A stretch of DNA of 64,000 nt from Gemmatales bacterium (lineage in GTDB: Bacteria > Planctomycetota > Planctomycetia > Gemmatales > HRBIN36). The position numbers were made by a program, and so were the translations under genes. The notes under the pieces are model-generated. The model saw only the letters and a list, made by a program, of their open reading frames with translations, was not told the origin of the DNA and searched no databases. Positions 1-64,000 of the stretch are shown piece by piece (positions within the stretch are counted from its first letter, which is position 1; each line of letters starts with the position of its first letter). Where the stretch lies: NCBI GenBank assembly GCA_035430005.1, contig DAOMFV010000002.1, positions 27,283-91,282 on the forward strand, read 5' to 3'.

Positions 1-726
1 GCCACTCGGCCCTGTTTCCAGACGTTCCACCATGGCATGGGTTAACAGAGTGACGTTTTGATGTTGCAGAGCCGGTTCAATGCCACAGGTGTGAGCATCA
101 GCCTTGGCATTTACCATGCAAGGGAAGCCGTCGCAGGTATTGCAGCGAATGCAGGGGCTAGACTCGGGCTTCTTCTCGTTTAGCTGAATCCCCAGCGGCG
201 TGTGGAACGGACGCAGGCCCTGACGGACGAAATCATCCGCTAAATGCTGTAAGCGTGGTTCGTGGCTGACGGCAGGGTATGGATAGGGAGCACTGCTTCG
301 CGGTTCTGTCGGGTCTTCACCACGTTCCCCATGCACGTGATACATCTTTTCAGCCTGAGTGTAGTATGGCTCCAACTCATCGTAACTGATCGGCCAAGCT
401 GGTGAGATACCACCGTGATGACGAAGCTCGCCGAAGTCTTCCTTACGTAACCGGAAGAGCGCAGCACCATAGAACTTGGTGTTACCTCCCACGTTGTAGT
501 TGGTGTGAGGATGAAGTGGCTTGCCATCCTTATCATGCCACACTTCTTTGGTGTTGTACTTGGCTTCCAAGTTGACGATTTTGGAGTTCCAATTGTCCTT
601 CTCACGAGGCACATAGCCGCCTCGTTCGAGAATGAGTATCCGTTTACCCGTGGGAGCCAGTTTGCGTGCCAATGTGCCACCACCAGCGCCACTGCCGATG
701 ATAATGATGTCGTAGTGTTCAGGCAT
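1..726 (-). CDS. GMC family oxidoreductase (FAD-dependent), runs off the window start
   Basis: Not in ORF track; manual translation from ATG at 726 gives MPEHYDIIIIGSGAGGGTLARKLAPTGKRILILERG (GxGxxG dinucleotide-binding motif typical of GMC enzymes). Confidence 0.85.
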   Translation of the reverse strand, partial: MPEHYDIIIIGSGAGGGTLARKLAPTGKRILILERGGYVPREKDNWNSKIVNLEAKYNTKEVWHDKDGKPLHPHTNYNVGGNTKFYGAALFRLRKEDFGELRHHGGISPAWPISYDELEPYYTQAEKMYHVHGERGEDPTEPRSSAPYPYPAVSHEPRLQHLADDFVRQGLRPFHTPLGIQLNEKKPESSPCIRCNTCDGFPCMVNAKADAHTCGIEPALQHQNVTLLTHAMVERLETGPSG

Positions 727-741
727 GACAGCATCCTTGAT

Positions 742-1688
742 TTAACGTGAAGAGGATTGGAACAAGAGTGCATGACCATCACGATCTCGACAAAGCACTG
801 TTTCAGTGTTGGCCTGCAGATTGAGTGGGCCAAAACGCAGATGTCGATCCAGAGAAAGCGATGCAAGTTTGACTGGTGATTTGACACTTAGCCTTACCTG
901 CCAGTGCCAAAGATCATTGGCTTTGGTATCGACTGGTGTTGATCGACCGGTGTGTGGCGCGAGGTAATCGAGAAACTCAATGCCCGGCCCCTGGTCAGCC
1001 TTCATGGTGGTGATGCGCAACCTGGCTCCAAAGACAGCATTCAATCGTTCCTGCTCTGGCCCATAGTTTTCACTGGTACCAGCCACGCGCATCCCAACAG
1101 GAACAGCTTATTCGTAGTTTTGTGCCATTTGGCATCGCCCTTATCAGGCGGGAAGTGCAGTATCTCCAGAGGATGTCCATCGGGGTCGGCAAAGTAGAAG
1201 GCTTCAATCCCACCTGCGTTCTTATTCCAGTCCGGTAGCCGTTGAGGTGATGGCGAGAGGTGCCTAATCTTATGTTTCGTCAGCTTCTGGTAGGCTGTGT
1301 CAATGTCATTGACGATGATCGCCATATGCTGGAACCAGTGATCATTGCTAGCAGAATCAGCTGGAATGGCTCTGCCTCGTGGCGTCAGGAACTCGGTGAG
1401 CTCGATAACTTCATCGCCCAGTTTCAACTTCGCTGTGCGTGAACGAACTGCAAAAAGGCCGACACTACGTTCGTAGGCGTCGCCGAAACGTTCTTCTTCG
1501 CCCAGTTTCTCAAAGTCGAGAACCTTGGTATAGAACTCGACTGATCGATCCAGATCGCTCACCGTCATGCCGATGCTCTCGACAGCCTGCACCAATGGCT
1601 GATAGTGCTGCGGAAGGGCCTCGACTGAAATGCTTGTCAGTGAGAACAACGCCAAGCAGATCACGAACCCGGGCGCACGCCATCGCAT
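742..1688 (-). pseudogene. Secreted two-domain VOC/glyoxalase family protein, frameshifted with an apparent internal deletion
   Basis: ORFs 1041..1688 (VSDLDRSVEFY...DPDGHPLE) and 742..1092 (MRVAGTSENYGPEQERL...DRDGHAL) are the two halves in different frames; junction near 1093-1100. Confidence 0.75.
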
Positions 1689-1749
1689 ATCAGATCTCCG
1701 TCGTTGTCAGGAAAGTTAACAACTTTATGATGCGTCAAATGCTTGCCGG

Positions 1750-2562
1750 TTACGAAGCAGGCGTGTAACCGCAGAAGATGCAACGAACTTTGGGACAGTG
1801 ATAGTACTTGGCGCAGTGTTGACGTTGATGAGTTAAGCAGCGAAAGAGTAAAGCCGCTGAGAGCATGCCTAATATTGGAGCAGTGAAGTAAATCCACAGG
1901 CTGGTGTAGTTGCTGGAGACCACTGCTGATGACAGTGTCCTCGCAGGGTTCATGCTCATGCCGGACAAAGGCGCTTCGACAATGATGTAGCTTGTGACCA
2001 GGATTCCTGCGCCCACTCCCGTCCAACGACTCCACCGAGAACTGCTGACCGTAAGAACCATGCCCATCATGAATAATGAAATCAGGATCTCAGACAGGAA
2101 GGCAATCCATTCTCCAGTCTCGCCAGGCAACGTGGCAACTCCTGTGACCGGCGGTTCGGTAAACTTCTCATGAAAAAGAACACCAACGGCAAAAGTTCCA
2201 ACAATTCCGCCGATGAACTGGGCGATAATGTAGAAGAGTGCATCGCTGCTGGTGGCCTTCCCCAGGCTCCAGAACGTAATGGTGACTGCAGGGTTATTGT
2301 GAGCGCCCGACAGTCGCCCCCATGGCGAATAGATCAATCCAATGGCAGTCAAGCCCATCGCCAGGCCCATCACGATCCGCCGAGAGAACGGATCACTGAT
2401 ACTCTGATGAAGCTCTGAAGCAGGAGATTCAAGTAGTGTCCCAAATACTCCTGCTGAGAACATGAATAATCCCAGACCCAGTGCTTCGCTGGCATACTCA
2501 CGGATATGACCGACAGACATCATTCTTGGGACATCCAAATCTGTTTTGACCAGGGCCTGCAT
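1750..2562 (-). CDS. MIP/aquaporin family channel
   Basis: Two NPA motifs (SGAHNNPAVT, SMNPART) and multiple hydrophobic helices. Confidence 0.92.
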   Translation of the reverse strand: MQALVKTDLDVPRMMSVGHIREYASEALGLGLFMFSAGVFGTLLESPASELHQSISDPFSRRIVMGLAMGLTAIGLIYSPWGRLSGAHNNPAVTITFWSLGKATSSDALFYIIAQFIGGIVGTFAVGVLFHEKFTEPPVTGVATLPGETGEWIAFLSEILISLFMMGMVLTVSSSRWSRWTGVGAGILVTSYIIVEAPLSGMSMNPARTLSSAVVSSNYTSLWIYFTAPILGMLSAALLFRCLTHQRQHCAKYYHCPKVRCIFCGYTPAS

Positions 2563-2565
2563 GTT

Positions 2566-3207
2566 CTATCCGATCTGATCATCGTTGCGGATCGTTAGAT
2601 CAGCACAGGCCTGGGGATTATCCTTCTCGAAGTGCAGCCGTTGTGCTGGAAAGTAAATGGCTTCGTAATCCCGCTCAATATCTGATTCAGCCATCTGTTC
2701 CTGGTTACGGCGAATAGCCCGCCGCATGGCTGTCTTAAACGAACAGTCGATCCAGACCTTGAATTCGAATCTATCCTGGTACTGCTTCTTGAAGAGGAAG
2801 ATGCCTTCGAGCAAGAGCACATCGATCCCTTCATGATCAAATCGTAGCGAGATGTACCGCTCAGCATTGGTTGCATCACAGGCATCAATGCTGCGATGTA
2901 TACTGCGTGTTTTATGCAGTGGTAGGACAACCTCTTCCCACATCTCATCCAGTCGCAAGCCATGCTCATAGAAGTGGCTGGCTGGTTCTGTTTGCGAGAA
3001 TCTTTGGGATGGTAGCGTGACCCAGTGATCGACATTGACTAAAGCAACACGAAGGCTGTGCCTGGCTAACTCATCGGCTATTAGTTTGGAGAAGTAGCCT
3101 TTTCCCGAGGCATCTATTCCACTGATGCCGATCAATGTTGCCCGCTTAGCAGGTGTCTGTTGTCTGATGATCTGGATTCGCCGACAGAGATCATGCACCG
3201 CCTCCAT
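2566..3207 (-). CDS. Uridine kinase-like P-loop protein
   Basis: GISGIDASGKG Walker A-like motif, LLEGIFL segment. Confidence 0.75.
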   Translation of the reverse strand: MEAVHDLCRRIQIIRQQTPAKRATLIGISGIDASGKGYFSKLIADELARHSLRVALVNVDHWVTLPSQRFSQTEPASHFYEHGLRLDEMWEEVVLPLHKTRSIHRSIDACDATNAERYISLRFDHEGIDVLLLEGIFLFKKQYQDRFEFKVWIDCSFKTAMRRAIRRNQEQMAESDIERDYEAIYFPAQRLHFEKDNPQACADLTIRNDDQIG

Positions 3208-3209
3208 GA

Positions 3210-4070
3210 TTAACCCCCTGCTTCAAAGCCAGGGTAAAGCGTCATACCACCATCGACGAACAGGCTGGTACCATGCACATAGTCGGCATCATCGCTCGCC
3301 AGCCAGACAGCGGCACGACCGATATCGTCAACTTCGCCGATCCGCTTGTACGGGATTAGCTTCATCAGACCCTGGTAGGCTTCCGGGGTTTCCCATGCTT
3401 CCCGGTTGATTGGAGTACGAATGGCTCCAGGGGCGATGCTGTTGACCCGAATGCGGTATGGAGCAACTTCCTGGGCAATGCTCTTCATCATCAGCATCAC
3501 ACCACCCTTGGAGGCGGCGTAGTTGACGTGCCCGGCCCAGGGAATCACTTCATGAACGGAGGAAATGCAGAGAATCTTGCCAGCTGCACAAGAGACATCA
3601 GGTTTGACGCCCCTTCGTTTGAACTCACGTACCGCTTCACGGGAACAGAGGAATTGGCCCGTCAGATTGACGTTAATGACCGTGTTCCACTGTTGCAGTG
3701 TCATCTGCTCAAACGGTGCATCCTGCTGCAGGCCGGCATTGTTGACCAGGATGTCGATGGTGCCAAACTCCTGGTACATGCGTTTGAACATCGCCTGCAC
3801 CTGGTCTTCGTGCGAGACATCGGCCTGGTAAGCATAAACCCTGCTGCCACATCGCATGGCTTCTCGCACTACCTCCTCCGCACTTTCAGGATTGGAGCGA
3901 TAGTTGACCACGACATCCGCTCCGGCATGAGCCAGGGCGATGGCAATGCCTTTGCCGATACCTGAGTTCGCACCGGTGACGAGGGCCTTCTGCCCTTTAA
4001 GCACCTTGCGGATCGGGCAGGCAGGCATGACCACTTCCGGTAACGATTCCAATGTGTCTATGATGTTCAT
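3210..4070 (-). CDS. SDR oxidoreductase, glucose 1-dehydrogenase-like
   Basis: TGANSGIG, NNAG and YAASKGG motifs; SSVHEVIPW. Confidence 0.9.
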   Translation of the reverse strand: MNIIDTLESLPEVVMPACPIRKVLKGQKALVTGANSGIGKGIAIALAHAGADVVVNYRSNPESAEEVVREAMRCGSRVYAYQADVSHEDQVQAMFKRMYQEFGTIDILVNNAGLQQDAPFEQMTLQQWNTVINVNLTGQFLCSREAVREFKRRGVKPDVSCAAGKILCISSVHEVIPWAGHVNYAASKGGVMLMMKSIAQEVAPYRIRVNSIAPGAIRTPINREAWETPEAYQGLMKLIPYKRIGEVDDIGRAAVWLASDDADYVHGTSLFVDGGMTLYPGFEAGG

Positions 4071-4085
4071 TGCTAGACTGCTCCG

Positions 4086-4235
4086 CTAAGAGTGATGGTC
4101 GTTGTTAGGCTTTACAACTGGTTGCTCCAGTAGGGCAAGTCGCTGTTCGAGATGTTTCAACCTGTTCATCGCTGCTGCCGACAAGGCAAAGCCGAACAGT
4201 CCGATTACGCTCAGTGCCAGGGCACTTTCAATCAT
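4086..4235 (-). CDS. Small (49 aa) single-helix membrane protein
   Basis: Manual translation MIESALALSVIGLFGFALSAAAMNRLKHLEQRLALLEQP...; GGAG upstream; fills the gap in the operon. Confidence 0.55.
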   Translation of the reverse strand: MIESALALSVIGLFGFALSAAAMNRLKHLEQRLALLEQPVVKPNNDHHS

Positions 4236-4259
4236 GATCAGAATCTCCACTGGGGGTTT

Positions 4260-6977
<2,718 letters not shown>

Positions 6978-6979
6978 GA

Positions 6980-7234
6980 TTAGTAGTTCTTCACTTGGAT
7001 GCTGTCATGGATGGTCAAATGTTGCCTGTCGATACACATCATCAACCCTTCCAGTGCCAGTTGCTTCACGTAGTACGATGGGGCAATGCCCTGTATGCGA
7101 ATCGCATTCTGCTGCAGCTTCAAAGACAAATCGCTCAAGCGTTGATGAGTCCGCTGCAACACAAGTCTGCTCCATTGCTGGAGAAGTTCTGCAGTCGATT
7201 CGTTTGCGACAGCGTGGTCCGGCAGAATGGTCAT
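6980..7234 (-). CDS. Hypothetical protein
   Basis: 84-aa ORF tightly packed in the operon with AAGGAGG RBS. Confidence 0.6.
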
Positions 7235-7244
7235 GATGCCTCCT

Positions 7245-9155
7245 TTAGGGAGTAGTTGTTTCAGTTAAAGCCAGTTGATCAAGTCTGATCAGCTCACTCA
7301 GTGACCAGGCCTGGAAAGGGCAGCCACGAGGTTGATGGGGCGGCTGGGCATCAGCGATTTCACTGATATGTCCCAGGCCCGCACACTTGAGATGCTCCAT
7401 CAAGGGTGAGAGATACTTCTGTCGCGCCATTTTCCTGGCTTCTTCCGTGTTCCCGTGAACACGCACCCAAGCTTCCACGAACGGCCCTATCAACCAGGGC
7501 CAGACCGTTCCCTGGTGATAACCACCATCTCTTTCCAAGACGCCGCCTTCATATCGAGGGACATAGTGTGGATCATTGGGGGCAAGGCTACGCAGGCCCA
7601 GTGGTGTCAGTAGATGTTCTTCAACCGTTGCCACGATTTTCCTGGCACGTTCGCCAGTGATGATTGGCAACGGCAAACCACCCACAGCAAGGATTTGATT
7701 GGGACGCAGGCTGCCATCAACTTGACCTGACTGGTGTTTGACATCGATCACATCGTAGAGACACTGCTTCTGTTCATTCCAGTAACGATCTGAAAAAGAT
7801 CTCATCCCACGTTCAAAGTGCTGGAGCCAACGCGGATTGAATTGGCCGACAAACCACAGGGCATTGAGCCACAGTGCATTTACCTCTACCGGCTTGCCTA
7901 TGCGGGGAGTGACGACCCAGTCGCCTACTTTGGCATCCATCCAGGTTAATTGCACGCCAGATTCACCAGCAGCGAGCAAACCGTCCTGATCCATACGGAT
8001 GCCATGCCGAGTACCCTTGCTGTAACCGGTGAGGATTTGTTCAACGGCTTGCAGCAGAGTTGCCCGTTCCTGGGCAGTTGGCCTAACCGCCTGGAAGTAA
8101 TCACGGATGGCGATGATGTACCAGAGCGATGCATCGACTGAGTTGTATTCGAGAGCTTCGCCATTATCAGGGAATCGATTGGGTAGCATGCCCTCAGACA
8201 CGCAGCCTGCCCAAGAAAGTAGGATGTTGCGGGCATCATCGTAACGCTTGGTAGCCAGACACAGGCCTCGCAGGGCAATGAATGTGTCCCTGCCCCAATC
8301 GGTGAACCAGGGATAGCCGGCAATAATCGTCTTGCCTTGGCCACGTTGCACGATGTATGCATCTGCAGCACGGTGTAAGGGCGTAGCAAAAGCCGAACGT
8401 CGAGCGAGTTCATGCTTATTGAGTGTGGCGTAATCTAGAGAGGCCGAGTCGCCGGCAGCAAAGATCAAAGTAGCTTCCATCCCTGGCTTCAGTTGCCAAC
8501 TCCACTCACCCGGTGCAGCCAGGTCTTCCAGATAGTCAAGGCCTCTCGCCTTTTTTTCTGAGTAGCTGAATTGACGATACCAGAGTGGGTCGTGTCGATA
8601 CTGTCCATTGCTTTCGGCAGCGATGCCGGGCACATCAGGGTACGGCAGCCAGCGACATAGGCTGCCCTGTTGCACTGGCTCAAATCGAAACGATGGGTTC
8701 TCATGATGGAGGGAGTGGTAGTCCCGTACGGAGAAGAACGGCCGAACGATAAGACGGACTTGGGAGTGAGGGTGCTCGATGACTTGCCAGCGGAGAGCTA
8801 ACACAGACAATCCATGTGGGACGAAAAGATCGTGCTGGATGACAGTGCCATCGGGCAGACGATAGATCCAGGTAGGCCAGGGATCATTAGTGAAGCTCTC
8901 GATTTGTCGCATGCCATCAGGCGAATCGTGGTCCGGTGCATAGTGTTGAGTTGTGAGTGGAAAGCTTCCATGGGGTGTCTCTACCCAGGCATCGAAACCA
9001 TTCACCAGAATCACTCGTCCCGTGGGAGGCGTGGTAGCAGTCATCAGGAGAGCGTGATACCGCCGAGTGCGAACACTAGCAGAAGTACCTGAAGCGAAGC
9101 CACCCCGTCCATCGGTTTCCAGCCACTCAGTCTGGCGATCAATTGACAGTGTCAT
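7245..9155 (-). CDS. Glycogen debranching enzyme-like (amylo-alpha-1,6-glucosidase family)
   Basis: EWLETDGRGGFA, IAGYPWFTDWGRDT, QLTWMDAK, YHQGTVWPWL, GCPFQAWS. Confidence 0.92.
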   Translation of the reverse strand: MTLSIDRQTEWLETDGRGGFASGTSASVRTRRYHALLMTATTPPTGRVILVNGFDAWVETPHGSFPLTTQHYAPDHDSPDGMRQIESFTNDPWPTWIYRLPDGTVIQHDLFVPHGLSVLALRWQVIEHPHSQVRLIVRPFFSVRDYHSLHHENPSFRFEPVQQGSLCRWLPYPDVPGIAAESNGQYRHDPLWYRQFSYSEKKARGLDYLEDLAAPGEWSWQLKPGMEATLIFAAGDSASLDYATLNKHELARRSAFATPLHRAADAYIVQRGQGKTIIAGYPWFTDWGRDTFIALRGLCLATKRYDDARNILLSWAGCVSEGMLPNRFPDNGEALEYNSVDASLWYIIAIRDYFQAVRPTAQERATLLQAVEQILTGYSKGTRHGIRMDQDGLLAAGESGVQLTWMDAKVGDWVVTPRIGKPVEVNALWLNALWFVGQFNPRWLQHFERGMRSFSDRYWNEQKQCLYDVIDVKHQSGQVDGSLRPNQILAVGGLPLPIITGERARKIVATVEEHLLTPLGLRSLAPNDPHYVPRYEGGVLERDGGYHQGTVWPWLIGPFVEAWVRVHGNTEEARKMARQKYLSPLMEHLKCAGLGHISEIADAQPPHQPRGCPFQAWSLSELIRLDQLALTETTTP

Positions 9156-9164
9156 GGGTGCTCC

Positions 9165-10865
9165 TCAATCGCCTAGCGCAAGATTGCGAGTGGTTCGGTA
9201 GTAGGTAAACACAGTTCGAAGAAGTGCAGTGATTCCTGGCGGCTTCGTGCCATGCTGAGCATTGGCGTGCCCAATGGCATACAAAAGCGACCATTGCCGG
9301 CACAAGGTCTGGTAGGCCTGCAGGAGTGATCTGCTTGGATCATAGATGTTTGTTGATTCCGAAGTGACGCCGTTGAGTTCGACGATGGCCAAGTCATCGC
9401 CACGCATGAATGCTTCAACGGAGGAATATCGCACATCAAAACGGCCAATGAAGAATCCATTGAAGTGTTTGGCGATGGCATCAACCCGACGTTCCAGCTC
9501 TGGCGTGATCAATGAAGCACCGTCTAGAAACAGCGTCCCCTGGCAATGATTGCCTGCAACAGCAAGGGAAAACTGTTCCTTTGCATGAAGCACACGATCA
9601 GCTTCCCGAGTATGACGCTCCAGAAAGCGTCCAGCCTGCATGCGGTAGCGGGGATGCTTCCAGATCAATTCACGCAGTGTGGACTTTCCATCGCCGATGA
9701 TCACAGGGAAACGCTTATCAGTAATCGAAAAGATGTGACCCTGGGTTTCATCTGGATGCCGATAGTAAAAGATGCCAGCTTCGTAGGGTCCTGGATGATA
9801 GGGCTGCAAGATGCAGTCGCCAGGGTAATTCATCAGGTAGCTAGCGAGTTCATCCTGAGTGTTTACTTTCTTAAGGCCCTCGCCACGTTGCCCAGCATCG
9901 GGCTTGGCGATGATGGGGAAAGACCAACCTGTTTCGTCTAGTATCCGTTGCAATTGATCGATTCGTTCTTGAATGATGCCGGATGCAATCAGGCGAGAGG
10001 CAATAATCCAAGGCTCAGGCAAATGGGCCAGGATGGTTGATTTCGATTCACCGATCACTCCGCCCAGAGGTATTCCCGGGTTGGCTGTCGTCCAAATCGT
10101 GCAACTGCGGTACCGAATGGATAGCCAAGCCAGGTAGGGAATCAACGGCATGTAGAAGAGCCAACTGGGCCAGAACTCCCAGCGCCAGAACCGAGCGATT
10201 GAAGAACTGATTCGATAACGGAACAGCGGCTTTGCCAGTTGTGGAATGAGGCGAACTAGAAGATAACAGCCCGACCCCAAGATGACCAACGGCCAGTAGA
10301 CACCCCCGAACCAGTGCTCGAGTGATTCAGTAAACGTGGAATTAAGCAGCACCACCATGCCAATCAGAAACGGTGTCCAGAGCACAGTACCTAGCAGCGT
10401 CCACCAGACCATCGTGCGGAATGGGAAACGAACTAAGCCGGCACCGAGATACACAGGTAGTCTGCTCCCCGGAATGAACCGGGCCATGAGAATAGCCAGA
10501 CCACCTCGTTCATTAACCCACGATTGACTCTTCTTCCAAAACGGGCTCTGACTTAACGCAGGCCAGCGTAGCAACCCCAAAGAGATACTGGTACCGGTCA
10601 GCCACAAAAACAAATCACTGACGAAAATACCGATGCCGCACCCCAGTAGCGCCGTGGCCCAACTAATTCTCTCAATCGAGACCAGAACGCCGGCCAGGAT
10701 GCAGGTGGCATCTTCCGAGATAAATGTCGCTAGTGCCAGGCCCACTCCTTCTCGCCAAGAGGGTAGAAGCGCCAGAGGCAGACAAGCCAAGGGTACAAGG
10801 AGTAGAAGCAGCCTGGCATCGAACGGTTTACGCTGATTCAGGAGGCCTGGCGAAACGGAAGACAT
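9165..10865 (-). CDS. DedA/VTT membrane domain fused to an ATP-grasp-like (carboxylate-amine ligase) domain
   Basis: SEDATC and ARFIPGSR (VTT); FPIIAKPDAGQRG, GRFDVRY, ELNGVTSE (ATP-grasp). Confidence 0.8.
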   Translation of the reverse strand: MSSVSPGLLNQRKPFDARLLLLLVPLACLPLALLPSWREGVGLALATFISEDATCILAGVLVSIERISWATALLGCGIGIFVSDLFLWLTGTSISLGLLRWPALSQSPFWKKSQSWVNERGGLAILMARFIPGSRLPVYLGAGLVRFPFRTMVWWTLLGTVLWTPFLIGMVVLLNSTFTESLEHWFGGVYWPLVILGSGCYLLVRLIPQLAKPLFRYRISSSIARFWRWEFWPSWLFYMPLIPYLAWLSIRYRSCTIWTTANPGIPLGGVIGESKSTILAHLPEPWIIASRLIASGIIQERIDQLQRILDETGWSFPIIAKPDAGQRGEGLKKVNTQDELASYLMNYPGDCILQPYHPGPYEAGIFYYRHPDETQGHIFSITDKRFPVIIGDGKSTLRELIWKHPRYRMQAGRFLERHTREADRVLHAKEQFSLAVAGNHCQGTLFLDGASLITPELERRVDAIAKHFNGFFIGRFDVRYSSVEAFMRGDDLAIVELNGVTSESTNIYDPSRSLLQAYQTLCRQWSLLYAIGHANAQHGTKPPGITALLRTVFTYYRTTRNLALGD

Positions 10866-11602
10866 GAAGCACGCTCGTTTGTGAGTTCAAGTGTGTGCAG
10901 GGAGACGGGGAATAGCTGTGATTGGCTACAGGTTTGATAAGTCATCGTTGCCAGTTGTGGTGTCAATGCTACTTCCGTAACACTGACGGTTGCAGCATCA
11001 GGTCGATCCATCAGTACGCTCAACTCCGGATGCTCAACCCAGCGATGACGGTGGAACGCATTCTGTTGTGCTTCAGGAAACGCCTTGGTATCCAACATCA
11101 ACTGAAACAAATTGCGACGCAGCGGATCAACCAGGTGATCGCCTAACCCCGACGACGTAAACATCAGAGGATTTACGAGTGGGTACTGGAGTACGATGAG
11201 TCGATTGTTGGCGTTGAGTAATTCAGCAATCTCGTAGCCATCGGTCATGACGAGGCGAAAGGGAGCAAAGACGCTTGTCTTGAGACATCGCATCGCTCCT
11301 ATGGCAGTATCGATGCTATTTGCTGACTGAAGCGAAGGAATGATCGACCCTCGGCTCCGTCTGTTATTTGTCCTCTCACTATCAATTACCGGCGTTCGAT
11401 TGAGCAGGACACAGAGTAAACCGGTCTGATTGACAGCTATCCAGGTTCCACCGGAATCGGGATCAAGCGGAGCAAGGTAATCAACGCCACCAACAGAATA
11501 GTGTCGAGGCGGCAATGCCAATGCCCGGCTCCGCTGTTCGTCACGATTGCAAACCAGTCGTGTCACACCTGGTTTGAGGGGAAGAATGGTTACCGTACAC
11601 AC
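10838..11602 (-). CDS. NRDE (TANGO2-like) family protein
   Basis: N-terminal MCT, CNRDE, GGTWIAVN, SRG motifs. Confidence 0.85.
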   Translation of the reverse strand: MCTVTILPLKPGVTRLVCNRDEQRSRALALPPRHYSVGGVDYLAPLDPDSGGTWIAVNQTGLLCVLLNRTPVIDSERTNNRRSRGSIIPSLQSANSIDTAIGAMRCLKTSVFAPFRLVMTDGYEIAELLNANNRLIVLQYPLVNPLMFTSSGLGDHLVDPLRRNLFQLMLDTKAFPEAQQNAFHRHRWVEHPELSVLMDRPDAATVSVTEVALTPQLATMTYQTCSQSQLFPVSLHTLELTNERASCLPFRQAS

Positions 11603-12174
11603 TGCCGTTTCTCCTGGTGTGCGATGGTTGCAGGGGCATAACCAAACCGTGCCGGCAAACTGATGCCCAGGGTCTTGGCCATCACTCCGATGATGGCGTT
11701 GTGATGTATGGTGTGACTCAAGACAAAAGCCAGTTCACGAGCAACGGTCGTCTCCAGATGCATCGGTGGGGCATTTGCATCAATCATGGCGCTCAGCCGT
11801 AGAGATTGCGAAAGATCATCCTCAGTGAGATTGAGCACCTCACGTTGCAAACGGCGAATCGACTGAAGCGCAGCAAGCCTGCTGGTTTCGACCGATGTGC
11901 CCCGTTCTCGGTGATCGTAATTGAGCACGCCTGTCTCGATCGAAGCCAGCAGCGATTCGAGATGATCCAGGTTGTGTCGGAAATGCCCACCCAGGCTGGA
12001 CGTCACTACTCCTACGGGAGCCTGCACATATTCAGCATCGCTGGTGTGCAGGAGGAGATCAGCCAACTGCTCGAAGACAGCAACTATGGATGAAGCAATC
12101 ACTGGATGCTCATGCCCCTCAGCTTCCCAGCGGGTACGTTTAGGCATGCTCATCAATGTGGCGAGTGCTGTCAT
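11590..12174 (-). CDS. DinB family protein
   Basis: GGHFRHNLDH ... SHTIHH metal-binding His residues. Confidence 0.85.
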   Translation of the reverse strand: MTALATLMSMPKRTRWEAEGHEHPVIASSIVAVFEQLADLLLHTSDAEYVQAPVGVVTSSLGGHFRHNLDHLESLLASIETGVLNYDHRERGTSVETSRLAALQSIRRLQREVLNLTEDDLSQSLRLSAMIDANAPPMHLETTVARELAFVLSHTIHHNAIIGVMAKTLGISLPARFGYAPATIAHQEKRQCVR

Positions 12175-12211
12175 AGAGAGGCTCTTTGCAGAATGAAAAC
12201 AACATCTCTAC

Positions 12212-12236
12212 GATGCAGCCTGTTGGAAGTGGTTAC
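12212..12236 (-). promoter_or_regulatory. Putative ECF sigma promoter GTAACC-N14-GCATC driving the dinB operon
   Basis: Same motif and spacing found four times, each upstream of an operon start. Confidence 0.65.
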
Positions 12237-12261
12237 GCATTCGTACCAGTTTGCACATGAT

Positions 12262-12286
12262 GTAACCACTACCGGTAGTTGGCATC
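12262..12286 (+). promoter_or_regulatory. Putative ECF sigma promoter GTAACC-N14-GCATC driving the SDR operon
   Basis: gtaacc actaccggtagttg gcatc, 30 nt before ATG 12316. Confidence 0.65.
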
Positions 12287-12315
12287 CAAGCGTTATCTAG
12301 TTCACGAAGGGCAAC

Positions 12316-13065
12316 ATGAAAACTACACGAGTAGCCTTGATCACCGGCAGCGGTAAACGACGAGTCGGTTCGGTTGTCGCTGAATCACTGGCCAAGCAGG
12401 GATATGACATCGCTGTCCACTATCGCAGCTCTGCTCAGGAAGCTGAGGAGACAATTGGTCTACTTCGTCGGCATGGAGTACAGGCTCATGCCTTCCAGGC
12501 AGACTTGACTCAAGAAGAAGCAGTCCATGCCATGATGGCTGCTATCCTGAAGCGATTTGGCAGAATCGATGTGCTTGTCAACGCCGCTGCGGCCTGGAAA
12601 AGCAAGCCGCTAGAAGCTGTGACTGCCACTGACGTTCGCAACTACTTTGAGACTAACACGCTCGGAACCTTCCTGTGTAGTCAACAGGCAGGGCTTGCCA
12701 TGGTGAAGCAATCGACAGGCGGTTCGATCATCCTCATTGGCGACTGGGCCTGTGAGCGACCTTACTTGAACTATGCTGCGTACTTCCCATCAAAAGGGGC
12801 TATTCCGACTCTGACAAGAACGCTGGCAGTAGAACTGGGAACCAGGAACCCGGCTATTCGAGTGAACTGCATCTTGCCAGGCCCGGTCATGCTTCCGCCT
12901 GATTTGCCCCAGGCTGAGAAGGACGAAGCTATCAATGCCACGCTGGTGAAACGGGAAGGTCAGCCTGAAAACATTGCCCAGGCTGTCTCTTTCCTGATTG
13001 ACAATGATTTCGTCACGGGCGTGTGCCTGCCTGTCGATGGAGGAAGGACGATTTACGCGCCATGA
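12316..13065 (+). CDS. SDR oxidoreductase, pteridine reductase-like
   Basis: TGSGKRRVG, VHYRSS, YFPSKG, VDGGR. Confidence 0.82.
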   Translation: MKTTRVALITGSGKRRVGSVVAESLAKQGYDIAVHYRSSAQEAEETIGLLRRHGVQAHAFQADLTQEEAVHAMMAAILKRFGRIDVLVNAAAAWKSKPLEAVTATDVRNYFETNTLGTFLCSQQAGLAMVKQSTGGSIILIGDWACERPYLNYAAYFPSKGAIPTLTRTLAVELGTRNPAIRVNCILPGPVMLPPDLPQAEKDEAINATLVKREGQPENIAQAVSFLIDNDFVTGVCLPVDGGRTIYAP

Positions 13066-13277
13066 TCATTGCATCAGTTATCTTGCTGTTGATTGGTTTG
13101 TATTTGGGAGTCGGCCTGCTCTTTGGCCTGACATTTATCACCTGGGGTTTGGAACGTTTGGATCATGCCTGTAAAGGCACCTCCTGGCTTTTCCGTTTCC
13201 TGTTACTACCCGGCTCCATCGCTTTGTGGCCCTGGCTGGCACATCGCTGGATGCAGATGAAGGATGTAACATCATGA
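13062..13277 (+). CDS. Small membrane protein
   Basis: ATGA overlap with upstream stop; two hydrophobic segments, FRFLLLPGSIALWP. Confidence 0.65.
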   Translation: MIIASVILLLIGLYLGVGLLFGLTFITWGLERLDHACKGTSWLFRFLLLPGSIALWPWLAHRWMQMKDVTS

Positions 13278-13384
13278 CCCACCGTCATCGAAAGTGGCAC
13301 TCGTTTGCCTGGTTGATCCTGACTCCTCTCGCCTGGCTCAGCATCGCATGGGTAATCACTCAACGGTGGAGTAACAGCCCATGA
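13274..13384 (+). CDS. Very small (36 aa) membrane peptide
   Basis: Manual translation MTHRHRKWHSFAWLILTPLAWLSIAWVITQRWSNSP; ATGA overlaps at both ends. Confidence 0.55.
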   Translation: MTHRHRKWHSFAWLILTPLAWLSIAWVITQRWSNSP

Positions 13385-14049
13385 GTTTGCAGTATGCTCC
13401 CATCAAGTGGAACCGGAATAAGCTGATCTACGATGGCATCATTTTATTGGGCATCGTTCTCTATCTCAGTAGCTTCATGCTCATCGGCAGACTGTTCTGG
13501 ACGGGCAGTATCGAAGTCTTGCTGATTAGGGCGCTGGGCACTTGTGCTTTGCTCATGCTTCATGTCGTGCTTTGCATCGGCCCCCTGGCTCGATTCGATG
13601 TCCGCTTCTTGCCGGTGCTTTACAACCGTAGACATCTCGGTGTAGCCACCTTTCTGATCGGACTAGCTCATGGGCTACTCTCGTTCGGCTACTACCATGG
13701 ATTCGGTGTCGAGAATCCGTTCATCTCCATGCTCACCAGCAACACCAACTACTTATCTTTGGCAGCATTTCCGTTTGAGATACTGGGGGGGATCGCACTG
13801 GTCATACTTTTCCTGATGGCTGCCACCAGCCATGACTTCTGGCTCAAGAACCTATCGCCGGGAGTGTGGAAGGGACTGCACATGCTGATATACCCAGCCT
13901 ATGTGCTGTTGATCTGGCATGTGGCACTGGGAGCATTGCAGTCGGAGGGAAGCTGGCTCTATCCATCACTGCTGGCACTGGGAGTAGCACTGGTAACAGG
14001 ACTGCATCTGCTGGCAGGTTGTCGTGAACGAAATCGAGAAACCACATGA
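13381..14049 (+). CDS. Ferric reductase-like (MsrQ-type) heme-binding membrane protein
   Basis: YNRRHLG, ATSHDFW, WKGLHMLIYPAY..WH. Confidence 0.85.
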   Translation: MSLQYAPIKWNRNKLIYDGIILLGIVLYLSSFMLIGRLFWTGSIEVLLIRALGTCALLMLHVVLCIGPLARFDVRFLPVLYNRRHLGVATFLIGLAHGLLSFGYYHGFGVENPFISMLTSNTNYLSLAAFPFEILGGIALVILFLMAATSHDFWLKNLSPGVWKGLHMLIYPAYVLLIWHVALGALQSEGSWLYPSLLALGVALVTGLHLLAGCRERNRETT

Positions 14050-14423
14050 CCAATACATGGATTGAAGCTGGAACCGTCGACGAAATAGCCAACTGTCGGG
14101 CCAAGATAGTCTGTCTGCCAGGCCGGGAACGAGTCGCTGTCTTCAAGTACGATGGCAAGGTCTCAGCGGTGACCAATGTCTGCAAACACCAGGGTGGCCC
14201 CCTTAGTGAGGGGAAGGTCATCAAGGGCTGTATCACCTGCCCGTGGCATGGCTGGGATTATCGTGCTGAAGATGGGTGTGCTCCACCCCCGTTTATCGAA
14301 AAGCTAGTGACGTATCAGGTAAAGGTGGAGAATCGGCGCATTCTGTTGAATACAGTGCCGTTACCCGCAGGCACCAGAGTAGAACCAGCCACGTTTGAGG
14401 AGTCCGAACATGAAGCCAGATGA
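14046..14423 (+). CDS. Rieske [2Fe-2S] ferredoxin
   Basis: CKHQGG...CPWHGW Rieske ligands. Confidence 0.92.
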   Translation: MTNTWIEAGTVDEIANCRAKIVCLPGRERVAVFKYDGKVSAVTNVCKHQGGPLSEGKVIKGCITCPWHGWDYRAEDGCAPPPFIEKLVTYQVKVENRRILLNTVPLPAGTRVEPATFEESEHEAR

Positions 14424-15156
14424 TTTCTTCATCGGATGGTTGCCGACGCCGGCTCGCTACACACAATTCTTGAGACCGATCATTCTCGCTGCCTTGTTTA
14501 CCTTCCTCGGAATCGGGTTGCTTGTGCCTTCAAGTCAACAATCGACTGGCTCAGCCCAGTGGAACGAAGGCGATGAGGTCACCCTTACCGGTACTGTGGA
14601 CATGCTTCCGTACGCAATTCTTCGGGTTCAGGATCAGAAACTCGGCAACAAGACCGTCTTCGTTGTCGAAATGGGAAAACAGGGCTCTCATGCACGATTG
14701 GCTGCGTATCAGAATCAGTCCGTATCACTTCGTGGAGCCTTGCTGCATCGTGACGAACGGTGGATGCTAGAATTAGCGGATGAACCTAATTCGATTCAGG
14801 CAAAACCTAGCGTGCAAGCTATCCCACGACCTGCATTACATTCGCTAGGCACGCAGACACTCCGTGGTGAAATCGTTGATTCCAAGTGCTATCTGGGTGC
14901 CATGAAGCCCGGCGGCGGGAAGACGCATAAGGCCTGTGCTGTGCTTTGTCTTAAAGGTGGCATCCCTCCGATGTTTGTCACCAGAGATGCGCAGATGTTT
15001 GAAACCTACTATCTTCTGACGTCCATTGATGGATCAGCTCTATCAGCTGATTGTTATTCCTACGTTGGTGACCGAATCGAAGTGCAGGGACAGGTAGAAC
15101 AGCAGGGAGATCTGAAACTGCTCCGATTAGATGCTCAGAACATCCGGCGACGATAG
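14410..15156 (+). CDS. Membrane-anchored hypothetical protein with conserved-looking Cys/His motif
   Basis: N-terminal TM; GEIVDSKCYLGAMKPGGGKTHKACAVLCLKGGIPP. Confidence 0.7.
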   Translation: MKPDDFFIGWLPTPARYTQFLRPIILAALFTFLGIGLLVPSSQQSTGSAQWNEGDEVTLTGTVDMLPYAILRVQDQKLGNKTVFVVEMGKQGSHARLAAYQNQSVSLRGALLHRDERWMLELADEPNSIQAKPSVQAIPRPALHSLGTQTLRGEIVDSKCYLGAMKPGGGKTHKACAVLCLKGGIPPMFVTRDAQMFETYYLLTSIDGSALSADCYSYVGDRIEVQGQVEQQGDLKLLRLDAQNIRRR

Positions 15157-15174
15157 AGCTGGCAGCAAAAACGA

Positions 15175-15201
15175 AAACAGGGAGCCCAATGCTCCCTGTT
15201 T
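15175..15201. terminator. Bidirectional intrinsic terminator
   Basis: AAACAGGGAGC-ccaat-GCTCCCTGTTT between convergent genes. Confidence 0.7.
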
Positions 15202-15218
15202 AACGTCTAACCCATCAC

Positions 15219-15686
15219 TTACCGCTTGATCCACTGGAGCAGCGTCTTTCGATGGATTAGCACCAGCATGCTGGAGCCCAGGGCAACGATTAGTGCGAGA
15301 CCAAAAAGCAACCCGCCATCACCTTGACCAGTCGATGGATTGACAATGACGAATCCTAACCAGGTGAGGTGTGAGACAATCGCTCCTCCAATCGTCCCCA
15401 GGGCCAGGAGAGCGCCATAGGCAACGGTTCGTGGAATGAGAAGCAAGATCACGGCCAGCAGTTCCATAATTCCCACCATGGTCGCAGCAGGCCTGCCACC
15501 CAATGGACCAAAGATCACCTGAGTCTCTGGAGCGTATGTGAACTTGAAGAAAAGAGTCTGGGCAAGGATCGCAGCGACTCCCAGTCGGCAGAGCCAGGAA
15601 ATAATCAACTTTGGCTTTGTCAGACCACAGGAACAGAGGTGTTGTTTCTTTTCCACCGAACAGCTCTGCATAGTTAGTGCGTGCAT
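15219..15686 (-). CDS. DoxX family membrane protein (start uncertain)
   Basis: ILAQTLFFKFT, GIMELLAVILLLIP, GAIVSHL. Confidence 0.8.
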   Translation of the reverse strand: MHALTMQSCSVEKKQHLCSCGLTKPKLIISWLCRLGVAAILAQTLFFKFTYAPETQVIFGPLGGRPAATMVGIMELLAVILLLIPRTVAYGALLALGTIGGAIVSHLTWLGFVIVNPSTGQGDGGLLFGLALIVALGSSMLVLIHRKTLLQWIKR

Positions 15687-15774
15687 GTAAGCAGTCTCCA
15701 GATAGAATGGTACTCATTGAAACGACCATTCTTATGGATGATGCTGCACCCCCATCCGTCACAGAAAGTTCGTC

Positions 15775-17661
<1,887 letters not shown>

Positions 17662-17677
17662 TTAACACTGTTTCACC

Positions 17678-17710
17678 CACGATATATCGGAGGCCCCACG
17701 AAATGCCGTG
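17678..17710. promoter_or_regulatory. Putative upstream activator sites
   Basis: CACGATATATCGG and CACGAAATGCCGTG, quasi-palindromes about 110-140 nt before a sigma-54 promoter. Confidence 0.55.
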
Positions 17711-17819
17711 GGAGGCTGCTTCGTGGGCAATGAACTTATTTTGACCCCTAACTATTTACTGCAACTCATCCCTTTCACTTGCAACCACTTAGGACAAACG
17801 AAGGAATCATTTGGATGAT

Positions 17820-17835
17820 TGGCACGCGGCTCGCT
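17820..17835 (+). promoter_or_regulatory. Sigma-54 -24/-12 promoter
   Basis: TGGCAC-GCGGC-TCGCT versus consensus TGGCAC-N5-TTGCW. Confidence 0.75.
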
Positions 17836-17869
17836 TTATTGCTTTCCATCACGGAAAGGAAGCGAGTGC

Positions 17870-18139
17870 ATGCTAAGGATCACGCAGAAACCGAGCGAAC
17901 GAGGAACTCTCCTCCGTCTGGAAGGCAAGCTCTTGGCCCCCTGGGTTCATGAGCTGGAACAATGCCTGCAGGCTCACTCAGCTCAGTCGCCGATCCTGCT
18001 TGATCTTGCTGCCTTGTCCTTTTCTGATCAAGCAGGTCTGCGTTGTCTTCGGAAAGCCTTGGAACAAGGCATCCAGCTCGTGGCCTGTTCGGCGTATCTG
18101 CAAACACTCTTAGGGAGCGACCGCACATGTCAACTTTGA
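17870..18139 (+). CDS. STAS-like anti-anti-sigma protein
   Basis: LRLEGKL..PWV.EL, LDLAALSFSDQAG. Confidence 0.75.
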   Translation: MLRITQKPSERGTLLRLEGKLLAPWVHELEQCLQAHSAQSPILLDLAALSFSDQAGLRCLRKALEQGIQLVACSAYLQTLLGSDRTCQL

Positions 18140-18738
18140 ACTGGAACCTGTTCGTCAATTCAAACGAAGTAACCACCGAAGCTGATCTGTTGATCTCCCT
18201 TCATGAAGGTAACCAGCAAGCATTTGCCAAGATGATTGAACAGCATACTCCACGTCTCCTGGCCACCGCCCGCCGGTTTCTTCGCTCTGAAGATGATTGC
18301 CAGGATGCTCTTCAAGAAGCTTTTCTTTCAGCTTACAAGGGCCTGGCCAGCTTCCAGGGCCAAAGCCAACTGGGTACCTGGCTGCATCGCATTGTAGTCA
18401 ATGCATGTCTTATGAAGTTACGCAAGCAATCACGTCGTTCGATGCTGCCTCTCGATGATCTTCTGCCTGACCAGGGAGATGTAGCCGCTTTGGTTGCTGA
18501 TAATGTCGAAGCAGATCCCCTCGAACGTGATGAACAGTATGAACTCGTTCACCGTTATCTGCGTGAATTGCCTGACAGCTATCGAGAGATCATTCTTCTT
18601 CGTAACATCGAAGAGCGAAGTACGGAAGAAGTAGCGACACGACTGGGTATCACCGCCGGTGCTGTCAAAACTCGACTTCATCGCGCTCACCAGGCACTTA
18701 AGTCCGTCATGGTTCACCAGGCTGAATTGGTCTGCTGA
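18127..18738 (+). CDS. ECF RNA polymerase sigma factor
   Basis: DALQEAFL, TWLHRIVVN, EVATRLGITAGAVKTRLHRA. Confidence 0.9.
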   Translation: MSTLNWNLFVNSNEVTTEADLLISLHEGNQQAFAKMIEQHTPRLLATARRFLRSEDDCQDALQEAFLSAYKGLASFQGQSQLGTWLHRIVVNACLMKLRKQSRRSMLPLDDLLPDQGDVAALVADNVEADPLERDEQYELVHRYLRELPDSYREIILLRNIEERSTEEVATRLGITAGAVKTRLHRAHQALKSVMVHQAELVC

Positions 18739-18748
18739 TCCACTGGCA

Positions 18749-19353
18749 CTACTTTGTACGAAGGCTTGCTAATTCCGCTTCGAGTTCGACAATCCGGGAC
18801 TGCAAGCGATTGATGACTGGTTCCAACTGTTCTTGAGAGAACCTCTTATGAATATGCTGGGGACAGTTGATATCCCATGCCTCAATGGTGAAAAGGATAG
18901 CCCGTTCGACTTTCCCCGGATACTGCGGGTCACGCAGCTTCTGTTCTAGATCGGCATCGCCTTCGATGACCCTGGCAGTCCCCAGAGCTTAACTCGACGG
19001 CTGTTTGCATAGTCCATGAGAAAGATAAAAGCTTTCGGATTCTCAGAGAGGTTGCCCAGCGTGATGTATTGCCGATTTCCACCGAAGTCAGCGAAACCCA
19101 ATGTATGCTCATCAATGGCTTTCAGAAACCCAGGTGAGCCACCTCTATACTGGATGTATGGCTGCCCTTCAGCATTGGCAGTCCCCAGGTAAAACATGTC
19201 CAGCCCGGCCAAAAATTCGGTCAGGTCCGAGGTGACGGTCGTTTGCCACCCGCCGGACTGTTCCATCCGGGCGTAGCTTTTCCGGGAACCCTTCTGGGAT
19301 TGAATCGCCTTGACAGCAGGTGTGAAAGCGATGTCGCTGGAGGAGTGCCTCAT
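18749..19353 (-). pseudogene. Pyridoxamine 5'-phosphate oxidase-like FMN-binding protein, one-base frameshift
   Basis: YIQYRGGSPGFL, ADFGGNRQYIT; after KLWG the family-like sequence TARVIEGD...WDINCPQHIH continues in another frame at a G run near 18980. Confidence 0.8.
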
Positions 19354-19432
19354 CGAATAGCCTCTTTTGAGCACGTCTCGGGCATGTTAAGTAGAGAACA
19401 GTAGTCGAACTACGCCGGGGGCGGTTAGAGAG

Positions 19433-20368
19433 TTACTTGACGTGCTTCCCAAGGAACTCACGCATCAGCCTGGCGATCTCATCGCCATTTGTTTCCAAGG
19501 CAAAGTGACCGGCGTCGAGTAAATGGTACTCGATCCTTTTCAGATCATTCTTGTACGGCTCGGCACCGGCTACAGGAAAGATCTGATCGTGTTTGCCCCA
19601 AACAATCAGCACCGGTGGCTGGTACTTGCGGAAGTACTCCCGCCACTTCGGATACAACGGTGGGTTGCTGCAGTAACTCAGGAACAGGTCGAGTTGTATG
19701 TCGGCATTGCCTTCGCGATCGAGCAGGTACTGGTCCGTGGTCCAGGCGTCGGGCGACAATAATTCGGTGTTCCTGACCCCGTGCGTGTACTGCCATTTGG
19801 TCGCTTCGAGCTTCGTGAAACCCCGGAGTGCGTCCCGCTTCTCCTTGCTCGCAGGCTCCTTCCAATACGCCTTGAGCGGCTTCCAGAAGTCGTTGTCGAG
19901 CCCCTCGTCATAAGCATTACCGTTCTGCACCACGATGGCTGTGACTCGGTCCGGGTGTTTCACGGCGAGCCGGTAACCGACAGGTGCGCCGTAATCCTGG
20001 ACGTAAAGGGTGTACCTCTTCAGGTCCAATTTCTCGGTAAACTTCTCGACGACATCGGCCAGTGTGTCGAAGGTGTAAGTAAACTTGTCACGGGCTGGCA
20101 TCGAACTCTGCCCGAAGCCGGGGTAGTCCGGGGCTATCACTCGATACTTGTCTGCCAGTTGGGGGATCAAATTGCGGAACATCTGCGAACTGGTCGGGAA
20201 ACCATGCAGCAACAACACGACAGGAGCATCCTTCGGGCCAGCTTCGCGATAGAAGATGTCCAGGTCGCCGACCTTCACCGACTTGTGTAGAGTCTTCGGC
20301 GGTTCGACCGCAGCAGTCGTGGTCAGGGTAGTGGCCAAGCCGGCCAGAATCAGTGCAGTACGAAACAT
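19433..20368 (-). CDS. Alpha/beta hydrolase (epoxide hydrolase/dehalogenase-like) with signal peptide
   Basis: [16 protein letters not shown] nucleophile elbow, GHFALE. Confidence 0.9.
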
Positions 20369-20407
20369 GAGTCGTTCTCCGAATGTGTGTTGAAATTGAG
20401 TCGAGAG

Positions 20408-20896
20408 TTACTTCAAGTCGGGGATGCCAGGGTGGTCCGATGGACGCGGCCCAGGAGCTGGCCAGAAGAAGGTTCGATCAGATTCGGTCATTGCCAGATC
20501 GTTGATGCTTGCTTCCCGCCGGCGCATCAAGCCTCGATTGTCAAACTCCCAAAGTTCGTTGCCATAGCTTCGGAACCATTGGCCAGAGGCATCATGCCAT
20601 TCGTATCGGAAGCGAACAGCAATACGATCATCGGAAAAAGCCCAGAGTGCCTTCACCAGGCGATAATCCAATTCACGTTCCCATTTATGTGCCAGGAACG
20701 CCCTAATCTCCGCTCGCCCTCGCGGGAATACATTGCGATTACGCCAGACAGAGTCCTCAGAGTAGGCCAATGCAACACGTTCCGGGTCACGAGAGTTCCA
20801 TGCATCTTCAGCCAGACGTACTTTGCGAATGGCACTTTCCAAAGTGAACGGCGGGGTAATAGGTAAGGTCGAAGGAGTACAGTCGAGGGGCTTCAT
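20408..20896 (-). CDS. DUF1348 / NTF2-like (SnoaL fold) protein
   Basis: [34 protein letters not shown]. Confidence 0.88.
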
Positions 20897-21045
20897 CGTG
20901 AGATACCTCATATTGAGGAGAATCAATTCACTAAGCTTGAGCCACCGCAGCCCAGTCTGCGGTTAAGCCAAAAACAATCAAATGGTCTGACGATCGAGAT
21001 GAGCCAAGGAACCAATATTGCCAGAGATGCGGCAGTTCGCTTCAA

Positions 21046-21591
21046 TTAGTTGACCTTCAACTCTGCTGCTTTTGGAAAGTCGATGTCAGTACCCGCTACC
21101 TGATTGAAGTAATTCGTAAAGATGTTGAGGGCCACGTTTGCAACAACTTCTGCAATGATGCCATCATCGAAGCCTGCCTTGCGCACAGTTTCGATATCAG
21201 CATCGTTGATTTGCCCCTTCTGGCTAACGATTCGCCGAGCAAAGTTCAGAAGCACACTTGTCTGAGGATCGATCGCTTGCCCCACTCGGCTATCCAGGAT
21301 TTGATCCGGCGTTAATCCAACCATCTTGCCAATGGTGGAGTGAGCAGCCAGACAATAGTCGCACTGGTTTTCCTGACCAACAGCCAGGGCAATCTGCTCC
21401 CGAATCTTGGCGGAGAGCTTGCCATGACTAAGTGAGCCACTGAATTGCAAGTAGCCGTCAAGCACAGCAGGAGAGGTAGCCATGGCGCGAGTCATATTGG
21501 GAACTAGACCGAGCTTGCCTTTCACAGCTTCGAGAAGTTCCTTGGACTTGCCGACTGCGGATTCCGGGGCGATTTGAGTAATGCGTGACAT
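21046..21591 (-). CDS. Carboxymuconolactone decarboxylase/AhpD-like peroxidase
   Basis: EQIALAV..N.CDYCLAAH motif. Confidence 0.88.
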   Translation of the reverse strand: MSRITQIAPESAVGKSKELLEAVKGKLGLVPNMTRAMATSPAVLDGYLQFSGSLSHGKLSAKIREQIALAVGQENQCDYCLAAHSTIGKMVGLTPDQILDSRVGQAIDPQTSVLLNFARRIVSQKGQINDADIETVRKAGFDDGIIAEVVANVALNIFTNYFNQVAGTDIDFPKAAELKVN

Positions 21592-21655
21592 TGACACATA
21601 CCTTTCAGTTTGATCGTAACTGCATCAGACAATCTGACGCTGATGAAGATGATTA

Positions 21656-21671
21656 ATCACATTCCGTGCCA
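21656..21671 (-). promoter_or_regulatory. Putative sigma-54 promoter for the AhpD operon
   Basis: TGGCAC-GGAAT-GTGAT; -24 box perfect, -12 box divergent. Confidence 0.55.
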
Positions 21672-21738
21672 AATGTCGTAATGGACGCAAGAGACTGCAA
21701 GTAAAGGACATACACAAATCATCTTCATCCAATGGAAT

Positions 21739-21790
21739 CACGATATTTCGTAATATCACGAATTATCGTAGGCCATTGGCGATATTTCGT
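21739..21790. promoter_or_regulatory. Three putative activator-binding sites
   Basis: CACGATATTTCGT, CACGAATTATCGT, GCGATATTTCGT. Confidence 0.6.
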
Positions 21791-21802
21791 AATAGTAGAT
21801 GC

Positions 21803-23413
21803 ATGGCGCAACAACCCCCATTACGATTGATTGCAGATCCGAAGCAGCTTTTGCTGGATATGGCCAGGGAACATAAGCTTGCGGACCTGCTCCAGTTAAT
21901 TGTGACTCGCTTTGGTGATTCACCACAGGTCGCCCTGACTAGGATCTGGCTTATCAAGCCCGGTGATATTTGCTCCACTTGTTTGATGCGTCCAGAATGT
22001 CCCAGTCAGGAACGCTGTCTGCATCTAGTGGCCAGCGCCGGTCACTCGATGCAGGATAAACGCATTGAATGGTCAGGATTGTCAGGATCATTCCGTCGCT
22101 TCCCGCTCGGCATTCGAAAGGTGGGCAAGATCGCAGCAACCGGTGAAGCACTTGAAGTTCCGAATATTGCAGAAACTCCCGATTGGATTGCACGTCCTGA
22201 ATGGATTTCATCTGAAGGTGTGTCAGGATTTGGTGGGCAGCCACTTGTTCACCACGGCAAGGTATTTGGAGTCTTGGCAGTATTTGCACGTGGAACGATT
22301 GGGCCTGAATGCATGGGATGGCTTCGGACCATAGCAAATCACGCCGCGGCTGCCATCGCCACGGCACGTGCCTTTGACGAGATTGAGTCGCTTAAGAAAC
22401 AGCTGGAACTGGAAAACGAATACTTACGTGAAGAAGTCTCACGTACCGGAGCATTCGGCGAACTGATTGGCCAGAGCCCAGCACTCGAAACGGTTACTCG
22501 GCAGATTGATTTGGTGGCTAAGACCGATTCTTCAGTGCTGATCCTGGGAGAAAGCGGGACAGGCAAGGAATTGGTTGCTCATGAACTGCATCGTAGAAGC
22601 AATCGAGCGAGCAAACCCTTTATCAAAGTAAATTGCGCAGCGGTTCCTCGTGAGTTGTATGAAAGCGAATTCTTCGGCCACGCCAAGGGAGCTTTCACCG
22701 GTGCATTGCGTGATCGAACAGGACGTTTCGAGTTGGCCGATGGAGGAACCCTCTTCCTGGATGAGATTGGCGAGATCCCTCTTGAGTTACAAGCAAAACT
22801 GCTACGGGTACTACAGGAAGGCGAACTCGAACGAGTTGGTGAAGAGCGTACCAGAAAGATCAACGTTCGCTTGATCGCTGCTACCAATCGCGATCTCAGG
22901 TTGGAAGCTGAAGCAGGACGATTCAGGCAGGACTTGTATTACCGGCTCAGTGTATTCCCTATCGATTTGCCGCCCTTGCGAAAACGGCTTGAGGATATCC
23001 CCCTGCTGGCACAGCATTTCTTGTCGATCAGTGCAACTAAACTGGCACGCTCAAAACTGAAGTTGACCCTAGCTAATGTTCAACAACTTCAACAATACGA
23101 CTGGCCAGGCAACGTCAGGGAACTGCAACATGTTATTGAACGAGCAGTCATCACAGCCGAAGGCAATCGAATGACCATCAACCTTCAAGTGGGCATGACC
23201 GCCAGTGCAAGCCGAAAACCATCAACAGTAGAATCAGTTCGAGTGATGACGGATGCCGAGCTGAAACAATTAGAGGCAGACAACATCAGAACTGCACTCA
23301 AGCTAACCAAAGGAAAAGTCTCTGGCTCAAGTGGGGCTGCCGAACTGCTTGGGATCAAGCCCACAACGCTTACTTCAAGAATCAAGACACTTGGGATAGG
23401 GCAATCACCCTGA
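21803..23413 (+). CDS. Sigma-54-dependent activator with GAF domain
   Basis: GESGTGKE, GAFTGA, WPGNVRELQH, HTH. Confidence 0.93.
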   Translation: MAQQPPLRLIADPKQLLLDMAREHKLADLLQLIVTRFGDSPQVALTRIWLIKPGDICSTCLMRPECPSQERCLHLVASAGHSMQDKRIEWSGLSGSFRRFPLGIRKVGKIAATGEALEVPNIAETPDWIARPEWISSEGVSGFGGQPLVHHGKVFGVLAVFARGTIGPECMGWLRTIANHAAAAIATARAFDEIESLKKQLELENEYLREEVSRTGAFGELIGQSPALETVTRQIDLVAKTDSSVLILGESGTGKELVAHELHRRSNRASKPFIKVNCAAVPRELYESEFFGHAKGAFTGALRDRTGRFELADGGTLFLDEIGEIPLELQAKLLRVLQEGELERVGEERTRKINVRLIAATNRDLRLEAEAGRFRQDLYYRLSVFPIDLPPLRKRLEDIPLLAQHFLSISATKLARSKLKLTLANVQQLQQYDWPGNVRELQHVIERAVITAEGNRMTINLQVGMTASASRKPSTVESVRVMTDAELKQLEADNIRTALKLTKGKVSGSSGAAELLGIKPTTLTSRIKTLGIGQSP

Positions 23414-23528
23414 TTCCTTCCTTTTCTCCAACTGTTGCCTACTTCACATACATTTCAAAACTGCGAGCCTAATATGCCTTCATCGCTGACGCATGGAGCG
23501 CTGGCAAACACCTCTCCGGAGTGGTCCT

Positions 23529-24089
23529 ATGAAGTACGTTCGCACATTCAGCCTGGCAGTCGCTTTGGTCGCAGTCGGCCTGACATATGGAGCAGATGTA
23601 ATGTCTGGCCCGAAGGTTGGCAGTCAAATGACTCCGTTTCAACCTGTCAATATTCTCAATGCAGATGATGCTCAATGCAATGGCAAAGAAAACTGCCTGG
23701 TCTGTCAGTATGGTGACAAGCCTGTGGCGATGATCTTCACCCGTGGGACCTGCGATTGTCCCGCCACGTTAGCTCTTATTAAGAAGCTCGACGCCGAAGT
23801 CGCCAAGGTAGGCAAAGATAAGATGTCGGCAGCAATCATCTATCTTTCTGATGACGAAACCGTCAAAAGCAAGATTGGAGAAATGGCTAAGTCGCAAAAC
23901 ATAACGAATGTCAGTCTGGCACAGTTTAATGCCAAAGGTCCTAAAGGCTATAATCTCTCGAACGATGCTGGCGTGACCGTAGTCCTTTACAAAGGCAAAA
24001 CGGTGCTCGCCAACCATGCATTCGACAAGATCTGCGAAAAGTGTGTGGAAAAAGTAGTTGCTGATCTGCCCAAACTCGCAAGCAACTAA
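23529..24089 (+). CDS. Secreted thioredoxin-like CxxC protein; Cys paralog of the CxxU protein at 34885..35445
   Basis: Signal peptide; NGKENCLVCQ; aligns end to end with the read-through product at 34885..35445. Confidence 0.8.
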   Translation: MKYVRTFSLAVALVAVGLTYGADVMSGPKVGSQMTPFQPVNILNADDAQCNGKENCLVCQYGDKPVAMIFTRGTCDCPATLALIKKLDAEVAKVGKDKMSAAIIYLSDDETVKSKIGEMAKSQNITNVSLAQFNAKGPKGYNLSNDAGVTVVLYKGKTVLANHAFDKICEKCVEKVVADLPKLASN

Positions 24090-24116
24090 TACCAGCAGTG
24101 GAATGCATCTTTTACA

Positions 24117-24144
24117 AGTGCCGATCTGTATTCAGATCGGCACT
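24117..24144 (+). terminator. Hairpin, probable terminator
   Basis: AGTGCCGATCTG-tatt-CAGATCGGCACT followed by T-rich sequence. Confidence 0.65.
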
Positions 24145-24310
24145 GTTGTTTGGCTAAAGGCCGAGGAAATTTCCGTTCAGCTTGCTTCCTTTACCAACTC
24201 AAGGCGCTGCTGAGGCCATTAATCAGTACCTGCCATGAGCAAGGTAAAACAAAACAAGGCAACCTGACGAAAGGTTGCCTTGCTTATTTATCGCAATAGT
24301 TGTTCTGACA

Positions 24311-24646
24311 CTAAGTGATGATACCTTGCTTGGTGTATTCTGCTCGGCATGCTGGGCAGTGGCGGCAATGAGCTATTGCCGCATTGTGTTCCTGGGTAGA
24401 AAGCGTGTTCCAATTCTTCAGATAGGCGATGGCCTGAACACAATTAATTTGTGCCAAGGTGCCATTGAACCATTCATGAGTTACAAGCCAGGTCAGTCCG
24501 GTGACGCCCATCAGCCCTAGGCCAGCTGCTGAAACTTTCAGAAACTGTCTTCGCTTGAGCAAGAATCGATGTTGTTCTGCAGATGCAGCAAACTGACCGG
24601 GAGAACAAGGTTCCCAGGAATCGTTTGGCTGCCCGTGAGCGTTCAT
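24311..24646 (-). CDS. Membrane/Tat-like protein with C-terminal HxxxCxxC zinc-finger-like motif
   Basis: KRRQFLK, hydrophobic helix, C...HCRHCPAC. Confidence 0.6.
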   Translation of the reverse strand: MNAHGQPNDSWEPCSPGQFAASAEQHRFLLKRRQFLKVSAAGLGLMGVTGLTWLVTHEWFNGTLAQINCVQAIAYLKNWNTLSTQEHNAAIAHCRHCPACRAEYTKQGIIT

Positions 24647-24700
24647 GTTAAGTCACCTTTGCTTGTTTCTGCCATTATCTTCAATTCACATCTCTTTCTC

Positions 24701-24716
24701 TGTGAATTGATTCACA
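24701..24716. promoter_or_regulatory. CRP/FNR-type box
   Basis: Perfect TGTGA-N6-TCACA next to a Crp/Fnr gene. Confidence 0.65.
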
Positions 24717-24740
24717 ATGCGATGGATTATTGCGAATTCG

Positions 24741-25496
24741 CTAAGGAGTTACACACCCCCGAAGTCTGTCGATGTCGTAAAGGATCAGCCTTTGCCGTTT
24801 TACTCGGATCAACCCCTCCCCCTGCAGTTCTCCCAAGGCCATCGTTACTGATTCACGAGTGGCTCCGATCAAGCCGGCGATGTCTTGATGAGATAAGGGC
24901 AAAGTGATCTCGGTAGTCGTCCCATTTTTCTCACTGTGCTGGCTCAGCAAGTTTAGCAATACATAGACCAACCGTTCTCTGGTGGTACGAAAGAGGAGTT
25001 GGCGCAGGCGAGCTTCCGCCTGCTTGCGTCGTAACCCCACCAGCTTGGTGATTCGCAAGGATAAGTCCGCTCGTCGATTCATGACCTCAAGCATGGGCTC
25101 CTTGGGCACCGCTGCAATCTGCGTCTCCAGGACTGCTTCGGCATAATTCTGACGATTATCGTCATCAAAGAGAGCCAGTTCTCCAAAGACTTCACCAACT
25201 TCGACGAAAGCCAGAATCGACTCTTTGCCGTCTGGTGTAATATCTTTAAGTTTGACCCTTCCTTTAAGAACAATCAACACCGACTCACCTGGTGTCGATG
25301 GGAAGTAAATGACTTCTTTTCTTCTGAATGATCGTACACGGGCATTGCATTCAAGATCTGTCATTTCATCTGGTGTGAGCAGATCAAATAGTGGCACTGC
25401 GCGTAGGTGCCAGAGTCGCTCATGCATACTTGCAGGCCTTGCCTTAGTTGATTGAGCGCGTGTTGTTTCCAACGTAAAGGAATGTGTTGTAGACAT
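24741..25496 (-). CDS. Crp/Fnr family transcriptional regulator
   Basis: GEVFGELAL, LSHQDIAGLIGATRESVT. Confidence 0.92.
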   Translation of the reverse strand: MSTTHSFTLETTRAQSTKARPASMHERLWHLRAVPLFDLLTPDEMTDLECNARVRSFRRKEVIYFPSTPGESVLIVLKGRVKLKDITPDGKESILAFVEVGEVFGELALFDDDNRQNYAEAVLETQIAAVPKEPMLEVMNRRADLSLRITKLVGLRRKQAEARLRQLLFRTTRERLVYVLLNLLSQHSEKNGTTTEITLPLSHQDIAGLIGATRESVTMALGELQGEGLIRVKRQRLILYDIDRLRGCVTP

Positions 25497-25595
25497 GAAC
25501 CAATGCCTTCCTCTGCCATTACTCTACTCAGAAGCCCAGATTCTGGCAGAACGATTACTCACTATCCATATTGCGCTTCAGCGTGCAGAGTAATC

Positions 25596-25611
25596 TGTGA
25601 AGTAGATTACA
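25596..25611. promoter_or_regulatory. CRP/FNR-type box between the crp-like gene and the redoxin selenoprotein gene
   Basis: TGTGA-AGTAGA-TTACA (one mismatch). Confidence 0.55.
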
Positions 25612-25718
25612 GATGCTGCGACCGAATTGGGGCATCCAAGGAGTTCAATGAATCCTGAAGGCAATCACCGTATACTGCATTGAAGAACGACACTACTCAA
25701 CGATATGGAGGAAGAGTT

Positions 25719-26306
25719 ATGAGTCGCTTTGGATGTTCATCCTTGGCCATCCTGTTGCTTAGTGGGCAAATCGCCATCGCAGCAGATTGGTTTCCTGATG
25801 ACAAAACTGGTTTGAAAGTTGGTGAGAAAGCGCCAGCATTCAAACTCATGGATCAGAATGGCTCTGAGCGGACATTGAAAGAACTACATAAAGACAACGC
25901 AGTGGCACTCGTCTTTTACCGATCAGCGAGCTGGTGACCATACTGTCAAAAGCAACTGGTCCAGTTGCAAAAAGATATCAGTAAGATTGAGGCTGCAGGC
26001 GTCAAGGTTGTTGGCATTAGTTACGATTCAGTGGAAGTATTGAAGAACTTCGCAGCTAAAAGGAACATCACATTCCCTTTGTTATCCGATCCTGACAGCA
26101 AGACGATTGTTTCCTATGCCATCAAGAACAAGGAAATGGCGGGAAAGAAGTTCGGCAAAACTGATCTGGACGGCATTCCCTATCCTGGAACATTCCTTGT
26201 TGATAAAGAAGGCATCATTCGAGCCAAGCTCTTTGTGGATGGTTACCGTGAACGTCATTCCATTGAAGAACTTGTGAAAGCGGCTGAAGCACTGAGAAAA
26301 AAATAG
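25719..26306 (+). CDS. Secreted AhpC/TSA redoxin, putative selenoprotein (U73, UxxC)
   Basis: ORFs 25680..25937 and 25965..26306 are in frame; FYRSASW-TGA(25935-25937)-PYC. Confidence 0.88.
25952..25968 (+). promoter_or_regulatory. SECIS-like hairpin
   Basis: GCAACT-GGTCC-AGTTGC starting 15 nt after the TGA. Confidence 0.7.
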
Positions 26307-26481
26307 AAGATAACGTCTCGATGTCGGGCGGCGATTGTCGTTCGACAGAGCAGTTCTTCTATCGACGGGTTTCTTCGTTGTTTACCGATCAGGCCCAAGC
26401 AAAATAAGACTGCACAGCTTCCATCAGTATTATGGTATGTGCCGCAGGGGGCTCTCAACAATCGAGAACGCACGTCTTGTC

Positions 26482-27699
26482 TCAGGCTGTCAAGCGAACG
26501 GTCACGACACCATGCTGCAAAGCACGCAACCGTTTGCCCATCAATAGGCGGAGCAGGCTGCTCTTCGCAAGCAGGGGGAGAAGCCGCATCGCAAGTCGGG
26601 GGCCGAACCGGTCTGACCCAAGAAAGGTCTGGGTTTGTTTCCGCTGATGCTCCTGGATGGCGATAATCTCCGGCATCCGCTCGGCCGCGACCTGATTGGC
26701 AGCGGCATCGACGGCTACAGAGTCATTGACGTGTATGAGCACCGGGCACAGGTGATTGGCAGCGACCAGGGCATCGCGCAACGCCACGTTGATACCTTGC
26801 CCACCGTTGGGCGACATCGGGTGAGCCGCGTCCCCCAGCAGCAGAAGTCCAGGAGCTGTCCACGTCTCCAAGCGGCCGACCTTGACATCGAGCAACACCG
26901 GGTGTTTGAGCGCCTGAGCGTTGGCCCGCAGATGCGCGGCTAGGTCAGGCGAGGTGCGGTGCAGCAACTCCTCGGTGAGCCCTTCCGGTCCAGAGTCCTT
27001 CAACGCTTTGTACTGGCCCTTCTGGATGGTCATGCCGACCCACAGCTGACCCTCAGCTGTAGGAATTCCGCCCGTGATGCAACCCGGCCCCAGCTCCAGG
27101 CGCACAGTCGTCCGGTCGGGCCAGAAGTCAGGGAAAGGAACATGGAAGTTCAGCACGTCGAAGTGCTGCGGCGATGTTAGCTCGGTGAAGGCTCCACGCT
27201 TACGGATCGTCGAATATCGTCCATCGGTGCCGATGACGAGGTCCGCTAGGAACTCGCTCGGTCCGTCCGGGCCCTCGGTTTGCACCCCCACCACGCGGTC
27301 GCCCACCCTGATCAAGTCCCGGACTGCTGTCCCCATGCAAAGCTGAAAGGATGGGTGCTTGCGGGACTCCTCAGTGAGCATGGCCAGGACAGCCGGCTGA
27401 GGGATAAAGCGGCCGATGAAACCCAGCGACTCGGTCGAGAGCGAGGCACGCCGACGGCCTCTCTGATAGATGTCAATGGTCTTGATGATGACCTGGGGGA
27501 GTTGGCGGAGCCGGTCCCCGAACCCCATCTGGTCGAAGGCATTAACGCCGCTGGGTTGCAACCCATCGCCGCGGAAGGTACGCGCAAAGTCGGGGTGCCG
27601 CTCCAGAAGTGTAACCTCCACCCCACGTCGGGCAAGCAGGTAAGCGAGAGCCGCTCCGGCAGGCCCTGCACCGACGATGACGACACGTCCTACCGCCAC
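26482..27699 (-). CDS. FAD-dependent monooxygenase/oxidoreductase
   Basis: GAGPAG, GTDGRYS, LLGDAAHPMSP.GGQGIN. Confidence 0.9.
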   Translation of the reverse strand: MAVGRVVIVGAGPAGAALAYLLARRGVEVTLLERHPDFARTFRGDGLQPSGVNAFDQMGFGDRLRQLPQVIIKTIDIYQRGRRRASLSTESLGFIGRFIPQPAVLAMLTEESRKHPSFQLCMGTAVRDLIRVGDRVVGVQTEGPDGPSEFLADLVIGTDGRYSTIRKRGAFTELTSPQHFDVLNFHVPFPDFWPDRTTVRLELGPGCITGGIPTAEGQLWVGMTIQKGQYKALKDSGPEGLTEELLHRTSPDLAAHLRANAQALKHPVLLDVKVGRLETWTAPGLLLLGDAAHPMSPNGGQGINVALRDALVAANHLCPVLIHVNDSVAVDAAANQVAAERMPEIIAIQEHQRKQTQTFLGSDRFGPRLAMRLLPLLAKSSLLRLLMGKRLRALQHGVVTVRLTA

Positions 27700-27902
27700 A
27701 ATTCAACTCCCTTCAGCCTCGAGAAACAGCGGCTCTCTGAACCCCTGTACAACCATACTCGTCCTATGGCAGTAGTGTGTCAAGCAGGTTTCCTTGCAGT
27801 TGTTATCCTGTAACTTCCAATCCAGTGAACCGCCTCTACAGGTCCCGGGGGCTTGGTTGCCATTATAATTCTAATGGCTACTGTCCCCAAGGAATTGTGA
27901 TC

Positions 27903-28097
27903 ATGACTCTTACCACGAAGTCCATCATGTCGGCCATGGCTTTAACTGAACGACTCCTAAAGTTAGCAGAAAGCGCTGATAGGGCGACCATCAAACACAT
28001 CGTCGGCGACTTGGAAGTGCAACTAGCCAAGATTAAACAGGAAAGAGAACTGTTGATTCGGGAGAATCAGGAATTGAAACGAAAAGCCGCATGTTAA
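27903..28097 (+). CDS. Small coiled-coil hypothetical protein
   Basis: LEVQLAKIKQERELLIRENQELK heptad pattern. Confidence 0.5.
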   Translation: MTLTTKSIMSAMALTERLLKLAESADRATIKHIVGDLEVQLAKIKQERELLIRENQELKRKAAC

Positions 28098-28135
28098 CAG
28101 ACACATGTGATGGTGTTTAGCGAAAAGACCTCTAT

Positions 28136-28615
28136 TTAGATTGCGAGATCCTGTCTCAAAGTTCCTGAACTGATTCCTAAGGTTGAATTGGCTTGTTCGC
28201 GCACCCAAACTTCGTCATAAAATGATAGTTGGGAATCGCCTGGGGTTCGTAAAGTTGCAACACCACGGATTTCCTGTTCTTGTAACCGTCCCTTGAATGT
28301 CCATTCTCCAACAGGGCTTTGCGAAGGATCTGCTGTTCTCACGATGATCTTGTAGCCAATTCGCTCCCAAGTCAAAATGTTCTTAAATATTGAGTCTTGG
28401 CACCTGACGTCCACCTTGCCGGAGCAGCGAAACTCGTAGGAGTATCGTGGGTTCGTAACACTACTCCAGGTTCCTTCCAGGCCAGTAGTTTTGTTCCGAG
28501 CTGGAAGGACGGACCATATCGCAATAAGGCCCACAATTACGATAAGGCTGATGTAAATCAATACCACATTACGGCTGTAGATGTGAAGCAGTTGTCCGGT
28601 CAGTTGATGTTGCAT
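28136..28615 (-). CDS. Membrane-anchored hypothetical protein
   Basis: GGGAGG RBS, N-terminal TM, LEGTW. Confidence 0.55.
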   Translation of the reverse strand: MQHQLTGQLLHIYSRNVVLIYISLIVIVGLIAIWSVLPARNKTTGLEGTWSSVTNPRYSYEFRCSGKVDVRCQDSIFKNILTWERIGYKIIVRTADPSQSPVGEWTFKGRLQEQEIRGVATLRTPGDSQLSFYDEVWVREQANSTLGISSGTLRQDLAI

Positions 28616-28892
28616 CTCGCACCTCCCCTTTTCAATTTTATGGTAGACCAAGGATGCTTACATAATGAAGGCAACAGGAGGAGATACGATACATAGCATT
28701 TTCCAATGATTTGATTCGCCTATTTCGATTTCCCGAATGATTGCGATCAGACTAGGCTATGAGTGTTCGCTTGGGCAGTTCACCGCGACAGGATTCATGC
28801 AAATGTCCACCAGAATATTCAAGCAGGCACCAAGCACTCAAGACGAGATCATGATAAGGTTCTTCGATTCGTTCAAGCCCTGGCAAGTAAAT

Positions 28893-29360
28893 ATGCAGAA
28901 AAAGATCAACTCGGATTCAAAACCTGTTCCCATACTCGTGATTGATGATGATCACGCCATTTTGACCTTGATGGAAACCTATTTGCAAAAAACAGGATTT
29001 GAAGTTCATACTGCCGCAAGCGGATTGGAAGCGATCGGTTTCTATCAACGTAAGCATGTGCGCCCTGCAGCGGTTCTCTTAGACGTTAAGATGGCCAATC
29101 TTGATGGACCGCAAACATTCAAACGCATTCGAGAGATCGATCAACTGGTTCCAATCTGTTTCATGACTGGCGATCCTGGAGAATATCAGACGCAGGATTT
29201 GCTTGCTTTGGGCGCAAGCAACCTTCTTACAAAGCCTTTATGTCTAGGAAAGGTTGCGCAGATTATTCGCCAACTCATTAATCCACACGACTACGGGGAA
29301 GTTACAAGTAAATTGACATCTTGGTCACCCGCGAACCTTGTAACTTCCCCGTTTCAGTAG
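28893..29360 (+). CDS. Single-domain response regulator (start uncertain)
   Basis: ILVIDDD, LLDVKM, FMTG, LTKP. Confidence 0.85.
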   Translation: MQKKINSDSKPVPILVIDDDHAILTLMETYLQKTGFEVHTAASGLEAIGFYQRKHVRPAAVLLDVKMANLDGPQTFKRIREIDQLVPICFMTGDPGEYQTQDLLALGASNLLTKPLCLGKVAQIIRQLINPHDYGEVTSKLTSWSPANLVTSPFQ

Positions 29361-29502
29361 TCCAAGGCAGAATCGTGATGCTGATCGTCGGTTGAGTAAA
29401 AAGTAATTCCTGGCAAGCGAGAGCAATCTTTCCATACCTGGCCACGGCCCAGATGTTAAACAGACGCTTGTAACTCTGCCAACACATATCAGTTTCAATT
29501 AC

Positions 29503-29542
29503 ATCGTTTTATGCGATGGATCAATCGCCATTATTCGATTTG
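29503..29542. promoter_or_regulatory. LysR/NhaR-type operator
   Basis: ATCG-N7-CGAT followed by ATCG-N8-CGAT; close copy at 31613..31652. Confidence 0.6.
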
Positions 29543-29699
29543 TCAAATAGCTGGCCTCGACCATAATTAAGTAAGAAGAGCGATAATGACGATGCTTACC
29601 AAGCCTCATTAATCGCTTGGGAGAAGTCATTTGGTAAGTTGTGTGATCATTTCGGGATTGTCCTGAACTGACCCGCGCTTAATCATAAGGAGATATGAA

Positions 29700-30056
29700 A
29701 TGCTACGGGCAACTCTTGCACTACTCGCCTCAGTGACGTTGTTGGCAATGACAGTATGGGCTGATGACAAGAATAAAGACAAGCCTCAAGCTGTAAGCAA
29801 AATGCTGGTCACCTATGTCATGGCTGATGTGCCGAAAAACACGCTCACTTTTAAGATCACAGACAAGGCTGGGAAAAAGATCGAGATAAAGCTGCCATTG
29901 GACAAAGATGCGAAGGTTTTGAATAAGGATGACAAGTCCGAAAGCTTTGCTGATTTTGCCAAGAGCATGGAACGCCGGTTGGATAAATCCATTTACATTA
30001 TCGAGGATAAGGAACACCTTCATATTACACAGATAAAGGACATCGATACGTTCTGA
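29700..30056 (+). CDS. Secreted Lys/Asp-rich protein, paralog 1
   Basis: Signal peptide; TYVMADV.KN.LTFK.TDKAGK..E.KLPLDK. Confidence 0.75.
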   Translation: MLRATLALLASVTLLAMTVWADDKNKDKPQAVSKMLVTYVMADVPKNTLTFKITDKAGKKIEIKLPLDKDAKVLNKDDKSESFADFAKSMERRLDKSIYIIEDKEHLHITQIKDIDTF

Positions 30057-30188
30057 AAACGGTGAGATCGATAGTGGGCCTTATGCATCAGGAGATAAAT
30101 TAACCCAACTGTAGTCTGAGTAATGACGTGTCATTTCAGGGCGGTCCTGGACTATTACCAGAAATACCGTGGGTGATGGAGAATCGAG

Positions 30189-30548
30189 ATGTTTAGAACC
30201 ACCCTAGTCTTATTGGCGATAATGATGCCATTCTCTTCCATAGCAAGGGCTGATGACAGCAAAGGCGACAAGTCGAAAGAAAACAAAGGGATTGTCGCTA
30301 CCTATGTGATGGCAGATGTTGCGAAGAGCATAATCACTTTTAAGGCCACTGATAAATCCGGCAAAACGATTGAAACGAAATTGCCATTGGACAAGAATGC
30401 AAAAGTCCTTGGTTCAGACGATAAGCCTGAGAAGCTTGCAGACTTTGTAAAAAGAATAGAGTCTAGAAAGGACAAATGCATCATCATTGTAGAAGATAAG
30501 GAAAATCAGCGCATCCTTGAGCTGAGGAACATTCCAAAGAAGATGTAG
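30189..30548 (+). CDS. Secreted Lys/Asp-rich protein, paralog 2
   Basis: Same motif as 29700..30056. Confidence 0.75.
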   Translation: MFRTTLVLLAIMMPFSSIARADDSKGDKSKENKGIVATYVMADVAKSIITFKATDKSGKTIETKLPLDKNAKVLGSDDKPEKLADFVKRIESRKDKCIIIVEDKENQRILELRNIPKKM

Positions 30549-30571
30549 GTTTGCGAAAGCATCACTTGGCT

Positions 30572-30640
30572 AATGGAGAAGTTGCAGGGAGATTGTCAAC
30601 ACAGTGCCTCCTGGCACCATGCAACTTCTCCATTTTTTTT
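30572..30640. terminator. Long inverted repeat / terminator between convergent genes
   Basis: AATGGAGAAGTTGCA ... TGCAACTTCTCCATT followed by a T run. Confidence 0.65.
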
Positions 30641-30698
30641 GATTTGTCATTCTTCGTACAGACGTGTCGGCGAGTGGGCAAATGAGTGGCTATCACCC

Positions 30699-31598
30699 TT
30701 ATGCAAATAGCTTTTCTCTTGCTGCCTCTGTGATTGCCACGACAGCAGGGTGCTTCAGCTTCTTCTCAACCGAGATGGCGTAGAACCTTTCCTTGATCGA
30801 TTCAATTCGACCTACCAGCCGAACTTGAAACTGCTGTTGAGTCTCGCGTTCAACGGCAGTGCGTACAGCAAACACCCCTGTGCCCATTCTGCCAAATTCT
30901 TTCAATAGCGCAGGATCGGCAAAAACGCCCCGGATATTTGGTCGAACTCCTACCGCATCAAACCATTCATCAAGCGAACGACGCATCATCGTATTTTCTG
31001 CAGGCATTAAGAATGGCGCGCCATTGAGTGACTGTGGAAATCCGCGACGATAGGTGGAAGCAAGCTTTGGACTGGCCCATAGTGAAACACCGCATTCACC
31101 GAGAAGGTGACTAAATGCACGGATCTTTATCGTGGGACTGACTGGAGCATCGGCCAGAACCACGTCCAACGCATTCACTGAGAGTTGCGCAAGCAGATTG
31201 TCGTATTTGCCCTGGTCGCAGTGAATTTGCACAGCTTCTGGTAATCTAAGTGCTGGTTCAATTAGGCGATAAGCGATTTGCTTAGGGAGGGTATCAACTA
31301 CGCCGACCATTAACCTGACAGGGCGCCCCGACGGCCTTCCTTTCAAAGAATCGACAAGTTCCTGTCCCAAGGAAAAGATCTCATCGGCGTAACGGAACAC
31401 CACTTTCCCGGCATCCGTCAGTACAAGATTTCGCCCCAACTGTTCAAATAGACGAGCACCCACGGATTTATCCAGCAACCGCAACTGACCGCTAATTGTC
31501 GGCTGGGTGAGATGCAGCACCTGGCACGCTCGCGCAATCGTACCCTCACGTGCGACTGTCCAGAAGTAAAGCAGGTGGTGGTAATTGAGTCGTGACAT
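30699..31598 (-). CDS. nhaR: LysR family activator, NhaR-like
   Basis: LNYHHLLYFW.VAREG, TQPTISGQL, FYAISVEKKLKHPAV. Confidence 0.85.
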   Translation of the reverse strand: MSRLNYHHLLYFWTVAREGTIARACQVLHLTQPTISGQLRLLDKSVGARLFEQLGRNLVLTDAGKVVFRYADEIFSLGQELVDSLKGRPSGRPVRLMVGVVDTLPKQIAYRLIEPALRLPEAVQIHCDQGKYDNLLAQLSVNALDVVLADAPVSPTIKIRAFSHLLGECGVSLWASPKLASTYRRGFPQSLNGAPFLMPAENTMMRRSLDEWFDAVGVRPNIRGVFADPALLKEFGRMGTGVFAVRTAVERETQQQFQVRLVGRIESIKERFYAISVEKKLKHPAVVAITEAAREKLFA

Positions 31599-31612
31599 AG
31601 TGTGGATAATAT

Positions 31613-31652
31613 ATCGTTTTTATCAATGGATCAATCATCTTTAATCGATTTG
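31613..31652. promoter_or_regulatory. LysR/NhaR-type operator in the nhaR-csrA divergent region
   Basis: ATCG-N7-CAATGGATCAATC...TCGATTTG. Confidence 0.6.
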
Positions 31653-31733
31653 TTCAACTATCAGATATCGGTTAGGATTTCTATCAGGCAAGAACTTCGG
31701 GATATCCAGGTTCTTGCCTGAGGAGATTTCCTC

Positions 31734-31952
31734 ATGCTCGTACTCAGCAGAAGGCTCAACGAAAAACTCCACGTCGGTCGCGAGATCACCGTGACGATCA
31801 TGGAAATCCGAGGGAATCGCATCCGCATTGGGATCGAGGCTCCCATTCAAATACCCATCATTCGTGGCGAAGCGCTTTGTCACCAGGCAGCGTCTCACAC
31901 GCCATACAGGATCTACGGCAAAGAGGGAGGTTATGAAAGTAAAGATTCATAG
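31734..31952 (+). CDS. csrA: Carbon storage regulator CsrA-like RNA-binding protein
   Basis: MLVLSRR..E, IRIGIEAP..IPIIRGE. Confidence 0.85.
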   Translation: MLVLSRRLNEKLHVGREITVTIMEIRGNRIRIGIEAPIQIPIIRGEALCHQAASHTPYRIYGKEGGYESKDS

Positions 31953-32277
31953 CGAAAACATGATCATCACCACTGCCTATTCCAACTTCATCAAGCGGAG
32001 GTTGTGGTTTGCAATGGGGCGATTTGGGTTCACCATCAAGTGTGTGACCATTTACCTGACGAATGAAATCGAATCAGATGGGAGTAAAACCAAACGATGC
32101 AGTATCGTGGTTCGGTTGGTTCGCTATGGGCAGGTTCGCATCGAAGACTCAGATCGGGATCTAAGTGCAGTGATCATTCGTGCTGTGGATCGTGTCGGGC
32201 AATCCGTTTCTCGTGAACTAGAGCATCTGAGAGAGATGCGAAACTACATCTTTGCAGAACGTTCTGACTTGCCTTGA
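31933..32277 (+). CDS. HPF/RaiA-like ribosome-associated protein
   Basis: RRLWFAMGRF, KRCSIVV.L, AVIIRAVDRV; family often adjacent to nhaR. Confidence 0.7.
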   Translation: MKVKIHSENMIITTAYSNFIKRRLWFAMGRFGFTIKCVTIYLTNEIESDGSKTKRCSIVVRLVRYGQVRIEDSDRDLSAVIIRAVDRVGQSVSRELEHLREMRNYIFAERSDLP

Positions 32278-32338
32278 GACCCATCTGGGATGGTCCCAGA
32301 AGGGCCGATTGGCTAATTCCAGCTTGAGGAGACAACAG

Positions 32339-32692
32339 ATGCGACGAGCTATATTGACTGTGCTTGTGGGAATTACCCTTTTCGTTCTCAACATCGTCGC
32401 TGATGATTCAAAAGGCGGCTTACCCAATGCCGAGCACGGGATAAAGGCTGCATTTGTATCAGCCGATATCGCCAAGAATATGATTACTTTCAAAACCAGT
32501 GATAAAGCTGGAAAGATGGTAGAGGTGAAGTTGGAACTTGACAAGAACGCAAAAATCTATGGAACTGATAACAAATCTGAGACTCTCGCAGCATTTTCAA
32601 AAGCAATGGAGAGTAAGAAGAACAAGGCAATTTTTGTCGTCGAAGACAAGGATGGCAAACACATCCTGGAGCTTAAGGACAACTCAAACTGA
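32339..32692 (+). CDS. Secreted Lys/Asp-rich protein, paralog 3
   Basis: ADIAKNMITFKTSDKAGK..EVKLELDKNAK. Confidence 0.75.
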   Translation: MRRAILTVLVGITLFVLNIVADDSKGGLPNAEHGIKAAFVSADIAKNMITFKTSDKAGKMVEVKLELDKNAKIYGTDNKSETLAAFSKAMESKKNKAIFVVEDKDGKHILELKDNSN

Positions 32693-32796
32693 TTTTGTTG
32701 TGTAATAATGCCCGATCTCCACTCAGGATCGGGCACAAGGATTGGGTTATTGTTTGCGACAAGCATGATGCTGCTTCCCCTGCAGGGAGATGAATT

Positions 32797-33132
32797 ATGC
32801 TTTGGCAATTGTGGCGATTGAACTCGAACTTAGGCCAACGGGTGATATTGGTCCATCAAGATCCCTTCATAATAGGTAGTGCAATCGATTGTAACCTCAG
32901 AGAGCCTATTTCCTCTGTCAGTAGTCACCACTGCCGGTTATTTCAAAAAGATGGCAACTTATACCTTGAGGACACAGGCAGCTTGAATGGGACTTATGTC
33001 AATGGACAACGCCTAGTAGAACCAAGTAAACTAAGAAGTAATGACATCATCGAGTTCGGCTCAACATGGATGGTCATAGGAGTACGCGAAGATTGTCAAT
33101 GGATCAAGACAAAGATGCTGTTGTCAGCGTAA
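32797..33132 (+). CDS. FHA domain protein
   Basis: VSSHHC, DTGSLNGTYVNG. Confidence 0.85.
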   Translation: MLWQLWRLNSNLGQRVILVHQDPFIIGSAIDCNLREPISSVSSHHCRLFQKDGNLYLEDTGSLNGTYVNGQRLVEPSKLRSNDIIEFGSTWMVIGVREDCQWIKTKMLLSA

Positions 33133-33408
33133 TGCTCAGTCTTGATACCTGGAGCTGTCTGTGTCGTCACCATGAATTATACTTGCACCTTGCAAAAGCC
33201 AGGCTGCGGAACGCCAGACAAATCACGAGTAAATCTATCAACATAGGAGCTTCGGAAGGATATCAACGATACCATCAGATTAGACAGCATCTGTCATGGT
33301 GAACAGTTCTGCAAACTATCGTACAAGTTAATTGTGTGCTTCAGCGAAGCAGTGCGAGATCAACAAAGATCATAGCAATAAAGTAGAAAGGAACTTCAGG
33401 AGAGCGAG

Positions 33409-34227
33409 ATGCAAATAGCCTTGATTCAGCAAATGGCGAGTGCTGATACAGCAGCAAACCTGTCCCGTGCCCTGGCAGCCATCGAGTCAGCAGCTGCTCG
33501 TGGCGCTGAACTGGTTGCGTTCGCTGAATTGGCTTTCGAGCCGTTTTATCCGCGTGAGCGTGCATGTAGAACAGTTGCCAATTTGGCCCAACCTATTCCC
33601 GGACCAACAACCAGTGCCCTGGCTGAAGCAGCTCGCCGGCACGGCGTCGTCATTGTAGCCAACCTGTACGAACGGGATGGTGAGCACTGCTATGATACTT
33701 CACCGGTCTTGGATGCTGATGGCACTTTGCTTGGTCGCACCCGGATGATCCATATTACCGAGTACGAAGGTTTTCATGAGCAGGGTTATTACTCACCAGG
33801 GAATACTGGGGTGCCCGTGTACCAGACGAAGCTCGGTAAGATCGGCGTAGCCATCTGTTATGATCGACACTTTCCCGAAGTCATGCGGGCGCTGGGAGTA
33901 GGAGACGCCGAGTTGGTGATTGTTCCTCAAGCAGGAACAGTCGGCGAATGGCCTGAAGGGTTGTACGAAGCAGAAATGCGTGTCGCAGCGTTTCAGAATG
34001 GATACTTTGTCGCTCTGTGTAATCGAGTAGGAAAGGAAGGTATCCTTCACTTTGCCGGCGAGTCGTTCATCTGCAGCCCGGAAGGTGTTGTTATTGCCAG
34101 AGCAGCAACCGATGCTGAAGAAATCCTGCAGACGAACCTCGACTTAACTGCGTGTGACCGTTCACACGCCAGGCAACTGTTCCTACGCCACCGCCGACCA
34201 GAACTGTATGCCGGGTGGGTGAAATAG
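33409..34227 (+). CDS. Carbon-nitrogen hydrolase (nitrilase/N-carbamoylputrescine amidase-like)
   Basis: FAEL, GVAICYDRHFPE, NRVG. Confidence 0.88.
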   Translation: MQIALIQQMASADTAANLSRALAAIESAAARGAELVAFAELAFEPFYPRERACRTVANLAQPIPGPTTSALAEAARRHGVVIVANLYERDGEHCYDTSPVLDADGTLLGRTRMIHITEYEGFHEQGYYSPGNTGVPVYQTKLGKIGVAICYDRHFPEVMRALGVGDAELVIVPQAGTVGEWPEGLYEAEMRVAAFQNGYFVALCNRVGKEGILHFAGESFICSPEGVVIARAATDAEEILQTNLDLTACDRSHARQLFLRHRRPELYAGWVK

Positions 34228-34278
34228 CTAAAACTGTACCCTAAACAATGAAAGATATCGGAGTATGGGTCTACTGTT

Positions 34279-34770
34279 TCATTGTTCGAGTGCCTTCTTA
34301 AGAGCCAACGGTACTGGGCGGCCTGCCTTTTCCAGTGCTGCCTTCATCTGCTTTAGTAACCCAACCTGCGACCAGTCGTTTTCCCAACGAGGGATCAGGT
34401 CTTTCTCCGAATTGTCAATGAAACGCACGACCGGATTGTTCCACGCCGGTTCCTTGAACTTCTTCAGCACCTTTTCATCGTCGCCAGGTACGTTATTGTA
34501 AATTGCCACGGCAACAAACTCACTACTTGCCACTTCTACAACCAGACGATGCGACAGCGGACCGCTGCCGAACTGCTTGCAAGTCGATCAGCCAGGCACC
34601 TCCTGGAAGACTAGCATGATCGGTTTGCCTACCGCCTTCGCCTGCTTGAGGGCCACATCATAGCTACGCAGCCATTTGACCTTTCCCAGTTCTTCGGGTT
34701 GCTCGACGTTGCCATTGAGCAAACATCCCACACTGGCGACCATGGCAATCCCCGTCACTAACTGATACAT
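34279..34770 (-). CDS. Thioredoxin-like putative selenoprotein with QEVPG-U-STC motif (VPGU-type family)
   Basis: ORFs 34588..34830 and 34279..34533 are in frame across TGA at 34588-34590; WNNPVVRF. Confidence 0.88.
34552..34570 (-). promoter_or_regulatory. SECIS-like hairpin
   Basis: CGGCAGC-GGTCC-GCTGTCG starting 18 nt after the TGA. Confidence 0.7.
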
Positions 34771-34809
34771 GATTACCCCTTTCAACTGCATTCTAATTGC
34801 ATCAATAAG

Positions 34810-34846
34810 AAAAAACACCGCCTGGGCCAATCGCCAAGCGGTGTTT
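34810..34846 (-). terminator. Hairpin plus U tract after the CxxU gene
   Basis: AAACACCGC...GCGGTGTTT followed by Ts on the minus strand. Confidence 0.55.
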
Positions 34847-34884
34847 GGGTGTCATAGATACTGTGACGATTCGCCAACAGTAAG

Positions 34885-35445
34885 TTATTCGATCATCGCT
34901 GACAGTTCTTTGGTGACCGTCTCGACGTCTTTCGCAGTGAACTTCTCGAAAGCGTGATTGGATTTGACTTTCTTGCTCTTGTAAAGGATCGCCGTTACGG
35001 CTGCTTCTTTGGCAATTTTGTAGTCTTCAGGGCCTTTTGGTCCATCGAGTGCAAGGCTGACATTTTTGACGTTATTAGTCTTCTTGAACTGCTTGATCTT
35101 TTCCTTCATGTCATCGCCGGCAGCCAGGAAGATGATGACTGCTGATACTTTGTCTTTTCCAATCCTGGCAACTTCGGCATCAAGCTTCTTGACCAAACTG
35201 GCCAAGGCGTCGTCGGTTTCGCGTGCGAAGACCAAAGCGACTGATTTACTGCCGAGCTGTCAGATGAAGCAACTCTCTTTGCCATTCCTGCTGGGGCTGT
35301 CGGCATTGTAGATATTCAGGGGATCAAATGGTGTGACCCCCGTACCCGGCTGCGGGCCGGACTTCAAATCACCAGCCAGTACGACAGTCGCACAGACTAT
35401 CATGCCTGCCAGCGTTCCGCAGATGAAACTGCGTCGCGTCTTCAT
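34885..35445 (-). CDS. Secreted thioredoxin-like putative selenoprotein (CxxU, U62)
   Basis: NGKESCFI-TGA(35260-35262)-QLGSKSVALVFAR aligns with NGKENCLVCQYGDKPVAMIFTR of 23529..24089. Confidence 0.88.
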
Positions 35446-35610
35446 GCTTCTCTCCGTGAAATGAGAAAGAGACCTTGAGTTGCAATCGACCCCCAGCATT
35501 GCAACTCTCATGTAATCATTTAACAACGTATCTCATAAAAGATAACTCGAATGAGAATGAAGCACACGACTTCGTCTTGAAATACGCAGTACCTGTCCTA
35601 AGCCAACAGC

Positions 35611-36390
35611 ATGAGCGACAACATGCATGAAATCAGTAGGACAAAGTCCACAGGCCGTGGCTACATGTGGTTTGGCATCTTAGTGACCATCCTAGGCGTG
35701 GTGACATACGCTATGCTTTTGATGGGGGCTCAACTTCTTCACACACCCTGGTATGCACCCATACTGGCCATTATCGGCGTTGGACTGACCTTCATCGCAG
35801 TCCGGCGCAAACCCGGAGTGTGGCGTTATACTGCACTGCTTTTCTGCTGTCTGCTTGTCGTTGCTGAATTGATGTTCTTGTTCTCGTTTACCAAGCTGCC
35901 AAAATATGCAGGGCCTGCTGTAGCCGGTCAACAATTCCCTGAGTTTACTACAAAGCTTGCAGACAACATGGCATTTTCAAACAACGACTTCGTCGGCCAA
36001 AAGAGTACGGCGTTGATCTTTTACCGTGGACACTGGTGAACGATTTGTATGATCGAGCTAGTTAAGCTCGAAGAACAACATAAAGAGTTCGATGCACGAA
36101 ATACTCGCATTATCGCAGTTTCACTTGATGGCCTTGAAGATAGTTCAAAGACACAAGCGAAGTTTCCCCATTTAGTGATTGCCTCTGACTCGGATCAAAA
36201 GCTGGCTAAAGCTGCTGACGTTCTTGGCCCACATCGTGCGCCAGACGGCAAAGAGACGACGGCACCCACCACAGTGCTAATTGACAATAAAGGCGTAGTG
36301 CGTTGGGTCTTTCGTCCAGATGCCTTCATCACAAGACTGTCTGCTGTAGATTTGCTTGCCAAGGTTGACGAATACCTAAATAAAGATTAA
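35611..36390 (+). CDS. Membrane-anchored (about 3 TM) AhpC/TSA redoxin, putative selenoprotein (U143, UxxC)
   Basis: LIFYRGHW-TGA(36037-36039)-TIC joins two in-frame ORFs. Confidence 0.88.
36053..36071 (+). promoter_or_regulatory. SECIS-like hairpin
   Basis: TCGAGCT-AGTTA-AGCTCGA starting 14 nt after the TGA. Confidence 0.62.
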
Positions 36391-36408
36391 TCCAAGTACC
36401 CGGTTCGG

Positions 36409-36576
36409 TCACTCTTCGTAAATCAGGCATTCGTGGCCGAACTGCACACCCTTCTTTGCCATTGTCTCCTTGAGGTTGTGAACCTGCATCACACCAAAGT
36501 GATTGGCCACCACGGCATTCTGCAAGGCAGCTGCAGCTTCACTCACGTTTTTCGCTGTAGTAAGTTTGAAAAGCAT
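36409..36576 (-). pseudogene. DUF302-like gene remnant (frameshifted and truncated)
   Basis: MLFKLTTAK / VSEAAAALQNAVVANHFGVMQVHNLKETMAKKGVQFGHECLIYE then stop; AAGGAG RBS. Confidence 0.65.
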
Positions 36577-36657
36577 GGGCTCTCCTTCTGGTTGAGTAGT
36601 TCACAAGGTAGACGGTTAGTATGCATTTCTTTGTTAGCAAAGGGTGTAATTGGCAGA

Positions 36658-38415
36658 TTACTGCATCTCTGTTAGTTTCTTCAAGGCTTCCACACCGATA
36701 GGTGGTTCTATCTGCCAAGGTATAAGAGCGGTTCGTTTGGCTTGTTCATTCACTACTTCCTGAATGAATGGGTATTCGTGTTGCTGTCTGATTAGCAACA
36801 TGGGGTCGGTAACGGTTAGAGGAGTCAGGCTTTGACTGATGACCCAGGCAAAAGGCTCAACTTCAGCTCGACGCAAATCACGTTGAAGTTGGGCAGCTTC
36901 GTGGACTGGAGTTGCTTCGGGTAAGGTAACAAGGAGCACACGAGTGAACTGGCCATCACGCAAACGAGGAAGCAGTTGTTGAACGCTTTCAGGCATCTGG
37001 CTCGATTGACGACTTACTTCACGATGATATGCCAAGGCAGAATCCAGGAGCAGAATAGTGTGGCCAGTAGGTGCAGTATCCAGCACGACAAAACGATCTT
37101 TGCCTTCTGAGACAGCATCCGCAAAGGCACGAAATACTGCAATTTCCTCAGTGCATGGTGATCGTAGATCTTCAGCCAGAAGTGCTTTGCCTTGTTCGTC
37201 GAGGCCTGCTCCGGCTTGAAGCATCACTTCTTTGGAGTACTTGGCAGTCTCCACCATCGGATCGATTCGGCTCACCGTGATATTAGGAATCGCTTTGTCT
37301 GCCATGGCAGCAGCAATATGCGCAGCGGGATCAGTCGTAGTAAGATGCACACGATGACCTCGAGCGGCCAAGGCCACTGCAATAGCTGCAGCTACCGTGG
37401 TTTTGCCTACGCCACCTTTACCCATGGCAAGAATGACGCCATGTCCCGGTGCCGCAAGATCATCGATCAAATGGCCTAACAATGGAGGCAGTGGGAATGA
37501 TGATAGATGTGAAGAGATCACAGCGGGGCTAACAGAGCCAGTGCCAAAGGTGCGAAGAGAAGCAATGCCTAGTACTCCCCCATTGGCAAACGGGATCAGC
37601 GTACATGGTAGATGTGCCAATTCTTCGGGCATGTTGCCAATGGCAGTTTCTGCGCGTTTCTCCATGGCGACAGCAATCGGGTCATTCATGTCGGTGGCAT
37701 GGAATATGCCATTTAAGACGAGATGCTGGTTGCTGACACCAAGTCCAGAGAGTTCTTTGCTCGTCCGAGCCGCTTCTCGAAACGCGGTGCTTTCTGCCCG
37801 AGTGACTAGCACCAAGGTTGTCGCTAGTGGATCGCTTAATGCACTGACGGTCTGGTAATAGAGTTGCTGCTGAGATTGCAGGCCGGCCAATGGGCCCAAG
37901 CAAGATGTTCCAGTAGTGTTCTTCTCCATAAAGCCCGACCATGCAGAGGGCAATGTCAGCAACCTGAGGGTATGCCCCGTGGGAGCGGTATCGAAGATGA
38001 CATGATCAAACTCGGAAGTCGCTGAGGCATCGCCAAGTAAGCGGGAGAACTCGTCGAAAGCAGCAATTTCCAGGGTGCAGGAACCGGAGAACTGTTCCTC
38101 CATGCTGGCTACAGCTTCTGCCGGCAATAGCGAACGATAAGGGCCGACCATGCGTTCACGGTATTCCCTGGCAGACGCCTCAGGATCGAGATTCATGGCG
38201 AACAGCCGGGGGACGCCAGGCACCTCTGTGGGGTGATTTCCCAGTTTGGTCTTAAGAACCTCATCCAGGTTGGAGGCAGGGTCCGTGGAAACCAGCAGAA
38301 CCCGTTTGCCTGCATCTGCCAGTCGAACTGCGGTAGCACAGGCAACGGAGGTTTTGCCTACGCCCCCTTTGCCGGTAAAGAACAAATGTCGTGTCGGTTG
38401 CTTCAGATATTCCAT
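36658..38415 (-). CDS. arsA: Arsenical pump-driving ATPase
   Basis: Two GKGGVGKT P-loops and two DTAPTGHT signatures. Confidence 0.95.
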   Translation of the reverse strand: MEYLKQPTRHLFFTGKGGVGKTSVACATAVRLADAGKRVLLVSTDPASNLDEVLKTKLGNHPTEVPGVPRLFAMNLDPEASAREYRERMVGPYRSLLPAEAVASMEEQFSGSCTLEIAAFDEFSRLLGDASATSEFDHVIFDTAPTGHTLRLLTLPSAWSGFMEKNTTGTSCLGPLAGLQSQQQLYYQTVSALSDPLATTLVLVTRAESTAFREAARTSKELSGLGVSNQHLVLNGIFHATDMNDPIAVAMEKRAETAIGNMPEELAHLPCTLIPFANGGVLGIASLRTFGTGSVSPAVISSHLSSFPLPPLLGHLIDDLAAPGHGVILAMGKGGVGKTTVAAAIAVALAARGHRVHLTTTDPAAHIAAAMADKAIPNITVSRIDPMVETAKYSKEVMLQAGAGLDEQGKALLAEDLRSPCTEEIAVFRAFADAVSEGKDRFVVLDTAPTGHTILLLDSALAYHREVSRQSSQMPESVQQLLPRLRDGQFTRVLLVTLPEATPVHEAAQLQRDLRRAEVEPFAWVISQSLTPLTVTDPMLLIRQQHEYPFIQEVVNEQAKRTALIPWQIEPPIGVEALKKLTEMQ

Positions 38416-38441
38416 GTTAACTTTCGCAGTACGAGTATTGG

Positions 38442-38810
38442 TTAGCATGGTTTGCCACCACAACAACTGGCGGTGTCTTCTGTCATGGGCAGGGAGTTAT
38501 CCTGCTTGGCACCTCCGGTCCATAACGAGAGCAATTCACGTGTTGGGTAACCGCGTTGGCTGACCACGTGGCCATCTACCACAATGACAGGCAGGCATTT
38601 AGTCCCCTGCGAGGCAAGTAGCTTATGAATGGTATCATTCTTGGTGAATGCATCTGGCTGTTGTGCCAGGTTGAAACGATCCACCTGATGACCTTGCGAT
38701 CGCAGCCATTCGAGATCGGCAGCAAAGCGAGGGAGAACAGGATCGATCTGTGGTCCACATACACCGGTCGAGCAGCACATGGGTTTGTCGTAGATTTGGA
38801 TATTCTTCAT
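38442..38810 (-). CDS. arsD: Arsenite metallochaperone
   Basis: MCCSTGVCG, RFNLAQQP, C-terminal CC. Confidence 0.95.
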   Translation of the reverse strand: MKNIQIYDKPMCCSTGVCGPQIDPVLPRFAADLEWLRSQGHQVDRFNLAQQPDAFTKNDTIHKLLASQGTKCLPVIVVDGHVVSQRGYPTRELLSLWTGGAKQDNSLPMTEDTASCCGGKPC

Positions 38811-38930
38811 GGATTGGTTCCTTGCTTAAGAAGGGGCTAGTTTCAGTGAAGCAATCAGTTCCTTATCTTTCGTGTCGAATGGTTGCAAATCTCTCTGAGG
38901 TGGTTGAGCCTCTCCCGTGGTTGTCTTTCG

Positions 38931-39284
38931 TCACGTAAGAACCCGACCCGTTCTGATTTTATGCTGTCGAATCGCAAGATTCCTAAGTAGATTCAACACA
39001 ACTGTGATCAGTTCCCGCACCTGGGCATCCTTTATCCCGTACATGACTTTTTTCGCGTTTCTCTCTTTACTTACTATTCCAGCTGAATGCAGTACTTTCA
39101 TGTGTTCAGAAATAGTAGGCTGCTTTGCATTTAGTGATTGAACGATCTCATTTACGAAATGTGGCCCATCAAGCAATTCCTGGAGAATAAGAACTCGTGT
39201 GCTATTCGCCATAGCTTTCAGGGTTATCACGGGATCAAGATTTCCATGCTTCAGTATCAAAGATGAACCTGCTTTACCAAACAC
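38931..39284 (-). CDS. ArsR/SmtB family regulator
   Basis: LKAMANSTRVLIL, QPTISEHMKVL..AGIV. Confidence 0.82.
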   Translation of the reverse strand: MFGKAGSSLILKHGNLDPVITLKAMANSTRVLILQELLDGPHFVNEIVQSLNAKQPTISEHMKVLHSAGIVSKERNAKKVMYGIKDAQVRELITVVLNLLRNLAIRQHKIRTGRVLT

Positions 39285-39815
39285 TTAGGTGTTAACTTTA
39301 TCTTGTGCCATATGCTCAAGGAAAAAGTCATCTCCCTGCAGAGCGATATAGGTTTCAACAAACTCGAGAATCCGTTCATCGAGCCAGGTCGCAATGACTT
39401 CTTCATTCACTTGATTAAGTGGTAATTCTAACCGCTTATGGCCGTCAAACTTCATCAATGCCGGAATAATCGTGAGATCATAATCGAGGATCATCTGGCG
39501 GACATCTTTGTCAGGGCCAGCTGAGAACTTCAGTTCCACTTTGTATTTGTCTGAGGCAAAGGCAAAAGTTGATTCGCGTGAATGTGGCTGGATGACGGGC
39601 TTTACCTGCACCAGGTTGGAGAATTGTTCCACTAACGATTGCAGTCGAGGTCGCCAAACAAGGCAGAATTGATCGACGGTGGCATCGAACTGCGCAAGTC
39701 GTTTCTTCAGCTCGTCCTGATCATGCAGATACTCTTGCCGTCGTTCTGCAGCACGTGTTGCTGCTGCAGCAAGTGTTGAGCTGATTTTCTCTTTGAGGCC
39801 ATGGATATCCGACAT
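39285..39815 (-). CDS. Hypothetical protein
   Basis: 176-aa ORF in operon with RBS. Confidence 0.65.
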   Translation of the reverse strand: MSDIHGLKEKISSTLAAAATRAAERRQEYLHDQDELKKRLAQFDATVDQFCLVWRPRLQSLVEQFSNLVQVKPVIQPHSRESTFAFASDKYKVELKFSAGPDKDVRQMILDYDLTIIPALMKFDGHKRLELPLNQVNEEVIATWLDERILEFVETYIALQGDDFFLEHMAQDKVNT

Positions 39816-39836
39816 TGTTATTCCTTTTCATGGGAT

Positions 39837-42800
39837 TTACTTCGAAGCAATTGTCTGCGGTTCATTCCCGACGTAAGCCAGCCAGTAACTCACTGGGATC
39901 ACGAACAACGTGAAGATCGTGGAAGCGATCAAGCCGAAGATCAACGCCCAGCCCAAACCGGAGAAGATCGGGTCCAAAGTGATTGGCAAGCTGGAAAGCA
40001 TAGCTGCGCTTGCAGTCAGCAGGATAGGCCGCAAGCGGACCACACGGCTCTCCATGATCGCATCAAAGAGTGGCCGTCCCCGCTTCACGGCTTGGTGAAT
40101 GAAGTCCACCAGGATGATAGAGTCACGGGTGACGATGCCTGACAAGGCAATCATCCCGATCATGGCTGTTGCAGTAAAGTAAACTGGATCAGCAAATCCA
40201 CCCACGGATTGTCCCATCATGGTGTTCAGGAGGTAGAAACCTGGCATGACCCCCAGTACGGTTAAGGGGATAGCTAGCATGACAATCAGAGGAATCAGGA
40301 ACGACCCTGTTTGAGCGACCAGGATGATGTAAATCATGATCATGGCGGCACCGAAAGCGAGCCCCAGATCGCGGAAGACATCAAGCGTGATCTTCCATTC
40401 CCCTTCACCTGCAAACTCAACTCGAATGCCTTCTGGAACCCCCCAAGCTATGTCGCTGCCATTGGAATAATAGGTGCGTTTGTTAACCGCTCGAGGATTA
40501 CCTTTTGCAACGAATCCTTTCGCCTTTCCTTCTTGCTTATCGACAGAGACATCGACGATGCACTCAGCAGGCGGTCGGCCAGCTGTTTCGCCGAAGACAT
40601 AAACCACACGTTCCAGGTTTTTGTGATAGATAGTTTGATCGACTTTGCTTTTCTTCCAGACTCCCAGCTCTGCTAGCGGTACCAGTTGGCCATGACTTCC
40701 TTTAATGTTCAAATAAGACAAGTCAGGCAAACTCGACCGAATGGTTCGAGGCAGTCGAACTACAATCCTAAGTGGCTGTCTTTCCCCTTCGACTCGTACC
40801 ATTTCGTAGTTGTCACCATTCAAAGCAAGTCGGATGGTTTCAGCCAACTCTGCGATGGAGATGCCTGCCAGGGCTGCCTTTTCCTGATCAGGCACAAAGA
40901 TCTGCTTGGTGACCAGTGCCTCACGAACGTCATCGACATCCACGATTCCTGGTTCCACAGCGAACCTCTGTTTAACAATGTCTGCGGCTGCTAAGAGTTG
41001 ATCGTATGTGTTCTCAGCTTCTCCATAAACTTCAGCCACAACTGATGCCAGAACAGGTGGTCCGGGAGGCAGTTCGACAATCCTAAGTGTGGTGTTATGT
41101 TTATTGGCAATGGCAGTGAGATCATTTCGCATCCGAAGTGCCAGGGCATGGCTTTGTAGTTTGCGGTACTTTTTGGGAACCAAGTTAAGACGAATCTCAG
41201 CAAGATGCGAGCCCTGCCGTAGGTAGTAATGGCGAACAAGGCCATTGAAATCGATTGGACTATTGACGCCAATGAAACTGGAATAGTCAGTCACTTCAGG
41301 AACGCTGGCTAGATAAGCTTCAAAATCTTGAACGACAGCACTGGTTCTTTCGAGGGTAGTACCTTCATCCTGATCCAGCACCAGCAGAAGTTCATTCTTG
41401 TTATCAAAGGGCAACATTTTGAGTGGAACGGAACGAGTGGCTGCCAGGCCCATGGCAGCCACCGTTAATACTCCGATGATCAGCAGAAAGAACCCTGCTC
41501 GCCATTTCGATGTCAGCAGCGGCTTCATCAAAGGAAGGAAGAGCCTGTACAGCAGAGTCTTCTTGATTCCTTCGGGATCGTAACTTTCTTGATGTCCCCC
41601 CGTACTAGCAGATGAGGATTCCTCTGTCGGCTTTGGGTATTTTCGTTTGAGCATGACGTAGCTCAGCCAGGGGGTAATGGTAAAAGCCACGACCATGGAC
41701 ATGAACATGGAGACAGGAACATTTAGTGCCATGGGTGCCATGTAGGGCCCCATCATCCCGGTGATGAAGAACATCGGCAGAAAGCTGACGATGACCGCAA
41801 GAGTAGCACTAATGAGCGGAGGCCGAATCTCAGCTACAGCTTCGAGCACAATCCTATGTGATGCAGCCTTGCGTTCTTCGAAATGACGTTCGATGTTCTC
41901 GACATCGACGATGGGATCATCTACAAGCAAACCAAGCGCCAGGATCAGAGCAAAGAGTGTGACCCGGTTAATTGTGTAGCCAAAGAGCAGATTGACTGCG
42001 AGAGTCAGGCCAAAGACTACCGGAATGGCAATGGCTACCACGATGGCTGCACGCCAGCCCATGCTGAGTGTCAACAGGGCAATCACAATCAGAATGGCCA
42101 CACCCAAAGCTTCTACCAGTTCGTTGACTTTCTCGTCAGCTGTCTGGCCATAGTTCCGAGTGATGACCAGTTCGACATTTTCGGGTAGGACTTTTTCCTT
42201 GAGTGTTTCAGCATACTTCATGATGCGATCAGCAATGGCTACTGCATTCGTGCCTTTCTTCTTGGCCAGCGCAATGGTGACAGCTGGCTTAGAATCCTCG
42301 ATCTTGGTTGTACCATGATCTTGTTCGGCTCCAATCATCGTGCCCGGGCTGCCTGGATGAGTGACAAAACCACGCGCTGGCCCCCAGCCATGGCGCATCA
42401 TGGTCGTCATTTCATCGGGACCATCACGAACAGTTGCAACATCTTTCAAGAAAACAGGGCGATCCAGAAAGACGCCAACGACAAGATTTCTCAGTTGCTG
42501 AGGATTGGTAATTCCAACGCCGGCCTCAACGCTGAATGTCACATCACCTTTCGTGAAGTCTCCCGCAGGGATGGTGATATTGGCGCCAGCCAGGGCTTTG
42601 CGTACTTCCAATGGACTCAGCGAGAAGGCCTGCATTTTATCGGGATCAAGATCGATACGAACCGCTCGTGAGACCCCTCCTGTCACGAAGGCACGGGAGA
42701 TATCAGGGATGGAAGAGAACCGTTCTACCAATTCCTCACCGATACGGCGAAGAGAATAGGAGTCACCGCCAGTCAATGCCAGCGTAACGATAGGAACATC

Positions 42801-43256
42801 ATCAATCTCAATAGGCTTGATTACCCACCCTGTCACGCCACGCGGGATCAGATCAACATTCTCGTTGATCTTCTTGTTCAGTTTGACGAGGCTGCGTTCC
42901 CGATCCTGCCCTACGAAAAACCGGACCGTGATAATAGCCTGGTTTTCACGAGACATGCTGTAGACGTATTCGACGCCATCGATCTGGTAGAGAAATCTCT
43001 CCAGCGGGGTTGATACCAGTTGTTCTACTTCATGAGCCGAATGGCCGGGGAAGTTGACAAAGATGTCGGCCAGGGGAACAACAATCTGGGGATCTTCTTC
43101 ACGGGGAGTGATGTAGAGAACTGCAAGCCCCACCAGCATCGAAAAAACAATCAGGATGATCGAAAGTTTGGAATCGAGGAAGATGCGAACCAGCCAGGTG
43201 AGCAGATCGTCACGCTCGGTACCTTGGGCTGTTTTGTTAATCGGTACATCCTGCAT
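39837..43256 (-). CDS. RND efflux permease (AcrB family)
   Basis: PREEDPQI, GLLVDDPIVDVENI, RLRPILLT. Confidence 0.93.
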   Translation of the reverse strand: MQDVPINKTAQGTERDDLLTWLVRIFLDSKLSIILIVFSMLVGLAVLYITPREEDPQIVVPLADIFVNFPGHSAHEVEQLVSTPLERFLYQIDGVEYVYSMSRENQAIITVRFFVGQDRERSLVKLNKKINENVDLIPRGVTGWVIKPIEIDDVPIVTLALTGGDSYSLRRIGEELVERFSSIPDISRAFVTGGVSRAVRIDLDPDKMQAFSLSPLEVRKALAGANITIPAGDFTKGDVTFSVEAGVGITNPQQLRNLVVGVFLDRPVFLKDVATVRDGPDEMTTMMRHGWGPARGFVTHPGSPGTMIGAEQDHGTTKIEDSKPAVTIALAKKKGTNAVAIADRIMKYAETLKEKVLPENVELVITRNYGQTADEKVNELVEALGVAILIVIALLTLSMGWRAAIVVAIAIPVVFGLTLAVNLLFGYTINRVTLFALILALGLLVDDPIVDVENIERHFEERKAASHRIVLEAVAEIRPPLISATLAVIVSFLPMFFITGMMGPYMAPMALNVPVSMFMSMVVAFTITPWLSYVMLKRKYPKPTEESSSASTGGHQESYDPEGIKKTLLYRLFLPLMKPLLTSKWRAGFFLLIIGVLTVAAMGLAATRSVPLKMLPFDNKNELLLVLDQDEGTTLERTSAVVQDFEAYLASVPEVTDYSSFIGVNSPIDFNGLVRHYYLRQGSHLAEIRLNLVPKKYRKLQSHALALRMRNDLTAIANKHNTTLRIVELPPGPPVLASVVAEVYGEAENTYDQLLAAADIVKQRFAVEPGIVDVDDVREALVTKQIFVPDQEKAALAGISIAELAETIRLALNGDNYEMVRVEGERQPLRIVVRLPRTIRSSLPDLSYLNIKGSHGQLVPLAELGVWKKSKVDQTIYHKNLERVVYVFGETAGRPPAECIVDVSVDKQEGKAKGFVAKGNPRAVNKRTYYSNGSDIAWGVPEGIRVEFAGEGEWKITLDVFRDLGLAFGAAMIMIYIILVAQTGSFLIPLIVMLAIPLTVLGVMPGFYLLNTMMGQSVGGFADPVYFTATAMIGMIALSGIVTRDSIILVDFIHQAVKRGRPLFDAIMESRVVRLRPILLTASAAMLSSLPITLDPIFSGLGWALIFGLIASTIFTLFVIPVSYWLAYVGNEPQTIASK

Positions 43257-44341
43257 TAGCGGCTTCCTTCGCTGGAGGTTTCGGAAGAACGTAACGCCAC
43301 TTTCTCGCCAGTACTGAGCCCTGAAAGAACTTCGTAGTCGCCATTCTGCAAGCGTCCCAGTTGCACGATTCGCCGATGCACAGCATTGCCTGTCACGACA
43401 TCGACCATATCGAGTTGGCCGACACGGTAGATAGCGGCTTGCGGTACCACCACCACCGTCTCATCTCCCAGTGGGATGGAGATGCGTCCGAACATGCCAC
43501 TATAGATTCCCGGAGGACATGGGCCAGACACTTTGACGATGAATGATCGACTGGAAGCCTGGGCTTCAGGAACGATCTCTGTGATTGTGGCATCGCATGT
43601 GTAATTAAGTGCATCGAGCCTGGTTGGGATAACTTGACCAACCTTCAGCTTCAGTGCCATGGATTCACGTACGGTGGCCAGAAGTTGCATACGTGTTGGA
43701 TCGTAAACAGTGAACAACACCTGGCCAGGGATTACTGTATCACCCACTTCAACACGTTTATCAATCACGATACCGCTCATGGGTGCACGAATCGTGGCAT
43801 AACTCAGGATGATCGTTGCTTCGTTCACGAGCTGTTTTGTACGTTCAACTTCAGCTTTGGCTCCTTTGCCTTCACGTGTGATGGCATCGTACTCTGCTTC
43901 CGAGATAGCTTGGCTCTTACGCAGGTTATTGGCACGGACCAGATCAATATTTGACTTCTCCAGTGAAGCAACGGCAGACGACGCAGCAGCTTCGGCCTGT
44001 TTCAGTCTTGCAATTAAGTCTGAATCATCCAGGCGAACCAGGATTTCATCCTTAGTCACAGGCTGCCCGGCCTTGATCTTGACTTCCATCACCCGAGCGA
44101 GAATCTTCGAAGCTACTGCGGATTCTTGAACTGCTCGAATTGTGCCAATAGCACTCTCGAACCGCTGCCAGGGAACGGATCGGACATCGGCCACTTGCCC
44201 TGTAAATGACTTCGCAGCCACACTTGAATTGTCAGGTGATGAGCTGATCTTCTTCTTGAAATATCCAGCGAGTGCCAACATCAGAACGGCAATACCACCA
44301 ATCATGAGCAGGCTTAGCAAGATTTGTCTGGTCACACGCAT
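43256..44341 (-). CDS. RND periplasmic adaptor (MFP)
   Basis: IRAPMSGIV, lipoyl-like and alpha-hairpin pattern, EVLSGL..GE. Confidence 0.92.
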   Translation of the reverse strand: MRVTRQILLSLLMIGGIAVLMLALAGYFKKKISSSPDNSSVAAKSFTGQVADVRSVPWQRFESAIGTIRAVQESAVASKILARVMEVKIKAGQPVTKDEILVRLDDSDLIARLKQAEAAASSAVASLEKSNIDLVRANNLRKSQAISEAEYDAITREGKGAKAEVERTKQLVNEATIILSYATIRAPMSGIVIDKRVEVGDTVIPGQVLFTVYDPTRMQLLATVRESMALKLKVGQVIPTRLDALNYTCDATITEIVPEAQASSRSFIVKVSGPCPPGIYSGMFGRISIPLGDETVVVVPQAAIYRVGQLDMVDVVTGNAVHRRIVQLGRLQNGDYEVLSGLSTGEKVALRSSETSSEGSR

Positions 44342-44371
44342 CGGTATTCTCGCTTGGACTCATGGTCAGTG

Positions 44372-44929
44372 TCACAGCTTGTCAGACCGTTTGGTTTTTC
44401 GCACAGCTTCAAGCAGTTGAGTAATGGAAGGACGATCCGTGGGATCGGCGCTGCGGTAGGCAAAGACGAGACGGCGAGTCTGATCTATTACGAAATCGCC
44501 CCCAAGTTGTAAAAGGTCCTCATTCTTCACTGGTCTCCGGACTCTCCAACCCTGGAACATACGTACAAGATAACTCCCGATTACCTTGAACGAGAGAAAC
44601 ATCCTGGCCTTGCCTGGTAGTAGACCAAAGTCGCGGTAAACCTGACGTTCCGGATCACAAACCACAGGGAATGGCTTAGGATCGTCTTCCAAGCGTATCC
44701 GCAAATGCTCCGGACGACTTTGCGTTACCACGACGAGTTCTCCCCCCATGGCTCGTATCTCCTGCAAATGCTCCTGCACCTCGCCGAGGTGTGCCTGGCA
44801 GAGGATTCACATGAGATGCCGATAGAAGATCAGTATCATCGGCCCCGAAGCGAATCCGGAAAGCCTGACCATGCTTCCATCAGGTCGAATGAAAGAGTGA
44901 TCATGGACGATGTCACCATTCGAATACAT
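44372..44929 (-). CDS. Peroxiredoxin-like (PRXL2/SelL-related) putative selenoprotein (U41, UxxC)
   Basis: Manual translation MYSNGDIVHDHSFIRPDGSMVRLSGFASGPMILIFYRHLM-TGA(44807-44809)-ILCQAHL, continuing into ORF 44372..44779 (QLGGDFVID, DPTDRP). Confidence 0.87.
44777..44791 (-). promoter_or_regulatory. SECIS-like hairpin
   Basis: CACCTC-GGC-GAGGTG starting 16 nt after the TGA. Confidence 0.62.
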
Positions 44930-44930
44930 G

Positions 44931-45167
44931 TCATCGTTCCATGGGTTTTTGTTCGTTGATTGGCTGAGTTGATTCAGCAGGAGTGTCTATTGGCCGCGAC
45001 CGCGGCGTGCATTGCCCTCTGAGTCAGCTCTTCACCCCAAACATGGGAAGTATCCAAAGCTGGATTATGAAATACAGTGCGATAAACCCCAGGGGCATGA
45101 GGTAGTCCATCAGTTGTTTCCTCTTGGAAGTGGAGAGAGTTTGCTTCTCTGTTTGGTTATTGTCCAT
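44931..45167 (-). CDS. Small (78 aa) single-TM putative selenoprotein, UxxxxC
   Basis: AGGAG RBS; ...FIIQLWILPMFGVKS-TGA(45024-45026)-LRGQCTP...MER; read-through stop lies 1 nt before the next ATG. Confidence 0.72.
44993..45006 (-). promoter_or_regulatory. SECIS-like hairpin
   Basis: GCCGC-GGTC-GCGGC starting 18 nt after the TGA. Confidence 0.62.
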
Positions 45168-45188
45168 GATTCGCTCCTATATGACTTG

Positions 45189-45718
45189 CTATTTCTGAGA
45201 CTTATCCGGGACTGGGTGGTTCTTTTGTACTTCAGAGTGCCCCAGTTCGACGAACTTGCTGACCACCTCAGCATGGGCCTGGATCAGCTTGGCAACGTAG
45301 GGTTGTGTTGAGATCTCAACCACTTTCACTCCCTTCTCTGTTTGCTCAACATTCATCGTTATGGACTTGGTGTTCCGGAAGATCGCCGCGAACAATGGAT
45401 CACGCAGATGAATACCGCGACCATCCTTGACACGTTTATGCATGGCTGCCACATGTTCCTTGATCTTGCTCGCCACTTCGGGTTTTTGGATTCCGTTAGC
45501 GTTTCGACACCACTCTCAATCATCTTGATTGAGCGACGTATTTCGCTTCGATGGTCAAGCAGGTAGTGGAAGACTTCTTGGTCATTCGCCATATTGCTAT
45601 CTTTTCTGCCGGGTCCCTGTATGGGAGCCCCAGGAAATGATGCTGCCATTGACGGTGCCTGAAAGCCGCAGAAAAAGATGCATGTTGTTGTCAGAGAGAA
45701 AGTAAAAGTCGTTCGCAT
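45189..45718 (-). pseudogene. Secreted His-containing protein split by a one-base frameshift
   Basis: GVETLTESKNP / EVASKIKEHVAAMHKR; frame change within AAAAACCC near 45480; internal repeat GVETLTES vs GVKVVEIS. Confidence 0.7.
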
Positions 45719-45746
45719 CGAGTTACTCCATTCGAAGAGGTAGGTT

Positions 45747-45923
45747 TCATGGCTGTTGCTCATGTATCAGAATCAACCCACCGCCTGCAAAAGCTGTCAC
45801 GACCAGGAACCAGGGATGCAAGGTCAAGGCGAGTATCGCCCCAAGCAAAGCAATCGTTCCCCAGAATACGAAGCTGCGCCGATGATATGACCAACGTGAA
45901 AACGAACTTCTGTGACTTTGCAT
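45747..45923 (-). CDS. Small two-helix membrane protein, YgaP-like
   Basis: Manual translation ...FVFWGTIALLGAILALTLHPWFLVVTAFAGGGLI; GGGGAG RBS. Confidence 0.55.
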   Translation of the reverse strand: MQSHRSSFSRWSYHRRSFVFWGTIALLGAILALTLHPWFLVVTAFAGGGLILIHEQQP

Positions 45924-45959
45924 AAAGGGCTCCCCAGTAAGCAGCTTCTACAAATCAGA

Positions 45960-46169
45960 TCAGATGGCGGTAGATGCTTTGGAGGATTGACGTCCGACCC
46001 CCAAATACCTCAGGATAATTTCCAATGGGCAGAAGTGAGTGAATGCTGACTGAAGCAGATTCACGCCGACAAAAGCTGTGAAGAGATACCAATAGGGAGA
46101 GTAAAGGTACCCTAACGCCAACGAGATAAGAATAAAGCTACCAGCGAATGCACGAATGATGTTTTCCAT
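45960..46169 (-). CDS. DUF2892/YgaP-like membrane protein
   Basis: IRAFAGSFIL, FVGVNLLQSAFTHFCPLE. Confidence 0.88.
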   Translation of the reverse strand: MENIIRAFAGSFILISLALGYLYSPYWYLFTAFVGVNLLQSAFTHFCPLEIILRYLGVGRQSSKASTAI

Positions 46170-46223
46170 GGTCAAGCTCCTTTTCTATGATCAGGTCACC
46201 TGTTAATGACCTTACACAGGAGT

Positions 46224-46248
46224 GATCCACAAAGCCCCTATAGGTTAC
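46224..46248 (-). promoter_or_regulatory. Putative ECF promoter GTAACC-N14-GGATC for the DUF2892-selenoprotein-RND operon
   Basis: gtaacc tataggggctttgt ggatc on the minus strand. Confidence 0.65.
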
Positions 46249-46273
46249 AGTGGAATATAGGTTTCTTTTTCTT

Positions 46274-46298
46274 GTAACCTTTTGCATGATCAAGGATC
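46274..46298 (+). promoter_or_regulatory. Putative ECF promoter GTAACC-N14-GGATC for the rhodanese-sigma operon
   Basis: gtaacc ttttgcatgatcaa ggatc. Confidence 0.65.
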
Positions 46299-46356
46299 AT
46301 AACGTACAGCTGATCAATTGATTGGTCACTTTTTCTTCAAGTAGGAGGCGGTTACT

Positions 46357-46746
46357 ATGCGTTCGTTGTGCTGTGGCATCGCTATGCTCTTCGGGTTTTC
46401 CTGCTTCGGACACGCTGCTGACCATACGAAAGACTCTTTGCAGACAGTCAAGAAAGGCCTGACAGACAAGAAAGCTGTTCTCGTCGATGTCCGAGAACTC
46501 GATGAATGGAATGATGGTCATCTAAAAGAAGCTAAGCATTTAGCCTTATCACAGATCAAGAATGGCATCAAAGACGAGAAGTTGAAAGAGCTCATTCCAC
46601 CGGGAAAGATCGTTTACCTGCATTGTGCTGCTGGTGGACGTTGCCTGAAAGCAGCTGATATGCTCAAAAACAAGGGCTACGACATTCGTCCACTTAAACC
46701 TGGATACGATGCGTTGATTAATGCAGGATTTGAGAAAGCTCCCTAG
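46357..46746 (+). CDS. Secreted rhodanese-domain sulfurtransferase
   Basis: LVDVRE..EW..GH, YLHCAAGGR. Confidence 0.9.
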   Translation: MRSLCCGIAMLFGFSCFGHAADHTKDSLQTVKKGLTDKKAVLVDVRELDEWNDGHLKEAKHLALSQIKNGIKDEKLKELIPPGKIVYLHCAAGGRCLKAADMLKNKGYDIRPLKPGYDALINAGFEKAP

Positions 46747-46805
46747 GCTATCATGAAGGAGCCAAATAGTCTGAAGGTGTAAATCCAGACTGGTAATGAA
46801 CCTTC

Positions 46806-47471
46806 ATGGTCAGCCACGCTCCAACGCCACAGCTCGATGCACTAGCCGATGAATGCTTAGGTCTATTGCGACAAGCTCAGTCAGGAGATTTCGCAGCGTT
46901 CGGTTTGCTGGTTGATCAGTTGCAGCAACGAGTGTTCGGATTGGCCTATCGGATTCTGGGTGAATCGCATGATGCAGAAGACGTGGCTCAGCAGACGTTT
47001 CTGAGCCTGATTGAGAATCTGGACAGCTTTCGAGGGGAGTCCACGGTTAGAACCTGGGTGCTACGTATCGCCGCCAATCATGCACTGAAGCTGCTGCGTA
47101 AACGGCGAGGCTTACCCACAGAACCGACGGGCGATACCAGCTATGCCGACATTCCGCATCCAGAGTTCATTGCGCCCTGGCGAGATGAACCGAGTGTGCT
47201 GGCTGAGCAACACGAAACACGAAAACTAATAGTCCAAGCGCTGACAGAGATACATGAACACTATCGAGAAGTGTTCATTCTGCGAGATATGGAAGGATTC
47301 TCGGTGAAAGAGACAGCAGATTTACTGGGCATCAGTGAAGCAAACGTCAAAGTACGTTTATTGCGTGCCCGGTTGGCCCTACGTGAGCGATTGACAGTAA
47401 GCCTGGGTGATGAAAAGGATCGTGTTATTCCAGATCATCAACATGTCTCCGCTCATGGTGAAACATCATGA
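46806..47471 (+). CDS. ECF RNA polymerase sigma factor
   Basis: DAEDVAQQTF, TWVLRIAAN, ETADLLGISEANVKVRLLRAR. Confidence 0.92.
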   Translation: MVSHAPTPQLDALADECLGLLRQAQSGDFAAFGLLVDQLQQRVFGLAYRILGESHDAEDVAQQTFLSLIENLDSFRGESTVRTWVLRIAANHALKLLRKRRGLPTEPTGDTSYADIPHPEFIAPWRDEPSVLAEQHETRKLIVQALTEIHEHYREVFILRDMEGFSVKETADLLGISEANVKVRLLRARLALRERLTVSLGDEKDRVIPDHQHVSAHGETS

Positions 47472-47740
47472 ACAACCAACCCGAACAAGGCATGACTTGC
47501 GAAGAGCTACTGAAAACACTCAACGAATACGTCGATAACGACGGATTGTCTGCAGCTTGTCAGGAATTTGCTGAACATCTTTCCGGCTGCAATCCCTGCC
47601 AGATCGTGGTTGATAACATCAGGAACACCATCAAGCTGTATCAGAATGGCCAGCCCTACCCGATACCTCCAGCCTTCTCCGCCCGTCTGCATCAAGCTCT
47701 TGCTGCTAAGTGGCGGGAGAAGTTTCCACAAACATCATAA
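47468..47740 (+). CDS. Soluble zinc-binding (ZAS, zf-HC2) anti-sigma factor
   Basis: C..L...L.EYVD, HLSGCNPC; ATGA coupling to the sigma gene. Confidence 0.88.
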   Translation: MNNQPEQGMTCEELLKTLNEYVDNDGLSAACQEFAEHLSGCNPCQIVVDNIRNTIKLYQNGQPYPIPPAFSARLHQALAAKWREKFPQTS

Positions 47741-47781
47741 CCTGCCAAGTAATCCCACCTCTTTCTGTTCCAAGGTGCCCT

Positions 47782-48489
47782 ATGAACCATCGTGCCTACG
47801 TGTTGATTCTGAGCTTGATAACGGTGATTGCTGCTTCGGCTCAGGAGAAAAGTGTAAAGCCAGGTATAAATGACGCCTTTCGTAACCCCAATGTGAAGGA
47901 ATGGGTCGAGAAGTTCGAAGGCGAAAGTCGTGAGACCTTTGAGAAGCGTAAAGAAGTGGTGGAAGCCTGCCAGATTAAGCCGGGCCAGGTGGTAGCCGAC
48001 ATCGGAGCAGGCACCGGGCTGTACACGAGGCTCTTCGCCAAGGAAGTAGACAACAAGGGAAAAGTGTATGCCGTTGATATCTCACAGAAGTTTCTTGACC
48101 ATATTGATAAAAGCTGTCAGTCACTGCAACTCAAGAACGTGAAGACGATACTCGGTAAAGATGCCTCCCCAGAACTGCCAGAGAACAGCATCGACATGGC
48201 ATTTATCTGCGATACCTACCATCACTTTGAGTTTCCCTACAAGATGCTTACTTCAATTCATCAGGCCATGAAACCCAAAGGCAGGCTGGTGATCATTGAT
48301 TTCATCCGCGTACCAGGACAAAGCCGCGAGTGGGTATTGGGACATGTGCGAGCTGGCCAAGACGTGGTAGAGCAAGAAATCATCAAGAGTGGTTTCAAGA
48401 AAGTGAATGAGGTCAAGTCTCTGTTCAAGGAGAATTACTTCGTGGTCTTCGAGAAGGCTGAAGAATCCAAAAGCAATAGCAAGCCATAG
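47782..48489 (+). CDS. Secreted class I SAM-dependent methyltransferase
   Basis: Signal peptide; VADIGAGTG, DTYHHF. Confidence 0.88.
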   Translation: MNHRAYVLILSLITVIAASAQEKSVKPGINDAFRNPNVKEWVEKFEGESRETFEKRKEVVEACQIKPGQVVADIGAGTGLYTRLFAKEVDNKGKVYAVDISQKFLDHIDKSCQSLQLKNVKTILGKDASPELPENSIDMAFICDTYHHFEFPYKMLTSIHQAMKPKGRLVIIDFIRVPGQSREWVLGHVRAGQDVVEQEIIKSGFKKVNEVKSLFKENYFVVFEKAEESKSNSKP

Positions 48490-48524
48490 GCCTGAAAGGT
48501 TATTTGACTTCTACTGAGAGCACG

Positions 48525-49886
48525 ATGTCACAATCGGTAATGCCGTCTCGACAGTTTGGCTTCTGGTCTGCCCATTTTGTGGTGATTGCATCCATGATTG
48601 GAGCGGGAATCCTGACGACCTCAGGATTCACACTTCGTGAAACAGGCAGTCCACAAGCACTCCTGGGACTATGGCTTCTCGGTGGTATCATGGCACTGGC
48701 TGGTGCTGTGACCGTCGCCGAACTGGCAACGATGCTGCCCAAAGCCGGTGGCGACTATCTTTATGTTCGTGAAGCCTTCGGCCCCGGGGCTGGTTTTGTC
48801 AGCGGCTGGTCAACTTTTGTTCTGGGCTTTGCAGCACCGACCGCCGTCGTGGCTTCAACTGCCATCAATTATCTTTTCACCTTCGTGCCTACTGAGTGGC
48901 TTGATACTTGGCCAAGCTGGCTGGTGACATCACGGATTCCACTGGGTGCAAGTATCATGATTGCCCTGGTGACGATTGGGCATTGCTTCGGCCATCGGCA
49001 AAGCTCCATCATTCAGGTGATATCAACATGTGTCAAGCTCCTGATCCTGTTTGGCCTGGCACTGCTGGGCCTACTGGTAGGCAAGGGAAACTGGAACCAC
49101 CTGTCACAAGGCGGAATGCCAACCTACGACCAGTTGCCGGCGCTGGGTGTAGGTTTGATCTACATCGGTTATGCCTACTCCGGCTGGAATGGTGCCAGTT
49201 ACCTGGCTGGCGAAGTACGTGATCCACGCAAACTCATACCACGGGCATTGATCACAGGCTGCCTTGTCGTGATTGGGCTGTATCTACTATTGAACCTGAC
49301 ATTTGTTTATGCACTTGATCCTGCCGAAATGAAGACGCTTCCCATGGATCAGGTAGCCAGGGTAGCAGAGCTTGCTGCATCAAGATTGTTTGGGTCTCAA
49401 GTCTCAACAGTACTATCGACATTACTTGGATTGACTCTGGTTGCTTCGGTCAGTGCCTATCTGCTGGCCGGGCCCCGTGTCATGTTTGCCATGGCACGTG
49501 ATGGCTACTTTTTCCGCTTCGTCGGCAGGTTGCATCCCCGTTACGACGTGCCTGTAGCATCAACCATTATGCAAGGCTTGCTGGCAATCTGCTTTCTCTG
49601 GTCAGGAACCTTCCTTCAACTATTGGATTACACATCAGTGGGTTTGGCAGCACTGTCCGGGCTCACGGTAGCTTGTGTTTATCCTTTGCGCAAGAGACGA
49701 GATCTTGCCGAAGCATATCGGATACCCTTCTACCCGTTGCCACCCCTGCTCTACTTGTGTTTGACACTTTGGACAGTAACTCAGGCACTGATGCAGTCAC
49801 AAAGTCGTTGGCCGACGGTACTTTCCCTTGCCACCATTGGGATCGGTATTGCACTTGGTTGGGCTATCAAAGGTAAACGGAAATAG
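48525..49886 (+). CDS. APC family amino acid permease
   Basis: MIGAGI, PKAGGDY.Y, AYSGWN, GEVRDP. Confidence 0.9.
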   Translation: MSQSVMPSRQFGFWSAHFVVIASMIGAGILTTSGFTLRETGSPQALLGLWLLGGIMALAGAVTVAELATMLPKAGGDYLYVREAFGPGAGFVSGWSTFVLGFAAPTAVVASTAINYLFTFVPTEWLDTWPSWLVTSRIPLGASIMIALVTIGHCFGHRQSSIIQVISTCVKLLILFGLALLGLLVGKGNWNHLSQGGMPTYDQLPALGVGLIYIGYAYSGWNGASYLAGEVRDPRKLIPRALITGCLVVIGLYLLLNLTFVYALDPAEMKTLPMDQVARVAELAASRLFGSQVSTVLSTLLGLTLVASVSAYLLAGPRVMFAMARDGYFFRFVGRLHPRYDVPVASTIMQGLLAICFLWSGTFLQLLDYTSVGLAALSGLTVACVYPLRKRRDLAEAYRIPFYPLPPLLYLCLTLWTVTQALMQSQSRWPTVLSLATIGIGIALGWAIKGKRK

Positions 49887-49900
49887 TGCTTGAACGGCGA

Positions 49901-50206
49901 TCAACCATGTCTACCTTTCGATAAATCCAATCGCAATACTTGTTCAGAGACCACGCCTTCGTGACGAGCAACGATCGCTCCATTCTTAAAGATCAGCAGT
50001 GCGGGAATCGCAGAAATGTGATAAGCCTGTGCAAGTGCCTGGTTCGTATCCACGTTGACTTTGCAGACTTTGTAATCTCTAGAGATCGATTCGAGCGTTG
50101 GATTCATCGCCCGACAAGGCCCACACCAAGCTGCCCAGAAATCGACCAGCACAGGCTCTGCTGATTGAATGACTTCTTTCTTCCAGTTAAACTCATGAAG
50201 TAACAT
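49901..50206 (-). CDS. Thioredoxin
   Basis: VDFWAAWCGPC, cis-Pro motif AIPAL. Confidence 0.92.
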   Translation of the reverse strand: MLLHEFNWKKEVIQSAEPVLVDFWAAWCGPCRAMNPTLESISRDYKVCKVNVDTNQALAQAYHISAIPALLIFKNGAIVARHEGVVSEQVLRLDLSKGRHG

Positions 50207-50394
50207 GACGTTTTCTCGCTGACCTATTATCCTTTTAGCTGCTTCTCCATTGTGGGCGTATGCACGCTGCAAATCAAGTATACTCTGTGTAAGACAATCA
50301 AACGAACCGGGAAAACTGAACGAGTAACATGATGGGGATCTACTCTACCCAATCGCACTGCCATCGCGGTAGCTATGCGTTCCTAGCACCAGAT

Positions 50395-50826
50395 TTATTG
50401 GATTAGCGTGACGAATGCCTGCTTCAATGCTTTTTGCTTGGGGGCAGGGAGAGTGCCCGGTTCGACGATGCTGATCATGGTCTTGCCGAGCACATGCTCG
50501 TCAGCAGCCAGGCGGAGTGACTTTTCCAGACTGCTCAAGCGATCCTTGCCCATCTGTTTGCTGAGCGAGGCACAAGCGAGTTCGATACGGTCTTTCTTTC
50601 CTGCATATTGCGGGGCGAGGAAGCAGATGCTGATATCCTTGCCATCGACAGCACCACGCAGACTTACGCCCCCTGCACCCCATTTGAGCGATCCACCTTG
50701 CTTGATCCAGGTGGCGATGAAGTCTCGAAAGTACGCGACGTTCGACGATTCGCATTCGGTGTAGAACTGATCCTCATCCATGATGCCTACACGGCACTTT
50801 GCTTTCTCGTCGTAGTAAGAAGGCAT
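50395..50826 (-). CDS. Hypothetical protein
   Basis: 143-aa ORF with AGGGG RBS. Confidence 0.6.
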   Translation of the reverse strand: MPSYYDEKAKCRVGIMDEDQFYTECESSNVAYFRDFIATWIKQGGSLKWGAGGVSLRGAVDGKDISICFLAPQYAGKKDRIELACASLSKQMGKDRLSSLEKSLRLAADEHVLGKTMISIVEPGTLPAPKQKALKQAFVTLIQ

Positions 50827-50931
50827 CGGATCAATCCCCTGTTTCAGAAGCGATTCGCTACATCCTTGTTGTAACATACCGCGCCTCAAATCGATGTCAT
50901 TCCATCTTTAGATGGTATTTCAATTAACCAT

Positions 50932-51507
50932 TCAAGCTGGACGTTGCATGACCAGCCCCCAATGCCAGGAGCAGCAGCACAGAGATTCGAAGCGAACCAA
51001 TTCGAGCCCGGCTTCCTCACCCCAAATCCGACATTGCTCTGCAGTAGGACGAATGGGCATCGAAGGTCCACGCGGAGTCTCTACATCAGTTCGCCAATGG
51101 ATAATCCCCGCTTTCCCCCCAGGCTGAAGGACACGATAGGCTTCTTTCAACAGGCCCACTGGATTCTCAATATGCAGAATGTTGAAGAGCATGGCGTAAC
51201 TAGCATGTGAATCTGGAAAGCCAGTGCCTTGCATTGCAAAGTCTCGTTCCACCGCTACTACATTTTCCAAACCTACTGATCGTGCTTTTGCCGCAGTCGC
51301 GTTTATCATCTCTTTTTCGATATCCAGCGCTATGAGCTTGCCCACAATTTGCTGAGCAGCTGGAATGGTAAATGTTCCGTAGCCACAACCAAACTCTACG
51401 ACATCACCGCACAGACCTGTGCAGTCCAGTTTGGCAATCATTCAACTCGGATTGAAAAAGGAATCCCAATACTCTTGATCGGGCATGCCACTTTCTCGTC
51501 CTTTCAT
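50932..51507 (-). CDS. Class I SAM-dependent methyltransferase with in-frame TGA at codon 22, candidate selenoprotein
   Basis: AAGGAG RBS then MKGRESGMPDQEYWDSFFNPS-TGA(51442-51444)-MIAKLDC; VEFGCGYGTF; C-terminal CCC. Confidence 0.75.
51406..51425 (-). promoter_or_regulatory. SECIS-like hairpin
   Basis: ACTGCACA-GGTC-TGTGCGGT starting 17 nt after the TGA. Confidence 0.68.
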
Positions 51508-51517
51508 GTGTAGCTCC

Positions 51518-51898
51518 TTACTCAAGTGGCTTGAATGCTATGATTCCCGTGAGAGTTTTTGCGACCGGGCATTTGACCGCAGCCTGGCGTAGTCGCTGCT
51601 CTTGCTCAAGACTTAGTTCACCATCAAGCTTCAATGAATACTGAAGCGTGACCACATCGGAAACAGAACGGTCAGCAGTTACTTCACACTCGACATTTAG
51701 CATGGGAAGTTGGTGCTGCTCTGCATACTTACTAACTGTAATTGTCATACACGTGGCCAATGCAGCTTCCAAAAGCTCGTGTGGGCCGAAGCCATTTCCA
51801 TTACCACCCTTTTTGAGAGGTACATCAGCAAACCCTGAATGACTTCCATTGGTAAATGCTGACCGATTAGTATCAGCAAAGCAGGATGCACGGATCAT
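51518..51898 (-). CDS. OsmC family protein
   Basis: GFGPHELLEAALATC ... KCPVAKTL. Confidence 0.9.
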   Translation of the reverse strand: MIRASCFADTNRSAFTNGSHSGFADVPLKKGGNGNGFGPHELLEAALATCMTITVSKYAEQHQLPMLNVECEVTADRSVSDVVTLQYSLKLDGELSLEQEQRLRQAAVKCPVAKTLTGIIAFKPLE

Positions 51899-52087
51899 TC
51901 AAAGCACCTATACATTGTTAACTTCTCTGAAAGATAACGACTAAGTGTTACCTTAGCTATCGTCGTTGCCAAAGAACAACGAAAGAAAACGATAAAGCCC
52001 GTACAAAAGACAGCTCCAACAAAGTCAATTAGGTCTTAGCCTTCTCTTGGCGGCTTACTCCCCTGGCTGTAATCTGGATTCAGGACA

Positions 52088-52315
52088 AACCACCGCCTGA
52101 GCAAATCGCCCGGCGGTGGTTGGGTGTCTTCATTACTGTGGCGATTTGCCTGCAGGAAGTTATTCGATCATTGCTGACAGGTCTTTGGTGACCGTCTCGA
52201 CGTCTTTCGCAGCGAACTTTTCGAATGCATGATTCGACTTGACCTTTTTACCCTTGTAAAGGTTTGCAGTCACGGCTGCTTCTTTGGCAATCTTGTAGTC
52301 TTCAGATCCTTTTGG
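52088..52315 (-). pseudogene. Diverged copy of the 3' end and terminator of the CxxU gene at 34885
   Basis: PKGSEDYKIAKEAAVTANLYKGKKVKSNHAFEKFAAKDVETVTKDLSAMIE* (52160..52315) plus a similar downstream hairpin. Confidence 0.85.
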
Positions 52316-52415
52316 TTGTCCGACCGAAGCGCTTTAGAAGTTTTACTACTTGATGAATTCCGGATTCCTCGCCAGAGCATCAATGAACTTTGATTACTGA
52401 TCATTTGCTCACAAG

Positions 52416-52448
52416 AAGTTCCCGCAAAGTTCCCGCAAAGTTCCCGAC
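52416..52448 (+). repeat. Three tandem 11-bp repeats, candidate integrase arm-type sites
   Basis: AAGTTCCCGCA x2 plus AAGTTCCCGAC; inverted copies at 52702..52721; degenerate direct copies at 52991..53012. Confidence 0.7.
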
Positions 52449-52580
52449 ATCAATAAACGTGTTTGCCTTTTCTCGCTTGTTTTTGCACTTTTTTGCACAA
52501 AGCTGATTGAGGGTGATATAACCAATATTAGCCTGGAAATCATGGGTTATTAACGTGTTTTCGCGTTCTTTCAGGGCAAA

Positions 52581-52622
52581 TCGACACGCTGGGGGTCACA
52601 GGTTCGAGTCCTGTAACGCCCA
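52581..52622 (+). mobile_element. 3' half of tRNA-Val(GAC), probable att site
   Basis: Anticodon loop TCGACAC, T arm ACAGG-TTCGAGT-CCTGT, acceptor 3' strand AACGCCCA; no D arm or 5' acceptor strand upstream. Confidence 0.8.
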
Positions 52623-53114
52623 CTCGATTTAAGTTGTCAGGTCGAAAACGGTTACGTTGTACCTTCAGGCGGTAGGAAGTGCGGCTCATGAACCAGGAAT
52701 CCGGGAACTTTCCCGGGAACTCCCTGATGAGCTGCACTTCATGGCCAAATCCATCAACATTCCTGCCTCTCGTCAGTAGTCGAAAGCCTGATGATATCCC
52801 TGCTTTTAATCAGAAGATGTTGGAAGTATTCGCTCATAGTCCAACAAGAAAAACGCTAGGTCGTTAGCCAAGCGTTTCGGACGTTCTTTCTTAACGTTAT
52901 CTGTCGAGTCGGCGGCGCAGCATGACCTGCTTAAATAACTGATACCGAGCATTTCATAGAACTTGAAGGACTGATCATTTTGCCCTGCAAAAGTTCGCGC
53001 AATGTTCCCGACATCGATAAACGTAGTTGGGAGATTCGTTGGTCATTTGCTGGGAACTACCTGAGGCGGCAAGAACCGAAATTGAATGCCTATGCAGCTC
53101 GGTTGGAGCATGCC

Positions 53115-54242
53115 TCAAGAGGTCTTGACGCTAAGCTGTTCCATCAAATGGTCATAGTCTGCCGCACGGGTTGACTGCGTGAACTCGCGCTGGTGTTGCC
53201 AAACAGATAGACAGACCCATAGCAGCAAGTCCGTGCCCAAAACACTGATGTAAAATGAATTGCCAAAGAGATTCAACAAGAAACGCCCAATTTGCCAAGG
53301 ACGAAAGAGGGAAGTTCTTGAATCAAAGCCGATCAGGTGCAGTCCAGAGATTTCCCATGTTGCGGCATATCCGATCAGAAGCGCCAACGAAGTGATGAAC
53401 ATGATCCAGACGAAGTTCTGAACACGTGACAGCTCCCTTAGATCTTCTGAAGTACAAAGAGGGCGGGTGAAAGTTGACGCCCGCACGAGGTAAATCAGCG
53501 GAGCCGCCAGCCAGAGCATCATGCCGGCCACTAACAGGGGGCTCGGGGCAATCTGTGTCAATGCGACAACGACGACGAGGACGAGCAAACTATTAAATGG
53601 GGCGGCCATCACCAGAAACCAGCCTGGCAGGATCGATTCCGGCAAGAGCCGCTTGATACTGATGCAGGCTCGCATCATTCCGGGGACGAGTGCCAGTACG
53701 GCTGGGCTGAGCACGACGATGTAGTAGTAACCCCAAACCAACCCTTCAGTTATTCGACTATACTGTCGCGCGAGGCTGGCCTCGTAGGTCTGAGCCGGTG
53801 GTGGTTCGACAGACCACCAATCCCACGGCGTCAAGGCGATGGCGACCGGGACCAGGAACGACGCAGCCCAACCAATCAGGAGGATATTGCGGGATCTCCG
53901 CGGCTTTGCCCAATTGACAGCTGCCAGCAGGGCCGCTACCGGCATGACGTAAAACGACAGCCCCCACGCCAGATCGCCCAAGTCGCCGAAAAGTGACTGC
54001 GCCGGTGCAGGCGTCTCAGGCTCCAGCCAGATGACAAATTTGAAAGAAGGGCGTGATCCGTTAATGAGCTTGGCGGTCGTATCGATGATCGCCGTTAAGG
54101 CTGTGAAGATCAGAACGAGAATCAACATACTCCGCCGCCAGGCGAAGTGACGCTGCATAACGATGTCGGCGGTCTGCGGTTCGTCCAGGTTACGCCGGGA
54201 TGCTAAGAGCGGTTGTAGCAGCCAACCAAGAGGCTTGATCAT
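53115..54242 (-). CDS. Multi-pass membrane protein of unknown function
   Basis: About 8 hydrophobic segments. Confidence 0.7.
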   Translation of the reverse strand: MIKPLGWLLQPLLASRRNLDEPQTADIVMQRHFAWRRSMLILVLIFTALTAIIDTTAKLINGSRPSFKFVIWLEPETPAPAQSLFGDLGDLAWGLSFYVMPVAALLAAVNWAKPRRSRNILLIGWAASFLVPVAIALTPWDWWSVEPPPAQTYEASLARQYSRITEGLVWGYYYIVVLSPAVLALVPGMMRACISIKRLLPESILPGWFLVMAAPFNSLLVLVVVVALTQIAPSPLLVAGMMLWLAAPLIYLVRASTFTRPLCTSEDLRELSRVQNFVWIMFITSLALLIGYAATWEISGLHLIGFDSRTSLFRPWQIGRFLLNLFGNSFYISVLGTDLLLWVCLSVWQHQREFTQSTRAADYDHLMEQLSVKTS

Positions 54243-54374
54243 GGAGATGTCACCGTGAGACTCGGTTAGCATAGAAAATTGGCAGTGGTGCTGCTGCGCC
54301 AACCACGATGATTGGAGATGAATTGCAAACCTTGCTTCGAAGTGTACAATCTGGGTTTCTACTCTTGGTGCATC

Positions 54375-55556
54375 ATGATGCCACTGCGAATCACCAGTCT
54401 GGCTCTGGTCTCAATCTTCTTTATTGCGACGACGCTCCTCGGTCAGGAGACCCGGCCCTATCTCATGCTTTCCTTCGATGACAAGGGGAAGCTGGAAGAA
54501 CAGAGGGCCTGGACCACTTTCAAGACTGAACTCAAGGCACGCCCTCCCGAGCACATTTTTTTCCTCGTTCACGGATGGAGAAAGTCCAAGGGGAACGCCG
54601 ACGAGACCTTTACATCCCTGGCCAAGCTATTGCATGATCAGCGCAAGGAGAACGAATCCATCGCTGTCATCGGAGTTCGCTGGCCTTCCCTGATCGGCGA
54701 GACGGAAAGTGTAACCGACCAGCGATTCAAGACGCTGGCGAACGCCATGGGAGCAGCAATGGCGAGTTCGACCACCATTCAGGAACAGCAGGTCAGGCTC
54801 AAGAACTTCTTGAAGAAGCCCGGCACACGATCTCTGGCGTCCTTTTCTCTCGGCCTGATACTTCCGGATGATGATCAAATTGACGCCATGATAGACCAGT
54901 TGCAGGAATCGGAGAACGTCGAAAAACTCTTGACCGCCTTTTCCTATTACGCCATGAAGAAACGAGCTGAGGTCGTCGGCTCCACGGGCCTGGCACCCCG
55001 TCTTACAGAGCTACAGGAAGCGTTGCCGTTGGCGCGCGTCCACCTGGTTGGACACAGTTTCGGCTGCAAGGTCTGTCTGGCGAGTATCGGCGCTGACAGC
55101 AGAACCGACCAACAGATTGATTCGATGACGCTCATCCAGGCGGCAGTGTCAGATCTGTGCTTTGCACCGACTATCAAGGAACTGGAAAACACACCTGCCG
55201 GTGCCTACGCCGAAGCGCCCCGACGTGTCAAAGGGCCGATAGCTGTCACCTACTCACGGAAGGATAAGGCACTGACGATCGCCTATCTGGTGGCTTCACA
55301 GATCGCCGGGCAGGTCGGAGAACTGCCCGGCCGACGAATGCTGGCTAATTCTGAACTCTACGGCGCTCTCGGGGCCAATGGAATAGTTGCTGTGCCGAAC
55401 GTCCCACAGATCGTTCTGGGCAAGACCGGCACCACTTACGCCCTTCAGTCCGGTCTCAACTCCATCGATGCCAACGATGTCATTCTACATCATGGCGATA
55501 TTCGCCGAAGCGAAGTCGCCTGGTTGGTTTGGGCCACGGCTCGATGCGGGCGCTGA
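54375..55556 (+). CDS. Secreted alpha/beta hydrolase-fold protein
   Basis: Signal peptide; FLVHGW, HLVGHSFG nucleophile elbow. Confidence 0.78.
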   Translation: MMPLRITSLALVSIFFIATTLLGQETRPYLMLSFDDKGKLEEQRAWTTFKTELKARPPEHIFFLVHGWRKSKGNADETFTSLAKLLHDQRKENESIAVIGVRWPSLIGETESVTDQRFKTLANAMGAAMASSTTIQEQQVRLKNFLKKPGTRSLASFSLGLILPDDDQIDAMIDQLQESENVEKLLTAFSYYAMKKRAEVVGSTGLAPRLTELQEALPLARVHLVGHSFGCKVCLASIGADSRTDQQIDSMTLIQAAVSDLCFAPTIKELENTPAGAYAEAPRRVKGPIAVTYSRKDKALTIAYLVASQIAGQVGELPGRRMLANSELYGALGANGIVAVPNVPQIVLGKTGTTYALQSGLNSIDANDVILHHGDIRRSEVAWLVWATARCGR

Positions 55557-55651
55557 CCAACGCCAAACTCAACTCACCAGAGTTCCAGTACTGACTAACC
55601 GGGACTCTGGGGAGTTGTCGGATGGATTGCGGGTAGGCAACACCATTTTCA

Positions 55652-58600
55652 TTACACCTTCAAAGTAATGTCGCTGGTCATGGATGATCCATCCTTGGCG
55701 CTAATCGTCACCCGCAACAGATAGGTACCCGATGCGCTAAGGAAGACCGTCGTCTTTTTCGCCACGTTCGTCTTGTTGGGAGTGAAGGTTGCTGTAGCTC
55801 CATTTGGTCCATTTACCTGCGACCACGTGTAGTTCCAGGTTGCTTCTCCGTAGAGACCAGCGGTATCAACACGCAAGGAAGCGGTCTTGTTGGTAATCGC
55901 CGACGCTGTCACCAGTGGCACCGTTCCTCGGAAGTTGAAGGGGCCGACCAGGCCAGTAGTGTCAGGCGGTATCTTGGAATCGAGAATGAGCGAGTTTTCA
56001 GAGGGGATTGGCAGGTCAACTCTAGTCCCGAGTGGAATGCCAGGGCCGTAGACAAGCGCACCAGGTCCTACGTCGGGGTCGCCGCCATGCACCAGCAAGC
56101 CAACATTGATCGGGTCGGATGTAGGCGGCAATACTGTCGTGCCAAGATTGATGATTTTCTTCTTCCCGTTAAATTCGCCGCCGTTAATCGTGACGATTTG
56201 CCCCTGCGTGGCGTTCACCGGGCCATACGTTGTCGCCCATGTCCATTCAGCCTTCTGTGGGAGCCTGTCCACGCCGCCAACATCGATGGAAAGCTTCGTA
56301 GCTCCGGGGGCGCCCACATCTGCCACGTCGTCGTCAAGGGAGAACCCGTAGCCGGACAGGCCCAACTGCTTGTGAACAAACCACACAAACGGATCGAGGT
56401 TGAGAATGTTGTAGGTCGCGTTCTTCATACCGGTGCCGGTATCGATCCGCTGCCCCGTCTTGTCCCCTGTCAGGGATGGATCCGGATACCACTTTCCACT
56501 GCTCTCCGGCACCTGGTTGAAATCCGATATGCCGCGCAGTACGGACTTGATCAGAGTGCGGATCTGGTTGGCTATGCCGTGGAAGCCTTCCTTGTCGAGG
56601 TTGTACTTCTTTTCGCCGGCGGAAACGCCAATGTCCTTGATGAACCCGATATTTCCGCCAATACAGTTGGTCAGAACCTGAAGCCAGTCGGGTCCCTGGT
56701 TCTGGAACAGCGGGATCGTGTTCATGCATTCCATCAACTGATAGACAGATCGGGCAAACTTCTCAGCTTCAGCAGCGTCCTTGGCAAATTTGGAGTCGCT
56801 GGAATAGGCGATATCAAAAGTCGTCACTCCCTTGTCTACTGGAGTCAACATTACCGGCAAAGTGCAGGTGAACGTAAGGTTTTGACCATTGTTCCTGCCG
56901 ATGGGGCGTTTGCTCAAGAAGACGGTTGTGTTGGTACCATCGTAGGCAAGGGAAAGAATGGTGACCCTGACGTTCGGATCATCCGAGGACGCCTCTGGAA
57001 AGATCTTGGCCGTCTGAGATGTGATTACCATTCCCGGCGCCAGCATCTTGGTAAGATCACCAGCGACCGTGATCTGATTCGTCGGCTTCTTATCCGAAGG
57101 GTCTTCCGAAATAGTGCCAGTGATGTTCTTAGTATAGCCCTGGCCGAAACTCTTCGTCACGGCATCAACGTAGTGCTTTGCCCACGAGTACCAGATATTA
57201 GCCAGTTTGGTGCTGGCATAATCGGAGACGGTCCTGGTGAAGGTGAATCCATACCCAACCCCTTCATCGAGTCCATTAGCCTGGTCCAACGTCACCACGA
57301 GGCGATAAGCTCCCGCGTAGAGGAATACCTTGCCGACTGCCGTGACCTTGCCTTTCAACGTAATATCCGGGTCGCCGCCGAGCTTTGCTGTTATCGTCCA
57401 ATCGCTCTTCCCGGAATCCAATTGCGCGGCGATGCTCTGACATTCCTCAAGCGACTTGCCAATGGGGAAATTAATCCACAGTTGTTTCTCATTCGCTTCT
57501 TGAGGCGACTGTGGCGGCGCATAGGGGCCGGCATTTCCCCCAAGGGGGATGCTGGCGTCGGTGGTGCCGCCACTGGTGATCATGAACCTTGAGTTGTTGT
57601 AACTGGATTTGGGGCCAGTCGATCCGGCAGCGGCCTTGAATGGGCTCAGCCCAGGCAGATTCTGGCCGGAAGGCAGCTTGATGCCGGAAAGGACAGAGTT
57701 GGGGTTGTAGAATTCGGGGTAACCATTGCCATTGGGGTTATTCTGGTTGGCGAAATAGAGCCCGAGGCCGTTGTTATTCTTACCCGCTGTATTGGGAAGC
57801 GTAAACTGCTTGATGGCAGCTTGTAACTGCTCAAAGGTTTGCGCTGCCCCGGTCCAACCAAAGGCGGCCGTGGGTGTCGGGTGGGTGAAGAAGTAATCGC
57901 TCGATGCGGGGGGATTCGGATTCGCGCTCTTGCTCAGAGTGACAATCGTTTTGCCGGGTATCGTCTTGTCATCCACGGTGTCAATCGTCGTACCCTGTGG
58001 AAGCGCTCCGGCGGCAGAAGTGACCACCATTCCCTTGAAAAGCAGATTACTCAGGTTCGGAGTGTCGAGTGTAAGTACATTCGTGCTGATGCCGCCTGCA
58101 TACCTTTGAGGCGGATATGGCTGAACGTCTGTGGTTTCCATGGCGACCGGAAGCACAATGGAATCGACGTACGAGACGTCATAATTGATCAGGGTCTGTT
58201 TCTCGGAGGTGGCAATCTCATCGTGTGTTTTGAAATTGGTGTCACCCATGATCGGGTCGCGAACGGTAAACTCGGTCAACTGTGTCGGGGCATCCAGTCC
58301 AATCTGCTCGGCGAATCCGCTGGTCTTGGCACGGGCGTGATACCACATGATTCGTCCCATGCTGCCGTCGATGCTCGAATCCTCCATGTAGCGCTTGGTC
58401 GAAGTCCCGGAGAAGGGATCAATGTCATAGTACTTGAACGGGTTCGGGAAGGGATTGGCAACACCCGTGGGCGTGATGAGGTACTGGGCATCAGTCGTGA
58501 TGTGCATTCGTCCGGCATCCCAGAAGACCAGAGGAACCTGGAAAGTAAACGATTCGCCAGGTCTTAGTCCCAGATAAAACTTACCTGTCGTGGGATCCTT

Positions 58601-60151
58601 GTACCCGATGTAGCCTCGGTATTCCTGGTTCAACGGATCATAGGGATCGTACAGCCCGCTAATCTTGTCTTTTGCTGCGCTGGAGTTCGCATCCTCCAGG
58701 ATCGGGTAAATCGTCAGGTGGCTCGAATTGTAGAGCGTGAACGTCTTCATCGGGATGACCGGATCGGTCGGGAGATTGGGCTTCAAGTAGAGTACCTCAT
58801 TGAAGCCATTGACTACCTTGTTGTCGCTGGTGATAGTGGGCATGAACGGATCGCCATAGCGCTGCATGCCGATCCCCTGAGCAACCGTGCCGATCTTTCC
58901 GTCCCAAACGACGACATACCCATCCGGACCTTGTGCCCGAATTGTGGGATTCGTCTGCGTGCCGTCGAGGGTGGTGTTCACCATCCGTTCACCGAATCGT
59001 GGTGTGCCGTCAGAATTGTATTCTCGTTGATAGATCCCATCTCCGCTCTGGACGCTCCGCCAAGCGACCACAAAGCCACCGTCGTTCATCGCCGCGATGG
59101 ACGGATCTGACTGATTACCGAGCGTTGTTTCGTTCACGATAATCTTGGCACCCAGCGGCTTTCCGTCCGGGCTGAAGCGTCTAGCCAGAATACCAGTGCC
59201 ATACGGGCTCCCGGTGGTATCCCTGACTTGCCAGGCAATGATCACTTGAGTTTGGGAGCGGGTCATGGATGGCTGGCTATTCGTCAGGCCTGTTACTGCA
59301 TCACTCACCCGGAACTCAATGGTCCCTACTTTGACACCGGCGCTGGTGAACTGACGTGAAAAGATTCCGTTCTCATCACCAGGCCCGTTACCGCTCCAGG
59401 CCACCTGAAACCCTCCGTTGGGAAGCGATATCACCGTGGGATGCCCCTTGGCACCCGTCAACGTTTCCGGCACACGAATTTCGGCCGATACGGCTGCTCC
59501 CGTAGCGTCAAATAATCGCACAAACACCGTTTGCGTTTCCCCTTGGCCGGCACCGGACCAGGCAACCACGAACCGGTTTGCCGAAATCCATTCCACTGCG
59601 GAATCCTTCTGGTCTCCCGTGGTGGACGTATTCACCCGGAACGCATCGGACAGCGGGGTTCCATCTGTTGCAAACACTCGGGCAAAGACTCCCGAACCGC
59701 TGATATCCCCGCCGTTGCCGGTGCTCGTCCAGGTAACGACGAACTTATCCGTTTCCTGGCTGTTTGCCTTTCGGTATACTGCCACGTTGGCATTACCTCG
59801 AGTGGTGTCGGACGCGCCGCCCACCACGAATTCGGTTCCCAACTTCGTGCCGTCTTCTCCGACGCGTTGACCAACAATGCCCTTGGTCGAATCGGCCCAG
59901 GCTACGATGGCCGTTCCGTCGCTCGTGACGTCCATGGAGCGATCATTGTTGACATCGAACGACTGTTTGCCGACAAGACTTGTGTTCACCAGGAGTTCGT
60001 TGCCGATAACGCTGCTCGACAGCACCAAGCGGTCTTCCAGCAGCCAGTCCTGCGACAACAGGATTGACCTGGGTTTGCGCCGGGTCTTTGAGGACTTGCG
60101 AGCAGTTCCCTTGCCTTGATTTAGCCACGACAGCAATTGTTCAACCAACAT
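55652..60151 (-). CDS. Large extracellular protein with planctomycete-type N-terminal motif, beta-repeat region and C-terminal PKD/Ig-like domain
   Basis: LLEDRLVLS; repeated VNT.T.G.Q..P / FVV.W units; NYDVSYVD and YGFSLDDD; WSQVNGP...GTYLLRVT. Confidence 0.75.
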   Translation of the reverse strand: MLVEQLLSWLNQGKGTARKSSKTRRKPRSILLSQDWLLEDRLVLSSSVIGNELLVNTSLVGKQSFDVNNDRSMDVTSDGTAIVAWADSTKGIVGQRVGEDGTKLGTEFVVGGASDTTRGNANVAVYRKANSQETDKFVVTWTSTGNGGDISGSGVFARVFATDGTPLSDAFRVNTSTTGDQKDSAVEWISANRFVVAWSGAGQGETQTVFVRLFDATGAAVSAEIRVPETLTGAKGHPTVISLPNGGFQVAWSGNGPGDENGIFSRQFTSAGVKVGTIEFRVSDAVTGLTNSQPSMTRSQTQVIIAWQVRDTTGSPYGTGILARRFSPDGKPLGAKIIVNETTLGNQSDPSIAAMNDGGFVVAWRSVQSGDGIYQREYNSDGTPRFGERMVNTTLDGTQTNPTIRAQGPDGYVVVWDGKIGTVAQGIGMQRYGDPFMPTITSDNKVVNGFNEVLYLKPNLPTDPVIPMKTFTLYNSSHLTIYPILEDANSSAAKDKISGLYDPYDPLNQEYRGYIGYKDPTTGKFYLGLRPGESFTFQVPLVFWDAGRMHITTDAQYLITPTGVANPFPNPFKYYDIDPFSGTSTKRYMEDSSIDGSMGRIMWYHARAKTSGFAEQIGLDAPTQLTEFTVRDPIMGDTNFKTHDEIATSEKQTLINYDVSYVDSIVLPVAMETTDVQPYPPQRYAGGISTNVLTLDTPNLSNLLFKGMVVTSAAGALPQGTTIDTVDDKTIPGKTIVTLSKSANPNPPASSDYFFTHPTPTAAFGWTGAAQTFEQLQAAIKQFTLPNTAGKNNNGLGLYFANQNNPNGNGYPEFYNPNSVLSGIKLPSGQNLPGLSPFKAAAGSTGPKSSYNNSRFMITSGGTTDASIPLGGNAGPYAPPQSPQEANEKQLWINFPIGKSLEECQSIAAQLDSGKSDWTITAKLGGDPDITLKGKVTAVGKVFLYAGAYRLVVTLDQANGLDEGVGYGFTFTRTVSDYASTKLANIWYSWAKHYVDAVTKSFGQGYTKNITGTISEDPSDKKPTNQITVAGDLTKMLAPGMVITSQTAKIFPEASSDDPNVRVTILSLAYDGTNTTVFLSKRPIGRNNGQNLTFTCTLPVMLTPVDKGVTTFDIAYSSDSKFAKDAAEAEKFARSVYQLMECMNTIPLFQNQGPDWLQVLTNCIGGNIGFIKDIGVSAGEKKYNLDKEGFHGIANQIRTLIKSVLRGISDFNQVPESSGKWYPDPSLTGDKTGQRIDTGTGMKNATYNILNLDPFVWFVHKQLGLSGYGFSLDDDVADVGAPGATKLSIDVGGVDRLPQKAEWTWATTYGPVNATQGQIVTINGGEFNGKKKIINLGTTVLPPTSDPINVGLLVHGGDPDVGPGALVYGPGIPLGTRVDLPIPSENSLILDSKIPPDTTGLVGPFNFRGTVPLVTASAITNKTASLRVDTAGLYGEATWNYTWSQVNGPNGATATFTPNKTNVAKKTTVFLSASGTYLLRVTISAKDGSSMTSDITLKV

Positions 60152-60465
60152 TTCAAACTCCTTGACCAGTTGCGAATCAGATGATGAACGAATCAAACAC
60201 TCCCTCCACAGGGCATGATTGAATCGAGAATAAATCAACGTGAGCTATACGGGCAATACGAGGAAACCCGTTACAGATTCTTGTGTTGATTTGCGATGTT
60301 CAGCGCCATGCATTCCATTAAACGACACATTTGTGACACTGCAAGCGAAAATATCGTGATATTTCGATCTTACCTGTACAACCTGGCCGTCTAAATACTC
60401 CCGAGGCTGTTTGAAAGGGGAATCAAGGATCGCTTGAGAAAGTTGTTGCGCAAGCCCTACCACAT

Positions 60466-61806
60466 TCACAGCCTATCGTGAATCAGCTTTGCCGCGATAG
60501 TGTAATCTATTTCTTCCAGACGGTTGCAGGACGCAACCAGCAGGTTAAGGATGTTTTCTTGAATATTACCTCGTTGCTTTGCCTCTGCGTAAGGCATGGT
60601 GTGGAACATGACCATGGAATAGCGGGGAATGAACCGTGGACCGAAGCGGTCTTCCAGGACGAACGAGAGGGCCTTCTTCAGTGCGAATTTGGGATCACGA
60701 ACAGTAGCACGCATCTCTACATAGTTCTCTAATGCCATCTCTGCAATGGCATCAGCATTAGGTTTCCGTAGGGCAAAGAAACGAGCAAAGAGTTGTTCCC
60801 AGTCGTCGTCCCAGTGATTGAGACATTCATCCAAAGCGACGGTATCCTCAAATCCACAGTTCATCCCCTGGCCGTGAAAGGGGACGATAGCATGCGCCGC
60901 ATCGCCCAGAAGGAGCGCCTGGTCACGGTAGTGCCAGGTATCAGAACGAATGGTGCCCAATGTTCCCAGGGGGTTAGCCAGGAACTGCGTAGTAAGATCA
61001 GGCATGAGAGCCTGGGCATCTGGAAAATAGCGAGAGAAGAAGGAGTTCACTGCTCCGGCTGAGGTCAAAGTGGCGAAGCTCTCAGTTCCGGTATTGGGCA
61101 GAAAAAGCGTCAGTGTGAACGAGGCATCCGGGTTTGGCAAAGCGATCAGCATGAACTCGCCGCGTGGCCAGATGTGCAGCGAGCGGTTATCCATACGAAA
61201 CCCGCCCTGCGAATCGGGCAGGATACACAGTTCCTTGTACCCATGGCCCAAAGGGGATTCAACAGCATGGCCGCCCGTCGCTCGAATGATGGCTTCCCGT
61301 ACACGAGAGGCGGAACCATCAGTGCCGATAACTCTTTCAAACGGCTGATTGTGTTGAGTGCCGCTGGTCTCGTCGATCAACTGAAGAATATTCGTTGCAA
61401 AATCGACATCCAGGCAGTTCCGCTGAAACTGAATGTTTACCCCTTCAACTTCAGCCAGATCGAGCAGCCGTTGATTCAGGCCACCACGAGATACCGAATA
61501 AATGACTTCTTCGGGACGATGGCCATACGGCAGGAACGAGGTTTGTCCCTGCTCATCGTGCAGCATGCGGCCGGCCATAGGAAGCAGGACAGGTCGGATA
61601 GCGTCCAGCAAGCCTGCTCGTTCCAGAGCAGCCAGGCCCCGGTTGGCGAGAGCCAGGTTAATCGAACGGCCAGCAGAGATGTTAGCTTTGCGAAGATCAG
61701 CGCGCCGTTCATAGATCGTTACCTGGTAACCCCGCCTGGCGAGGAACACCGACAGCAAACTTCCCACGAGGCCGGCCCCGATGAGGGTGATAGTGCCGCT
61801 TTTCAT
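60466..61806 (-). CDS. kmo: Kynurenine 3-monooxygenase
   Basis: GAGLVG, GRSINLALA.RG, IWPRG, GDAAHAIVPFHGQGMNCGFED. Confidence 0.92.
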   Translation of the reverse strand: MKSGTITLIGAGLVGSLLSVFLARRGYQVTIYERRADLRKANISAGRSINLALANRGLAALERAGLLDAIRPVLLPMAGRMLHDEQGQTSFLPYGHRPEEVIYSVSRGGLNQRLLDLAEVEGVNIQFQRNCLDVDFATNILQLIDETSGTQHNQPFERVIGTDGSASRVREAIIRATGGHAVESPLGHGYKELCILPDSQGGFRMDNRSLHIWPRGEFMLIALPNPDASFTLTLFLPNTGTESFATLTSAGAVNSFFSRYFPDAQALMPDLTTQFLANPLGTLGTIRSDTWHYRDQALLLGDAAHAIVPFHGQGMNCGFEDTVALDECLNHWDDDWEQLFARFFALRKPNADAIAEMALENYVEMRATVRDPKFALKKALSFVLEDRFGPRFIPRYSMVMFHTMPYAEAKQRGNIQENILNLLVASCNRLEEIDYTIAAKLIHDRL

Positions 61807-63065
61807 AACCGACCCTTCAGCAGGTGCACAAACCGATGAACCTCTTCAAAGCTGTTGTACAGCGGAACAGGCGCCACTCGGATGACATTCGGCTCACGCC
61901 AATCACAGCCAACTCCACTTGCTTCGAGTTGCTTGTGGACTTCATCGCCAGATTTCCGCAGGCTCAACGAGAGTTGGCAGCCGCGTTGGGCGGGATCGGC
62001 TGGCGTGATAATGTCGATGTGGCCCTCACACTCAGTGTTGAGCAGATACTCGAGGTAGCCAGTCAGTTTTTCCGACTTGGACCGTAGCATAGGCATTCCA
62101 CCGGCTTCGTTGAATATCTCCAGCGAAGCACGAATGGCTGCCAAAGAGAGAATGGGTGGATTGGAAAGCTGCCAGCCTTCAGCAGTAGGAATAGGGTGGA
62201 ATTCGGAGCCCATCTCGAAGCGTGTAGCCTTGTCATGCCCCCACCAACCGGCAAACCGTGGCAGAGCGGTGTTCTTTACATGGCACTCGTGAATGAAGCA
62301 GCCGGCCACAGAACCGGCTCCAGAATTGAGATACTTGTAACTGCACCAGACTGCAAAGTCGACGTTCCAATCATGCAGGCTGAGGAGGACATTGCCCATG
62401 GCATGTGCCAGATCAAAGCCAACGACGGCACCCACGGCATGGCCGCGATTTACGATCTCAGCCATCGGCAGCATCTGGCCGGTGTAGTATTGGACGCCAG
62501 GCAACAGAATGAATGCGAGCGAACCTGCCTCCTTTTTGATCAGGCTGAACAGGTCTTCATCCCGTATCAGTTCTTCGCCGGGACGGGGCGCTATCTTGAC
62601 AAGAGCCCTGGCAGGATCTAGCCCAAGATGCCGAAGGTGAGAATCGACGGCATAGGTATCAGAAGGAAAGGCATGTTCTTCGATCAGAATCTTGTAACGA
62701 GATGTTGTCGGGCGATAGAAACTGACCATCATCAGATGCAAATTGACTGTGAGCGAGTTCATAGCCACTATTTCGCACCGCTCAGCGCCTGCCAGCGAAG
62801 CCAGTCCGTCAGTCAGGAATTCATGGTATGGCAGCCAGGGATGCTTGCCTTCGAAATGGCCTCGCACTCCCATCGCAGCCCAATCAACCAGGAACTCGTT
62901 GACATAGTTCGTGGTACGCCTGGGTTGAAGTCCCAGTGAGTTGCCGCAAAAATAGATCTCGTCCCTGCCCTGCCCGTCCCTGGGAATGTGAAACAGACCG
63001 CGAAATGGAGAAAGCACATCATCCCGATCCATTTGGCATGCAAATTCAAGGGTTCGATCAAACAT
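61803..63065 (-). CDS. kynU: Kynureninase
   Basis: YFCGNSLGLQP, FDLAHA.GN, WCSYKYLN, GWWGH. Confidence 0.95.
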   Translation of the reverse strand: MFDRTLEFACQMDRDDVLSPFRGLFHIPRDGQGRDEIYFCGNSLGLQPRRTTNYVNEFLVDWAAMGVRGHFEGKHPWLPYHEFLTDGLASLAGAERCEIVAMNSLTVNLHLMMVSFYRPTTSRYKILIEEHAFPSDTYAVDSHLRHLGLDPARALVKIAPRPGEELIRDEDLFSLIKKEAGSLAFILLPGVQYYTGQMLPMAEIVNRGHAVGAVVGFDLAHAMGNVLLSLHDWNVDFAVWCSYKYLNSGAGSVAGCFIHECHVKNTALPRFAGWWGHDKATRFEMGSEFHPIPTAEGWQLSNPPILSLAAIRASLEIFNEAGGMPMLRSKSEKLTGYLEYLLNTECEGHIDIITPADPAQRGCQLSLSLRKSGDEVHKQLEASGVGCDWREPNVIRVAPVPLYNSFEEVHRFVHLLKGRL

Positions 63066-63999
63066 TGACGAAGCGCTCCCTGGGCAGATTCAACCACTCC
63101 AGCGCGGTGCCATGAAGCAGGCGTTCCTGTGTCACCTGGTCGAACCCGGCCGATTCGATGAGCTGACCTGGTATCGATTCGCCCAGGGGGAACGGATAGT
63201 CCGTGCCCATGGCGATTCGATGAGCGCCGACATGTTCCACAAAGAATCGTAAGTAGGCGGCGTCATGAACCAGCGAATCGTAGTAAATGCGGGAGAGGTA
63301 TTCACGAGGATTGAGCTGATTTTCAACAGCACAGAGATCTGGTCGTGCGGTGAAGCCATGAGCAATGCGACCAATGGTGGCCGGAAACGATCCGCCGCCA
63401 TGGGCAAAGGCGATTCGCAAACGAGGCAACTTCTCCAGCAAGCCAGAAAAGATGACCGAACAGATAGCGAGCGCTGTTTCAGCAGGCATACCGACGAGCC
63501 AGGGCATCCAGTACTTGCCCATGCGTTCCTTGCCGAGCATTTCCCAAGGGTGGACGAAGATGCAGGCGCCCAGAGCCTCGGCAGCCTGGAAGATCGGAAA
63601 GAGCGAGGCGTCATCAAGATTGCGCCCGTTGACGTTTGTGCCGATTTGGACGCCGGACATGTTCAGTTGAAGCACACATCGTTCAAGTTCACCGATTGCC
63701 AGTTGGGCATCCTGCATGGGTAAGGTGCCCAATCCGACAAACCGTTTCGGATGATGAGAAACGACATTGGCAATGTTGTCATTGAGCATCCGGGCCAGAT
63801 CGAGCGTGTGTTCCGGCTTGGCCCAGTAGTTGAACATCACGGGCACGGTGGAAAGAACTTGAACCTGGCAGTGGTGAGGCTCGTACTCAGCCATGCGACG
63901 AACGGGATCCCAACAGTTGCTTTCGATCTCACGGAAAAACCTGCCATCCACCATCATCTTTGCCCGATCACAACCGCATGCTTCCAAATTGACAAAGCC
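63058..63999 (-). CDS. 2-amino-3-carboxymuconate-6-semialdehyde decarboxylase (ACMSD); N-terminus outside the window
   Basis: QVLSTVPVMF.Y, FVHPW, WLVGMPAET, AHGGGSF, GTDYPFPLGE; adjacent to kynU and kmo. Confidence 0.9.
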   Translation of the reverse strand, partial: GFVNLEACGCDRAKMMVDGRFFREIESNCWDPVRRMAEYEPHHCQVQVLSTVPVMFNYWAKPEHTLDLARMLNDNIANVVSHHPKRFVGLGTLPMQDAQLAIGELERCVLQLNMSGVQIGTNVNGRNLDDASLFPIFQAAEALGACIFVHPWEMLGKERMGKYWMPWLVGMPAETALAICSVIFSGLLEKLPRLRIAFAHGGGSFPATIGRIAHGFTARPDLCAVENQLNPREYLSRIYYDSLVHDAAYLRFFVEHVGAHRIAMGTDYPFPLGESIPGQLIESAGFDQVTQERLLHGTALEWLNLPRERFVNV

Positions 64000-64000
64000 G

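Follow-up and report, generated by a model that had tools for sequence, protein, structure and literature searches.

About 119 prokaryotic selenoprotein families have been catalogued (PMC13188914, Table 1), and the same review describes the six-gene Sao selenoprotein operon and the Tso operon of three genes plus neighbors (section 9). A text search of that review for Planctomycetes gave 0 matches. We analyzed a 64-kb stretch of DNA from a Gemmatales bacterium (the window), in which seven genes, P0001 to P0007, carry one in-frame TGA each within 26 kb. With a probability of roughly 0.75, the seven TGAs are read as selenocysteine (Sec; U) by SelA, SelB, SelD, and tRNA-Sec, and the 26 kb form a lineage-specific accessory island. 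Judged from sequence, decoding of the seven TGAs as Sec is very likely, and the region is likely a mosaic, lineage-specific redox island rather than one conserved machine.

All seven in-frame TGAs and peptide contexts listed in an earlier sequence-only reading were found in the window. Read along the coding strand, the codons begin at 25935 (+), 34590 (−), 35262 (−), 36037 (+), 44809 (−), 45026 (−), and 51444 (−); for codons on the minus strand, the earlier reading cites the lowest of the three positions. In all seven genes the reading frame stays open both 5′ and 3′ of the TGA, but several hundred TGAs in the window share this property. As open frames flanking a TGA are this frequent by chance, they carry no weight as evidence on their own, and the case for Sec is built on SECIS-like hairpins and conservation. 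Each of the seven genes has homologous coding sequence on both sides of the UGA, a SECIS-like hairpin, and relatives with TGA at the identical codon, and six have a Cys counterpart at that codon in relatives or family models. The TGA/Cys pairs that had been proposed as a check are direct in P0002, P0003, P0006, and P0007. For P0001, P0004, and P0005, TGA was present in every close homologue examined, and the pairing comes from motif position, U being the first residue of the xxxC motif in an AhpC/TSA-type domain.

A hairpin with a GGUC or AGUU loop lies 3′ of five of the seven TGAs, compared with 604 of 209,343 TGAs in the genome (0.29%), the pattern having been defined after these sites had been seen; the other two TGAs have hairpins of other types. 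Six genes have a hairpin 16 to 37 nt after the UGA with an early loop G, and the loop of P0003 is atypical. An Rfam search of the window gave no match, and promoter-like matches in it were fewer than expected by chance. The machinery that the sequence-only reading had suggested looking for is complete: selA, selB, and selD score above their cutoffs, with selD carrying a TGA of its own, and tRNA-Sec is present.

The genome holds at least 15 selenoprotein genes, including the seven in these 26 kb. Scanning the whole genome for such TGAs with coding score plus hairpin gave noisy results: the scan recovers five of the seven window genes and misses selD, so 15 is a floor. Three scan candidates (C63:9089, C31:1189, and C2:9041) were discarded after inspection, a fourth (C78:480) had no match in five relatives, and none of the formate dehydrogenase-like matches had an internal stop.

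Seven of at least 15 genes thus lie within 0.48% of the genome, and the clustering exceeds chance: random placement was as tight in 0 of 200,000 trials for 16 genes and in 8 of 200,000 for 60. Such density could mean that the seven genes are one selected, coregulated selenium-dependent system for envelope redox and arsenic or metalloid handling, its clustering kept by function. P0006 and P0005, on the same strand upstream of the RND and arsRDA genes, and an ECF sigma factor in midregion would suit this explanation. However, the genes fall into five blocks on both strands, with tandem arrangement only in P0003-P0002 and P0006-P0005, and three of the seven lie at 3.14, 5.44, and 5.56 Mb in G004, a single-contig congener. 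Searches of 14 family members found no P0001, P0002, or P0004, and the gene set does not stay together elsewhere. Only submodules are conserved in relatives, the P0006-P0005 pair alone recurring (in G002 and G003). We therefore regard one selected system as unlikely; of the earlier proposal, Sec decoding of all seven genes and a bias toward envelope redox find support, and the single Sec-based system does not. Consistent with an accessory island, the GC content is 49.8%, against 54.5 ± 1.6%, a level this low occurring in 1 of 159 windows; Pfam and repeat searches found no integrase, transposase, or flanking or boundary repeat at the island.

The neighbors named in the sequence-only reading (arsD, arsA, RND, rhodanese, YgaP-like, thioredoxin, and OsmC genes) were confirmed by Pfam. 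Directly downstream of P0006-P0005 are genes for a membrane fusion protein, an RND permease, and a conserved hypothetical protein (39285..44341, −), followed by arsR-arsD-arsA (36658..39284, −). The order of the first three is kept in G004, where the module stops before ars. As arsA and arsD occur at 0 of 80 P0007 loci, the proposed arsenic or metalloid link appears from these comparisons to be local to this genome and not conserved; arsA was also not found in five close relatives in a search run without a positive control. Upstream of P0006 lie a YgaP-like gene and a conserved 176-aa hypothetical gene (45189..46175, −), the latter frameshifted in the window and in public contigs and intact in G004; the gene upstream of P0006 falls, in the Atlas, into clusters labeled only "hypothetical." A divergent block encoding a rhodanese, an ECF sigma factor, a zf-HC2 anti-sigma factor, a methyltransferase, and an amino acid permease (46357..49886, +) is kept beside P0006 in G003 and G004. 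Beyond it are a thioredoxin (WCGPC) gene and a hypothetical gene (49901..50889, −; Pfam and locus comparison), the latter flanking P0003 in congeners. The wider neighbors of P0006 and P0007 are heterogeneous (70 of 125 called genes scanned, E of 1e-12).

By their sequences, four of the seven proteins are of known kinds: two AhpC/TSA-like proteins, one relative of SelL, and one VPGU thioredoxin. P0001 (25719..26306, +; 195 aa) is a predicted exported Prx-like protein of the AhpC/TSA family (PF00578, E of 6e-35; 120.3 bits against a gathering cutoff of 26) with U73 in a W-U-PYC motif (TGA 25935-25937) and a GGUC hairpin at +21. P0004 (35623..36390, +; about 255 aa, with an uncertain start between 35611 and 35665) matches the same model (E of 3e-21; 76.2 bits against 26) and has W-U-TIC (TGA 36037-36039) and an AGUU hairpin at +21. 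In both, the PF00578 match goes together with UxxC. Conservation of TGA at the same codon was seen in one homologue each, in G042 for P0001 and in G162 for P0004. P0005 (44372..44929, −; 185 aa) passes the 120-bit cutoff of NF040769 with 153 bits, has U41 in U-ILC (TGA 44809-44807), no signal peptide, and a CACCUC-GGC-GAGGUG hairpin, and retains its TGA in G002 and G003. Like Prx-like and AhpC/TSA (PF00578) selenoproteins and NF040769, these three have UxxC at the usual site; P0004 differs from the Prx-like and AhpC/TSA selenoproteins in three N-terminal membrane helices predicted by hydropathy.

P0002 (34279..34770, −; 163 aa; U61, TGA 34590-34588) resembles the VPGUxxT thioredoxin-like type 2 family (NF041383, OS_HP5) in its VPGU motif and in matching positions 1 to 132 of the 287-position model (E of 4e-59). 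Unlike that family, it has UxxC rather than UxxT, stops after the thioredoxin domain, and scores 200.5 bits, below the cutoff of 275. TGA is present in 7 of 12 relatives; among 11 checked at the codon, 6 have TGA and 5 have Cys, and the hairpin occurs in 6/6 TGA copies and 1/5 Cys copies. Only the N-terminal domain remains, with 103 codons after the site compared with about 290 in relatives, and P0002 may be decaying. The earlier reading pointed to UxxC/CxxU thioredoxin-fold proteins as a major class of bacterial selenoproteins; the other three proteins here lie outside the known UxxC/CxxU families, and two of the three do not have a thioredoxin fold. Hydropathy supports signal peptides or membrane anchors in five of the seven products, in line with the claim that most have one.

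P0003 (34885..35445, −; 186 aa) is a predicted secreted selenoprotein of an uncatalogued family, with C59-x-x-U62 (TGA 35262-35260). Its predicted model (pLDDT of 92.6) has a thioredoxin/peroxiredoxin fold like that of ResA/TlpA/DsbE and Tpx/Bcp proteins (8t4c, 3gl3, and 2xpd; Z of 16.6 to 17.2; root mean square deviation of 2.1 to 2.5 Å over 137 to 144 residues). Unlike in those proteins, the redox motif lies away from the usual CxxC site: residues 59 to 62 precede strand 68-74, the strand that normally leads into CxxC, rather than sitting on the helix after the core strand. Across the family, a conserved CxxC/CxxU lies on a short helix ahead of this strand, and in the 90-row alignment the five most frequent residues at positions 74 to 83 do not include Cys. 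None of the 90 members had a convincing match in Pfam or NCBIfam. In 41 genomes, 26 of 120 matches had one TGA; at 25 loci, the codon was TGA in 13 and Cys in 12. TGA copies were found in 23 of 37 selA-positive genomes and in 0 of 4 genomes in which the search found no selA (Fisher P = 0.03, the genomes being kin and not independent).

The putative SECIS of P0003, at about +25 to +47, departs from the SelB/SECIS consensus (PMC13188914) in having a CNCG-type loop in place of G[G/U] and a bulged stem. Its covariation is confined to TGA copies, in which the hairpin is 86% paired (0/500 shuffles as high), compared with 55% in Cys copies (341/500 shuffles as high); a simple comparison of free energies did not separate the two sets (P = 0.17). 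A paralogue with Cys at the U position (CLVC; 47.5% identity) lies at 23493..24089 (+), and a second P0003-like gene survives as a broken remnant at 52084..52360 (−), 17 kb from P0003, with 233 nt 85% identical to 34809-35041.

P0006 (44931..45167, −; 78 aa) is a putative single-pass membrane selenoprotein of a family with no match in NCBIfam, with U48 in WxLPxxGxx-U-xxGxC (TGA 45026-45024) and a GGUC hairpin at +23. Its start is most likely ATG 45167, behind AGGAG, rather than 45110 as first read; the longer N terminus is shared by seven of seven close database relatives. The site is TGA in all 16 genuine homologues from 40 relatives searched (L055, a wrong-frame match, was removed from this count), and it is Cys in 13 of the best 15 full-length database matches; of 29 matches from the phylum, 27 contain a TGA. 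Among 17 distant homologues, a GGUC/AGUU hairpin was scored in only 2. A Prx-like gene neighbors P0006 in G272. As many as 74 of 89 database matches end exactly at the site, which would also be expected if the TGA were a true stop behind a 47-aa membrane peptide, but the break is TGA in 17 of 17 copies, with an invariant Cys and Pro beyond it.

P0007 (50932..51507, −; 191 aa) is a predicted class I SAM methyltransferase of an uncatalogued family (model pLDDT of 92.0), with U22 in FNPx-U (TGA 51444-51442), a C-terminal CCC, and a GGUC hairpin at +25. At 80 loci, the site is U in 17, C in 53, and another residue in 10, and the hairpin occurs in 17/17 U copies and 0/53 C copies. In an 89-row alignment, with the U of P0007 itself scored as C, the 79 rows with Cys22 each have two or three Cys at 177 to 179 and the 10 rows without it have none there; Sec/Cys22 thus covaries with the CCC. 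A quick tree requires nine changes for U, of which supported branches force only one, so a single origin may hold. An OsmC-like gene (PF02566; 51518..51898, −) lies 10 bp upstream, adjoining the methyltransferase at 19 of 80 loci. Databases hold P0007 as a 169-aa product beginning just after the TGA; like the shortened P0006 entries, it bears out the expectation that gene callers would split these genes.

Reinitiation at the ATG behind the TGA would leave the SAM motif of P0007 whole, but ATC or GTC follows in 6 of the 17 TGA copies, and Met is found there in Cys copies too. The broader claim that some TGAs are true stops, with others being pseudogenes in a decaying island, would fit the frameshifted gene, the P0003 remnant, and the shortened P0002 nearby. 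Nonsense mutations would not be expected to strike a single Cys codon repeatedly and in company with a hairpin that covaries, however, and we consider this claim very unlikely. Assembled contigs from four public runs, all from a single study and two of them possibly the source of the window DNA, differ in no letter over 33400-52500, which covers six TGA sites and leaves 25935 outside; Cys codons, which would have spoken against Sec, do not appear at these six sites in the contigs. An altered genetic code or a suppressor tRNA that has TGA read as Cys or Trp, or assembly error, would explain the alignment to Cys and nothing else and is highly improbable, as TGA also ends 1352 of 4277 called genes (about a third), tRNA-Sec is the only tRNA with a UCA anticodon (default settings), and the contigs agree.

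For Sec decoding in an accessory island, the hairpin just 3′ of each TGA would direct Sec insertion by the genome's own machinery, and the island would gather separate thiol-redox and detoxification modules, its Sec density reflecting a Sec-rich lineage that collects redox genes in one variable region. From fold, motifs, and neighbors, the basis of all functional assignments here, P0001 to P0004 may be selenol peroxide or disulfide reductases outside the cytoplasm and P0005 one inside it. P0006 could provide a selenyl-sulfide redox or ligand site that is anchored in the membrane and works with the ECF-sigma/rhodanese/RND module, and in P0007, Sec22 and Cys177-179 might hold a thiophilic substrate while it is methylated from SAM, the OsmC-like reductase being the partner of this enzyme. 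A wider reading, which we offer tentatively, is that Gemmatales-type planctomycetes have a largely invisible selenoproteome gathered in selenoprotein islands, plus three new selenium chemistries. P0003 would then be a thioredoxin fold with a moved redox site decoded via an atypical SECIS, P0006 a phylum-wide sensor or shuttle of reactive sulfur or metals with an ECF-controlled RND pump, and P0007 a non-ArsM methyltransferase binding metalloid or thiol via Sec22 and CCC.

By sequence comparison, the P0003, P0006, and P0007 families are absent from the selenoprotein catalogues checked, the families of Haft and Tolstoy 2025 having been compared through the table in PMC13188914. A literature search found no paper on them, Deng et al. 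2026 and BSepDB standing outside the comparison. Table S9 of PMC4807772 lists one "hypothetical" planctomycete candidate, which was left out of the comparison with the three families. They would add three families to the roughly 119 known, from a phylum absent in PMC13188914, with tens of members each stored in databases as fragments. P0003 offers a test of flexibility in the thioredoxin fold and in SelB recognition, P0006 indicates that a short membrane peptide whose annotation stops at a TGA can be a selenoprotein cut short, and P0007 provides an unusually clean natural Sec/Cys series (17 versus 53) for the role of selenium in methyltransferases.

P0007 resembles ArsM and the Sec methyltransferases (MduS, UXPK-star, ArsM/AhpD, and ArsM/DUF2284) in its class I SAM fold, Sec, and several conserved Cys residues. 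It differs from them in its single 191-aa domain, FNPxU motif, and OsmC neighbor, and it scores 17 to 32 bits against their cutoffs of 263 to 575 (24 against 263 for the ArsM model NF008823); of 89 members, only 2 match an ArsM-fusion model at 1e-10 or better. Its closest structure, 3dh0, is uncharacterized. Sao and Tso models gave no whole-protein match to the seven proteins and one weak partial match, of TsoB to P0002. As a set, the seven genes are like described SelB/SECIS selenoprotein genes (PMC13188914) in their in-frame UGA, an in-ORF hairpin with the loop 16 to 37 nt downstream (N-G-[G/U]-N in five genes), Cys homologues, and selABD plus selC. Like the Sao and Tso operons and the Prx/SelW and Prx/AhpD pairs, the locus brings several unrelated selenoprotein genes close together, but unlike Sao and Tso, it is not one co-oriented operon and is not conserved in congeners, and it illustrates that selenoprotein genes can cluster densely without making up a pathway.

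The seven window genes P0001 to P0007 each carry one in-frame TGA that the sequence-only reading had taken for selenocysteine (Sec, U). Its seven positions are correct, and each frame is open on both sides of the TGA. As such frames are common by chance, we examined machinery, hairpins and conservation instead. The sel genes and tRNA-Sec, proposed as a check by that reading, are all present in the genome (5.40 Mb in 236 contigs, 92.6% complete), outside the window: selA adjoins selB on C38, selD lies on C81 with an in-frame TGA of its own, and tRNA-Sec is on C94. A changed genetic code is contradicted by simple gene calls across the whole genome, where TGA terminates 1352 of 4277 genes. From 33400 to 52500, public contigs of one study are identical to the window, letter for letter. 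The source is most likely a Gemmatales planctomycete: for one gene the closest named relatives come from Gemmatales and Gemmataceae, and a quick tree places the window's protein with a Gemmatales record. A GGUC- or AGUU-loop stem follows five of the seven window TGAs at +21 to +25, while the same pattern, set after looking at the window sites, follows 0.29% of the 209,343 TGAs in the genome. These five hairpins agree with the published SECIS model, an N-G-[G/U]-N loop, as given in the part of PMC13188914 compared here. We put the probability that all seven TGAs are decoded as Sec at about 0.9.

The strongest single result is that the hairpin tracks the TGA codon in P0007 (50932..51507, minus strand), a class I SAM methyltransferase. 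The 80 best of 117 loci divide into 17 with TGA at this codon, 53 with a Cys codon and 10 with a different one; the GGUC hairpin occurs in 17/17, 0/53 and 0/10 of these, respectively. Re-initiation at a following ATG does not account for this pattern, as the codon after the TGA is ATC or GTC in 6 of the 17. Cys22 and a C-terminal CC/CCC motif occur together in 79/79 aligned rows and are both missing in 10/10, these rows being related rather than independent. Among the same best 80 of 117 loci, an OsmC-like gene adjoins P0007 in 19, and arsA or arsD was found beside it in none. P0007 scored far below every cut-off of the Sec-methyltransferase models. We infer that Sec22 and the CCC loop may form a putative site holding a thiophilic substrate.

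The 78-residue P0006 (44931..45167, minus strand) is a single-pass membrane protein that was matched in 17 of 40 relatives; the 16 genuine matches all have TGA at the site. In all 17 copies, including the window's, the core at +21 to +23 is GGUC or AGUU (13 passed the strict stem score), and Gly, Cys and Pro are conserved 3′ of the TGA. A profile search of 301 phylum genomes gave 29 with a match, 27 of them with TGA; among 17 distant sites parsed, a Cys stands five residues on in 15 and the same loop type is found in only 2. In databases, 74 of 89 matches stop at the Sec site, and full-length matches have Cys there in 13 of 15 cases. Within the order, neighbors are often an ECF sigma factor, a rhodanese, a conserved hypothetical gene or an RND pump, all rarer outside it. 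A conserved 176-aa hypothetical gene (45189-45763, minus strand) has a frameshift near 45480, with identical letters in the public contigs, and is intact in the relative G004.

The P0003 family (34885..35445, minus strand) was found in all 41 genomes searched, with one TGA in 26 of 120 matches; of the 37 genomes that have selA, 23 hold a TGA copy, as against 0 of the 4 in which no selA was found. Inspection of 25 loci gave TGA at this codon in 13 and a Cys codon in 12. The hairpin lies further downstream, at about +25 to +47. In the TGA copies, 86% of cells pair, with both-side changes in 18 cells and 0 of 500 shuffles as high, versus 55% of cells and 341 of 500 shuffles in the Cys copies, a comparison biased toward the TGA set because the structure was derived from one TGA copy. 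Folding energy alone did not separate the two sets. There are 817 family representatives at E 0.001 or better, and many of the matches listed begin right after the site; 90 members gave single weak matches only against Pfam and NCBIfam. The predicted model (pLDDT 92.6) aligns with ResA/TlpA/Tpx structures (Z 17.2; rmsd 2.1 Å over 137 residues). While P0003 resembles these proteins in predicted fold, its conserved CxxC/U (79 and 75 of 90 rows) precedes strand 68-74 rather than following it, where the usual redox site is without Cys in this family. The model thus suggests a relocated redox or metal site. A paralogue of P0003 with Cys and a disrupted second copy of the gene also lie in the low-GC region.

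The other four genes are of known kinds. P0001 (25719..26306) and P0004 (35623..36390), both on the plus strand, are AhpC/TSA proteins with UxxC by Pfam; neither was matched in 14 family members, and a search of 300 phylum genomes gave a single match for each, with TGA at the equivalent codon. The P0001 homologue L174 (G042:C37) is a fusion of a UPYC AhpC/TSA domain with about 140 further C-terminal residues, which look DsbD-N-like. P0005 (44372..44929, minus strand), with a GGC loop at +21, is above the cut-off of a SelL-related model and retains its TGA in two congeners. P0002 (34279..34770, minus strand) is the N-terminal half of a VPGU type 2 family. It was matched in 12 of 200 order genomes (TGA in 7 of the 12), and the GGUC hairpin occurs in 6/6 TGA versus 1/5 Cys copies checked. 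Its relatives have an additional domain of about 190 residues, presumably MsrA-like, that was not found in the window's genome. Prx-like, AhpC/TSA and VPGU families are already catalogued in the part of PMC13188914 compared.

In total, the genome (G000) holds at least 15 selenoprotein genes plus one unconfirmed. Those outside the window include selD, three ResA/TlpA-like genes with W-U-(G/P)PC, all of them with a GGUC hairpin at +32, and one SelW-like gene with CMM-U (C21:42282+, C94:5698-, C45:2483+ and C43:31717-), as well as three unnamed genes with a conserved TGA. One exported protein, 372 aa long, carries GHT-U-A(N/S)ADH, followed up by an AGUU hairpin in its gene (C43:11781; L165:4919-6034, minus strand); it has TGA at the equivalent codon in 3 of 4 congeners and no NCBIfam match, and is probably a further uncatalogued family. 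A protein of about 92 aa with a signal or membrane segment and an AGUU core (C212:654; L168:567-842, plus strand), also without an NCBIfam match, has U adjoining a Cys or five residues ahead of one; TGA occurs in 4/4 congeners, and in the three alignable ones it falls at this site or close to it. A 37-aa membrane microprotein ending in GG-U-GxxGC (C80:21515; L169:3426-3536, plus strand) resembles P0006 in its U-xxxx-C spacing; its GGUC hairpin overlaps the stop, and weak TGA-bearing matches occur in 3 of 4 congeners. The unconfirmed candidate, exported and 424 aa long, has LG-U-TC and a CGUG-loop hairpin (C78:480; L167:111-1382, plus strand) and was not matched in five relatives.

The sequence-only reading had joined the seven genes into one envelope redox or metalloid-handling system. 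Their density, seven in 25.8 kb, greatly exceeds chance placement, even with 60 genes assumed (8 of 200,000 random placements). A single system is made unlikely by their arrangement in five blocks on both strands, by the scatter of the P0006, P0003 and P0007 orthologues in the single-contig G004 (3.14, 5.44 and 5.56 Mb) and by the conservation of smaller units only (an ECF/rhodanese/P0006/RND block, the OsmC-P0007 pair, and P0003 beside a hypothetical gene). The region has a GC content of 49.8% versus 54.5 ± 1.6%, and the frameshifted gene and the extra P0003 copies lie in it; no mobility gene was found for it, and a search of five close relatives gave no arsA. We read it as an accessory island that collected redox modules, and a mosaic of this kind, rather than one system, is likely.

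Elsewhere in the window, where its GC is lowest, a tandem pair of 118- to 119-aa genes (29700-30548, plus strand) shares a 38-nt repeat and has no match in Pfam or NCBIfam. Two short direct repeats of 27 and 40 nt, spaced by about 570 nt (52380-53029), adjoin a family-less 395-aa gene (53115-54302), close to the right-hand end of the low-GC region. A 1528-aa protein (55652-60238, minus strand) has a weak PKD-like C-terminal match as its sole Pfam match.

We compared these genes with PMC13188914 (Table 1, with 119 families, and the operon section), PMC12013277, PMC13326102 (section 11) and PMC4807772 (Tables S8 and S9). No entry in these parts corresponds to P0003, P0006 or P0007 in motif or NCBIfam model; one of the three may yet be contained in Haft and Tolstoy 2025, Deng et al. 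2026 or BSepDB, or be the unnamed candidate in Table S9. We think it more likely than not that two or more of these three families are unpublished, and the main value lies in the families rather than in the cluster. Within the literature compared, planctomycete selenoproteins appear in a 2016 report, and selenoprotein gene clusters are known, Sao with six and Tso with three (PMC13188914).
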